Shown: positions 1-64,000 of the stretch, piece by piece
Position numbering within the stretch: position 1 is the first letter of the stretch
How the letters are laid out: each line of letters starts with the position of its first letter
Assembly (NCBI GenBank): GCA_030141605.1
Contig: JAQGDQ010000510.1
Span: forward strand, 62,001-126,000
Reading direction: 5' to 3'
Length of the DNA: 64,000 nt
From: Tubiluchus corallicola
Taxonomy: Eukaryota; Animalia; Priapulida
Program-made: the position numbers and the translations under genes
Notes under the pieces: generated by a model
What the model saw: the letters and a program-made list of their open reading frames with translations, nothing else
Told to the model about the DNA's origin: nothing
Databases searched by the model: none

Positions 1-444
1 ATTCATTTTGGGTTTGGCTGCAAAGATAATTTAGCAGACCAGTTTGTCACCAAACAGGATGACTACGAAAGGTAAATACAATGATGCATATTATTCCAAA
101 ATCGTTGTTGTATAGTTTGTATTATTTAAAAATTTTAATAACAACTATACAAAATAATTTTGCATAATTGCAAAACCCTTTTTCAACGTTGCTAAAAAGA
201 AATCAAAAAAATTTTTCATGCTTACTGCTTGGTCTCAAAAATTAACACACGAGGACCCATAATACATACATTTGTGTTACACTCATTCAATACAAACAAA
301 ATCAATATAAAAGCTGAGATTAACAGTTTTTTAAAAGTGTTTAAAAACTGTTTATTAAAGAAAAACTGTAGCCTCAACCTGAAACTATAGTTCAAAACAA
401 TGGACTCTGTAAAGTATTGAAAACTTTTTTCAATATAAATTTTT

Positions 445-949
445 TCAAGAATGACATGTCGCTGTCGACGGCGGCATGTACTGGGACAGTCTAACGGCAG
501 GCTTCCCAAACGGTAACTTCAGGGTCAGACAATTAGGTGACATCAGGCGTGCATTAACTCCATCAACTGAGGAATGCGCTGTATCAAATCCGGCATATCT
601 GAAGACACTGACAGGAAGACCGACCACAGCTGGTTCTCTGAGAACTACCAATAGTCCATGTAACGACCTGGTCGCCTCCACCATAAATGACAAAGTCTCT
701 AGGGGCTTCCTAAATAACGGACAGCCTAGACCACAAAGACTGAGTATAACCATTGTAGAAGTACTCTGTTTCTACTGAGGAAATGCCATTAATAAATGCA
801 ATATTATCCTTTAAACCAAGAATTGATAAAATTCTAGTAGAGCAACCATATTGCAAAGCACCATCTTTCGCATCCGGCCTAGTTTTTCCAGGTAAATCAG
901 TTTGCTCTAAGCTGAGTGGCTGCATATCATGTAAAGGTTGGTTCATCAC
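445..949 (-). mobile_element. possible degenerate LINE (RTE-like) endonuclease-region fragment
   Basis: Broken ORFs 710..949 and 445..753 (NIAFINGISSVE...; SVDGVNARLM...LTLKL) loosely resemble the N-terminal AP-endonuclease of RTE LINEs. Weak recognition only. Confidence 0.25.
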
Positions 950-1789
950 CTAAATCTGACCAATCAAGCAGATCATAAAGAGCAGCAGCTGTGAATGTCC
1001 TATCTATCTCCACTCATGACTAGTGGTCAAACTTGCCAAATAAGGAAGCACACCTGTCATGTTCATGTGTGTTGTTGTAGCGTGGCACACTTGGTGTATG
1101 GTGGTGTTACGGCTGCTTGTCTAGGGGTATGGTGGCACACACTCACATTTGTTAGTCTTGAAGACCAACAATGATTTACAATTGCGGATCCATGTGTACA
1201 ATTAAGCTAATTTTAGCAAGTTATAGTGAGACAGTGTGTTTGTTCATGTGTAGGTGTATTGTCATAATGCACAACCAGAATAATTCAAAAGCAAAGTCAA
1301 AGTTAAATGTTATATTTTATATTTTATAGTTTAATTTTATATTTTGCATTAAATAAGAATCTAACCAGAACATTTCAGTTCATCTGTGAGCATAATGCAC
1401 TACAGGTATCTGTGGTCTCTCTGGTGCACTTGCCCTGGTCTCCTAGAGTTTAACACTGTGCAACCAACTCAAGACAGGAGAGCCTTCCATTTACATGCCA
1501 ACCTGCTGTCTACACAACACTGCTCCACTAGTAGAGAACAGCGTAACTACACTTATTCAGTATGGCACTATACTTGTTCAGTATCTATGACTATGGAAGC
1601 AGGTCTATGACTAGCTTTATCCAAGCCAGAGACTCTCCTGGCAGGGTTACCTGACATAGTTAAAACTTGTGTATCTCTACACTGGTCCTGTGCATATGCT
1701 GCACCTTACTTACTAGAACCTGTGCATTTTCTGCATTGGACTTAGTAAATAGCACTTACCTTGTTCAGCTAGTAAGAACAGCTGCTAAG

Positions 1790-2330
1790 TCCTTCTGCTT
1801 ATCTACCAGGGCTGCTTATTCAGCAGTGTTGCTTATTCAGCAAGGCTGCTTATTCAGCAGTGGCTGCTTATTCAGCAAGGCTGCTTATTCAGCAGTGGCT
1901 GCTTATTCAGCAAGGCTGCTTGTTCAGCAGTGTTGCTTATCCAGCAGGGTTGCTTATTCAGCAGTGTTGCTTATTCAGCACTGCTGCTTATTCAGCAGTG
2001 TTGCTTATTCAGCAAGGCTGCTTATTCGGCAGTGGCTGCTTATTCAGCAGGGCTGCTTATTCAGCAGGGCTGCTTATTCGGCAGGGCTGCTTATTCGGCA
2101 GTGGTTGCTTATTCGGCAGGGCTGCTTATTCAGCAGTGGCTGCTTATTCAGCAGTGGCTGCTTATTCAGCAGTGGCTGCTTATTCAGCAGGGCTGCTTAT
2201 TCAGCAGTGGCTGCTTATTCGGCAGGGCTGTTTATTCAGCAGGGCTGCTTATTCAGCAAGGCTGCTTATTCAGCAGTGGCTGCTTATTCAGCAGTGGCTG
2301 CTTGTTCAGCAAGGCTGCTTATTCAGCAGC
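1790..2330. repeat. 17-18 bp GC-rich minisatellite, core CTGCT-TATTC-AGCAG, ~30 copies
   Basis: Tandem ggctgcttattcagca(a/g/gt) units are directly visible. They account for ORFs 1667..2560, 1860..2351 and 1930..2367. Confidence 0.95.
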
Positions 2331-3600
2331 TGTCCGTTTTTTTGCTCTTGAAACTCCTCTTTTATAGAAGCCTTATTTGCTCTCGTCACGTGACTTCTGT
2401 AGAGTTTGTGTACCTGGCGTCCTGGCAACAAATTGCCAGCTATTGCCCAATGTATGTTTTGTTGATAAGTGATATTATAATATTAATTTTACATAATAAA
2501 TGTATTCTAGATTTATTTGAACACTTTACAGGTTTCTTTTTAGTGTTACCAAAGCTATAAAGTAATTATTTAACATGTTTAATTTAATTTTGGGGTATGT
2601 TGGTTTGTTGTCTCGCTCCGCATGTAAACAAAGATGGCGGCGTCCAGACGCTGTTCGTGCAAGTGCACGTAATTATTAGAATCGCTGCTGATTCCATTCT
2701 TAGGGCGTTTATTAGCTCATTTACCGTTGTCAAAGGTAAAATAGCTGTTCTTCTTCAGAACAATTAAGGCGAGGGGAAGTGAGTAAGTGTAAAACACCAC
2801 ATTGTTTCTTCCTTTGATAACCAAAGTTGACAGTAGATGGCACTACTATGCTAGCCTGAGAGATAGATAAAGAAATAAGTATTTCACTTAGTGATACAAA
2901 TTAAACTCATTGGCGCTACGCCGCCTACCTAATAACTACATATCTAATTGTAATAATTTCATCAGAACGACAAAAAGAGAGCACTATTGTGTAGGCTGTC
3001 ACACTGTTCTTCTCTGCTCAGAGGTGTTAAGTTGTGACGTAATAAACACTTTGAAGCGCTCATACATGAGTACAGCGGTAGACTTGAAAAGTGAAATTAA
3101 AGTTTGTATGTATTGAGTTTTATATGTCGCACTGAATGTTATACAATAACACTGTACTTTAATTTTTTCTTTCGCAAAGACATTCTTCACGCTCGTATAA
3201 TTTTTTTTCTTTTGAGAATTATGCTTAGTTGTGATGTCATCACTATCTTCTACACCAATAATTATTTAATTATCAGAAACGCTTTGGCGTTATCATAGGT
3301 GCTAAAATGTATACTTTGAGCGGTACTTGAAAATGATATGATATGAAAAGGCATCCGGTCTTTATTTAAGCTACTCTGAGTGGTTAAAATTGTCACTTAG
3401 AAGACAATTATATGAGTAGCCAAACAATTTAGAGAAATTCTACGCACATTTGCAATATGATACGTGTCCCCATTAGATGTTGCTGTACTAATGAGATTTC
3501 TTTGAACTTTTCAATATATCGTAAATTTTTTCTGATTTCCATTGCAAGTACATCTACATATTCATTTAAACCAAACTTTGAGCTACATTAGAAGCAAATA

Positions 3601-5037
<1,437 letters not shown>

Positions 5038-6179
5038 ATTAGATTAGATTTGTCGTAGATTACATTTGATCAGAGCTCCACTGCTGAAGTTTTTCTCTTT
5101 TGTTCCTCTCTTATTCTTTAAGTTTTTCATATTTGCAGTATTTTTTCTTTCCAGCAATTTCGATAACGGTGCCCTCCCCAAGATTATATTATTTTTACAT
5201 TTTTAATCACATGGGCAAGAATTTATGTTATATTTATCTACACAAACAATTAATTCAGGCTAATGTCGGACACAACAATTCAAGTGTCCAACATTAGCCC
5301 AGGTGTTTGGATTAAGGCGGGCCCTGTTTCAGTGAGTTGTACAATAAACAACAAATATGGTGTAACATAAAAGCATCAGGGAAGAAGAAACTTATAAAAT
5401 AATCAATTTTTAAAGAGGATGCTGTAAATGATTAAGGTTAGGCCTGTTTATCAGAAAGTAAATATCTATATCTATGCTAGAAGCTAAAGTGCTAGGCTAT
5501 TATGAAAATAGTGGCCTAAAGACCTGATGTGGCAGTATTAACAAAGGAAAAAACAACGTCTAGGTAATTTAAAGGGTTTTAAGAAAACATAAACCTCATT
5601 GTCCGACATTAGACCCTGTCCCAGGTTCAAAAGCTAAATCTTAGTTCCCATGATTATCTGCTTATAGAAAACAGATATCTGAAACTGAAACAAAGGATTT
5701 GTTATTTTCGAAATTTATTTAATTGAAAAGGTGAGAGAGCTAGATTGATGTTTAAATTTTGCCCCATGTTCAAAAGCTTAATCTTAGCTCCAGTTCCAAA
5801 CAAAGGTGAAATTATTTGTATCTGTCTTTTGGTAGAAGGAAAATTGACATTAATAAATTTCTTACGAGCAAAAGGCGTGAATTTTTTGCAGGTGTTTGGA
5901 ACTCAAAATGATGTAATTTGAGTGATTATGAATAAATTACCGTAAAATTTTTATTAAACCAACAGATAATGGGAAGATGAGTGAAATAACAAAGACTTAC
6001 AAGATTTCAAAAATAAGTACATTTAGGGAAGATTCAATGCAATACGAACTATTAGTAGTATATGCCGGTAAGTAATATTTGTCCCCATGATTGTAGAAGC
6101 AATCAAAAAAGAGTATCATAGTAAGTACGTGAAATTATCCACCATGGCCTATAATTGTGTTTACATGAAAAAATGCTTA

Positions 6180-6560
6180 CAAACTGTCATTTTTCCGCTT
6201 TAATGTGCGCAGCTTAAACAAGAGTATTTCGGAATTATTACATGTTTTGATGCATTTTAGCAACCAACCTGGCATTATCGCTGTGTCGGACTCACATTTA
6301 AAAATGATACAGCCATTTTGTTCGGTATACCTAGCTACCAATTTATTTGTGACAACTCCATGATAATTGCAGGTGGTGTTGGCCTTTGCATTAGCAATAA
6401 ACCGTTTTCGTTTCAGAAATACCAGAATTTAAACTAAATGCAAATAGCTATCAAATCGAAAGCCTCTTTACTAAAAGTGAAATTTACTATTCAAAGAACA
6501 TCATATTTGCTGTAGCGTATCCTCAAACAAATGGTGACATACCATCTTTCCAAATGGTGA
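6180..6560 (+). mobile_element. LINE (CR1/L2 group) endonuclease fragment
   Basis: Translation GIPSYQFICDNSMIIAGGVGLCISN (~6325-6400) matches the typical GY.F...GGGV..Y motif of LINE AP-endonucleases. Confidence 0.55.
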
Positions 6561-6591
6561 GCACACTCAATTTACAGCAAAATATGCAAGA

Positions 6592-6803
6592 TTTTACGCC
6601 TTTTGAAAATGTGGCTAATGAAAACTCAATGCAGAATTTAGATAACAAATTATCAATTTTAAAAAATATAATAAATTCAAAGTCTATAACCAAAAGATGA
6701 AATGCTCCTACAATATAAAACGGTCAGTAAAACTTGACCATGTAGCAAAAATTGTCCAGCTAGTCTGAACTGATTCCATAAAGAATGTTCTCAAAGAAGA
6801 GAC
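6592..6803 (+). repeat. ~215 bp direct repeat, copy 1 (copy 2 at 10007-10223)
   Basis: Near-identical sequence ttttacgcc...aagaagagacg at both sites. Confidence 0.92.
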
Positions 6804-7714
6804 GGTGATATCAGGAATTAAACTGAACTGAAAATGGTTTAGATTTGCAGGTTCGCGTCATCAAGTGATAACGGTATTCAAATTTGTATGCTGTTTTCGG
6901 CCGCTATAAACAAATAACAATTAACTATAAACAAAGAAAAAAGGTATATATCTTGCTTACTTGGGCGATCAATAATGATATTTCTCTCATGTCCTCCTGA
7001 GATTACAGCACATTGCAAAATATTTTCAAGAATTTACGTCTATTATGTCCAACATTACCCAACCAATCTGCCTGACATTATCTTCTAGTTAATTACATTA
7101 CTTTTTTCCAGCAAAGGTTTTGCTACTTCCTTGTAACTGGAATTTCGCTTTTCCACATTGCGATGAAAACCGCGAAGATGCAAGATGTCTTTCAGCAATG
7201 AAGTATGGAGTTTCATTATTACATGGATACGGGAAACAGTTCAGTAACACGGTACTTGAAAAAAGATCCGTCTTTAGAAGTTTGTTTCTAGGCTACGCAT
7301 CTGTACGTAATTTTCCATTTCTTTATTTTTGCTTTCAGCAGTCTGCCTTTTGTTAATCTCGCAACTTTGTGACATTAGTTTACAGAAAATGTGTTGACTG
7401 AGTAAGCAGTTTAAATAATATTTTTGCTTTTCTGAACTGGGTAACTAAAATAATTTTGAAATTGTGAAAGCGACTTTTGCATTCTACCTGAACTAGCATT
7501 GTTAAACTACGAACATGCTAGGAAATGTCCAACTATTGTTCGAACATTCGAGAAGACGAGATTGCAAATTATTGCCAGTATACAACTTCATGACAAAAAG
7601 CTAATTTAAATAACACAGATAAAAATTTAAAATACGTGCAATCTTCAAAATATCCAATTTATTTTTCTCCCTTTTTGTTTCTTTAATAACTTGCAAACGC
7701 ACAGAGCTACAGAT

Positions 7715-7790
7715 GTGTTTTAATTAGGGAAGATGTGCTTTAATTAGGCAAGATGTGTTTTAATTAGTTTAATGTTTTAATTAGGTAAGA
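7715..7790. repeat. short ~20-bp tandem repeat (agatgtgttttaattagg..), 3-4 copies
   Basis: Directly visible. Confidence 0.75.
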
Positions 7791-8917
7791 GGCTGCTCTT
7801 ACAGTTTTTAAGCTAGGGTACAATTATAGTACGTGGCTAGGTGGGCTGGCGTTGTTGTGCACGGCTGAATATGAGCCATCTGCGTGTGAAATTATTTTCG
7901 GTACGGGACAAAAACCAAAATCGAAAGGACCTGGGACAGCACTACTTCAAATGTCAAGAAACAGTAGCAAGTAATATAGCAAACGTAATGGCCTCGACGC
8001 ATCGAATGGTATTTTGGTGGACACTCAACCTCAAAATCGCAAGGTCCGATTTTAGTGTTGAAATATTCGCGAAATAACGTTAATAAAAACGTTACAGTTA
8101 GAACCTTTCGTTCAGACAATGCACTTTTAAAACAGCTAAATGAGTGCGAACATCAAAGTTGTGACAACTTCTTAGGTGATCAGAAATAAGTAAAACTATA
8201 TTACTAAAATTTTATAAAATAAAATTAAAACTAAGTAATTTAATTAAATTATTATTAATTACAATTATACGCATAATCTAAACAGTAGCACATTCACTCT
8301 TTATAAAAAAGTTTGTGCTTCCGCTATGCACGCAATTGAGTGCATGTACTTCCGCTAAGACTCTGCGCCGTTATGAAATGACCGCCGTTATATCAAATTG
8401 CAGTTGAAGTGTGGTGACCGCTAACAAGAACAATTTCTCGAATATTGTTTGATTCACTGTTTACATTTTTCAATACACGCAACGCACGAAAGGCATTTGG
8501 AAAGATTTTACGAAGCGTAAAACCGCTGAAGATTATTATTTTTTGACTTCGTCTTGCCGACACAAAGCAATAAAACTCGTTTTTTATTTTGTGCAGCACG
8601 ACATTGGACGTCAAACTGGTGAATTCTTGCTTAAAGCTTTAGAGAGAAGAATTTATCAGCATCGGCTAACGACAAGAACATGTTCTGCGCAAACTGATCT
8701 ACTTCTACGGAAGATAAAAGAAGCAGTTCACAGAAAGAATTACAATGTTAGCAATAAAGTCTAGCAGCATGAAAGAATCCAGTTAACTTCAAAACGGGCA
8801 GACTCTCTCTCTCCCTTTCTCGCTCTTTCTCACACTCTCTCTTTCTCTCCCTCTCTTTCTCTCACTTTTTCTCCCTGATTAACTGGCAGAGGAGTTGAAG
8901 TTTAAATTTTTATGTTT

Positions 8918-9025
8918 TATAAAGCGTCACTGCCGATTGAGGTCCTGCTTGCAAAAAGGCAGTGTGTAAGTGGAATAAAATTTCAAGACAAATTTTTAAG
9001 CTTTATGTAAGTTGAGGGTTTTCTT
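8918..9025 (+). repeat. dispersed repeat fragment, diverged homologue at ~44430-44535
   Basis: tgccgattgaggtcctg...aaaaggcagtgtgtaagtg...tttttaagctttatgt...agggttttc is shared by both loci. Confidence 0.75.
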
Positions 9026-10006
9026 GGGCTTTAAGAGCAGAACGTATATAGCCTGGCTGCTGACAGGTGAAACGACGAAGATTACTTATTTCTCTCCCTA
9101 CACAGAAAACTAAGTCTGGAGGTTCTAGTTTTACATTCCGAAGAAATTGTGTCACAATGTCCACACACCAAGACCGCCAGATAAGCAATCGGCCACTCTG
9201 TTGTCCCCTTATGAAGGCACTTGATCATGTGATTTATTGCACCCTGGAGCCGTAGCTTGGAAGAGTCCACATACTTTGATATAACCGTTTTTCGCTGTCT
9301 ATCCAGGGGGTGACTACATCCTAAAGTCAATGGTCCGACTGTCGACAATAATTTTACTACTGACAAACTATGTCTAATAATCTCGTATCATTCCACGCAT
9401 AATCGAACCGTGGAGGCTATTTACATCATTATTAATTAATCAATTATATTAAGCTACCCTTTAACCACCTGGGTACTTATTAGGTGGTAAATTGATTATT
9501 ATGATAATAAATTCCCGAATACACTTATGAAGCTATAGATTTGTTTTCAAATTGCGTAAACTTACATGTAGAAACCATAGATTAGATTAAAGCAATTAGC
9601 CAAGTAAGTAGCAAGCCTCCTTCCACGTAAGGCAAAAAGCCAACTGTCCTTGACAAACAGCTCGAACTTATTTTAACACTTTATTTAAATTCGAAGTTGT
9701 GTCTTAATGGTGTAAAAATTATAACAGCAATATGTCGCGGCAAAACGGGAACTCACTCGTTCAAATGTTTAGATATAGAGAGAATAGAGAGAAGCCAGAC
9801 ATCAGGTTACATTCATGCTTTTACGTTTAAATTGCAGACCTACCTACAGTATGTGCTGGTAAAATCAGTTATTAACGAGTCACAAATCCATTTTGATCGA
9901 GCAGGATGACACGGTTAAAGTTCTTGTGTAGTGGCAATGATATTACTGGCGTCAAACATATTGCTCTGTCCCTCCGCCCCCGCTGCAACGTGGTGTATTT
10001 AAACCC

Positions 10007-10223
10007 TTTTACGCCTTTCAAAAATGTAGCTAATGAAAACTCGATGCAGAATTTAGATAACAAATTATCAATTTTAAAAAATATAATAAACTCAAAGTCT
10101 ATAACCAAAAGGTGAAATGCTCCTACAATATAAAACGGTCAGTAAAACTTGACCATGTAGCAAAAATTATCGAGCTAGTCTGAACTGATTCCATAAAGCA
10201 AGAATGTTCTCAAAGAAGAGACG
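10007..10223 (+). repeat. ~215 bp direct repeat, copy 2 (copy 1 at 6592-6803)
   Basis: See copy 1; differs by a few substitutions and a small indel. Confidence 0.92.
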
Positions 10224-11304
10224 CTCAGCAGCATTCGGGACAACAGCTCACGCGGGACAACTGTCAGAGCTAAACAAAACTAAACTAAACAACATGACAG
10301 TCACAATTAATGTCTAATCAGCAGATAAACTGATTGCTCTTTTCATAAACACAAATTTACGAAGTAGCAGCTTTTTTAAAACGAAATTAACAGTTCAAGT
10401 AGCCAAAAAATGACTTTTCAATTTAAACAGAATGTAGATACGAAGTGTCAAAGCACTAAACAATGCAGAGACATAAATATAATAAAGAAACTAAGCCAGT
10501 TAGCCTTGCTTTACAATAAACGATTATTAAGTCTCTCTTGTCTTTAAACATACGAACATCAAGTCTGCGATGTATTTTTTCTATATTAACATCTTGTGCT
10601 CGTCTGCAAGATTTAATCAGTTTTTGTATTTTTCCGCTCGCGAAGCTACGGAAATAGAATAAAAATTTGACTGTTCCATTCTATTAGACGCCCCTTATAT
10701 TGAATGCACGAGTCACATAAGTCCCAATTACATTGATGCATAATACAAGTTTGACCATATTTGAATTAATTTTGATCTGCAAAGATCTCATTGAGGTTTA
10801 TAAAAACTGGTCAGAAAATAAAACATTTTGTTTTATCCTTATTTAAAGTTTATCAAATAGTTGCTTTTATCTAAACTTGCAAAGTCATAAACTAAACTAA
10901 AATGCATATTTTTTGATTGCAAAATGGTTTAATCAGCAACTCATAGATGTAAGCGTTGTGCATTTCTTCCTATAAACGAAACTAGAATATGTATTTCCAT
11001 CAATTCACTTGCAATTTCAATTGACAATAATAAAATCTAGAACAAGGCTAATATTTTTCCCTCTAACTAACGGAAAGTTGAGTTTTTTCATAACAGCGTT
11101 AGAGAGAACTACAACGTAGACCGGCTCAACTCATAGTTTTTACACACGACAAGCTCTTTCGCTAAACACTATCCATTTCGACAGTTATTTCTTGTCCATC
11201 ACAGTCCGTGGGGATACTATTAACGCTTCACAAAGAAAAATTTCTCTTTCTCTTAACTTAAACATAGTTGTTCAGCCCACATTCGGGCTTTTCCGTTGAA
11301 TGGA

Positions 11305-12680
11305 GGAAATTTTGGTACAAGTAGGATTGGTACAGCCAAGTTTGGTAATAGGAAATTTTAGTAAGCAGGAAGTTTTGGTACAGGTAAAATGGTACTATGA
11401 TCTTTTGGTATCGGGAATTTTTGGTACTAGGTAAATTTGGTACTATGATCTTTAGGTACAAACAATCTTTGATCTAAGGAAAATGTTACATTGGAAAAAC
11501 TTGGTACGGGAAAAATATGGTACCAGTATTGTTTGGTACTAAAAATATAGATACAAGGAAGTTTTGGGACCAAAAAATATTACAAGAAAAATTTCGTATA
11601 GGTAAGTTTAATACTGAAAATTTGGCAGCAAATAAAAAAGAGCATTTCTATATCTCAGCACAAAAAATTTGTTTCCACTGGAAAATAGGGAAATTCCCTA
11701 TAAGGAAGTTTATCCAGCAAGGAGGAAATTTGGTTCTGAGAAAGCCTGAGCTATTAAAAACCTCATAAAATACCATAAATAATAGTGATTGGCAGGTAAA
11801 AGCATTTTGCATAAAATCGGAACTGAACTTAATTCATTGTAATTGTCAAATGTGTCACATACTGTCACGCAAGCACATTTGTTATAATCATTTTCACTGT
11901 CAACAACATTATCGGTGTCGTATTTGCCATAAGCATCACTGTTTTCGTCTTCATCAATATCATTATCACCATCGTCATCTTTGTCATCACTATCAGTGCA
12001 GTTACCTTCATCCTTCTCCATCTATTAGCACATCAACAACAGCAATAACAAAACGTTGGCAAGGACAATGATTATTATAATGTCGGTGCACGCCAACATC
12101 ACTGCCAACAACATCAACAGTTGCAACAATTTCGACGGCTGCAACAACAGGTGCAACAGCAACAGCAGCAGAATCAACAACAACAACAGCGACAGGAGCA
12201 GCAGCAGAGTAACAAATACCAAAATGGCAATAACGATAATGATAATCAGCATGACGAGGACAACAAAGCAGCAAGAAACTAACATACAACAAGAATAACA
12301 ACAACAATAACCACAATAATTATGACGATGATGATGATGATGATAAGTATGACAATGATGATTATAGTGGTAGCAGAAATCACAACAGAAGAGCGAGCAA
12401 CAATGCAACAATGCGAGCCTCCATTGCTTTTTCGTAGCAGCACCAAAGTTTCCGTGTACCAAACTATCTCTGTGTCAAATTTTCCTAGCGTCAAACTTTC
12501 CCAGCACTAAACTTTATTAATACCAGTTAGTGTTCTGTACAATTTGTACCTTGTACTGTACTTACGAGTACCAAATTTTCTCTGTGCCAAATTTTCCCAC
12601 TGCCAACATTTCCTTGTATCAAATTTACGAGCATCAAATTTACATCTACAAAACTTTCTAATATCGCACACCTTTTCTGC
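11305..12680. mobile_element. foldback/MITE-like element: inverted degenerate tandem arrays around a trinucleotide-rich core
   Basis: Left arm (~11305-11735) repeats ggaaattttggtac-like units. Right arm (~12445-12680) repeats the reverse complement gtaccaaattttc(c). The core (~11900-12420) is CAT/CAA/CAG/GAT low complexity. Confidence 0.55.
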
Positions 12681-13059
12681 TCCATCATCTCTCGGGTAAA
12701 TAAGCATACCCTTATGCTATTGGGTAAGACTGCGAAGTAGGACAACAAACAGCCCCGGCGGAAACGTGTACGGGTTTGGCACACACGTTACCTAGCAGCA
12801 GCAGCCCCAGCAACTCTTGACTTCAAAGAAACACTGCTTCATCAGCGTAGCGAATGACTAGTGAAAAGTTAGACTGGCGAATGATAGCCTAGCGAATGTA
12901 TCACTATCTAACTGCTAGCTGGCGAAGTAGGTGATTACCACCTAATTATATGTAAGCAGGGAAATGAGTGGTCAGAGACATTTCGACTGAGAAAATCTTA
13001 CAAGCAATGTCCTATCTCATCAGGTGTGGCGACAGTAATGCGAGATGAGCATAAGAAGT

Positions 13060-13510
13060 TTATTTTTATTTTTTCATCGTTACAACCAAAAGATTGAATT
13101 ACAGTACAGCATAAAATTGCAATATAAAAACTTTGAAAGGAATAAGCAAGCAAGAACATACAGCGACAAGCGCTATTACACTATTACAAGATACGTGATT
13201 AAAATGAATAAAAAAAAGTTTGGAAATTAAATATGACGTATGGGATAAAACTATTCTTGAATCTCTCTGTTCGGCATCTAGTTAAGGGCTATTCCAAATG
13301 GTGGCGACTACTATACCTGTGAGTATGGGCATCTGGCAATAGACTGTGAATGCTTGGATTTTGAATTGATAAGAACAACTTTTTGCAAGAATTTTGGCGA
13401 CGGTTAAATAAAGGTTGAAGTTCAGGCAAAATTAGAGTATTTGCATACTTTTCATTTGGAAAAATAATAGGTTGTATAACTAAACATTGCTGTGGATGCA
13501 CCCAATCCAG
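13060..13510 (-). mobile_element. 3' end of an L2/CR1-group LINE
   Basis: Minus strand reads IIFPNEKYANTL...RRQNSCKKLF...HSLLP...*PLTRCRTERFKNSFIPY, a characteristic C-terminal tail of these LINEs. Confidence 0.7.
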
Positions 13511-14000
13511 GCAAAGAAACGACAAAAATCTGAATTGAACTGTGCGATAGACCTGCAAGTTATTGAAATAACAGATAACAACAGAGAATGTAGCTACGTG
13601 TAAAAATCAAATGTGTTTGATAGGCGGGTTATACTACTACACTGGAGCTTGGGTCAAATGACTAAGACTGGCTTCGTTTTAGACATTTTAATCTACAGGC
13701 GCAAAAACAAATATTTATACAAAGCTAAATTAAATTGCTTGACAGAGACAATCGAGTTAACAAACATGACTAGCAAGCAGTTTGTTAGAAATTGTACCAA
13801 TACCAAATACGGTTAATACCATTTAAACACCATTATCGTGCAAATTAAAAGGCAGCAATCATAAGAAATGTTGACTAATTCATTTAGGGATAGCTTGGAT
13901 TAAATAATTCAGTGCCAGAAAACACAGATTTAAATCACGCTCTGACACTTCTTTTGCTGGCTCACCTGGGTTATTCCGAAGATTCAAGTTTCTTCAAGAC

Positions 14001-15058
14001 TTAGTTCTTTGTGTTGTTTATATCAAAGTTTGTAAACTGGTTGAAGATTTGTGTAAATAACCAGTGACAAACAATATGATTTCCTGCATAGTCTGTAAGA
14101 TTATGCACAGATTTATTATGAAAAACGGTCAGCTGCATGGAAAAACCCAATTCCGTATGTCGTAACGTCCTCACAAAAACCTAGTGCTACATAAGTCCAG
14201 ATGAGCTTCCATTCACATGGAAGAAAGTACAATTTCTGGTGATTTTCATAGAAGTACGCATTGCAGCAATTTTGGTTAACCAAGCAACCACAAAACTTTT
14301 TTTCACAGTCGAATGAGATGTTTTTGAAAATCCTTATTGGAATTACAAAATTTTCCAAATCTTAGAACTACTCCAGAGCCCAAACTCATCAGATATTTGA
14401 TTAGAGATGGTGGGTCACTTGCGACATTAAGCGTTTTACTTGTCTGAAGCTGATTGGAGCTGCTGAGCAAATATTTCCAATGAGATCCTGCAATATCACA
14501 AGCAAAAGCCATCTTTGCTCGTCTGTCATATTCTTGAAATGAAACGAAAAGTTCTTCAAGTGGCTTGGCGATAATAATGTCCACGTCTAGTACTAAAACT
14601 TGGTTGAAGTTTGGAGTGTTTCATGTAGAAATGTCCAGGCTGTCATTTCAAGCTTCCTTGTATGAAGCCAGTTCTCCCCTCTTGGATAATACGGATTGTG
14701 GAAGGACACGTCAAAGGATATCAAGTTTTTCCAGAATACAAATATTTAAAGCAGTTCTTCCTGCATGTGAATGGTTTCAGCTATGTCATGAAAATGAATA
14801 AATGAATATGTGACCATGAGAGCAAATTTTAAAAGGACTTCTAGGACTAATAATTCTAGGATTAATTTCTGCTTCATTAAACATGCGGTAATAGCAACAT
14901 GGATTGCTGTAAGCTTTTGCTGTAAACTTAATGTTTGACGTTTTGCAGAATCCACTGCCAGGTATCTTTTGGCGTCAAACGCATAAGTGGGAAGAAAAAG
15001 AACACCAAACAACAAAACAAGAATTCCTACGAATTGCAGTTTTTTGACTTAGTTGCAT
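14001..15058 (-). pseudogene. intronless, disrupted glucoside xylosyltransferase (GXYLT1/2-like, GT8)
   Basis: Stitched frames: ATG 15058, frameshift, TM LQFVGILVLLFGVLFL; IHVAITAC...VLLKFALMVTYSFIHFHDIAE (cf. GXYLT MHLAVVAC...MLKSA...LQFHIFAE); in-frame TAA 14746-14748; QVLVLDVDIIIAKPLEELFVSF (cf. LLYVDTDILFLRPVDDIW); LGSGVVL (cf. VNSGVML); NAYFYENHQKLYFLPCEWK...GIGFFHA (cf. NIMFFHNPESLFVFPCQWN...GIFILHG); stop at 14001. At least 4 frameshifts plus 1 stop. Confidence 0.8.
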
Positions 15059-17029
15059 TTTTGCACATTTTGTATGCTAACTGCCTTGCGACCAGTAGTA
15101 ATAAATAAGCTGCGTTGTAAAACTATACAGCGCATTACCAATGTGAATGAATAGACATGTTATTCCCTTCACACTTGTGATCATTTCAGGTAAAAACAGC
15201 GCCTCAATAACATGCAAGTAAATCATATAGCAGTTATTTTATAAGAATGCAGAACAAGTGACTAAACACGACTCACCAACTTTGCACGAGAACATACTGT
15301 GCAGTACAGTAATATGGAAAGCACCTGGCTTCAGGCCGTGATTGGCCGGTCAGTGTTACTTGTTGCGAAGCAACCATAATCTCACAGCAGGTAAATTTTT
15401 CAATGTTTTTGCATGGCCCTAGCAGTGAAATAAACAGACCTGGATAACTGCGCTTGGTGCTGAGCTTGGGTGGCACCCTGCCACCTTCTGTCCCTTACAA
15501 AAAAAACGCAGGCGGCAGTGTGCTGCCTTCTGTTGCGAAAGCATGATATGACTTCACAAACTGAAAATGCAAGAGCCGGTATTAAAACAGTAAGCAATGA
15601 ATATAAGGCATGAACTTTTGCAGAGAAAACCTCGTGTGAGCAATCATGGGTAACTCTACTTATGAACCTATAATTCAGAAAAAGCTGCTACTTTTAAATA
15701 AATGAACACTGGGTAGAATGTTTGCACATTGTTGATTATAAGTGTATTTCTACGCAAAATTTTTTTGGGACTTTTGCTAGTCACTTACAAATGTTTAAAC
15801 AAATGCCCTCATGAATAGAACAGTAACCAGTTTGTTATCATCTAATTACGTCTGTGGTCATACGGTAGCAGAAAAGTGATAGCGCTTAGAAGACCTATTT
15901 TGAATGGTGCGGCCATGAAGGAGTTAATATAATTAGCTAATGTATAATGGTGTATTCTATCACATGTTCTGCCAAATCATAACACGTTATTCATTAATTT
16001 TTATAATGCTGGATCTGCACTTCATTACATATATTTCTTAGATTGTGTAAGTGGCGTATGGCTCAAGCACGTTCAGAAGAATGCCCTCTTGCTTTAATTT
16101 CAACACGTTCTCAGTAAATTTTTGGTACATCCATCTCTAACTGTACAACGAGCTTGATTCTGAAAGCTAGTCTCTCACAAACAAAACAACCTTGTGCAAA
16201 TTCGTACAGTTTCCTTCACTGCACAAAACCAACTGTCTCTAAAATCATCTTGAGCTTTGTCGCTAATCCTTGTTAGAAAGTGTGCACGGATTTCTTATAT
16301 TCGTGGCCACAATTAGTACTTCATGCGCACGAGATACTAAGTTAGAGGTTTTTCTCATGGTTGACCTTCGGATGCTCCATGGAAATTCGTGTAACATTGC
16401 GAATTTAAATGTGTGGCAAATCAGTATTACACAAAACGAATTTGCTCATAATAGGTCTAGTATGCGAATAAATTAATACAATAACTTAGTTCACAGGATT
16501 CATCAAAAGTCAGTTGAACCTAATAAATAAAGGATTTACAGAGGAAAGCAGTACAAATCACCTTTGTCAGTATGTACAAAATAATACGGATATTCACACA
16601 CAGAAATTATAATTTTCGGAGAGTTTAATATTTTTTGCAAGTTTAATGCAAAAAATTCAAGTGTTACAAAACCATAAGACAGATTTCCCATGTTTGACTA
16701 CAATTAGCCATAGAAAATCTGCCATTCTTAGCTTGCTGATAAATTATAATTTTGTAACGTAATAATGTATTTGGGTATGTGAAACACCATTGTGGACTTT
16801 GTTTTAGTGTTTTGACTTTCGTGATTTGCAAAAGATCTGCGAGCAGATAGTGGAAATTCGACGAGTAACAAAAAGTTGTATTAACAGTTTTTGTTAACAA
16901 GGAAAAAAATCAATTTCAGATCGCGTTTTCCAAATACGACGTGATTTAAATGGTTCATTGCTTTCCAAATTTCGTGACCTCAATATTGTATATAGATAAA
17001 TATGTGACAAATTTTTATCTGTAACCACA

Positions 17030-20000
17030 ATGTCTTTCACCTGCTTCAAGGCATTTCCTGTAAGAAAAATAAAAAATGGATGTAGAAAACTTGTAAAAAT
17101 CGTTTTAGTTCTTTTCGTTTTTACATACCTTAGTGTTTTTACTGATCTGAGTGATCATGGTTCTAGTGATAGAAAGTTTGGTGAATTTTCAATCCATATG
17201 AAGATTGACAATAAAAAAGTATTCAACTTTGTAGCGTTAGAAAATCTAGTGCAATTTTCATGCATTTCTACAAATAAAGAAAATGGTGAAGGAAGCGGTA
17301 CAGTGGAATTACCGTCTGTGAACAAACACAGTTCAACTAAAGAACTGCATTTTGCAAAAGTAAAATTTCAAAATACTATAGTCTCAGTGGCTTACGTTAA
17401 TTCGGCTAACCAGTATGTGAAGTTTGAAAAGGTATTGAAGTTCATACCTGCCACAAAGCAGTTTCCTCGTGAAGCATTGACAATAGCTACACAATGCTCC
17501 TGGCAGCACTTACAGCATTTGCTTCAGTTAACAGAAAGACACAATGGACCTATATCAGCAGCATTGTATGTGCCTGGTGACAACTTTGACTTTGTTATAA
17601 ACTCTGTCTTGTATATTAGAAAGTGCTATCCCAAATTTATGGAACAAGTAACAATTTCTTTATTTTTTCCAGGAACTGATGTTCCGTACACTAGGGGTAT
17701 TATGTGTTACGATGGGCGCGAAATAAACTCATCATTGCCTCTATCCAGTGGACCAGACATAACTGAGTATGGTCTTTATCCGATTAACGTGGGTCGTAAT
17801 ACAGCTCGACTGGCAGTTGATACAAAATACGTCTTACTAATGGACGTTGAACTAAAGCCTTCAATGAATCTTATGGAACAATTTATACAGATGATGAGTA
17901 AGAGAAAACGCAAAGAAACTGCAAAATCTGTTTATGTTTTACCAGTTTTTGAAATTTCTGAGGATCAACAGTTACCAGAAGATAAACGTCAACTATTGAA
18001 ATTGATCAGCAAACACAAGGCACAATTATTCCATCAGGTATTTTTGGCAGTAAGACAGGAATATAACAAGTCATATAGATTTCAACACTAATTGCAAAAT
18101 CAGAGAAAAACCCCAAAGTACTTATTAAGCAAAACAGAGATAAGAAATTAATGAAAAACATACTGGGTAAAACTTACAACCAAAAGAATTAAAAACCAAT
18201 AATTGCAATATTCAAGTTCGTCTTTTTGCTAAAGTTTCGCACCTAAAAACAGTAGCAATTTTTAAAAACTATTCTGCGTTAAAAACCTGCGTTTGCTGGT
18301 TTCACTGGTATTACAAAATAATAAGATCAATATAGAAATTTAATACTAATGATACTTTTTATACATTAATACTGCGAGAGCCTCAAAATATTTTGTTAGG
18401 TATTAGATAACACCAGCTATCTTTATGATGTAAAGCAAAATGAACAGGCAACCAAGATAATTGGTAACGAAATTGTTTTAAAAATATGCAGATTATTTAC
18501 ATCAAAACAGATGTAATTAATTTGATTTTGCAAGGTAAGGTTGATAGAGACTTTACAAAACCACGCAATATACATTCACCTTTTGGCAAATTTAATCAGA
18601 TTATCAAATGGTGTGCTATTTGCAACATAAAGGCGACAAGCTTTGTTTGCTGTTGTCAAGTAATTAGATTCAGTCAGTTATTCCCGATTCCTATTAACTA
18701 AGATTTAAAATTTTTGTTAAAAGCAACATCAGCACATCAGGGCATAGACAACGAACATCTCCCCTAAACAAAACTTACATCATGATGGTTAGTGATGTTA
18801 ATTTCAAGTACTGATCCTCTAAACGATTTTCACTATGGGAAAATTTTGTACACACATTATGAAGCTTCGCCAAAGAAATTGGCTCTGATAGAAACATGAT
18901 GATCAGCATGTTGAAGCAATGATGCTGCATGTGCTTGAATGTTTGAGTTTTTTGAATATTGTTGTCACAAAAACGTAATGCCTGTTTTATATAAGATCTA
19001 CAGTAAGGAACCAAGATAAAATTGCATGCCTTTTAATCATTTAAAATAGAACTTAGCATTCTGCAATACCAATTGTTTGTAATTTTCACATTACTATAAG
19101 CTGAGTTCTCTTGGTCTATTCTCTTTATTCACTATTCTTCTTAAAAATTCGTCTGATGGTTCGAAAAATTGCCTGACAGTCGAAATCGACATGTTAATAT
19201 ATGAAAATTTTTCATATCGCAAAATTATTTACCATGTTGCTTTCCTTTCAGGAAACATGCTCGAGCTGCCATACTATCCCATATTATGAGCTATGGCAAA
19301 ATATAGAAACACCAAATCAACTAGAGACATTTTTTGTCAGTAAATGGATACCTCCACGATGGGAGCCTGTTTACATTTGTAAGTATGTTAACTGTTTGGA
19401 ATGACAGAACTTCACTCATAAACATGGTCACTGGACACGAAAACCCACTAGTTCAAGTTAGACCTTGAAAACTATCACAGAGAACGTACAGAGGTACATT
19501 TGGATGAGCAACAGCATTATTCACTCTCATATGGCAGCCAACAATTACACAGAAGTCCATCCTTAAGCTGAACTTTGATTTGGTTCACCATCACATGGTT
19601 CTGCAAGACTTCAACCAACTCAAACCTCGAAGTTTTGGCGAATCTCTGTCTTTCCCCGGTTCGTCTTCTCCGTAACTATGCCAGGTCTCAGTCTAGTACA
19701 ATAATGTACACGTTCTCCTACAGATTCTGCTATCAGTTATAATGTACAGTTGCCTCTAATTTAAGTTATGCCTTCAGACCTATGACCACGTATATTGGCT
19801 ACCAGATTTTTCCAGGTTTGTAGCGCTTAATTTTCTTGGGAAGGCTATCATCTTTAATGAAACGAAGTTTATCAACGTATTCTAACAAGCCTTCTCTTAA
19901 TGTGCAGAATAATTCAATTCCTTTGACTTTGTTTACAAGCACCTAACTACATTTTTGTTGTATCGCTCTCTTTTCCACAGGCCAATTAATTTATTTACCT

Positions 20001-21743
20001 CTTTGGCTTCCTTTTAAATACATAATTAGGAATTAAAAATTAGGTGCTGTTATATTCAGTGCAATAGCAGCATTTATGAGTGCTTGAATTGGATAAACTT
20101 AATTGGAAAAACACGCCCTTTCAGGCACTCTAACTTAACCTTTTGAGTAGCTTGGTCTGCCGTACACTTGCATGATCGTGCACACTAATTTACTGATCAC
20201 CTGCTAGGTTACAGCCAAGCTGTGCAGTGCTCTGCTGCTATTCCAGGAAAAACCAAACGATCAGCCAAGGTAATATTAAGGTCGTTTAAAAAAATCTCTC
20301 CTTAAAAGTAGGGTAGACTTGAGGCTAAAGTGTATCAGAGTGTTTAGTCTGTACATTTTTACAGGGCAAGCACTAAAGTTACTGAAAGCTTTTTTCAATG
20401 TTTTCGTCAAAATGTGGTATCCATTGTATAAGCAGTAGAAAACTACAAATAAATATCAAATGTAATCGTTGCTTAGTGAGAGCAGTTTCTCATGAACTCA
20501 TGCAAAATGCACCAAAAGCTTACAGTCCCGAAGGAGTTAAAGTTTTTAATAAAAGTTGTTTCTTTTTTGCAATATCTCATAAGATATTTACGAAGAGCCA
20601 CTTACAACGTTGTTCTTCACAAGTTTGTTCACATGTTATGCTTGCGATACGTCATCTTATGCAATATGTGCAGAAAATAATAAAAACTATTTTGAAGTAC
20701 ATTTGCGTCACTTTGCAGCTATTTTGGGAACACAGTTATGAGTCAGCAAATTACATTGTAAATGTTACAGGGAATGTCATCAAAATGACGCGATTTAGGG
20801 CTGATTACCTGGGAAATGATCTGATGTAGTAACTGCTGGTTTCGCACGTACATATCTACGTCACCACCAGATTAACTTGCATTTCTGCAACCATTTTGTA
20901 GTAATAATTTGTTGGAGGGCTGTTCAAAATGCTTTTGTCTAGTTCGGTCTCAGATATCACAGACACATCTACTGAATTCTGGTAAAACATTTCAAATGGT
21001 TTTACGAGTTTATTTTCAGGCTATTAATGTTTGGATGACACATAATGAGATGATCCTCCGGAAGTGCATGTCGATTTTGTAAAAGCTCAACGTGCAGCTG
21101 TCGTTGAATTAATGCTTTCCCGTAATGTATATTGATGTCATACAATCATTAGGCCTGGGTGACAATAATCAAATTCTTGTCGGTAGTCCTGTTGGAGTTA
21201 GAGTTACAATTCCATGCAACATGAATGACAGATACCACAGTCCCTATATGTGACTCTTTATAAAATATGCATTTTGGGATATTTGTTATTACCTGGAGTA
21301 AATACCTTACACAATTGCGTGTAGAAACGTTTCCATTTTTATTGAAAATTTTTGACACTATTCACATTTTTGAAGGTGACAACAATGTACCTATGTATGA
21401 TGAAAGATTTCGAGGATTTGGATTCAATAAAATGCAACAACTATTTGAGATGTGCCTGGAAGATTACAACTTTCACATTCTTGACAATGCGTTTCTAATG
21501 CACATTCAAATGCCACAGAAGAATCACAGTTATAACCAAGAACACGTAAGCAGGCAATTGAAGAAAACTTTCATAGCAGGAGCTTTGTCAAAATATGCAC
21601 ACAAACCTGAACTACAAAATTTTTGTTCAATAATCAGAAACTCAAAAACGAACTTGTTAGTGTTTGGTCGCTTTGGTGTAAAATATGAGACGTTAGCTCT
21701 AAAACATGCAAAAAGCTATGTGCCAGCTTTTATGTCATTATAA
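17030..21743 (+). CDS. B4GAT1: beta-1,4-glucuronyltransferase 1-like (GT49), 3 exons: 17030-18037, 19252-19378, 21376-21743; ~500 aa
   Basis: N-terminal TM (KIVLVLFVFTYLSVF); LTIATQCS, HNGPISAALY, YPINVGRNTAR, LLMDVE, VYVLPVFEI. GT/AG junctions with matching phases give WEPVYICDNNVPMYDERFRGFGFNKMQQLFEMCLEDYNFHILDNAFLMH, which parallels B4GAT1 WEPFYV...VPTFDERFRQYGFNRISQ. AATAAA at ~21770. Confidence 0.9.
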
Positions 21744-22504
21744 TATAATCTTTCAAATACACTATCAATAATAAAAGTTTTATTGTCTATGATGTGATAT
21801 AACTACATGAATGCAATCATATTTTTTCTTTTGTGGAATCATCTGTGAAATGGTTTAGTGGGGGAATGTTTTATATTTACGTGTAATACCAATAAATAAA
21901 AGCTCGTGCTCGTTTACAATTTCATGCAGGACTCAGATCTTTTTCTAAGTGGTAATGTCCCGCATAGATAAATCCGTGTTTGCACTGTAAATTTGGTTGT
22001 TTTTACACAATCTGCTTCAATTCTTAAAAAAATCTGGATCGTTTCTTCCTATACTTCACTGTGGTGCAAAACTTGAAAAACATGACCATTAAATCGAAAC
22101 ATTATAGTTATCTTTTTTATCTTATCGCGGAATTCTACTTTTCCCAAACGGTTTTTTCTGTTAGATACTAAGTCTTGGCAATTGCTACTTGATTGGGTTA
22201 CAAAATTACAATATTATAATGACCTACATATATACACTTTGTGCTGTATCGTAGCTCACTGAAGCTGGAGATCATGTTGTGTTATGTTAGCTTTATAGAT
22301 GGAGAATCTCATCTGTCTCACATCTATATTAAATTATCTACTATCACTTTTTGCAAGAAATATTTGTTCAGTTACACTAATTTTTATTAAGATATATTGC
22401 ATTTATGAATTTATTGCAAACTTTCTAAATTTATTCATTATAACAAGTGTGTATGCGGCAGTCACAAAACACCAATTAAAATCTATAGAAATCCTGAAAA
22501 CTGG

Positions 22505-22700
22505 TTATTGCTAAAACAAGCTAACAGAAGAGACGCGCCCCATTGGACGCCCTAAGCTAAGATAAAAGGTTACCTGTAAAAGCACTTTGAAATGTGGTGA
22601 AGTTCTGGATGAATGCAAAGAATCGTAGAAGATCGACCATCGTGGAGAACAACAATATGGAAAAGGTGTAGTAAATTCAATGAGAAAAGAAGCAATGCAT
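22505..22700 (+). mobile_element. RTE-type LINE 3' remnant
   Basis: RPIGRPKLR*K...QRIVEDRPSWRTTIWK matches the RTE C-terminal R..GRP.LRWKD...A.DR..WR pattern. Confidence 0.6.
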
Positions 22701-22785
22701 ATGAGAAAAGAAAAGAAAAAAAGAAAAGAAAAGAAAAGAAACGAAAAGAAAAGAAACGAAAAGAAAAGAAAAGAGGAAGAAGAAG
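22701..22785. repeat. (GAAAA)n microsatellite
   Basis: Directly visible. Confidence 0.9.
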
Positions 22786-24523
22786 GCAGCACCTAAGGAC
22801 AATTAGTCAATTGGTGATTTTTTTTCACAGTTAATGAACTCTATTATTCACTACTGTATATATTATTTTTAAATTGTGTTTATGTTTTGATCTGTTTTTC
22901 ATCGAATGTGTTCTGCCCGTTTCGAGCTAAGGCGTCGTATATACAAAGATTTTCAAATTTCGTGATGCTCTTACATGGAACATGCCATCTGTTGTTTGGT
23001 TACATCCTACTTGTGGTGTAGGCATTACTATTTACTGTTAGCCTCTGCCCAATCTGGCTACTATGAAACTTCTGTACTGTTTTAAATAAGATAATAAGTT
23101 TATTTTGACTAAATTTGCGCTGTTTTGGTGTTTCCTTTTAGTGATTTCACATACAAGCCCTCCACCTGGCACTGGCTTGTTTAGGATCTAGCACGATTTG
23201 CACTGGAGGGGATAAAACTCTTAGCAGTGCTTTTCACTGTTGGCGCAGGTTTAACTGCCAATCGTCAAACTTTTTTTAAATTTACTTCTGCAAACATGTT
23301 GCAAGAATAAAAGTGCGTATTGATAGAATCTATTGCGAAAACTAGATCCATAGACATCACATGGCACGTGTGACATACAAACGAAAAAGCACCATTTGAA
23401 TGCAATATCAACTGTAAGCCTTGAAACAATGTTGCTTACACAAGAATATTACGATGACAAAGTATTTAATTATTGTGGAAAATGCAGTCTGCTAAAATAT
23501 TTTCGCAAAGTTTGCAGTATTTACTTTTATTGAGCATTACTTCAGTGACATCCCACTAAAAGGATGCACCACACGTAGGAAACGTAAGCAGCTCGTAGTG
23601 AGTAGCACACCGACTGCAGAACCAAAGTAGATAAGTAAATAAGTAACCATATCTATTGGCTCACAATTCTTAGAAAGACCTACTGCAGCTACACGCATAT
23701 GCTAACAAACAAAATGTTACTAACATACAATGCGCTTAATTACAAAATAACCTCTGATTCGTAGACATTCATTAGGCAAAGAGCAACTGTCGTTTTTTCT
23801 GGACAACATTCTGGAGTCAAAGAAGCAAACGCTGCAAACGATAAGCAAACTAGCAACTAATTATCAGCAGCAAACCAAATATGTACATTAGATTTGTCAT
23901 TGAAAGATGAAACATTTAACATGCGATAAATGGGTATTAGATCCTCTCAGAAGAATGCACGAATTATAGATTATTTGCTGGTGATGGAACGTGAGTAAAG
24001 TGAGTAAAGTTTTTAATGCTTGCATATCTCATGTATCGTAAAGTGATTTAGTAAAACGTTTAAGCCCCAGGTCAATTTTTATTTACCAAAAAAAGTTTAT
24101 TACCGCTGTGCACAAATTATATTTAAGTGTACGCTTTAATTTTAAGCTTGGTGATATGGCTGCAAGTACCTACAACATCTAACCAATAAAAACGAAAAGT
24201 TACTTCACGTGCTCATTGTTTTTGACTGATGACATGAAATCTTACAGGGAAGCACGATATGCTATTAAGAGTTTTGTGCAACTTTAACTGAATAAACGAA
24301 TCAAATTGAATTTGACCTTCGGTGGCAAAAGCCACAATCATTATCTTTTCAATAATCTCACAATGCAGTACGATATTTCTCATCAGAGAGCGCACCATTT
24401 GCGAAAAACTTAAAGTGTGCGATTTAGAAAACATATGCCGACAAGCAAAAGCCAATTTTAGAGCTTGCGAAGGGATGGAGTTTATTTATCTTCTACAATG
24501 ACTAATTGCTTAGTTAAATAGTA

Positions 24524-25555
24524 ATGCGCAGAAAGACATCAGTTTGCAAAAAGCAGCAAAGTTTTGTCATATTTGCCTGCTTTTGTATGTTTGTCTTGTT
24601 CCATTATGGAATTGCGCATTTGAGATCGACTAAGCATAAGAAGTGGAAGAAAGAAAATGAATTGTTTAAGTTGGAAATCGTTGTATTGACTTACAATAGA
24701 CCAGTGTCATTGCTGAGGCTTCTAAACTCACTTAATTCAAGTCACTACAGTGAGGATGAGGTTGGGTTAAAGATTTGTGTAGACAGAAGTGCAAATGACA
24801 GTTCAATATCAGCTATTACGCTTAACGTCATTAACTCATTTATATGGATTTATGGTGGAAAGGAAGTTGTTGTCCACCCTGTACACTATGGACCATACTT
24901 GCAATGGTATGACTGCTGGAAACCGTCTGGAAGGAAAGGAGAATTTGGGCTGATTTTGGAAGACGATCTGGAAGTTTCCCCTCACTATTATACATGGCTT
25001 AAAGCTGCATTATTACAGTATCATAAAAAATCTGATATTGGAGGCATAACTCTGCAAAGAGGAACCTTGATTTCAACAACAGGAAAACATAGAAATCCTC
25101 TGTGTGAAGATTGTTATAAAGCAGACGTGTTTCTATATCGTCAGATAGGCACTTGGGGATTTGCACCAATTCCAGAAATATGGCATCAGTTTCGCATTTG
25201 GGTGTTTGCTGTAATGAAAAATGAAAGTTTTATTCCGATAATTCCTAGACAAAGATTAATCACAAATGCCTGGATACGGAAACGTCATTTAAAGATGGGG
25301 TCGATGCCTTCATCCTATATCATGTATTATTTTGCAGTAAATAACTTGTATACACTGTACGCTAATTTACCTGATAACAAAACATTAGCTTGTAACAGAA
25401 GAGAAGTGGGAATGAATTATCAAAGAGGCGCTAAAGAAGTTATAGGGAAATGTGATTTCGAACCGCTATTAATGTGGAATGTCTCCTTTGCAAATTTACC
25501 AGAAAAACCAATAAGGCTTGATTGGGCTGCGGTAAGAACGCCTACAATCTTTTAA
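24524..25555 (+). CDS. intronless type II membrane GT-A fold glycosyltransferase (uncharacterised family resembling Arabidopsis At5g12260/At5g60700), 343 aa
   Basis: Basic N-terminus, TM (FVIFACFCMFVLFHYGI), IVVLTYNRPVSLLRLLNSL, ICVD, FIWIYGGK, LQWYDCW, LILEDDLEVSPHYY, TWGF. The stop codon overlaps AATAAA (25554-25559). Confidence 0.85.
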   Translation: MRRKTSVCKKQQSFVIFACFCMFVLFHYGIAHLRSTKHKKWKKENELFKLEIVVLTYNRPVSLLRLLNSLNSSHYSEDEVGLKICVDRSANDSSISAITLNVINSFIWIYGGKEVVVHPVHYGPYLQWYDCWKPSGRKGEFGLILEDDLEVSPHYYTWLKAALLQYHKKSDIGGITLQRGTLISTTGKHRNPLCEDCYKADVFLYRQIGTWGFAPIPEIWHQFRIWVFAVMKNESFIPIIPRQRLITNAWIRKRHLKMGSMPSSYIMYYFAVNNLYTLYANLPDNKTLACNRREVGMNYQRGAKEVIGKCDFEPLLMWNVSFANLPEKPIRLDWAAVRTPTIF

Positions 25556-25949
25556 TAAAATGACTACATAACGCTAATATTTTAGTCAGATGAAATTAAT
25601 AACAAACGCAGATTTATTCATACATTACAAGTAGTATAATTACATAGTGTCCCACTTAGTAGCAAAGCCTCTTATAGTTACTAGAATGAGAGCATTTATA
25701 CAATATAGGAATTTTGCACGCTATTAATTTTACTTACATTGAATGTACATAGAAATTAAGAAAGTATAAGTTTTGAATAATGTAAACGTAGTCTACAGAA
25801 GTAAAAGCTGTTTTCAACAACCCGTTTCTATCGTCATTGAGGAAAACGTTGAATATCCCAAGTTATATACACATCAATCATACCATGCTCTTTTTTCTGT
25901 AAGCATATAAATAATATTAGAGTGCCATATTTACTGTAATTCATGGAGT

Positions 25950-27100
25950 AAGCAAACGTTTGCACGTAAAGCAAGACTTTACCCGGAATTAGAAGTAAGA
26001 CAACGAACGAAACACAGCTAAGAATACTGTATTTCCAAAAGACGAGAAATATTTGCAATTAATAAACGAAGTGATTGATTCAAAATTCAGGTTGAAAAGC
26101 AACCTCGTGACTACTGGATATGGAATTTTTTTCGCATATTTCTACCTGCCAAAAAAGTGAACACACTTCGTGAAACAAACACGCTATTGGACATGCAGGA
26201 CGAGATCGTACGATGAAGGATCTCTCAAGTAGATACAACTAAATCATTCCCCAAAATGTTGAATTATTCATTATGCTATTCTGCATTATTCATTCATTTA
26301 TTCATTCAGTGTGAACCGTGTCAACAGAAGCAAAAAGGTTACAAGAAACGAGTTGCTGTCAAGCCTTTGCTTTGCTCTGAACTCAATTCTAGTTGTCAAG
26401 TTTACTTGATCGATTATCAAACACGTCCAGATGGAGATTATAAATTTATTCTTGTCTATCAAGATCATCTAACAAAGTTCGTGAGGCCTTTCAAAACAAA
26501 AAGAGCAGAAAAAGTAGCTTACAGTTTGCTTGACATTTTTATGCTTATCGGAGCACCAGCTATTTTACCATTTGACAACGGAGGAGAATTTGCTACCAGA
26601 AAATGTAGAAGCCTGAAGGATTTTTGCATTCAACTGCAAATTGTGCATGGAAAGCTGTCTTACGGTCAAAATCAAGGACGTATCGAAAGATTAAATCAAG
26701 ACGTGGATACAAATCAAGATACAAAACACACTCAGTGGAACGATGGGTTGCGGTTTATCCACTTTATTAAGGACAGAACTTACCATTTTGGTCTTAAGTG
26801 GTCTCCATACGATGCATTATTTGGTTTTTAACAAAGAAAGTTTTACAGAACATTGAAAATCAGGGTACGTTAGACAAATAGGTCAATAGAAGAATATTTA
26901 AAGCTGATCAGTAAGCTAAAACTGTTGACCGAGAATATCGGGACAGTGTAAACAAACCAAAATGCAGTCACGGAAGACCAGAATGTAGACCAGGAAGCAA
27001 AGAATGCAAATCAGGAGGCTGTAGAGGAAGATCGCGAAGTTGAAAATCTTAGCAGGACACTGAGAACGTATATACTGTTTTGCAAAAATAAAGAGCAATA
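25950..27100 (+). mobile_element. degenerate KRBA2/SCAND3-like (Ginger-related) DDE integrase transposon
   Basis: EKYLQLINEV, IGHAGRDRTMK, CEPCQQKQ, CQVYLIDYQ, YKFILVYQDHLTKF, GAPAILPFDNGGEF, IVHGK...QGRIERLNQDV, SPYDALFG; frameshifts and stops present. Confidence 0.85.
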
Positions 27101-29053
27101 ACTTCAGTTTTACCAAAATTGAGATTTTGATGTATTCTTATCAAACGGATGCGTTCTTCCTTTTTATCCAGTAGTTTTTGCACATAAATCATGTCCCGTG
27201 AGAAGGTTTTGCAAAAATGTACACTATTACAGAATCAAAAAGCAATAACTGCTTAGGGGTCTGCGCAAAAACAGAATTAGCAATTACTGCTCCTTTTTTC
27301 CAGTTTATGTATTCCAAGGTTCCTTACTATACAGAAATAAAAAACAGTACCTTTACAACCAGTCTGGCAGCTACTCTATCTATAGATCTGTTTGCCTTAA
27401 GCCAGTGTGCCTTTACTTCTTGTAGGAGTTGTATAAGCACAACAAATCGATCAAAAGTTTAATAGAACATGTCTTAGAACAATGGGATTAATAATTCAGT
27501 TTGGACAAGCCTTCATGCCCGTGCACTCCAAGCACGGCTCTCTGTAAATCTCCCGAGGTTCAGATAGCGTAATGGCTACCACCGCCAAGAAGGGTAATTA
27601 CAGGTCTAATTTTGCAGTGAAAATCACTAGTACTGATCACATCTACAAAATTGTACCAAATATAAGCAAGGAGCTAGGACCTCTTTTAATTTAGGTTTTT
27701 GTTAATTGCTATAGGTTTTTGTAGTTGTTCTTTTTTCTTACGAATCTGTATTCCGTTATACTTATCTATTTGTCTCGGTAATCAGTTATGCTGGTAGCCC
27801 CGTTCTATTGACATTCTCTCTTGTGATACGTGTAATCCATGACTAAACATTACCCTTATTGTCGCAAGTAGCAGCCTGTCAGTTCTGAATGTATTTGTGT
27901 GTGAAAAACAACATGAACGTATTTTAGCTCTGCCCACAATATGTTCTGAAATAGTAAAATGTATATTACCTTTTTTATATAAGATTTATATAAAGTTTAG
28001 ATAATAAAATTTAAGGTTCCTTTAAATTTACTGCTGTGCTGTACATTTAACTGTTGCTGGATTCATTTGCTATTTCTGTGCCTGTCACGAGAAAATGACA
28101 AAAAAAATTAAATACTCAAATTTTAATAAAAGCCATTTAAATTTGGTGCAAGTTACAGAGTGGCTGTTTCGCGAGTGTGTGTTCTGTATTTTATGTGTAT
28201 TTTTATTCAAAGGTATTGTACATGAGTATGCAGTTTACAAATACAATATTTAGGTGACAATTGTGACCGCAGCAATACAAACTCTTTGGTTTTAATTGTG
28301 CACAAAGTTTTTGGCCATTTTTGAATCGTACTTGATGATGTTATGCCAAAAGTTTAATGCTTCACAAATTTTCATTATAAATTTTAATTAACACTTTACT
28401 TTACCTAACACAGTTCAGTATCAAACGAATTGTAATCGGCAATATTAAATCTTTTATTGTTGCTAGAGAGCTAAACAGCAGTATCTTCATATACATTTGT
28501 GGCTATCTTCAATTTAGACTTCAAATTTAAATGCAGATACTGCTGTTTGGCTTTACAGCAAATTTACGTAGATCCCATTGTTAAGTCAACCGAGTAAAAG
28601 AGCAGTATCTGCCGAGGCAGTACGTCGAACCATTTCAATTTTATTTATAAGCCAATGGTTTGTCTTCGCTTTTGGCGCAACGGCAGGCAATTATATGCTT
28701 ATGTTGCGTGGAAAGTTCCATGTTCAATGATGGTACATTTGTTTGGAGGCAGCATTGCAAACTGTGATTGCATTTTTCTCAAAAATAAGAATTTGTGAAA
28801 CTGCTGAACACATTGCTTTAACATCAGCATTATGCTCTACTGCTCTAGAATCGTCATCCTTTGATTTACCTGGCTGTGTACTACAAGTGGCGCACATCAG
28901 TGTCCAGAATGTAATTGCTACATCCATATCATTTCCGCACAATTCCGCACAATTCCACCGGAAGTGGGAGAACGCTATGGTGGACCCGTTCTATACACAT
29001 TATGTGTTAATAAAATGTATGCTTCCAGCAATCGATAAGATGCTAGCCGAAAT

Positions 29054-29210
29054 TTGAAATATCAAAATAAGAAAATGAAAGGGTTATCAGATAAAAAGTT
29101 CAAGTCTATTAAAACAGGACCGACAATTCCAGCTCCTATTCTTGATGTTGAGAGAGGCGTTGAGGACAAACGGAGTTCTGAACTAAACGCAAGGTCCAAG
29201 TTTACTGCAT
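29054..29210 (+). mobile_element. probable downstream fragment of the same KRBA2-like integrase element
   Basis: QNKKMKGLSDKKFKSIKTGPTIPAPILDVERG resembles the QA.KM...S...F....VG.TV..P.PDVDRG segment found C-terminal to such integrases. Confidence 0.5.
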
Positions 29211-31190
29211 GTAAGATGTCTCTAGTGGCAGTAGGAGGGTTTCGTAAAATACATGTATAAGGCAAACTGCAAAACCGTGTAATGCTTTTGTGTTAAGAAC
29301 AATACACTTTGTAATTCTAAATGCCATTCGAGCTCTTCCTATTGTAACAAGTAAACATTGTCTCTTAATGTTGAGGTGCTTCATTGCCCAATATTTTATC
29401 AGTTACTCTGTTTCCGCATTTATTTACTGATTACGTAAGTTAACAATTTTGTCTGTTATACTTCACTGTTCCTTTTTCTGCCGGCAAACTGGTTGCCAGT
29501 AAACTTAGCTGTAACTTGCTGGCAATACGTTCCTAGCGTATAATCAATAGTTAATAATCACAATCGTCTCTTTCCTAGTCAGTAGTTTAAATAATTATTT
29601 TGACAAACATATTGTGTTTTGTTTAAAACTGAATGGAAAACTTTTAAAACTGAATTTTTTTATAGTTCTCATTTTTACAGTTTCATGTTCTACATTAATT
29701 TTTGACTTACTAAATTTAATACATTGATTAATTCTATACAGTGCCTAGTGCATAATCCATGTGTGTGTGTTTGTGTGTGTGTGCGTGAATGCGTGCGTGT
29801 GCGCTATGCTGTGAAAATTAAGGCTGCGTACTGTATTGAGGCAATGTGCATAAAACTTTCCAATTTTGCAAATTTCGGCTAATAAACTTTGCCAGTCTGG
29901 TAATTCCTATAGTAAATATCGTAGAAAAATACTGTCGTAACGCAGTTCATTATGGCAGTAATGGTATACTCTAACGGAACCTTTGTTAATAATAATAATA
30001 AGGCATAATTATGGTTGCCACATGTTAGAGAATAGGGGCAGAATCATTTAAAACCAACTAAGTAAGTAAATTACCATACCTGTCATCTTACTATCATTTT
30101 TTTCAATTCAACAGTCAATGATATTACAAAACAAGTAAATAATATGTACAAAAAAGATGAGGTGATCAATAAGTTACAGAAATTAGTACAATGTTGATTG
30201 GCGAAAGAGCGGCGAAGAACTAAAAGTTCTCAGAGTCAACTGCACAATTAGATATGATGTCATCTGTGTTAGTTACGCACGTTTTTGGTTGTGCACAATT
30301 GTCAAAAAATTACCTTAATTAGTAATTATGCTGAACTGAAATTAATTAGTAATTAAACTGAATATGTCTGCGAAACTTTCTCTAATTTATCGACAGACCT
30401 GATGCCATTTACTTGAAATTTGCGAAATTGTTAATATAGCGCGGATGACAGTGATATTAGAACTTTGCAATGTTCTGTTGTTCAACATAAAGAAACAATG
30501 TTTACTGGAAGCATTGACCTGCTGTCCAATTGTCCCACTGAGACAACTGTAAACAGAAACTAGTTCGCTGCATACTTGGTTGTTAGTCTAGCCTCTATAA
30601 TAAAGCTCTATGAGATATTTCTTTACATGCTATATTCACTATGTTCTGTAGAACGCTTAGCACTACATAAAATGTGCATTTTTGCATGATCTAGCAGACG
30701 ATTTAAAACACGAGACAATAAATGATTTAAATTCACCCCCCTCTGGACAATTACAATAGTAGTTTCATATTGAACGGTGAACACAGTTTAATACAAGATT
30801 TTGATCGGTCACCAGGTTGAAATCACTGCCTCAAAAAAGCTTTAAAAATTGCTTTGTAAATTAACTGTTTTTGAAGGCATGAAAACAAAATTAAGACATT
30901 TTATAGACAAGTCTGTAGCTTCAATAAATGTGACAGGAGCAAACAACACCTAAAACGATCATCAGACAAAAGCATTTTTCAGATTTGTTCAACATCAGAT
31001 AAGGGAACTGACATGTTCAAATGTTGTACAGACATCAGTATTAATACTTTTGCTAAAAATTATGTCACTGCTGCATAACCAACTCTGTCATGACCTATTA
31101 CACTGTAACGAACGTCTTTCCAGGAAGGATGAGTTGATACACAATACTTCAGTATCGCAATGTTTCATGTTACCAAGACTGTTATGTTTT

Positions 31191-32746
31191 CTAGTCTACT
31201 TTACACAATGTATAGTTCAAAAGCTTGATTACTATTGCACAGTTATTAATATCTTCAATGGCTTTGACAGTTTTATTGGACATCAATTTTGTCCATCGTT
31301 TTGCAGTTTCTTGTGGGTTCTCCCTATACTGAAGCCAACGGTTTTCTTGTTTGTGCTTTGTAATTGTTCCACATAAATTTTCCCTTATCCACTTATAGAC
31401 GTCTGGGTGAATAGGTATAACAAGATGATTATAAAGTTTCTCAGCTGATTCCACAGGCCTGTTAATTATGTTTTCATATAGCAGCATTACATAGGAGCTT
31501 GGGTGCAACTTTTGAAGGTATTCCATTCCATTTCATATTTTACATCAACAAGCAATTCTTTACATAGTCTACTGGCATCTCTTAACAGCTTATTGTGTTG
31601 CAATTTGTCATCACCACCGTCGTTATTCCATGACCTAACCGTAGCTCGAGGATCTCTAACTAAATGAACTATTTTTATGTCTAATTCTTCACTTCGAAAC
31701 ATTGCTGAAGCTTCATCTAATGTCATTCGTATAACCTTTGTTACAAAATATTTATAACTTTTACACATTTGGTCATAGTGAAAGGCCATATTGTTAACTA
31801 AGTGACCAATGGATGGTTTAGTGCAATTGGTGGAGTGATCAACTGGTATATCTTCTGGAATGTACTCTCTACAATTTGTGTGTTTCCAAACTGCACGAGA
31901 TCGAGCCAATGCCTTTCTGTGATAGACATAATTTGTCTGGGTTTAGAGCATTTAATGCAATGCGATTTTTTAATTTCGATTTTGATATTGCATATTTTGC
32001 CAACTTCGTGATGTTCATCAGGTGATGCAGTTTTGGGTTAACCCTTCTAGGCAGAAAGTCCGATATTTTGTTTTTTCCAAAACACTGAGTGTAACGGCTC
32101 ATAAATGTAGAAGACATCTGGGTGGTTGTTAAACAATTCTCCTGTCATTGAAGAACCAGATCGATAACGCGCAAGAAGCAGCACCGCCTTTTTCCGTGTG
32201 CCTGAAACAATATAATGACAGGTGTAAGAAGACTTCACAGAGGATTTCCTAGATGATAGACGACTTCCTAGAAGACAAAGGTCTTACTAGAGGACTACTT
32301 TGAGGATAGAAGACGTCAAGTAGGACAGAGGACTTCCAAGAGGACAGAAGTCTTCGTAGAGGACTTCCTAGAAGATCGGAGATATCATAATGGACAGAGG
32401 ACTTCCAAGATTACAGAGGTTCTCCAAAAGGACAAAGGACTGCCTAGAAGACAAATGTCTTGCTAGATGACTTGCTGGAGGACAGAAGACTTCCAAAAGA
32501 ACAGAGGACTTCCAAGAGGACATGGGACTTCCCAGATGAGAGAAGTCTTACTAGAGGACTTTTATGAGGATTTCCTAGAGGATGGAGGACCTCCTAGAGG
32601 ACAATTCAAGCATTAATTATCAGATAAATTTGCGTTAACGTGACACAAATAGCAAATAAGTGATACGAGCAAATATTAGTAATAAGCATGCAAACATTCA
32701 GATAAGAAATCGTTTGAGTTCTCAAAATATCAATCATTATAATCAT
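31191..32746 (-). pseudogene. frameshifted carbohydrate 6-O-sulfotransferase (CHST1/3/4/5-like, Sulfotransfer_1)
   Basis: 5'-PSB VLLLARYRSGSSMTGELFNNHPDVFYIYEPLH; 3'-PB IKIVHLVRDPRATVRS; YVMLLYENIINRPVESAEKLY; R.NPQETAKRW. Frameshifts near 32080, ~31915 and 31521-31532 (5-bp duplication). Remnant TM MFACLLLIFARITYLLFVSR* at 32697; stem region has several stops. Confidence 0.88.
32240..32605. repeat. degenerate tandem repeat (gaggacttcc/tagaagac motifs) in the sulfotransferase stem region
   Basis: Recurring gaggacttcc(a/t)ag(a/g), ggacagagg and aagtcttactagagg units. Confidence 0.75.
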
Positions 32747-33244
32747 AGTAAGAACGGTCACGAAAATTTAAAGCAATGCTAAGTCATATAAGAAGCTTGT
32801 AGCAAAGAAACAGGTAACCTGCCTTGCAGGTTTGAGTGTAGATTTTATCTCGCTTAAATGCGGTAATTACAAAAGTGTAATATGCAGAAGTCAAGGTCAA
32901 GGTCAAGGTCATTCAGAAGTCACGAAAATCTATAATTCAAAATATTAAAACAGTGTGAGATTAAACGTAAAAGATGGAAATTATGCCAAGTATGAATGAT
33001 ACCTGAAACTGTAACACTTGTTACACAAAAAATTTAACATTAAACATTTTTGATGATGCGTAGTATTTCTACACGTGACAAATAAATTCAAAATTGATTC
33101 ATTCACACAACGTGCGGTAACTCGCGAATTAATGACGAAGTTTCAATTTTTCAATAATCTGCAACTACAAAATTTGATTAATCATTTCTTTTCGCAATTT
33201 ATGTATCAAATTTAACCATTAGTATTTTTATTGTTTTAGTTGTA

Positions 33245-33400
33245 TATAAATAAACAAATGAGCAAAAATGAAATAATTAGATAATATAAACAAAAACATA
33301 AATAACCAACTTATGAAACAAATAAATAAATAAATAAATAGTAAATAAATAAATAATGGAATAAACAAACAAGTAAATAAAGCAATAAACAAGTGGATTA
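33245..33400. repeat. (TAAA/CAAA)n low-complexity tract
   Basis: Directly visible. Confidence 0.75.
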
Positions 33401-33810
33401 ATTTATGCTTCCTTTGCTTACAGAAAGAGTGGACAACAGAAGTTTAACGGCTCGGTCACGCACCGTTCTATGCGGGTGAATAATGAATGACAGGAGCTCA
33501 ATCGTTCAAGAAGCGGAGGGGTTTATTCGCCCACGATGCTTTACACAAACAAGCAGATTTTAATTAAAGTACTTTCTATCTCTTTTTGTGTACTTTTATG
33601 CATAAAAATTATTGGAAATTTCGGTGAGTTCATGAATTACGTGAAGTTTTGCTGTTGCTATTCTAATACTGAAGCGTGTTCGTTTTTTTTCATGTAGGAA
33701 GTTCTAATTATTTTAATAGTAAACACGCTCATGTTTTCCAGCTGATAGGAAGACAAGTGAAAGAACGAAAAAATTCCCAGAAAAACAAAACGCTGAAGAG
33801 CCAAAGGTAT

Positions 33811-33871
33811 ATTATTATTGTTATTGTTATTGTTATTATTATTGTTATTGTTATTGTCATTGTCATTGTCA

Positions 33872-33964
<93 letters not shown>

Positions 33965-34223
33965 TCGTCATCGTCATTGTCATCGTCATCGTCATCGTAA
34001 TCGTCTTTGTTATTGTTATTGTTATTGTTATTGTTATTGTTATTGTTATTGTTATTGTTATTGTTATTGTTATTGTTATTGTTATTGTTATTGTTATTGT
34101 TATTGTTATTGTTATTGTTATTGTTATTGTTATTGTTATTGTTATTGTTATTGTTATTGTTATTGTTATTGTTATTGTTATTGTTATTGTTATTGTTATT
34201 GTTATTGTTATTATTATTATTAT

Positions 34224-34314
<91 letters not shown>
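33811..34314. repeat. compound microsatellite (ATTGTT)n-(GTTGTC)n-(GTC)n-(ATTGTT)n-(AGT)n
   Basis: Directly visible; explains the poly-N/T/D/V/L/S ORFs. Confidence 0.98.
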
Positions 34315-34847
34315 TGAATTCACATTCTTTATATTGGAAGTTCTTTATGTTCCCACAGCGTGTGTATCTGATTATTTTCTTGCTTGGCGGAATAGGTGCT
34401 TGCTAGTAATGTGCTATTTTCTACTTATACAATAATTTAAATATGTGATTATTGCTGACACAAAGTCTTCTGGTTGCAGAGATAGAATAAAAAATATAAT
34501 ACACGAAAGACAAAATGTACAATTAGTATGTAGGTATCAATTAGATATTTAGATACTAACTGCGCACTTTGTCTGCAATCTGACTAACTTATTAGGTGCT
34601 TTAACTCGTGGATGTTCTGCTGCAACTTCGATTCTGATACCATCAATACCCTCATTACACTGTAAGTAAATTAATGAGCGTGGTTTATTAATTTATTTAC
34701 GTGGTCTAACATATTTTGATGTAACCTGCATATCTGTTTGCATGCTTGTTTGTTTGTCTGTTTGTTCGTTTGTTTGCACACGCTCAGTGTTTTTCAATTT
34801 TATTTACTTATTTACCATTGAGTAAAAATCACAATATTGTTGTTCAG

Positions 34848-35729
34848 GATTTGCCGTCTCCGTATCACTGCGATGAGCAATGTAAACTGAGAAGGAAAAT
34901 ACACGAAGTTTGCAAAAACATTCAAAAGAACGTCATTGAAAATAATCAACGTTACAAATTGTTTGCGTTAGTGGACGAACGTCACAAACTTGTCTATTGC
35001 TCTGTGCCTAAAGTTGGAACAAGCAATTGGTTACGAACCTTGATAGCTGTCAACAGTCGCAATGCTAGTATGCACCCAGAAAACGTATCTTTCTATACTG
35101 CACACTACAAATACAAGAATTATATTCGACATCTGAGCAGCTATGCTCAGACAGAGCAACAGAGGATTCTAGAAACGTACTTCAAGTTTTTGTTTGTCAG
35201 AAACCCGTATGAAAGAGTTTTGTCAGCATATAGATGCATTTTCACTCACGAACCAAGTATTTTCGATAAAAAAGTAGCAAAACACAGAAAAGTTCTAGCT
35301 AAATTGTACAGAGGTAAAGAGTATGAGAAAGCTGCAGAAGATATCCATATCACATTTTCTGAATTTCTTGAATATCTGACTGACCCAAGAACCAGATCTT
35401 ATGATCCGTTAAATATTGATCGTTTGTCTCGAATGGGGACGTTGAATCCACACTGGACGCCATACTTTGAATTGTGCAATCCATGCCTCATTGAATATGA
35501 CTTTATAGGCAAGCATGAAACAATGAACAAAGATGCTGCAACTGTACTGTCAAAAGCTGGTTTACATCATGTGAAATTTCCAAATGTTACAGAAACTCCA
35601 TATGGCAGAAGTGCGCAATATCTCGAGCACTTCTATAAACAAGTTGATCCTAAACTTATTGAGTCATTAGTGACTATGTACAATGTTGACTTTGACATGT
35701 TCAATTATGAAAAAGATGTTTCTTTGTAA
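34848..35729 (+). CDS. CHST11: carbohydrate sulfotransferase, CHST11/HNK-1ST family (Sulfotransfer_2); catalytic exon, 5' exon unresolved
   Basis: Acceptor tgttcag|GAT at 34848. LVDERHKLVYCSVPKVGTSNW (5'-PSB), FLFVRNPYERVLSAY (3'-PB), ITFSEFLEYL, HWTPYFELCNPCLIEYDFIGKHETMNKDA, YNVDFDMFNY. The symbol means '-like'; orthology within CHST8-14 is not established. Confidence 0.9.
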   Translation, partial: DLPSPYHCDEQCKLRRKIHEVCKNIQKNVIENNQRYKLFALVDERHKLVYCSVPKVGTSNWLRTLIAVNSRNASMHPENVSFYTAHYKYKNYIRHLSSYAQTEQQRILETYFKFLFVRNPYERVLSAYRCIFTHEPSIFDKKVAKHRKVLAKLYRGKEYEKAAEDIHITFSEFLEYLTDPRTRSYDPLNIDRLSRMGTLNPHWTPYFELCNPCLIEYDFIGKHETMNKDAATVLSKAGLHHVKFPNVTETPYGRSAQYLEHFYKQVDPKLIESLVTMYNVDFDMFNYEKDVSL

Positions 35730-36330
35730 CTAAACGCAGAACTTAATTCACATATTACACTAGGCCTAAGACAAGTTCGATTGCAAAATTTAATGATACG
35801 TCTAATTACTGCTCAGCCAAATAATGACTGCACTGTTTCTTACTATTAGTGTTTTCTTTCGCATTTTTTTCGCAAATTCTTTCGCTAGTGATGGCAGACA
35901 AGCTCTACGTATTGCGATAACTTGCGAAAGAAAGCTCTCTACTCAGAATGTTCCGTTAGGCAGTGCTCTTCTCCGTAAGTACGAACCCAGCGTTATGACT
36001 TATGACGCATTATGATCTGTTACATTTGCGATACGTAGTTATCTATACGTAGTTAGATAAAAGCTTTATCTAAAAGGCACAGGTGACAGAAGTGTGTAAA
36101 AAAGTTATGTTTCTTAAATGTGCGTGAAAGACAATGAGGCAGTCCAGATTGACCAAATGACCATTAGATATATTCAACAAAACCATGTTAATGCTGCTGA
36201 ATCCGAGCCCCTTACCTTGAATAGAGTCATTGACCTCGTTTGGGGCGATTAGTATAAAGAAAAGGCCAAGTTAGCGTTATATATTATTGTTTTTAGTTTT
36301 AATGTGCAGTTACTAATGCAAACTTTAACA

Positions 36331-36550
36331 AAAAAAGTGCCCTGTCACGGTAGTACTTTGTATCTCAAAGCTGACGCAGATCAGCAATCGGGTAATACAA
36401 TGCTTCGCATTCCGGACTATATCTATAACAATCAGTCGACTTCTACGGCAGTTAGGAAACTAAATTTTGGTACAAAAATGTCCTGTCATGGTAGTACCTC
36501 ATATCTCAAAGCTGGCGCTAATCAGTAATCGAGTTATGCAATGCTTCGCA
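36331..36550. repeat. two diverged ~80-bp copies ~142 bp apart
   Basis: cctgtca(c/t)ggtagtac...tatctcaaagctg...caatgcttcgca at ~36340 and ~36482. Confidence 0.75.
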
Positions 36551-36749
36551 ACTTCGCAATAACTTCTGATCGCTCAACTTACGGAATTTCAGGCTAAGCT
36601 CCATGTCTTTAGCTTCATTGTCCTTCAACCTAATTTCTTTATGTTCAGCTGCTAATTTGTCAACTTGTTCATTCCCAAAAATCTTCTTTGCTCAGTTTGT
36701 TGAGTGACCCAAAACTTCCTTTGATGCTTGCGTGCACGCATTAACAGTG

Positions 36750-39700
36750 TTAGTTTAAACATAATTTATTTAGGATTGGATCAGACAGTTTGTACAACAT
36801 GATTTAAGATCCTCACCACAATAGACTTTATACACTATTTACAAAAACATTTACAGTAAGAATTGACCATACTTAACTTTTAGTATACTAAAGTTTTACT
36901 TACAGTGATACATTAGACATTAGTAAAAAATGACGGTTAGTAAATATTAATGTACGATTATTTAAGAATGATGCATTTTATATCAGATAGAAACTACTGG
37001 AAGCGTTTAGTACATAACATAAAGTCATATATACATTGGAATATTTTACAGATAGCAACATAGTTAAATTCATCTTTACCGAATAATAACAACTTCAACA
37101 GATCATTATTTCCTAAAACAGTTACATTAACGTTTTCGGGCAGAAGCATTGCATTTAATTCATCAAACATAATTACCCTAGCTAGTTGATGCAATGGGCA
37201 GTGCAACAAAAAATGTTCAACAGACTCAAATCGAAATCCGCAGTTACAATTCGGCAATATTGGATGACCGTTATTATCTTTACAGCTTTTAGAGAAAAGG
37301 TCATAGTTTAGCTGCGAAAATCCGATTCTCATGCGCGTATGATGCACTGATATTGGAGGTTTACCAAATGAAAAATGTTTCTTACGCAACGAAAAACTTA
37401 AATGAGATTTGAGCTCTTGTTTGAATTGTGAAATGGATGCAATTTCACGAATGTTCTGTGGTAAGTTGTTCCACATGTTAATGGTCGATATGAAAAACGA
37501 TTTTTCACTGCTAACAGAACGGCAATTAAAATTTCTGTATTTAGTACCACTGCGTATATAATAGGGGGTAACTTCGTTAACCTTTGGCGGCAGAATTGCA
37601 CTTAAATAGTGGGGCACTAAGTCATTGATTATTTTGTAAAAAAAGACATAGGCGATGATAATGAAAGCGTGTCACTAATTTAGTGAAGCCGCTATCAGAC
37701 AAGATACTTGCAGGGGAAGATCGAAACATAGCGCCAGAACAGATTCTAGCAGCAGTTAGCTGAATATTTTCTAACAAACGTATACTGTTTTCACTGCATC
37801 CTGACCATACTACGTTACCATATTCGATGGCAGGGAGAATAGTCGTAATGAATAATCGTTCCCGCGTAGCTCTGGGCATATTAACTGACACACGTCGAAA
37901 GTTGTTTAGCTTTAGATTTGCTTTGTCTACCATTTTTGAGACGTGATAGTTCCAGTTCAGGTCAGATGTAAGATGAACACCTAAATGTTTGTGAACATTT
38001 ACAGTTTTCAGTGCAGTATTAGATAAGTACAGAGTAGGATATTGAGGAGCATTGGATTTACGGGAGAAAAGCATGACTTCGGTCTTATTGGGATTAAATT
38101 TAACCAACCAACGTTTGGCCCAGTTTTCAATTATTTCTAAATCTGCGTTTAAGCGATTTGCTGATGTATATGGGTCATCCTTAAACGAATCCATTAAAAC
38201 CGTATCGTCTACAAAAAGGCGAATATCAGATTGAATGTCTTCTGTTATATCATTAACATACACTAAAAATAGAAGGGGTCCTAAGATAGAACCTTGGGGG
38301 ACGCCAGATAAAAGTGACTTCGCATCAGATGTATTACCGTTTAGCGTTACTCTTTGTGTTCGGTTTCGAAGGTAAGATGATAGCCAAGACAGAAGTTGGC
38401 CACTTACTCCATACTGCTTTAATTTGAATATCAAGCCTACATGAAACACATTATCAAAAGCTTTACTGATGTCCAGAAAAACGCTACAGATTTCAGCACC
38501 GTCGTCTAGACTTGTATACAAATTGTGAACGATTGAAACTAGCTGGTTGATGGTGCTATCGTTTGATTTGAACCCCGAGTTCTTTTCCGTCAAAAAGTTA
38601 TTATCAATAGCAAAGTAGTTATACATCTGATTAAAGACAACGCGTTCTAAAATCTTGGACATACATGAAAGTAGCGCCACGGGTCTGTAGTTCGAAACAA
38701 GCTGTCTATCTCCGCCTTTGTGTATGGGGCAGACATTTGCAACTTTCCACAAGCTAGGGAAATGACCTGACTGTAATGAGAAGTTAAATAATCGGGTTAA
38801 TGGGCTTGATAATGAGTCTGCACAAAGCTTAAGTACTTTTTTGCTAATTCCATCATGACCTACAGATTTGCTCGTATTGACGTTATTTAATAGTGTTTTC
38901 ACTAAATCTTCGTGTACAGTAATGTGTGACTGTATGTACCAGTCTTCGATACGAATCTGGGTAATGAAGCATTTGAAATGTTCAAGCGGCACTGCTGGGC
39001 AAAGTAATTGTTAAATGCATTGCACTTGGAAATCGCATCACTTATGACAACACCAGCTTCATCTATAATGGGAGGAATAAAATAGTCACACGTATTTTTG
39101 TAAAAACTTTTAGTAATTTCCCACCAGACTTTAGGGCATGTTTCAGGATTCAATAGCTTCTCGTTCAGTTTGTCTGAATAGTCACGTTTGGCTTTTTTAA
39201 CAGCATTGTTGCACTTATTTCTAATAGTAGTATAGGACTGCCACGAAGCATTCGTCCTGTTTAATTTCTAATTTCTGTGCGCCTTTTCTTTTTGTACTCT
39301 AAGCTTTCGAACGTGACTATTCATCCAAAGCTTATCGCGTGGGCGTATTGTTACAATTTGATTAGGCACACAAGAATCAATCATTTTCACTAGATTGTCA
39401 ACAAATAATTGAAAAACAACATCAACAGATTCATTTGAAAACATAGCCTCCCAATTTGCATCAGAGATTTGTTGATTTAATGCTGGCCAATCTGCTAAAT
39501 TATAATTATATACCTTCCTTTTGAAAGCACGACGTTCTGGAGTTTTCACACAAATTTTCCCAAAAATAGGGTTATGATCGCATGTAAAGATTTGTGGAAG
39601 CACACCGTAGTTAGTAAATAATCTAGGTGAGTCTGTGATAATCAAATCCAGAACAGACTTTGACGTACTAGTTACTCGAGTGGGATCAGTAATTAACTGG

Positions 39701-40100
39701 AACAATTGATTTTGTACAACAAAATTATTTAATTTAGGGCCCATTGGATTTTCGTTTAGCTCTGCCTGGTCCCAGGCTTTACATTTGGCGTTAAAGACGC
39801 CAACAAATACAATGCTATACTGGTGCTTAGGTTGAGAGGTTAGTAGGTTATTGTAAGATTCATCTAGTGCTGCAATAAATCGGTCTTCACCTGCTGCATC
39901 TTGGGATGGGGACCTATAACAAATGCACATATATAGTGTACTGTCCTTTAAACTGATCTCTATCCACATAAATTCAAACAGATTCTGTGGCAACAACTCA
40001 GTCCGTGTTTTAAAATGTATGTGATTGGCCGCATAAAATGCTACTCCACCACCATTTCTGTCCCGATCTTTTCTGACTGGATCTTGGAACAGTGTTATCC
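36750..40100 (-). mobile_element. near-complete ORF2 of a CR1/L2-group LINE (endonuclease + reverse transcriptase), frameshifted
   Basis: Endonuclease: GGGVAFY, CICYRSPS, GVFNA, SVLDLII, CDHNPI. RT: NYRPVALLS, FLDISKAFD, GVPQGSILGPLLFLVYVND, LFVDDT, KHLGV. C-terminal CNCG..ESVEHFLLHC. 3' end aataaattatgtttaaac at ~36755-36772. Confidence 0.93.
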
Positions 40101-41817
40101 ATAATCCTGGGAAAATTCCTCACGTCAATTCATTAAATTGGATTATCAGTGAATGAAATAATTACGTAACAACAACTTGACTAAGGAAATGACAATCGCT
40201 TTTTGTGTCTTACAGGTTTTAAAATTTAATCAATTTAGACGTGTATAACAAAGATGGGAAAACGACTAGTGTCAGTTTACAATTTTCAACAATTCATGTT
40301 ATTATATCAGAGAGACCTGTTTTACTTTTCAAATAAGAATCATTCATTGTGTGTGTTGATAGATCTAAGCTTGGTCACCCACCCAATTACATGCGCCATC
40401 TGAATAATCCTAGGATCTTAGACGATAAATTTCCTTGCATTTTTACTAAACTAGACTGTCTTTAACAAATTTTGTTCAGAGTTGTATTTTGCAGTTATTA
40501 TTAAACATTATAATTTCTGTTTATGTAAAGGAAGCTGTTAGTGGTTTTGCATAAAATAAGTTAAGATAAGATAAGATATAATGATCTAACAGTACTGAAC
40601 ACAGTAGTAAATGGTTTGAGCTCAACACTTTTATCATGCCAGTAAAATTCATTTGTAATCCATTAAATGAATAGATATTTTTTTCTAATTCAAAGAAGTT
40701 TCCTTTTTAGAAAATGTAGTTATGAGCCATTTCAATGATTATGTAATGGGGTGCAATTTGTTGATAATAAAAGCTCTCTTTGTGCGCTATAAAAAACGCT
40801 TCAAGGTTGGCCATTGCCCAGTGTTTTCCAATACATAAAGCATGGGAAATATCCTGGAAAAATTCCCTAGATTAATTTAAAATGAAGGACTGTAATTATC
40901 ACTAAAATTTAGCCACTATTATGCTGTCGATGTGAATTAGTGAAAATTACAGCTGTTCTTTGTGTGAGGCATCTGTAGCTGAAGTTATGAACAGGTTTAT
41001 AAATTTAATGGAGGCATTTTTTGCAATTAACATGATTACAGTGACTCAAGTTGTCTGGTTTACAAAATTTAATAAGTTGAAAAATTGATGTAAACTTTTG
41101 TACAGAGCAGAGAGCGCATTGGAAAAAGATTTCTTAAAGTTTCATCAGATGATAATTGCACAAATATTCGCCCTGCTTGTGTTGAAAATTACTACATTGC
41201 TGTCTCACTCGCTTATGTGTATATATAGTATTGTGACGGCCCCATAGGTCTATGGTGCCTCACTCCAATACCAGCATCAATTTGAGCTATATTCGCCCTT
41301 GCACCGCTGTTGTTATTACTGTTATTGCTTGTAACTACCTCATAGTAGCCTACTGTTTATAGCTACCTTGTTTGAGCATAGACAGTAATACACATTTAGT
41401 TTGTTCTAGCCCTTCCCCCCTTACAGTGATAATCGCTCATTCTATGAAGCACTTGCTTGACACTGACCTATTTTCTGATCGCCGTTACCTGCATGGAAAT
41501 AGACAGTCAGTCTGGGCTATGCAACGTTCAATTACATACACGTCAAAAGTCGTTGAAATGCTTTCACCTTTTAACTAGCCCCGACAAACGTAGAATGATT
41601 GTCAGCAGTTTGATGCTTTGAACCTTTATTGTTCCAAATGACACTAATGAATGAAGCGCTAGGTGCAAGAACTAGTTGCAGTGTAATTGTTATGGAGGAA
41701 CAGGGTACACCCGCTATGAGATGGTGATTAGTGGCCGTATTTGATGGAGTAGTAGATAACCACACCTGGTGAGACCATCTTAGTGGTGGAAGTCGGCCTC
41801 CGAGTTATTAGAGTCAT

Positions 41818-42005
41818 CAGGGCCTATTTCGGGGGGGGGGGGGGTAAGTGGGGATACTTCCCCGGGGCCTCACCCTCCAGGGGGGCCTCGCGCCGAGGTA
41901 ACATTTTTTTGCTTTATGCGAACTTTCAATTGTTCATTCCTTTAACAACTGTGTGCCTCACACGCCCCACTTTCCCGGGCCTCGCTTAGGCTGAAATAGG
42001 CCCTG
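41818..42005. mobile_element. 188-bp hAT-type MITE
   Basis: Perfect 13-bp TIRs CAGGGCCTATTTC / GAAATAGGCCCTG, flanked by the 8-bp target-site duplication AGAGTCAT (41810-41817 and 42006-42013). Confidence 0.9.
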
Positions 42006-42177
42006 AGAGTCATTGCTTGAGAGGATTGCCATACGAGTGACTCTTGGAATTCCCAGGACCAATGATGGGAGTACGCTTTTGGTGAGCGACAGATACCAGT
42101 CGTCAGGAGCTCCTTTCTTGCTCTTTGTGGTGAACAGGACTTGTTGAGAAACCTGCCGGCCATCCGTTGTTAAAACG

Positions 42178-42750
42178 TTGTTAAGGAAAATACAAGATGA
42201 AATAGCACCGATTAAAAGTAACATGATAACATTTTCGATAGAAGTTAAATCATTGAAGGAAGAAAACAAACAACTAAGAAAAATGTGTAGCGAATTAAAA
42301 GCCATTGCCGAGAAACAACAAATGTATTTAAATAGCGTCCTATCACAGAAGAAGAAACGTCATTGTGACCTGGCTGATTTGGTGCGAAATAAGGCTTAAA
42401 AACTGATGAAGAGAAAATCGGAGTCCTCTTAAGCGAACTACAGTTAGTCCCACAGTTAGGAGATCATGCAAAATCAGAGGCTGAACAAGAAAAATGAGGC
42501 AAATGAACATCAAAACCGAACTACCCGACCAAGGACAATCATTATTAGCTACAACAACCAACAGTTGTCAAAAAAAAGATGATAGACAGTGCTAAAAAGT
42601 TAAATGTCTCTAATATAAGCACGCAAAATAATCTTCAATCACGATCTGACTGAAGAAATTATAAATGCTAATGTTGAGCTGAGGAGCAAACTGAAAGAAG
42701 AAAAAGCGGAGAATAGCACGTTAAAATATACTGCTAGGAAAAAACATCAT
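42178..42750 (+). mobile_element. degenerate LINE ORF1-like coiled-coil remnant
   Basis: Coiled-coil VKSLKEENKQLRKMCSELK followed by broken basic segments. Weak recognition. Confidence 0.4.
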
Positions 42751-42789
42751 CAGACGTGGGGGGTTATATTTAAAAGTTCTTGCAACCGT

Positions 42790-43450
42790 TTAAACTAATT
42801 AAGTAACCAGCGATTTTAATTTACTAAAAAAACTTGTTCATGGAATGTATTCCGCCAGTAATGGACGTAAGGATATGTAATGCAATAAGTCTGCTTAAGT
42901 CTAAAAATGTCTAAGATTTGATATAATACCTATTAGTTTATCGGTTTTGTAAATTACGCGTTGAATATGTGCGGATCAATAGAGTTTATTATCAATAATA
43001 AGGTCCAAATATTTGATACTAGTAACTTCGTCTAAGTATTGGCTATTAATCTTTACGCACAATTTACTTGTCCCGTGAATGTTAGCTTTTATTTGACTAG
43101 ACTTGATTATCATTAACTAAGTTTTTTTGTAATGACAGTTAATTTAAGATCCAAGCGTTTACCTTGTTTAATTCATGATTAACTGATTTTTGCAATTTTG
43201 TTGGGATAGTTTTGGAGAGGAAAAGTTTAGTATCATCTGCAAAAAGTCTTGTTTGAAAATTAGAACAATTAGGTAAGATTAATATAGAGTAGGAATAACA
43301 ATTGTTTGAGTGGATCCTTGGGGTACGCTAGGTAGCTACCAAGTGATGGGTAGGGATTTTGAATATATGTCATTGACTGCTTTGAACTGTTTTCTGTTAG
43401 TAAGGTATGAAGCAAAAAAGGAATATACCAACCATCTTATACCATGTTAA
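42790..43450 (-). mobile_element. LINE (L2/Crack-like) reverse transcriptase fragment
   Basis: Minus strand VPQGS (~43311-43326), LFLLYIN, LPNCSNFQTRLFADDT (~43230-43275). Confidence 0.8.
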
Positions 43451-44879
43451 TGTTCAAAATCCTTATTATTTAATGTTCAAGTTTGTTGAACTAGCAAACA
43501 ACATGTTAGACATATTTTATCGAACTGTATCGAGTAATTTATTACTAGTGTAGAGGCCGAACCCACCCACATTTGTCATCGTCACACTTATATATCACAC
43601 TTAGGTAATTGGGTATATCACCTGACAACGGTATATCATTTTTAAATGGGACACTCATAACGCTATAATGTCAGGCGGGCCATTAAAATGCGTTCTAACA
43701 TCCAACCAATCTGAAAAATTCTTATTTAAACTACACATTGAAATGAACAAAAGCAGATTTTAGGATTTTTTATGTTTTATGTAACTATGATTTTTTGTCA
43801 AAGTGAAAATTTTTGTGTATTTGCTTTCATAACTAGGAGTATAATTATTAGAGTCACTATCACTATCATCGCATTTGAAGGACAAGAAAAGGTATCTGAA
43901 GTAGGTTTCACAAAAATCGCCTTAAAAATTATATTACTTTATAGCAATTTTATGCGTATATCTTACTCGCATTGAAATTAATTTTAGTTTGTTTTTATTT
44001 TAAATTTTCTGTAATACTGTTCCGATGGCTACCCACAACGTAAATCAGGGGAAGAAAAGGAATGTTAAATTATGTCTCAAAAAAACTTTCCATGCAAATC
44101 TAGATTATTATAACATAGCGTTTCGCTCACCTGCTACAAATCTCATGTAACTCGAAAAGAAAATGTTTAATTATTTAAACGTTTTCACCAATTTGTAAAA
44201 TGTCACTGACTCACCCTCCAGGGTGAACCACTCACTAACCAAAAACTTACTTTTAATCATACTGACAAGATACAGTAATTTAAAATTTCACTTATTTCAC
44301 GTGTGTCCTACGAATACTCTGATTATTTTTCCAAACTTTACAAAATGTTATCTGAACTTGTTTCAAATGACCTGTCGTGAAAATGGCTGCGCCTAACGAT
44401 CATCACGGGAGTTTAATTTGCCATTTTTCATACAGCGTGAGTGCCGATTGAAGTCCTGTATGTAAAAGGCAGTATGTAAGTGATATAAACTTCCAAGACG
44501 AATTTTTTAAGCTTTATGTTTATGAAGGGTTTTCCTGTACTCTAAAGTTGAGTAGAGTGGAACTTTCACTAAGTGAAGGTAAATTTTCTAAAAACGAGTC
44601 GGAAATATCATACAAAAAATTGCCTTAAACATCATGTTCTTGTGTTTGAAAAGGTAACATAGAATCGAATTTTTTACAAAAGTAGTGCGCATTTAACATT
44701 GCTAATGTATGAAACTGGTTTAAAGCAAACAAGTGCATTTTAAATGCAAAAAAACAGTTACATAATGTTCTTTTCTGGTTTAGTCTAGAATTATCAGAAC
44801 AAATATTACATACAGGCACAAAATATTAACAATTTTATGTTACCTTGATCTAATAGTATTTCTTGTTAAAGTCTTGCAG

Positions 44880-45650
44880 GGTTTTCTCATTTATTATTTA
44901 ACTTGTGTTTTCATTATTCTTCTGCGTAATCTTTTCCATAATTTGACCACTGATATTTTAAGTGATGAGTTTTTTTGTGTTCTAGACACTGGCGAAAAAG
45001 TTCCCGCAATTTTCGTCGAAGCCATTCATTTCTATTGATTTTTTGGCAAATCAAAGAGAATGCTAGTAGAGTCTCATACTTCCTTGCGCTTCTTGTATAC
45101 TTGGTCTCAAAGCAGTCATCTGGTAAATTTGGCAATAATCTTGGGCTCATCCTTTCTATTGTGGTGTAGTCTGTATGCTGTACTCACATCCTGTTCTGTC
45201 AGCATAACTACTAACGTGCCACGTACTTTACGTTCTACAACGGTGTTTTTCTCGTTCAACTTAGGCATATCACTAAATTCCAAACAATTTCGTGGGTTGT
45301 CCTGCTTCAAGCTATCAAGATCCTCATTTTTCTGCTGTATCTTTTGTTGTAGTGCAGATACTGTAGATTCTAGGGCTTTCACTTTGTCAGTTAAATTGTT
45401 TACTTGAAAAGCCACCTTTCTAAATTCTTTAAAACTGTCACAAACATCCTGCCGCGAAAGTTTCATTTCTTCCGTTTCTTTAGTAAATTTTTGAACCAAA
45501 TTGTTTATCTAGCCATGTAATCCATTAATCGGGCTCTATAACCCTTTAATAGCTGCTCATATTGTTTTTTGAAGGTTTTTCGCAGTAGTTTGGTCCGTCA
45601 GGTTTGTTAAAATTATGGATTTCTTCTTTCCAAAATAGGGAGTAAAACAG
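44880..45650 (-). mobile_element. LINE ORF1-like remnant (coiled coil + RRM-type region)
   Basis: ...KNEDLDSLKQDNPRNCLEFSDMP...DVSTAYRL...PKIIAKFTR matches the LEQYSRR.NLEI.G.P...DI..AHRL...P.II.KF pattern. Confidence 0.7.
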
Positions 45651-45785
45651 TTTTCATTTTTTTATTTTCATCTAATTTATTAAGTAGTTTCTTGGGTGAA
45701 AACTACTTATATCAAACTTGTTCAAAGCCATAATATAACATTCGCATAATATAAACGTAACAAAAGTAGTCCAGCAAATGAGTTC

Positions 45786-46175
45786 TCAACTCAGCTTTGG
45801 TTGACGTACATAACTATCATAAGGTTGGCTAATGACATTTAACCAGTAGCGGATATTATCCTTAATTATTTTAATAAAAATGGGGAAACGGCCCAGTTCT
45901 GCCCTAGTCGCATATTTGCTTAATTTGTTACTGACATTCAAAAGAAATCTGCGTAATTTAATATTATGGCACACTGTAAAATTTAGTTTTGGGGAATTGG
46001 TTTTAATTTCAATAATGCTAGGTCCACACAAGAGCCACATAGCATGATAAGTTCTAAAGCATGTTCAAATAATTTCATAATAGTATTTCGGTTTGCGCAA
46101 TTTGAGATGTACTTTTTCATGCAGCAAAAAGCTTTTAGGCCTTTGTCTTTTAGTTTGGTACAGCATTGCCTGAAA
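45786..46175 (-). mobile_element. LINE ORF2 C-terminal fragment
   Basis: RFLLNVSNKLSKYATRAELGRFPIFIKIIKDNIRYW is the typical ...LGV...T...A...ELGR.P......YW post-RT motif. Confidence 0.7.
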
Positions 46176-47539
46176 GTATTTGCAGGATCGGAATAGCAGA
46201 TCCATTTTACGTTGCACTAACATGCAGAACTCTTCAACATCAAGCCGCGCTGTGGGTTTGATGTTGCATTCGTGGGGCAGTAATCTATTAGATACATACA
46301 GTATAGTTTTACTTTGCTCTGTTTTCAGTGAAAATTCATCGCGAGTAAAGAAATTCAGAAACTCGGTACTTCAATAAACCAGCAATAAGTGCTATATTTT
46401 TTATATTATGTACACGTCTACTTATCATATTGGGGATGCTGGCTGTCAATTCAACATTGCAGTAGGTAGCTGCATTGCAGGGCAGACTCACCTGCAGCAA
46501 GCGTTGCCTTACTGTGCACATTGCGTAGTATCTTACCACGTTCGAACGGCTGCCAAAAGAAATGAGTTAGAGTAATTTGGAAACTCGAAAATTTTTTGCA
46601 GAAATCAAGCCTCACAATTACAACTTGTGACTTGGCAGGTTGAAGTTTTACATATGCAGCACTAGAAAGAAAATTTAATACTCTTTCCAAGACATGTTGT
46701 TTTCATAAGTATCTCATTAAAAACTACACAACTATTCCACGTCGTGAAGGAGTTAAGATTGGAAAAGCATACGAGATGTCATATGCATATGACGCGTGAA
46801 ATACGCGAAAGCTCTGAATTTTCTTTGCGGAAAATCGGAAAGAAAATCACGTCTAGCTTTTCTTATTTCAAAAAGGTTATTTTGCGAGACACAATTTGCA
46901 TTTGTGCATTATTTACAGGCAGGAGTAAACATACTAAAGCAAGTTCATTTAAAATTGGACAGAAACGTTTCCGGCAAGCAATACACTGTTTTTAAGGTGA
47001 TCGAGTGAAACTGATTATTGGTGAACCTTTCATCAAATATTTCTGTCGATGAAATGGGTCAAATGGGTAAGAAGCGCAGACGTTTGGCACAATCAACTTA
47101 CTGCTGGAGTCAGTGCATTCAAAATCGAGGTATGTATTCTATATACAGTGTGCTTAAGCTTTTATAAGGGTATGAAAAAACGAGCAATAGTACAGAATAA
47201 TAATTTATTACGTCAAAGTACTGCTCAAACAATAGAGAATCTAGTAAAACGTCAAAATTTAACGGGCATCTCCCGGAAAGCTTGCAGTCTTGATGGTATC
47301 AGCAGAGACTCTCACAACTCAAGATCTCCAGTGCAAATGTCTCTCAAGCTCTGTGTATGGGGGTCAGGGTCATGTTTTTTGATCACCCTTACATCTATTT
47401 GTCTTTCAGCATACTGAGAATGTTAGGCACTCAGATCGTTTGTTTGGGATGTTTTTTAGGGACTGAGATCTGGTGAATGCCCTGGTTATTCGGCTCGACC
47501 AAAAAAATGAATGTGGGAATTTTCCATCATACACTTAAG

Positions 47540-49280
47540 CTTGTAAGCTGTACGAGATGCACGACCCTTAAGATCATAAGCTGTACGAGATGCACAACCC
47601 TCAAGATCATAAGCTGTACGAGATGCACGACCCTCAAGATCATAAGCTGTACGAGATGCACAATCCTCAAGATCATAAGCTGTGCGAGATGCACAACCCT
47701 CAAGATCATAAGCTGTACGAGATGCACGACCCTCAAGATCATAAGCTGTGCGAGATGCACAACCCTCAAGATCATAAGCTGTACGAGACGCACGACCCTC
47801 AAGATCATAAGCTGTGCGAGATGCACAATCCTCAAGATCATAAGCTGTACGAGATGCACGACCCTCAAGATCATAAGCTGTGCGAGATGCACGACCCTCA
47901 AGATCATAAGCTGTGCGAGATGCACAACCCTCAAGATCATAAGCTGTGAGAGATGCACAACCCTCAAGATCATAAGCTGTACGAGATGCACGACCCTCAA
48001 GATCATAAGCTGTGCGAGATGCACAACCCTCAAGATCATAAGCTGTACGAGACGCACGACCCTCAAGATCATAAGCTGTGCGAGATGCACAATCCTCAAG
48101 ATCATAAGCTGTACGAGATGCACGACCCTCAAGATCATAAGCTGTGCGAGATGCACGACCCTCAAGATCATAAGCTGTGCGAGATGCACAACCCTCAAGA
48201 TCATAAGCTGTGAGAGATGCACAACCCTCAAGATCATAAGCTGTACGAGATGCACGACCCTCAAGATCATAAGCTGTGCGAGATGCACAACCCTCAAGAT
48301 CATAAGCTGTACGAGATGCACAGCCCTCAAGATCATAAGCTGTGCGAGATGCACAGTCCTCAAGATCATAAGCTGTGCGAGATGCACGACCCTCAAGATC
48401 ATTAGCTGTGCGAGATGCACAACCCTCAAGATCATAAGCTGTGAGAGATGCACAACCCTCAAGATCATAAGCTGTACGAGATGCACAACCCTCAAGATCA
48501 TAAGCTGTGCGAGATGCACAACCCTCAAGATCATAAGCTGTGCGAGATGCACGACCCTCAAGATCATAAGCTGTGCGAGATGCACGACCCTCAAGATCAT
48601 AAGCTGTGCGAGATGCACAGTCCTCAAGATCATAAGCTGTGCGAGATGCACGACCCTCAAGATCATTAGCTGTGCGAGATGCACAACCCTCAAGATCATA
48701 AGCTGTGAGAGATGCACAACCCTCAAGATCATAAGCTGTACGAGATGCACAACCCTCAAGATCATAAGCTGTGCGAGATGCACGACCCTCAAGATCATAA
48801 GCTGTGCGAGATGCACGACCCTCAAGATCATAAGCTGTGCGAGATGCACGACCCTCAAGATCATAAGCTGTGCGAGATGCACAATCCTCAAGATCATAAG
48901 CTGTGCCAGATGCACAACCCTCAAGATCATAAGCTGTGCGAAATGCACGACCCTCAAGATCATAAGCTGTGCCAGATGCACAACCCTCAAGATCATAAGC
49001 TGTGCGAGATGCACGACCCTCAAGATCATAAGCTGTGCCAGATGCACAATCCTCAAGATCATAAGCTGTGCGAGATGCACGACCCTCAAGATCATAAGCT
49101 GTGCCAGATGCACAACCCTCAAGATCATAAGCTGCACGTGATGCACGACCCTCAAGATCATAAGCTGTGCCAGATGCACAACCCTCAAGATCGTAAGCTG
49201 TGCGAGATGCACGACCCTCAAGATCATAAGCTGTGCGAGATGCACAACCCTCAAGATCATAAGCTCTGTCAGATGCACAA
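47540..49280. repeat. 33-bp satellite (ctgtgcgagatgcacaaccctcaagatcataag), ~52 copies, with a 264-bp higher-order period
   Basis: Uninterrupted tandem units; diagnostic variants recur 264 bp apart. Confidence 0.98.
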
Positions 49281-50627
49281 AGCTAAATCACTAAATTTTG
49301 GAGGACTTGACAAATTCTCTATTGCTTCTCCAATACTTTGATGTAATAAATTGTTCTGTACTTTTGCAGCTCCTTAGATAAATTATTCCATTAGATAAAT
49401 ATATTGATTTTACTAGGGCATCGAATAGGAGGTAGTAGACAGAAAACAACTTCGTACAGTACATGACTGTTATTGAATGGACAGCTAAGTTTGCAAAAAT
49501 TATTAAAATGATTATGAGAATTCAAGACTCTCATACTCTGGTGCACACCTGCACAATAACCTAGAGCTAAGAGCTAAGGTTCACAGCAGCTGAGGACCAG
49601 TTGAAAAAGCATTGCTTAGTACTATTTTAATTTAAATTACATTTTAAACTGTTGTGTCATTTTTAAATTCTTTTTAAGCTTTTAGATCTTATTAAAAACA
49701 CTGTTAAGCAATGATAATTTTAAACAATTAATTTTTCTTAATTGGGTGTGAATTTCATTAGTATTTTTAAATTTTAGTGTTTTTTACTTCTAATACTAAA
49801 TGTCGTTTCGCCAATCTAGTTTTCCTGTATTTAGTAAATAATTTTAGTGGTATTTAATTTTTAAACTCGTGAATTTTTAAACATAATTTTCCTTTATGAA
49901 TTTTCAAATTATGCCTTTTATTAGCCTTATTTTCTGACACTTATTAACAAATTAAAATTCCTAATTCTTAATTTCTATGGCTTTTTAATGTAAATGTTAA
50001 TTTAATTTAATGTATGTAATTAATGTGAAATTTTTATTTATTTAATTTTACTTATTTGAAATTATCTATTTAATGTACTAATTATACGTGGACCATCGTG
50101 GAGATTTTGTATTATAGGCAATTTTCATGTAAATCAATGTAAAAATAAATTTCTTCTTAGCAAAAGGTTTTATACCTCAATTATAGACCAATTATAGACC
50201 ATCGTAGACTCAACAATTTTTAAAGTTCGCACGAATTATGAAACTTTTGTTAACCAATGGCCACAAGCTTTTGTTTTTGCTTGGGATTTCGATTCAGAAT
50301 TAGCTTCTGTTTGAACTATCTCTTAGCGATAGAGACTTTCAAATGTTTCACCAGGTACAAAAAAAACATAATTAAAATGAAGACAGTGACGTTCTTCTGA
50401 TACAAATTTGTTACGTGGCTTTGGTAATTAACGACAAAACTTAACATTAGTGTCTACTTTGATGAAAACTGTAAAAAGCGTGTGATTATGATAAAAACAA
50501 GCTTCACAATTAATATTTCTGTTAGTATGACATAGTACTAACATCATCAGAGAGATTGCCTTATTAATACATCTGGACTTTGTAAATTGTAATTTTTTTA
50601 GCTCTTTGCATAAATTTTGTGCTGAAG

Positions 50628-52133
50628 ATGATCATTTGGATAACTATCACGATAGTCATCTTGACTTACAACAATCCCGGCTCTTCCAAACAAAGTGAAC
50701 ATCAAGTGGAACTTCTAATGTTTTTCAATAATGCTCAAAATCAAACCAAAGTTCGGGCAAACCTTTACCAATGTATGACGTCCATGACACGTCACGCTAC
50801 GGGAGCCATAAAGCTGCATTTTATGGGAGACAACAAGAGCCTGATAATCGCGACTAACATCGTGAAAGAGGTGTTGCACACGACATCCCACTCACCGTCT
50901 TTACAATACGAGGTAATGATGCTCTACTGTCATAGCTGAAGAAGCTTGTTTAGTAAACAATGTGAACTTTAAATTTCACAGAAAGCTGATTTTATTGCAA
51001 AAATTCTTACACTGGTAATCGTAATCGTTAATTTATGAGTACGCAGTCGTGCAGTGCAAATATAATATTAATTATATGGCATGTCAGATAATAAGTATAT
51101 GATTCCCATCCATTTTAAATGAACCATTATCCATTTTAATTCAAATTGAAATTCTTCTAGAGTATTAGCGTTAACTAAGCGTTAACTAACATTATTATGT
51201 TAATGCGCCGTGTGCAATGATAAATACATTTATAAGAGTAGATTGACTTTTCTTGACTTTTCTTTGTCTTTGTATTATGAAGCTAGGTAAAAACATCCAT
51301 TTTACTCCCCTTTTTAAAGGGGTAAAACACGTGTATTAAATAAATTTTGGTGAGAACTAAAATGAATAGCTTCACTGCGAGACTGATCTTCGGAGAAATT
51401 TTTTGTACTTTCAGATAAGAACTTTATTTTTTGTTTCTCATTTTAGATTGATCTGCACGACGTGTGGGACGTCATAAATGACGTCACTGACGACGTCAGG
51501 TACTTGCAAGAAATTTTCAAGAGTCGCCTCCGTCACCACACGCTTTTCGATGATTATTACTACTTTGTTCCGTTTGTTATTCACAAAATACTCAATGTAA
51601 AAAAAGTTATAAAGATTGACATTGACACCATACTATTGGCAGATATTCGGCTATTGTGGCAATATTTCTATACTTTTGACAGTCAAATGCTCTTTGGTCT
51701 AGTCCCTGAACAGCAGCCTACGTATTTTAAGCAATTTCTCCAATACAGACACTACGCTGGAGATGATACAGTGGGAACACCACCCCCTTATGGCCATCCA
51801 GGCTTCAATGGAGGTCTGTACTTGATATATGTAGCTCGGATGGCCAAGTCTGACGTTTACCAACGTGCCATTCGAGAAGAAAACCTCAGGTCACTGATGG
51901 ACAAATATTTCTTTCAAATGCCACATTTGGGAGATCAGGACATTTTTACATTGCTGAGCTTTCAATATCCGGAATTATTTCTTTCCCTGCCTTGTTGGTG
52001 GAATAGGCAACTGTGTCGAATATATGCAAGGCAGAAATGGGTTACGTCAGCTCTGTTCAATATGTACTACAGATGCAATAAACGCATCATGCTGTACCAT
52101 GGTAACTGTAATACAGTACTTCTGCCATCTTGA
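50628..52133 (+). CDS. XXYLT1: xyloside xylosyltransferase 1-like (GT8), exons 50628-50912 and 51447-52133; ~323 aa (an upstream exon is possible, acceptor at 50601)
   Basis: VELLMFFNNA, IKLHFMGD, phase-0 GT/AG junction QYE|IDLHDV, KIDIDT (DxD), PEQQPTY, VGTPPPYGHPGFNGG, HLGDQDIFT, LPCWWNRQLC, MLYHGNCNT; collinear with human XXYLT1 motifs as remembered. Confidence 0.92.
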
Positions 52134-52271
52134 CATTGGTCACATCAGTTCTGTTTGACATGTACCACAGCTGTATAAACGCATTATGCTGTATCTTATA
52201 TATATATGTATCAATCTATCAATCAATCATTGTCCAATATTACCCCATTTTATCCTATACCTACACGCACC

Positions 52272-52365
52272 AGACACACACACACACACACACGCACGCA
52301 CACACACACATATGTATATACATATATATATTGCAAAACGATATATATACATATATATAAGGTAC
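52272..52365. repeat. (CA)n/(TA)n microsatellite
   Basis: Directly visible. Confidence 0.9.
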
Positions 52366-53944
52366 AATGATTGATTGATTGATCAGTTTATTTCAGCAAA
52401 AAGCAATATACTAACATATCAAGTATGCGTGTGTTTGTCCCGGACTGCGTGATTTTGACCTTTGACACCTGCGGGGTGCCCGATCCCCTCATTTTTTTCA
52501 AATAATCCATTCCTAACCCTAGCTGCAAACCTAACACCCTTCGAGTAATGGAACTGTTCAAACCCCCTGCAAATAAATCCAACCATAACCCTAACTAAAT
52601 GAAAATTTACCTTAAGTGAGATTCCAACCGCCAATCGATTGCGTGGCCCTCCTCCTTACTCCCTAAGCCATGCCGTCTTTGATTGGTTTGCATGTGTTAA
52701 ATGTGGTATAAGTGTTGTAGGTTCTTTGCGCATGCGTGGCTGCTATAACCCTAACTTGTTATAAAATGTGAACGTTGGTTTGCGCATGTGCAGTTGCTCT
52801 AAGATTGTGTAATGATCTTATGCAATTGCTTTTATGATTGCGTAATACACGAAGACATGCACGTTAGAGCACGCTGTTTATTCGTCAACACGTGCTCTTT
52901 AATTAAGCTTTGCAGGGAAAATTTGATTTAGAGAGAGAGAGAGATTAAAACACTTCTCCAAACACCAAAATCACATTTTCATAAGTATTTACTATTCGAG
53001 TACAAATGAATTCTACATTTGATTATTATTCTACAATTCTACAATTATTAAAATTCTACACATTTGATTATACAATTATATATATATATATTCGTTTATG
53101 TAATAAGAAATAATTAATTCTACAGTTACATATGACAGTCGTTAAGCAGGCAAGCAAACATTATTTTTCTCGTATGCAAAATCTTTAAATTTTAGAAAAG
53201 AATGCAAGAAATCTCCTAACTCTGCTCCCCCATCATTATTATGCTTCCAGTGTGGAAAACATTTAACGTGATCTGTCCACATTTCCAAGTTAATTTGGGA
53301 AGAAGTTCTACTTCGTAAAACACTTCATTAAAACAATGTGGTAACTTTACGAGTTCTCGATAAAGTGGAGGTAGGTTCAGTCTGCAGGGAAGTTTAGCAC
53401 TGGTGGTAACGGTTCAAACTATTGCAGGTGCAGGGGGTGTCAGTCTGTGATGTTCGATAATGGCATTTTCTAGCTTTCGTTTTTGAGAAAAACCGTTAAT
53501 CAATGCCTATCCGGAGGCGAAAATCATCAACGTGCCACCCCTCGCTTCAGCAGAAGCATTTGCAGTCTCTGTGTGTAGTGTTGTAGCAGCTTCAAATCGA
53601 AACGCTGGCGACGACGTTGACTGTTCTGATCGTAAAATTAGTAGATAGTTGACCACAGTTTCGGCTGCCCGGATCGCTCTGCCTCGTCCGTTGCTCTGCC
53701 ATTGTATGGCCGGCGGTACTCGTTCGTTTTGTAGATCATCTATGCGTATTACTACGCGATTTTTGGGATGATATCTGCATCTCCCATGTCAACAAAAATC
53801 TTGGCAACCAAAACATTATTAAGGGGACTCTTTGAAAAAAGGCTTATTTCATCCTCGATATTCCTGTAACATGGAAAAAAGGAAGCAGATGATGATGATG
53901 AGGATGGCGAGTACCCTAAAGCAGCGAAAATACATAGACAAATT

Positions 53945-53951
53945 GTATGTA

Positions 53952-54049
<98 letters not shown>

Positions 54050-54054
54050 TGTGT
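53945..54054. repeat. (GT)n microsatellite
   Basis: Directly visible. Confidence 0.97.
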
Positions 54055-54944
54055 AGTTTTTGTTCAGCTACATATGATAACGCCACATTATTTTTAAAAT
54101 TTCATAATGACCGTCGGTTACTCTTGTCATTGTCTCTTGTTATTGTTATAGGAGTGGCATCGATTATCTTACTGTCACTTTAAGAACAACAATAAACAAT
54201 GACAAAAGCATATAGGTAGAAGGTGCCTCTCTATTTTGACAAGGCAGCAGATGATCGTGGAAATGTAGCATGATTGGCAAACATCTTGCAGTATTATGAG
54301 AGAACTGAAAGTTCAGACGCTAGTCAAGCAATTATAATCATGCACGATTCTTAGCCTGAACCTTCAATTATTTTCATTACAAATTCGTGTATACTTGCTG
54401 CTGCTGTTGCTGTTGATAATGTCCAACATTGCATTCTGAATTACTTCATCACGTACTTAAGCTATTAACATGCCTTCCAATTTAAATGGAAAGTTACAGT
54501 AAATTAGTTTAAAATAGAAATGATAAACCCGAAAGTTAAGAGCTAATTCCTACTGCAGTATTGCCATAATAAAATGCAGAACTGACGGAAAGGCAGTCAG
54601 ACATGCAAACGCACTAATACGAAAGTACGACTAACTAATTTGGGCAAACCTGCAAAGTGCCTGGTCCCAATCAGATCACCTGAATGAAACTCTCTAGGCT
54701 CACTTTCTGGTCGAGATGTTGTCTGTTTACCCACAACCTTATCATCTAATGCTGGATAAATCAAATCAAATTTTCAACTAGTTGACAATGTTTGTGACGT
54801 AGTCAGAAACTGAAGATTTTGCAAACAATAATTGTAAAATTCAGCCATAAAAATGAAGAGACGATTGCCTTTTTTGAAAGTGCTTATTTTTTTGAATTGC
54901 TTGAAGACATGGAAAGTGTGTTTCACAATAAAACCTCAGCATTT

Positions 54945-55800
54945 AACTGTTCAGTCCATCACCCACAGGTCAAAGGTCAATAATCTTGGCATAACTTATA
55001 TCATTCAGTTTGTCTCATTGAGACCTTTCATTTCATATACAACAACTTACTTTTGGTAGACACGGTACTATTCGTAGACACTAGATGCATTTCTGTTCCC
55101 GACCACCATTTTTCGGTTTTTTGCCCCCTAGCGGGGTCGCGGGTTAGCTATACTCATCGTAAAATTTGCCTTTCGACTCATCGAGACCTTTCATATGATA
55201 TGAAACTACACCACTACTACCACGGTACTATTCTAAACACTCAATGCATTTCTGTTCCCAATCCCCATTTTCTAGTTTTTGCCTAATAGCGGAAAAGCAA
55301 CCCTCTCCAAATCACCCATTTTTCTCAATATCCAAAAACTAGGCCACGCCTAACCATATGCCAAATATTGCCGCCCTAGCTAAAAAACTGTGGGAGCAGA
55401 TGGATCCTAGAGAAAAATAAATGAAGACCCGACCGCTCTGTGACTATCTGGCAACTCGAGTCACGTGTATACGTATATAACTTTGGCCAGAGAGCATATA
55501 CTGTGAGGTTTGTGTCCCTAGCACTCAGCGTGTAAAAGGTCACAAATTGGGAACCCCAAATTTTGTATTTTGGCCCCTCACTCGGGCGTTTAAAGCTTGT
55601 CAGCCTTTTAAAACCCCAGGTGCACACCTGCCCCAAAATATTTGTGAAAACAAATTTTAAAAAACGAAAGTTCTAGGAGGAGTTGAATTCTAAAGGAAAA
55701 ATTGACCAACGCCCTCTATCCTTTCCCCTTGACCAACCCTGCGAGTTTGGTTACCCTAGCTTGCAAATCTTAGGAGTTATTAAGCGTTAAAGTGGCGGAG
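54945..55800. mobile_element. probable non-autonomous element with an internal ~160-bp tandem duplication
   Basis: gagacctttcat...cacggtactattc...atgcatttctgttccc...ttttgcc...tagcgg occurs at ~55020 and ~55183; class (Helentron/MITE-like) is a guess. Confidence 0.45.
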
Positions 55801-57291
55801 AGTAAATAATAAATAACTCTGCTATACGAAAATTTTTGAGTACTTCTCTTTGTGAGCAGTTCTAAAGCACACTGCCCCATTGTAGTTTGAAGTGGCAGAC
55901 GATAGTTCACGAAAAACCGACTGGACCATCGTAATCAACGTGGATTCTGAACCACAGTTTCTATGACCATTCGCAAGCATGTAACTGCGCCATACTGGGA
56001 ATATTGAAAAGCTGTAAACAGGTAGTACAAGTTCTAAATGCATACCAGACCGCTGCAGATGACTAGTGCTTTTATTCGTGCAAAACCCGAATGATTCTCA
56101 CGTACCATATTCAACAGCACATCTCTACCCTGATATGAGGCTGCACTGACAACTCATTTCTTTACCTGTAGCAAGGAGCATACTCATCTCCCAAAACAGG
56201 TGGCCACCATTACAGTGTGAAGCGTAAAACTTGGGATAGACTTAGATCCATTTCTGTCCATTTGCAAAAAAAATTGTGGAGGTCACAGGCGTGTTGTTGA
56301 TTGTGGATTAAGCCAGTGTGACACTGGAACTGAAAAAAGCACAATTTATATAATCAAACAAATGGGATGAGTTGGCAAAAACATCAGTTATCGAATCAGC
56401 CACCCCAAACTGAGTATTAAATTATGTATATATATATATATGTATGTATGCATGTATGCATGTATGTATGAACTGTAGCGATTTAAGAAAAGAATTTAAA
56501 ATATATTCTATCTGCCTAATTATTTCATTGTTTTGTATAATATGAATTACTATATATAAAATTAATATCACCAAGTTTGTCAGTTTCGCTGTTTGCACGA
56601 TCAAAAACTGAGAAGCAAGAATAAACTGATCGTCGAAACGCCCCTAAATTGTTTGAACCTGAGTGATCTTTTAATTACTGAATGAGTGCGCATTAGAATT
56701 AGGGATGCAAATGCGTTCAGAGAAACATACAGGTTGTCCATCAATGTTACCTGACACTAAGTTAAGATTTTTCCAAGTGTTGCACGGGATACACTTTTTT
56801 GCCATATAGCGAACAGGGGATGTACTACATTTAAACTCCAGAACATCCAAATATATTTAATATGCAGCAATGTCGTTTTATCTGTAATAATAAATTACAG
56901 CAATAAGGCTTTAGCAAAAAACATAAGTTTGATGAAAATGTTTAAAGCAAAAATAATTAAAAAATCAAAGTTCTCTAAAGTATAAAAACTGTTGCAGTTG
57001 AATGCTCACCATAATTAAACGAAAAGATATTTTTTACGTTACCACAATAGGCCTAATACAAATGTTTCTGTTATTGGGTTATTAAGGGGTTATTATAGGG
57101 TTTTTCTCTGAAGTATTTCCTGCTTCTTGTTTTTGTACAAACAATCGCCATTAGGACAATGACTTAGTAATTGCTTCTACCCAGCGGTACCTCATGAAAT
57201 GCCACCTAGTTAAAAAACTTAATGATTCAGTGAAGCGTTTGCTGTTGAGAGAACGGTAACGAGAAAGCTGACTCAGTGTCAGCAACTTTCG

Positions 57292-57570
57292 GGCAGTCAC
57301 TCAGTAAACTCTAACTAGATCAGACTCACTAGCTCACTGGCATTCACTCAGTTCATGCTCACTAGACTCGTTGGCAGTCACTCAGTAAACTCTAACTAGA
57401 TCAGACTCACTAGCTCACTGGCATTCACTCAGTTCATGCTCACTAGACTCGTTGGCAGTCACTCAGTAAACTCTAACTAGATCAGACTCACTAGCTCACT
57501 GGCATTCACTCAGTTCATTTTCAGTAGACTCGTTGGCAGTCATTCAGTAAACTCTCTGACTAGCTCATTC
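57292..57570. repeat. 81-bp tandem repeat, ~3.3 copies
   Basis: ggcagtca starts at 57292, 57373, 57454 and 57535. Confidence 0.95.
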
Positions 57571-57775
57571 TCAGTGACGATGTTTCGCCTGCACGTCAGA
57601 CACAACAACATTGAAAAAAGAGAGATGGTTTTTTTGTCTTCTCAAGTACTTTTTTGCCGTAAACAAAATAAGAAAAGATCATATCACAGAACAAATAGAG
57701 ACACGTCAATTAATTTAGTTGTGAAATTAAACGTTTCTTTTAGCACGCAGGCGTACGAATGCGCACTTGAACGTG

Positions 57776-57792
57776 CACACACACATGCACAT

Positions 57793-57865
<73 letters not shown>
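57776..57865. repeat. (CA)n microsatellite
   Basis: Directly visible. Confidence 0.95.
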
Positions 57866-58393
57866 TGTGCGCGTTGCCCAGAATAATTTTTTTCAATACT
57901 TAATGTATAGGGATATTAGAAATTCTCAAATTAATTCAATACCTCCTAGACCTAACCCCGTGGAAGTTACAATTTGAACAGGGTGCAATATTTTACTTCA
58001 CTTAACCCCACTTAAGTCAACAAAACTGCCGTAAGTGCAGCACATGAATCCGGGCCCAGCAATATATTAAATACGGAACTGGAAAGATATGGGTCTATAA
58101 TTACTACTCACTTTTATATCCCGATTCTTCTTTTAATTGCCTGTATTAATAATTTACAATAATAATAATAATAATAGTTCCGAGAAGCAATGGAGTAATT
58201 GTTATTTATGGACTGAAATGAACAAGCAAATTAAATAAAATTAATATCATGTGACTTTCATGGATGGCATAAGGTGACTTTCCTTGTCCGATATTTTATA
58301 ACAACATAAACTGCCTGATGGTGTGCGTTGAAGTGTTGTGCGACAAATTTAATTTTTATTAATTTTAGATAAACACATTGTAAAATTCGTAAT

Positions 58394-61300
58394 ATGAACC
58401 CCCTTTTGCGGACAAACAAGTACAAAACTTTGTTTTTTAGCATGGCTTTCACTCTGTTTTTAATAAACATTTTAAATATTTCAGTAAATGAGAAAATCAG
58501 TAATTCATCTAATAGACTATCGTTCTTTACCATGTGGAATATCAATAAATTGCCTGCATTTACAATTGTCATGTTAACATACAAACGCAATGATTTGCTT
58601 AAAGAAGTACTTACTAGTTTTGCGAGTATGGACTCTGTAGAAAAGGTGATTATAGTTTGGCACAATATTGGTAAGTAAATTAGTAATTTAGTGTAATAAA
58701 TAAACACAATCACAGCCTTTTGTGGCTCTTCCGATCATAGACGAGAGGAAATTGTGATGGCAAATTCTAAAGAGGCCTATTAAAATGAGTGTTAATCCTG
58801 CTTAAGTTTTCTTGCAGTTAAAAATAAAGTGGCGGTTTTTGGATGGGTATCCTTGCTGTGGATAAATCTGTACCCAATATATACTTACAAAGCAAATAGC
58901 ATAAGTTAACTTGGACGGTTTTTTTAATAATTTTTCAGCATTTTTCACATTGATAAGAGAATTAAGCTTGGAGTACGTTCTTAATTTATTCTACAAATCA
59001 CTGGCATTGAATTTAAGAACTAATAAAAACTAGGATTTTTATTTACTTCAAAGCACATATATAATAGCTTAACCAGTCGGCTGTTGTATGAGGCCATGAA
59101 ACCCATGAACACTAATCTAGGCATAAAGCTTTGGCCTACTAATTTGGCGGTTTCAAACAAGTCAACATTTGACAGAGTCATAGGAGAACGGTTAACAGTC
59201 AAGAATTAACATAAAAAATATGAATGTATTTTGAAAGACCACAATGAGCAAAAAATTGAAAAATGATTTATGAACAAGGAATCAAGATGCTCAAACAGAC
59301 AACTTCAACAGTACAAACACGAGAGCAGGATGCAAGTAGAGCTGCAGATGACCTTAGGCAATATGGCAGGCGTGTGATTCCTCAAACAGATTTGGAAGAC
59401 ACCAACGAGCTAGTTCATGAATTATGTGTCCAAACTGGAGCACAGTAGGAAGCAGATGACAAGAGCACATCGCACAGTTTGCCAAAATCGAAATCTGGAC
59501 CTGCATTACTGTAAAATTCTCAAACGGAAATGTTTGTGATGCCGAACAAACCATGGTTATGGCAAGTAATTTAAGATTTTCACCCACGAAGAAAATGTAC
59601 ATAAATGAAAGCCTTACTAAACAACAGAAGAATCTACTGCTTCACCGACGCTAATGCAGGAAATAACTTCTGTTCATGTATGTGAGGAGCAAGTGTGGAG
59701 AAAATCATATTGTGTATATAGTATAATCGCAGCAAAACTAATTAACATTGGCAGAATGTGATTAGGCAATTCAATCAGTGAAAAATAAGTTGGACAGACT
59801 CTAAAACGATTTTTCTTGGTGTTTTAGGGGAAGTGGTGCCAAATTTTCTAACTCAAATAATGGAAAGTCGAGGAAAAGAATTGATTATAATTAAGCCACA
59901 AACAAATACCCTGGCAAATCGATGGAAAATTCCATCTAAGATAATGACAGAAGGTAAGCAGTATTTCACCCTTTGTAAACTTTATATTTATGAAGAGTTT
60001 TCTTGTGCTTTAATGGACACAGCCATGTTCATTTCTATAATTTATACATTTCAGCTGTATTAATTTGTGATGATGACACACTCATCGGTGAAGAAGACTT
60101 ATTAAGAGCATACGGTTTATGGAAATTTGTAAGTATGCAAACGACCAATTATGTATCTGGCATCATAATTCTACGGCATGCGAGCGCAAATAGTGCAACT
60201 ATTTCTCATGTTTGATTAACTTGCTGGCCATCGAGAAATTTCACTTTTTATACAATATTCGTTAATTTTGTTTTAATGAGTAATTTATTATAAAAGCAGC
60301 CCACAGATCTGCTAAGAGGGGTTCTTAAACTTTGTAATTTTTGTGTCAAGATAATTTGTGTGTGTATTTTCGATAAATTTATGAAGTGCTTTACGCTATT
60401 TTGTTCAGCAAATGAAGCATTTTTCTTGGGGTACTGAGGCATTTTTCTCAATTAAGTTAAATTATTTGACTTTTTAAAACCAAAACAGCCAGAATCCTCA
60501 AATAGCTGATAAAATATCCAAATAGCTAACAAGTATATGTTATTTACGCAAATGCTGGGCACAAACGTTTTTGTACGTTAATGATATTTGTAACGAACAT
60601 GAGTTAATTTCATGCAGCAGCAAGCCACACCTTAGCTGGAACAATAGGTTGCCATGGTGTTTGTGATGCGCAGCAGCGAGCCACAGCTTAGCTGGAACAA
60701 TAGGTTGCCATGGTGTTTGTGACACGCAGCAGCAAACCACAGCTTAGCTGGAACAATAGGTTGCCATGGTGTTTGTGACATGCAGCAGCGAACCACAGCT
60801 TAGCTGGAACAATAGGTTGCCATGGTGTTTGTGACACGCAGCTGCAAACCACAGCTTAGCTGGAACAATAGGTTGCCATAGTGTTTGTGATGCGCAGCAG
60901 CGAGCCACAGCTTAGCTGGAACAATAGGTTGCCATGGTGTTTGTGATGCGCAGCAGCGAGCCACACCTTAATGTTTTAAATTGCATTGTAGAGTCAGAAA
61001 TTATAGATGTAGTCAAACTTTTAAAAGCAATAAAGCAAAAGATGTTCACAATATCCATATGTCAATTGTTAAAAATGTAATAATGAGCACGGTAAGACCT
61101 TTGTCCCACATTTGAAACCTTTCTGAAGATGGAAAAGAAACCAGTTTACAAATTTTAGAACTGTGTCCTTCTTACCACAGATCTCAAAAACTTTAGAAAA
61201 ACTGTTTGCATACGGTCTCGAAAAAATTATTGAGAACGAAATCTTGAAGGATTGCCAACACTGATTCGAACCTCAGCTCTCAAATATGTTGTCTCTGAGT

Positions 61301-63680
61301 GAACTGGTAGAGAAAATCTCTTCTGTATTCTACAAAAAGAACACACAGTTGGTGTGTTCATAGACCTTGGAGGGACCACATCATTTCTTTTTTGGAAGTA
61401 TCATATCAATCTAGACAAAACTCTCTAAAAATGTATGTATTATGTGCGATGTATACATAAAGCATCTAAATCTTACACGAAAATTCCCAAAAAATTTTAA
61501 TCTGTTTTTTTTTGCATTGCCATATTTATACTATTGTTGGGGACTATGCGGTTGGGCTTATATGACAAGTATAAATCCAGTATTTTACTGCAGGAAAAGG
61601 GTGTCAGAACTATAAGTAAAGTTCGTTCAAGAGAGCACGCACATGAACTGTTCAATAATATAGAACCACTAAAATTGGCTGAAATAATAGATTTAGAAAT
61701 TCTGCTAATATTACATGCTGCAAATAGAGGCCATTTACTTGGAAATTTACCAAAGAGATTTTCATCATTTGCAAAATAGGTCTTATAACCTGCGACGTTT
61801 CTGCTGCTGTATGAGCACAGACGTAACTAAATGATTATAAATTAGGTAATGTTCGATTCAGAAAATCTCGACTATCCAATCATTCTATTTGTTTAAGCAC
61901 TTAAAAGAGATTTAATTGGAAAAAATTAAGAAAAACACGTACATTTTCAAGCACTCCAACATTGCCTATTGAGTAATTCAGTCTGGTTTATGCTTGAGTA
62001 TTGTTCAGGTAGGCAAATGCATTTCATACATCATGTTGCATGAAAATCAATTGTGTGAAACGTACAAAAATTGTCAAATATAATCACTGATTAGTGAGAC
62101 CAGTTTTACTTAAAACCCATACAAAAAGCAGTGGACGCTTACGGTCCTGAAGGCCCTGTATAATAGACAGTAAAACATAGTAAACATGTACTAGTAAAAA
62201 GTTAGGGCATACTGACGTAAAGTCAGCCAAATTTAGATATTATCAAACATTTCACTTGTATTTACAAAATAATTTTAAGCACAGTCTTAGCTGGCACATC
62301 ATTCGTTTGTCTGCTTAATACTAATTTTGTTCATTTCAGCTACCAAATCGAATATTTGGATTTGCCTGTCGTGCGCACACTATCGACCACGATGGTTTGT
62401 ATAGCTACGTTCCAACAACATTGCATGGCAAATACTCCATCATTCTTCCAGGTATGATTACCTTACTACAATGCAAACTGTCAAACATCTGTTGGCAAGT
62501 ACACCCTTTGTAACTTGACATTTGACAAACAGTTATTTGGTAAAATTCAGGGTCTACGGTTACTAACTAACTGAACTAAATTAGAGAAAACTAACTTAAT
62601 TTCCTTAATTTCTATCGAAATTCTACTTTGCTATATTTCAGTTTTCGCACGAAGTTAATTCACAGTGATGGGATCAAACATCGTCACCCTTCATTTGTCA
62701 CTGTGTGATTTTTTATAAGTAATGCGCAGGTTATCACAAACTCTCTAACAGTTGATGGGAGTTGATTTCCTGCCTAATGTGAATGCGCCGTGGCGTGTTC
62801 CTCTCGACAGTACTCGCAATGAACAGAGAATTAGTGTCAGCTTGTACTTTATGCTGGTGAGAATCTCAGAGCAAGTTTAAGCTCTCTAGACTTGGCACGC
62901 TTGCGAGTTAACTTGAAATATGGCTATTCTGACAGCTCCGTTACGCTTACTCTCACTTAAATTTTGAACAACTACTTATGAACCAGTTTTTCCTTCTAAC
63001 TTCTGCGAAATTCTCTGTCAATTTTTTTTCTCACAAGACAAAAATCTAAATTCCCGCCACCTATCGGTCAGATACTTTTTGTCTTTAGCATGTCAGCTTT
63101 ATAAATTCTATTGCTCTGGACATCTTAATATTCTTACTGTAGCATCTTGCCTTCAGTGGTAATTGGCCTTGTTTGAGGGCAACGTTATTTATGTTTCCAG
63201 TTTCTTAATTCAGAAGTTTTCATAATAATGTTTTCAATAAACGTTGCAATATCATCACTTAGCTCACTAAAAATTTCTGACTTTGTTTGCGAATCTTTTC
63301 CTGGAGTTTGTCACTAACTTCATACACATATTTTTACAGCTCCAATGTTGCTTCACCGAAGCTACTTCCACATCTTCAATAATTTCCCAGCGGCTGTTTT
63401 CCGGATGATAGACAAGTACAACAACTGCGATGACATTGCTGTAAACTTTGCTGTATCACTGTTCTTACAAGATTCACCAGGAATGTGTGTATTGCCTAGA
63501 AAACACAGAAGAATAGATAAATTGGGAAGGCACTTTAAAGGCTTACAGAATTCGTACAAGCATCATTATAACAGATCAAGGTGTCTTAATGAACTTGTTG
63601 AGATTTATGGTTTAATGCCATTGCATTATAATGACATTTTCGTTGCAACAATCAAAAGAAATACAAAACAACACATTTAA
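58394..63680 (+). CDS. EXTL2: exostosin-like 2-like alpha-1,4-N-acetylhexosaminyltransferase (GT64), 5 exons: 58394-58670, 59828-59953, 60055-60128, 62340-62451, 63340-63680; 309 aa
   Basis: All four introns are GT..AG with compatible phases (930 nt total). TM FFSMAFTLFLINILNI; FTIVMLTYKRNDLL; KVIIVWHNIG; NTLANRW; AVLICDDDTLI; PNRIFGFACRAH; YSIIL; NCDDIAVNF; RSRCLNELVEIYGLMPLHY. Collinear with human EXTL2 as remembered. Confidence 0.93.
59240..59700 (+). mobile_element. LINE ORF1-like remnant in EXTL2-like intron 1
   Basis: DDLRQYGRR...IPQTDLEDTNEL...MYINESLTKQQKNLL, typical ORF1 motifs. Confidence 0.65.
60614..60970. repeat. 56-bp tandem repeat, ~6.3 copies, in EXTL2-like intron 3
   Basis: cttagctggaacaataggttgccatggtgtttgtga.. 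recurs at 60631, 60687 and onward. Confidence 0.96.
61020..61800 (+). mobile_element. degenerate L2/Crack-like LINE RT fragments in EXTL2-like intron 3
   Basis: SKTLEKLF...VGVFIDL region and C-terminal LQEKGVRTISKVRSREHAHELFNNIEPLKL. Confidence 0.65.
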
Positions 63681-64000
63681 TTTTTCCAAAAAATGCTCTT
63701 TGCAAAAAAAAGAAAGTTTCGTGTGCTATGAATAAGACATGAAGCTTTATGTAGCTTCAATGGTGAAAAGCATTTTGTGTCGAAGATCGTTTCCGATCAT
63801 TGTAAAGGTTAATTCTAGATACTCTGGTGCAGGTTGCAGATAAATATGAATAACAAAATGTAAATTTTTTGTTACATGTATTAGTTATTAAAGTGCGCTT
63901 ATTCCATTAATCTGAATCTAGTATCCCGTCAATATCATAATTTGTGAAAGTCGTAGTCTAATTTCGTCGCACACATCTGAGCTCAATATGTTCTTCATAA

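Follow-up and report, generated by a model that had tools for sequence, protein, structure and literature searches.

The 64,000-nt stretch of Tubiluchus corallicola DNA analysed here (the window, in whose numbering all coordinates are given) holds, between 14001 and 63680 (~50 kb), seven glycosyltransferase or sulfotransferase genes from six families. Five have intact frames (GT49, a GT13-like GT-A enzyme, Sulfotransfer_2, an XXYLT1-like GT8 and an EXTL2-like GT64) and two are broken (a second GT8 and a Sulfotransfer_1-like gene). The features of the span are as follows.

14116..15068, minus strand: intronless GT8 gene, broken by a single in-frame stop and two or more frameshifts and ending early
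17030-18037, 19252-19378 and 21376-21743 (exons), plus strand: intact GT49 (B4GAT1-like) gene, 500 aa, type II anchor
24524..25555, plus strand: intact GT-A gene in a single exon, coding for a 343-aa member of an unnamed GT13-like family with a type II anchor and the motif LEDD
26217..26831, plus strand: putative integrase-like transposon relic, recognized by eye, with no Pfam match
31191..32283, minus strand: broken intronless Sulfotransfer_1-like gene with stops and two frameshifts, with a high-copy repeat running over its 5' end
33536-33623, 33698-33806 and 34823-35729 (exons), plus strand: intact Sulfotransfer_2 (CHST11/13-like) gene, best model 367 aa
36994..40119, minus strand: broken LINE retrotransposon (endonuclease and reverse transcriptase, by Pfam)
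42148..46370, both strands: LINE ORF1-like and RT-tail relics, with coiled-coil matches only and identified by eye
47544..49280, strand not applicable: 33-bp tandem repeat of 52.6 copies
50628-50912 and 51447-52133 (exons), plus strand: intact XXYLT1-like GT8 gene, 323 aa
53219..53788, minus strand: TBP-like relic without introns, its frame interrupted by two stops, with the piece 53219-53413 above the Pfam cut-off
58394-58670, 59834-59953, 60055-60128, 62340-62451 and 63340-63680 (exons), plus strand: intact EXTL2-like GT64 gene, 307 aa, DDD motif

All seven loci that an earlier note on this DNA had proposed for the span are present there. After GT..AG splicing, the five intact genes yield stop-free proteins of 500, 343, 367, 323 and 307 aa; four of them carry spliceosomal introns, and the same four find their best matches in animals. 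The type II topology suggested for most of the genes is borne out by a clear N-terminal hydrophobic anchor in four of the five intact proteins, while that of the XXYLT1-like protein scores weakly and its gene may have a first exon beyond the current model. The family calls for these genes also held, with one exception treated below. The GT49 protein matches its Pfam family above cut-off (PF13896, E 9e-48 and 2e-17) and carries a DxE motif, and the Sulfotransfer_2 protein, of the CHST8-14 group, does likewise (PF03567, E 2e-46) with both PAPS motifs, its stem exon having several open alternatives. The GT64 protein (Pfam E 3e-19) is a stand-alone domain with a type II anchor and a DxD, nearest to EXTL2 (PDB 1OMX, E 1e-16). 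The GT8 match in Pfam lies below cut-off (E 8e-4), and the XXYLT1-like call is made firm by PDB 4WLG (E 6e-43, against 3e-11 for LARGE1).

No pair among the seven beat E 0.09 in an all-against-all blastp, and the two GT8 genes are related at profile level only, in agreement with the earlier view that this is not a tandem paralogue array. With six families and five intact genes, the block exceeds the three non-homologous enzyme genes by which a biosynthetic cluster may be defined. The GT49 gene stands head-to-head with the broken GT8 gene (~2.0 kb between) and the Sulfotransfer_2 gene with the broken sulfotransferase (~1.3 kb), so that each pair has one broken partner. No nucleotide-sugar, PAPS-supply, transporter or carrier gene was found in the 64-kb window.

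Both genes called pseudogenes are indeed broken; their family labels are weaker than had been implied. Contigs of runs X1 and X2, which may themselves be the source of the window, cross 13500-15263 with 0 differences, and both broken genes are real in these contigs, with zero differences across them. The summed depth of the zero-difference contigs is 76-100 in X2 and 4-7 in X1. The GT8 assignment is upheld by a home-made XXYLT1 profile (E 1e-7) and an Atlas match, and the narrower label 'GXYLT-like' is tentative, from motifs. The broken sulfotransferase, which carries putative PAPS-binding motifs and by its motifs would be Gal/GlcNAc-6-O-sulfotransferase-like, matches PF00685 in one piece only, below cut-off (E 0.008, 16 bits against 22); a second copy at 89% accompanies its zero-difference contigs. 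PDB searches returned nothing useful for the broken GT8 piece or the Sulfotransfer_2 exon, and only a faint match to the CurM sulfotransferase (E 1.1) for the broken sulfotransferase pieces.

The gene described earlier as an orphan GT-A belongs instead to a GT13-like family that has no name, counts hundreds of proteins from invertebrates and algae, and is commonest in molluscs. Its predicted model (pLDDT 80.5) has GnT-I or POMGnT1 structures as its top seven Foldseek matches (E 7e-9 to 2e-7, TM ~0.44), whereas the protein has no Pfam match to PF03071 (GT13) and is 10-14% identical to GT13 structures; the modelled enzyme thus has the GnT-I/POMGnT1 fold and does not belong to GT13 by sequence. 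The nearest non-priapulid matches are 35-38% identical and include a red alga, bacterial relatives reach at most ~25% over the domain, and no viral relative occurred in the viral contigs searched. In 14 of 80 metagenome loci, the domain is fused to a GT64 domain; these comprise six sequence types, and the five that Pfam confirmed are non-animal-looking, while the other (L080) was dropped when Pfam gave no confirmation. The fused GT64 is 24-26% identical to that of the worm, and the fusion is an event separate from the worm's GT64. Among 95 loci around GT13-like relatives, a Sulfotransfer_2 neighbour occurred once and an XXYLT1-like neighbour never, and L005 and L008, the best of the long loci that look eukaryotic, have housekeeping genes and no glyco-enzymes as neighbours. 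A second enzyme fused to Sulfotransfer_2 was likewise absent from the 23 long relatives among the 150 listed matches.

Apart from the seven genes, 271 further ORFs of at least 50 aa were scanned by Pfam (201 inside the span and 70 to its left), and only the GT64 exons, a LINE-ORF1-like coil (DUF2046) and the TBP-like piece rose above cut-off. The earlier statement that no other host gene intervenes therefore holds for intact genes with exons of at least 50 aa, and genes with shorter exons may still be present. The DUF2046 match (42148-42396) was rejected as a CCDC6 gene, being a single coil in a stop-containing frame that looks LINE-ORF1-like by eye. The TBP-like relic, for which neither a PDB match nor a viral relative was found, is the sole coding trace in the span with neither a glyco nor a transposon label. 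Rfam gave no match, a plasmid search found nothing, and ORF 455-778 gave nothing useful against the PDB.

All four families that were traced by their relatives lead to Priapulus caudatus, which makes a priapulid host likely. The Sulfotransfer_2 gene is a diverged member of a clade with a P. caudatus CHST13-like protein (support 0.94; tree of 146 of the 150 listed matches, four longer than 470 aa left out), and the GT49 copy is a diverged member of a group that contains P. caudatus. The XXYLT1-like gene forms a long-branch clade with three P. caudatus copies (support 1.0; tree of those 86 of 120 matches that reach 215 aa, together with P0133 as two halves and the window protein), and P. caudatus has tandem and near-identical XXYLT1-like copies. 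The genes are lineage-specific, repurposed and diverged duplicates rather than conserved orthologues.

With independent placement and a glyco-enzyme share of 3% as assumptions, the expected number of such runs is 4e-7 to 7e-7, or 2e-4 to 3e-4 with five hidden genes between the seven, or 6e-4 for the five intact genes alone. A share of ~2.5% is called typical for metazoans (PMC3188802). Seven in a row, which the earlier note had allowed might be expected by chance, is not expected at usual glycogene shares in this calculation, and on these assumed shares independent placement is rejected unless glyco-enzymes make up ~10-25% of all genes. In P. caudatus, the named relatives are spread over five scaffolds: 159,364 (GT13-like), 103,272 and 98,948 (XXYLT1-like), 742,863 (GT49) and 292,083 (CHST). 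As a proxy this goes against conserved linkage, although the families are multi-copy, the scaffolds short, and the GT49 and CHST relatives (42% and 36% identical) not the closest known. The GT49 and GT13-like genes are 2.8 kb apart here, and the only P. caudatus relatives found for them lie on different scaffolds.

The reading that we favour, and judge about evenly balanced between right and wrong, treats the seven genes as a cassette under birth-and-death turnover: repurposed Golgi enzymes whose predicted product is a sulfated xylose/glucuronate/HexNAc glycan, borne on a carrier that is secreted or at the surface. Golgi location, each sugar, the carrier, co-expression and selection for linkage are what we infer. 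By homology, the GT13-like enzyme would act close to the carrier and attach a sugar in beta linkage, GlcNAc to judge from the fold; the GT8 enzymes would add alpha-1,3-xylose, and GT49 beta-glucuronate onto xylose, so that GT8 and GT49 would work like two halves of LARGE. GT64 would add alpha-1,4-HexNAc onto glucuronate, and the Sulfotransfer_2 enzyme would place sulfate on GlcA or GalNAc. Through linkage, enzymes that fit one another would be inherited and expressed together, and duplication and loss of copies would account both for the extra copies and for the two genes that have died. This cassette is supported by the six families without mutual similarity, the low chance expectation, the divergence of the XXYLT1-like, GT49 and Sulfotransfer_2 copies within groups that contain P. 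caudatus, the four residue changes of the XXYLT1-like enzyme, the known relatives acting on the same sugars, the GT13-like/GT64 fusion elsewhere and the two head-to-head pairs. Against a fixed cluster stand the five P. caudatus scaffolds, the multi-copy look of parts of the block and the two dead genes; the cassette reading is also opposed by the lack of supply or carrier genes in the window, the rarity of matching neighbours around GT13-like relatives, and the GT49 variants, 12 of the 17 in a biased list of variant letters from other GT49 copies being residue-changing. The earlier idea of one co-regulated pathway for a sulfated glycan may hold, the known relatives acting on Xyl, GlcA, HexNAc and sulfate; its tunic variant does not suit a likely priapulid. 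A bolder version, which we regard as rather unlikely, is that marine worms build bacterial-style surface-glycan loci from duplicated Golgi enzymes, as linked swappable cassettes in which the genes still alive determine a sulfated polymer akin to matriglycan (of cuticle, mucus or egg coat), with GT13-like and GT64 as coupled steps.

The same genes could instead be a neighbourhood without one pathway, in which young duplicates of expanded, fast-evolving glyco families serving different glycans are being shuffled and lost in a stretch rich in repeats and prone to duplication, which may be a domain open in a single gland. We hold this possible and well short of probable. It fits the raised summed contig depth, which is no copy number, over GT49 exon 1 (358-431 in X2, 14-26 in X1) and the GT13-like gene (446-987 and 33-75), as well as the 89% copy of the broken sulfotransferase, an 81% Sulfotransfer_2 relative, a contig joining 17373 to 30842, the tandem P. 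caudatus XXYLT1-like copies, the scattered P. caudatus relatives, and the LINEs and satellites that separate the genes. A neutral sink should, however, also gather lectins, proteases and zinc fingers, of which the 201 span ORFs contain 0, and the six families fit one sugar chemistry. The second copy could also be read in terms of polymorphism. Individuals differ in surface glycans at bacterial O-antigen loci and in blood groups, and in a self/non-self or parasite-evasion locus, haplotypes with different working enzymes would give each individual a different surface and so keep the linkage. Such a locus would be in keeping with the fast-evolving enzymes, with the recent breakage of two genes, one of which has an 89% alternative copy in the same individual, and with run X4 of the same species label, in which the coding parts are matched only in short pieces at ~87-93%; yet X4 has little depth and may come from another species, and contigs cannot separate allele from paralogue, and we consider this reading improbable.

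Chance juxtaposition in a genome with hugely expanded families, or a remnant of an old linkage of housekeeping orthologues, is still harder to credit. Other marine invertebrates have expanded sulfotransferase families (PMC13228809), 5,509 Sulfotransfer_2-like representatives were found, and short-exon genes may lie between the seven; for chance to suffice, however, glyco-enzymes would have to make up 20-25% of genes, or ~10% if 3-5 genes are hidden, and the seven are diverged copies rather than conserved orthologues. Least credible is acquisition of the block whole from a bacterium, alga or giant virus. The red algal match of the GT13-like gene and the intronless TBP-like relic hint at transfer, but the introns and animal best matches of four of the five intact genes, together with the mollusc-rich GT13-like family, its distant bacterial relatives and the lack of viral ones in the contigs searched, largely refute it for the block. 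A guessed RNA run (X5) over 13500-33200 touches short repeat pieces only and is uninformative on expression.

Animal glycosylation genes are usually regarded as scattered, so the odd sulfated-glycan pathways of marine invertebrates have not been findable by genome mining. In bacterial capsule and O-antigen loci, several unrelated transferases of variable content serve each surface glycan; unlike these, the present locus has no operon, spliced genes on both strands, and neither export nor supply genes. Octocoral terpene gene clusters were reportedly described by Scesa in 2022 and Grayson in 2025. Briarane clusters in octocoral genomes (PMC12685057) likewise adjoin non-homologous pathway enzymes in an animal, but they are small-molecule, conserved across species and biochemically shown, whereas the enzymes here are predicted Golgi type II proteins. 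A brown algal fucan-related cluster of sulfotransferase, FK-GFPP and hydrolase (PMC11468063) is also eukaryotic and tied to a sulfated glycan by inference, but it has a precursor-supply enzyme, 0 glycosyltransferases and conservation across orders, in contrast to the five glycosyltransferases and two sulfotransferases here without a supply gene. Our literature search, mostly outside subscription journals, found no report of priapulid glyco-enzymes or of a mixed Golgi-enzyme cluster in an animal; bacteria and algae are known for such a layout, but the literature searched held no account of one for an animal glycan. If the cassette is real, a lineage-specific glycan pathway could be put to the test with five enzymes, and the unnamed GT13-like family would gain its first functional handle; if worms build such loci, gene neighbourhood could read out animal glycan pathways not yet known. 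Even as a mere duplication sink, the locus would show clearly how glycogenes turn over in a phylum that has been little studied.

The vertebrate matriglycan genes (LARGE1, B4GAT1 and HNK-1ST) are dispersed. The GT8 and GT49 activities of LARGE make a Xyl-GlcA polymer that B4GAT1 primes and whose GlcA HNK-1ST sulfates (PMC9746966), so that the same GT8 fold, GT49 and Sulfotransfer_2 meet on one chain. LARGE is one two-domain protein, whereas here the GT49 and XXYLT1-like genes are separate, 29 kb apart, and the GT8 is nearer XXYLT1 than LARGE1. The window enzymes share family motifs or fold with XXYLT1, EXTL2, B4GAT1, CHST11/13 and GnT-I/POMGnT1, from which they differ as diverged priapulid-lineage duplicates, and in the XXYLT1-like protein the acceptor-side residues have changed. 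Its catalytic core is kept (D225, D227, L327, Q330, H382 and N384, that is, the DxD, the Gln and the C-terminal His and Asn), and H262, S289, W358 and W359, retained in 82, 85, 82 and 83 of 85 other homologues, have become K, G, I and Y. We take the numbering to be that of mouse XXYLT1 and these four residues to be acceptor (and donor) contacts; in a real cassette, the gene would be a duplicate of XXYLT1 that has abandoned the glycosylation of Notch and turned to another acceptor.

Seven glyco-enzyme genes lie between 14116 and 63680 of the 64-kb window, which is animal DNA (~36% G+C) carrying microsatellites and LINEs. The earlier note had counted seven, and the count holds: five genes, all on the plus strand, splice to stop-free proteins, while the two on the minus strand are broken. 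Families were assigned with Pfam and PDB sequences.

14116-15068, minus: broken GT8, the second GT8; intronless (home-made profile E 1e-7; Atlas GT8/GT24)
plus: GT49 gene; 500 aa, three exons, stop-free, GT..AG splice sites
24524-25555, plus: GT-A enzyme (GT13-like); 343 aa, single exon, stop-free
31191-32283, minus: broken Sulfotransfer_1-like gene; intronless (Pfam E 0.008), with motifs resembling those of the family
plus: Sulfotransfer_2 enzyme; several open models, the best giving 367 aa, stop-free, GT..AG sites
plus: XXYLT1-like GT8; 323 aa, stop-free, GT..AG sites
plus: EXTL2-like GT64; 307 aa, five exons, stop-free, GT..AG sites

Across both broken genes, contigs of two sequencing runs, X1 and X2, which may be the window's own source, show zero differences from it, and the breaks are therefore not assembly errors. 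Each broken gene stands head-to-head with an intact one (gaps of 2.0 and 1.3 kb), and contig comparison places a second copy of the broken sulfotransferase, at 89%, in the host. The 5' end of this gene is covered by a degenerate short-unit repeat (32237-32603) whose summed depth is extremely large, 143,833 in X2.

Aligned against one another, the seven yield no pair better than E 0.09, so the cluster is not a tandem paralogue array, in agreement with the earlier note. With independent placement of 20,000-30,000 genes and an assumed glyco share of 3%, the expected number of such runs is 4e-7 to 7e-7; it rises to 2e-4 to 3e-4 if five genes are hidden, and is 6e-4 when only the five intact genes are counted. 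To expect about one run, the share would have to be 20-25%, or 10% if five genes are hidden, and a share near 2.5% has been called typical of metazoans (PMC3188802). The cluster is real, and usual assumptions put it far from chance, the glyco share being an assumed one.

A Pfam scan of 271 further ORFs of at least 50 aa, 201 of them within the span, returned three things above the cut-off: the GT64 exons, a TBP-like piece, and a coil that lies in a LINE-ORF1-like frame. The scan, which short-exon genes could escape, revealed no intact non-glyco gene between the seven; the statement that no other host gene intervenes thus stands for intact genes visible as such ORFs and does not extend to short-exon genes. 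An Rfam search gave zero matches, and the window holds no gene for nucleotide-sugar or PAPS supply, for a transporter or for a carrier. The TBP-like piece (53219-53413; 24.4 bits against a cut-off of 22.9) is highly diverged and sits inside an intronless frame with two in-frame stops, the relic spanning 53219-53788 on the minus strand. It has no relative in PDB or viral contigs; a mobile element and an old retrocopy are candidate origins. Left of the cluster (1-14000) no recognisable gene was found, and the sequence comprises satellites, a TG tract of 1.4 kb, a 217-bp duplicate (6592-6804 and 10007-10223, 94%) and, at 455-778, an unassigned ORF.

Judged from their relatives, the enzymes would form a Golgi line whose product is a sulfated Xyl/GlcA/HexNAc glycan attached to a secreted carrier. 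The nearest PDB sequence of the GT64 is EXTL2, which adds alpha-1,4-HexNAc to GlcA. Published work describes a Xyl-GlcA chain made by the GT8 and GT49 domains of LARGE, primed by B4GAT1 and sulfated on GlcA by HNK-1ST (PMC9746966), and places GT8 xylosyltransferases and LARGE's GT8 in one clade (PMC7185993); B4GAT1 and LARGE are called old and widespread (PMC4582122). The window's intact GT8 is nearer XXYLT1 than LARGE, so the set would at most work like a split LARGE and is not a member. Clusters of non-homologous enzymes have been published from animals for octocoral terpenes (PMC12685057), a cluster linked to a sulfated glycan has been published for brown algae (PMC11468063), and expanded sulfotransferases for sea cucumbers (PMC13228809). 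In the literature searched, no animal was described with a mixed cluster of Golgi enzymes, and the papers found did not cover priapulid glyco-enzymes.

A linked pathway cassette is the leading reading, and we hold it to be about as likely right as wrong. A mixed duplication neighbourhood is possible but less likely. Summed contig depth over GT49 and the GT13-like gene exceeds that of zero-difference contigs ~4- to 11-fold, depth not being equivalent to copy number. One X2 contig links 17373 (GT49 exon 1) to 30842, a little beyond the broken sulfotransferase; only 22 letters separate the two parts, which hints at a rearranged block copy elsewhere. In other GT49 copies, 12 of the 17 listed variant letters alter the residue, in a list that is biased. 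The depth excess, the extra copies, the variant letters, the spread of Priapulus caudatus relatives over five scaffolds and the missing supply, transporter and carrier genes are as compatible with turnover in a duplicated region as with a selected cassette. A polymorphic identity locus appears improbable. All other readings together are given still less weight.

The single linkage comparison did not support conservation, the named P. caudatus relatives lying on five scaffolds. This result is weak, because the families are multi-copy there, the scaffolds are of small size and for two of the relatives closer ones are known. The top match of the GT-A enzyme, among eight, is P. caudatus XP_014672724 (51%; next 35-38%), and that of the XXYLT1-like exon is XP_014675225 of the same species (47%; next 39%). 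P. caudatus is also the sole named match among four for GT49, and the Sulfotransfer_2 enzyme clusters with its CHST13-like protein (support 0.94). From these four families, the host is probably a further priapulid species. The 668-aa 'uncharacterized protein' P0133 (XP_014677995) of P. caudatus comprises two tandem XXYLT1-like copies in one model.

In the tree, the XXYLT1-like protein falls with three sequences of P. caudatus into one clade on a long branch (support 1.0). All four retain D225, D227, L327 and Q330 and alter H262, S289, W358 and W359, which other homologues keep in 82/85, 85/85, 82/85 and 83/85 cases, respectively. Numbering is that of mouse, and the four altered residues are reported to contact acceptor and donor. 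The pattern points to an enzyme that still works but on a new acceptor. GT49 of the window shares 42-47% identity with three relatives that are mutually 55-61% identical.

The GT-A enzyme had been described as an orphan, which did not survive comparison: its family, which has no name, is commonest in molluscs (Atlas 0.97), and its model (pLDDT 80.5) best matches GnT-I and POMGnT1 in structure. Among 80 metagenome loci holding relatives, 14, of six sequence types, join a GT13-like relative and a GT64-like domain in one long ORF, by a profile built partly from those same loci; Pfam confirmed the GT64 part in five types. The fusion contigs look intron-poor and non-animal. From the fusion, the two families may be able to catalyse successive steps, but it is an event separate from the window's genes. 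Thirteen of these loci (L024-L028, L031, L063, L066, L068-L071, L074) encode unnamed proteins of 920-1020 aa (L074 cut short), with a GT13-like domain, a middle part of no assigned family and then a GT64 domain; their contigs are likely algal. At another locus (L016:12478-13722), a Sulfotransfer_2 ORF lies ~1.6 kb from a GT13-like gene on a gene-dense contig of 59% G+C. Contigs of X1 and X2 also carry another copy of the window's GT13-like gene, one base short near the stop (25543), which would alter the C-terminus.
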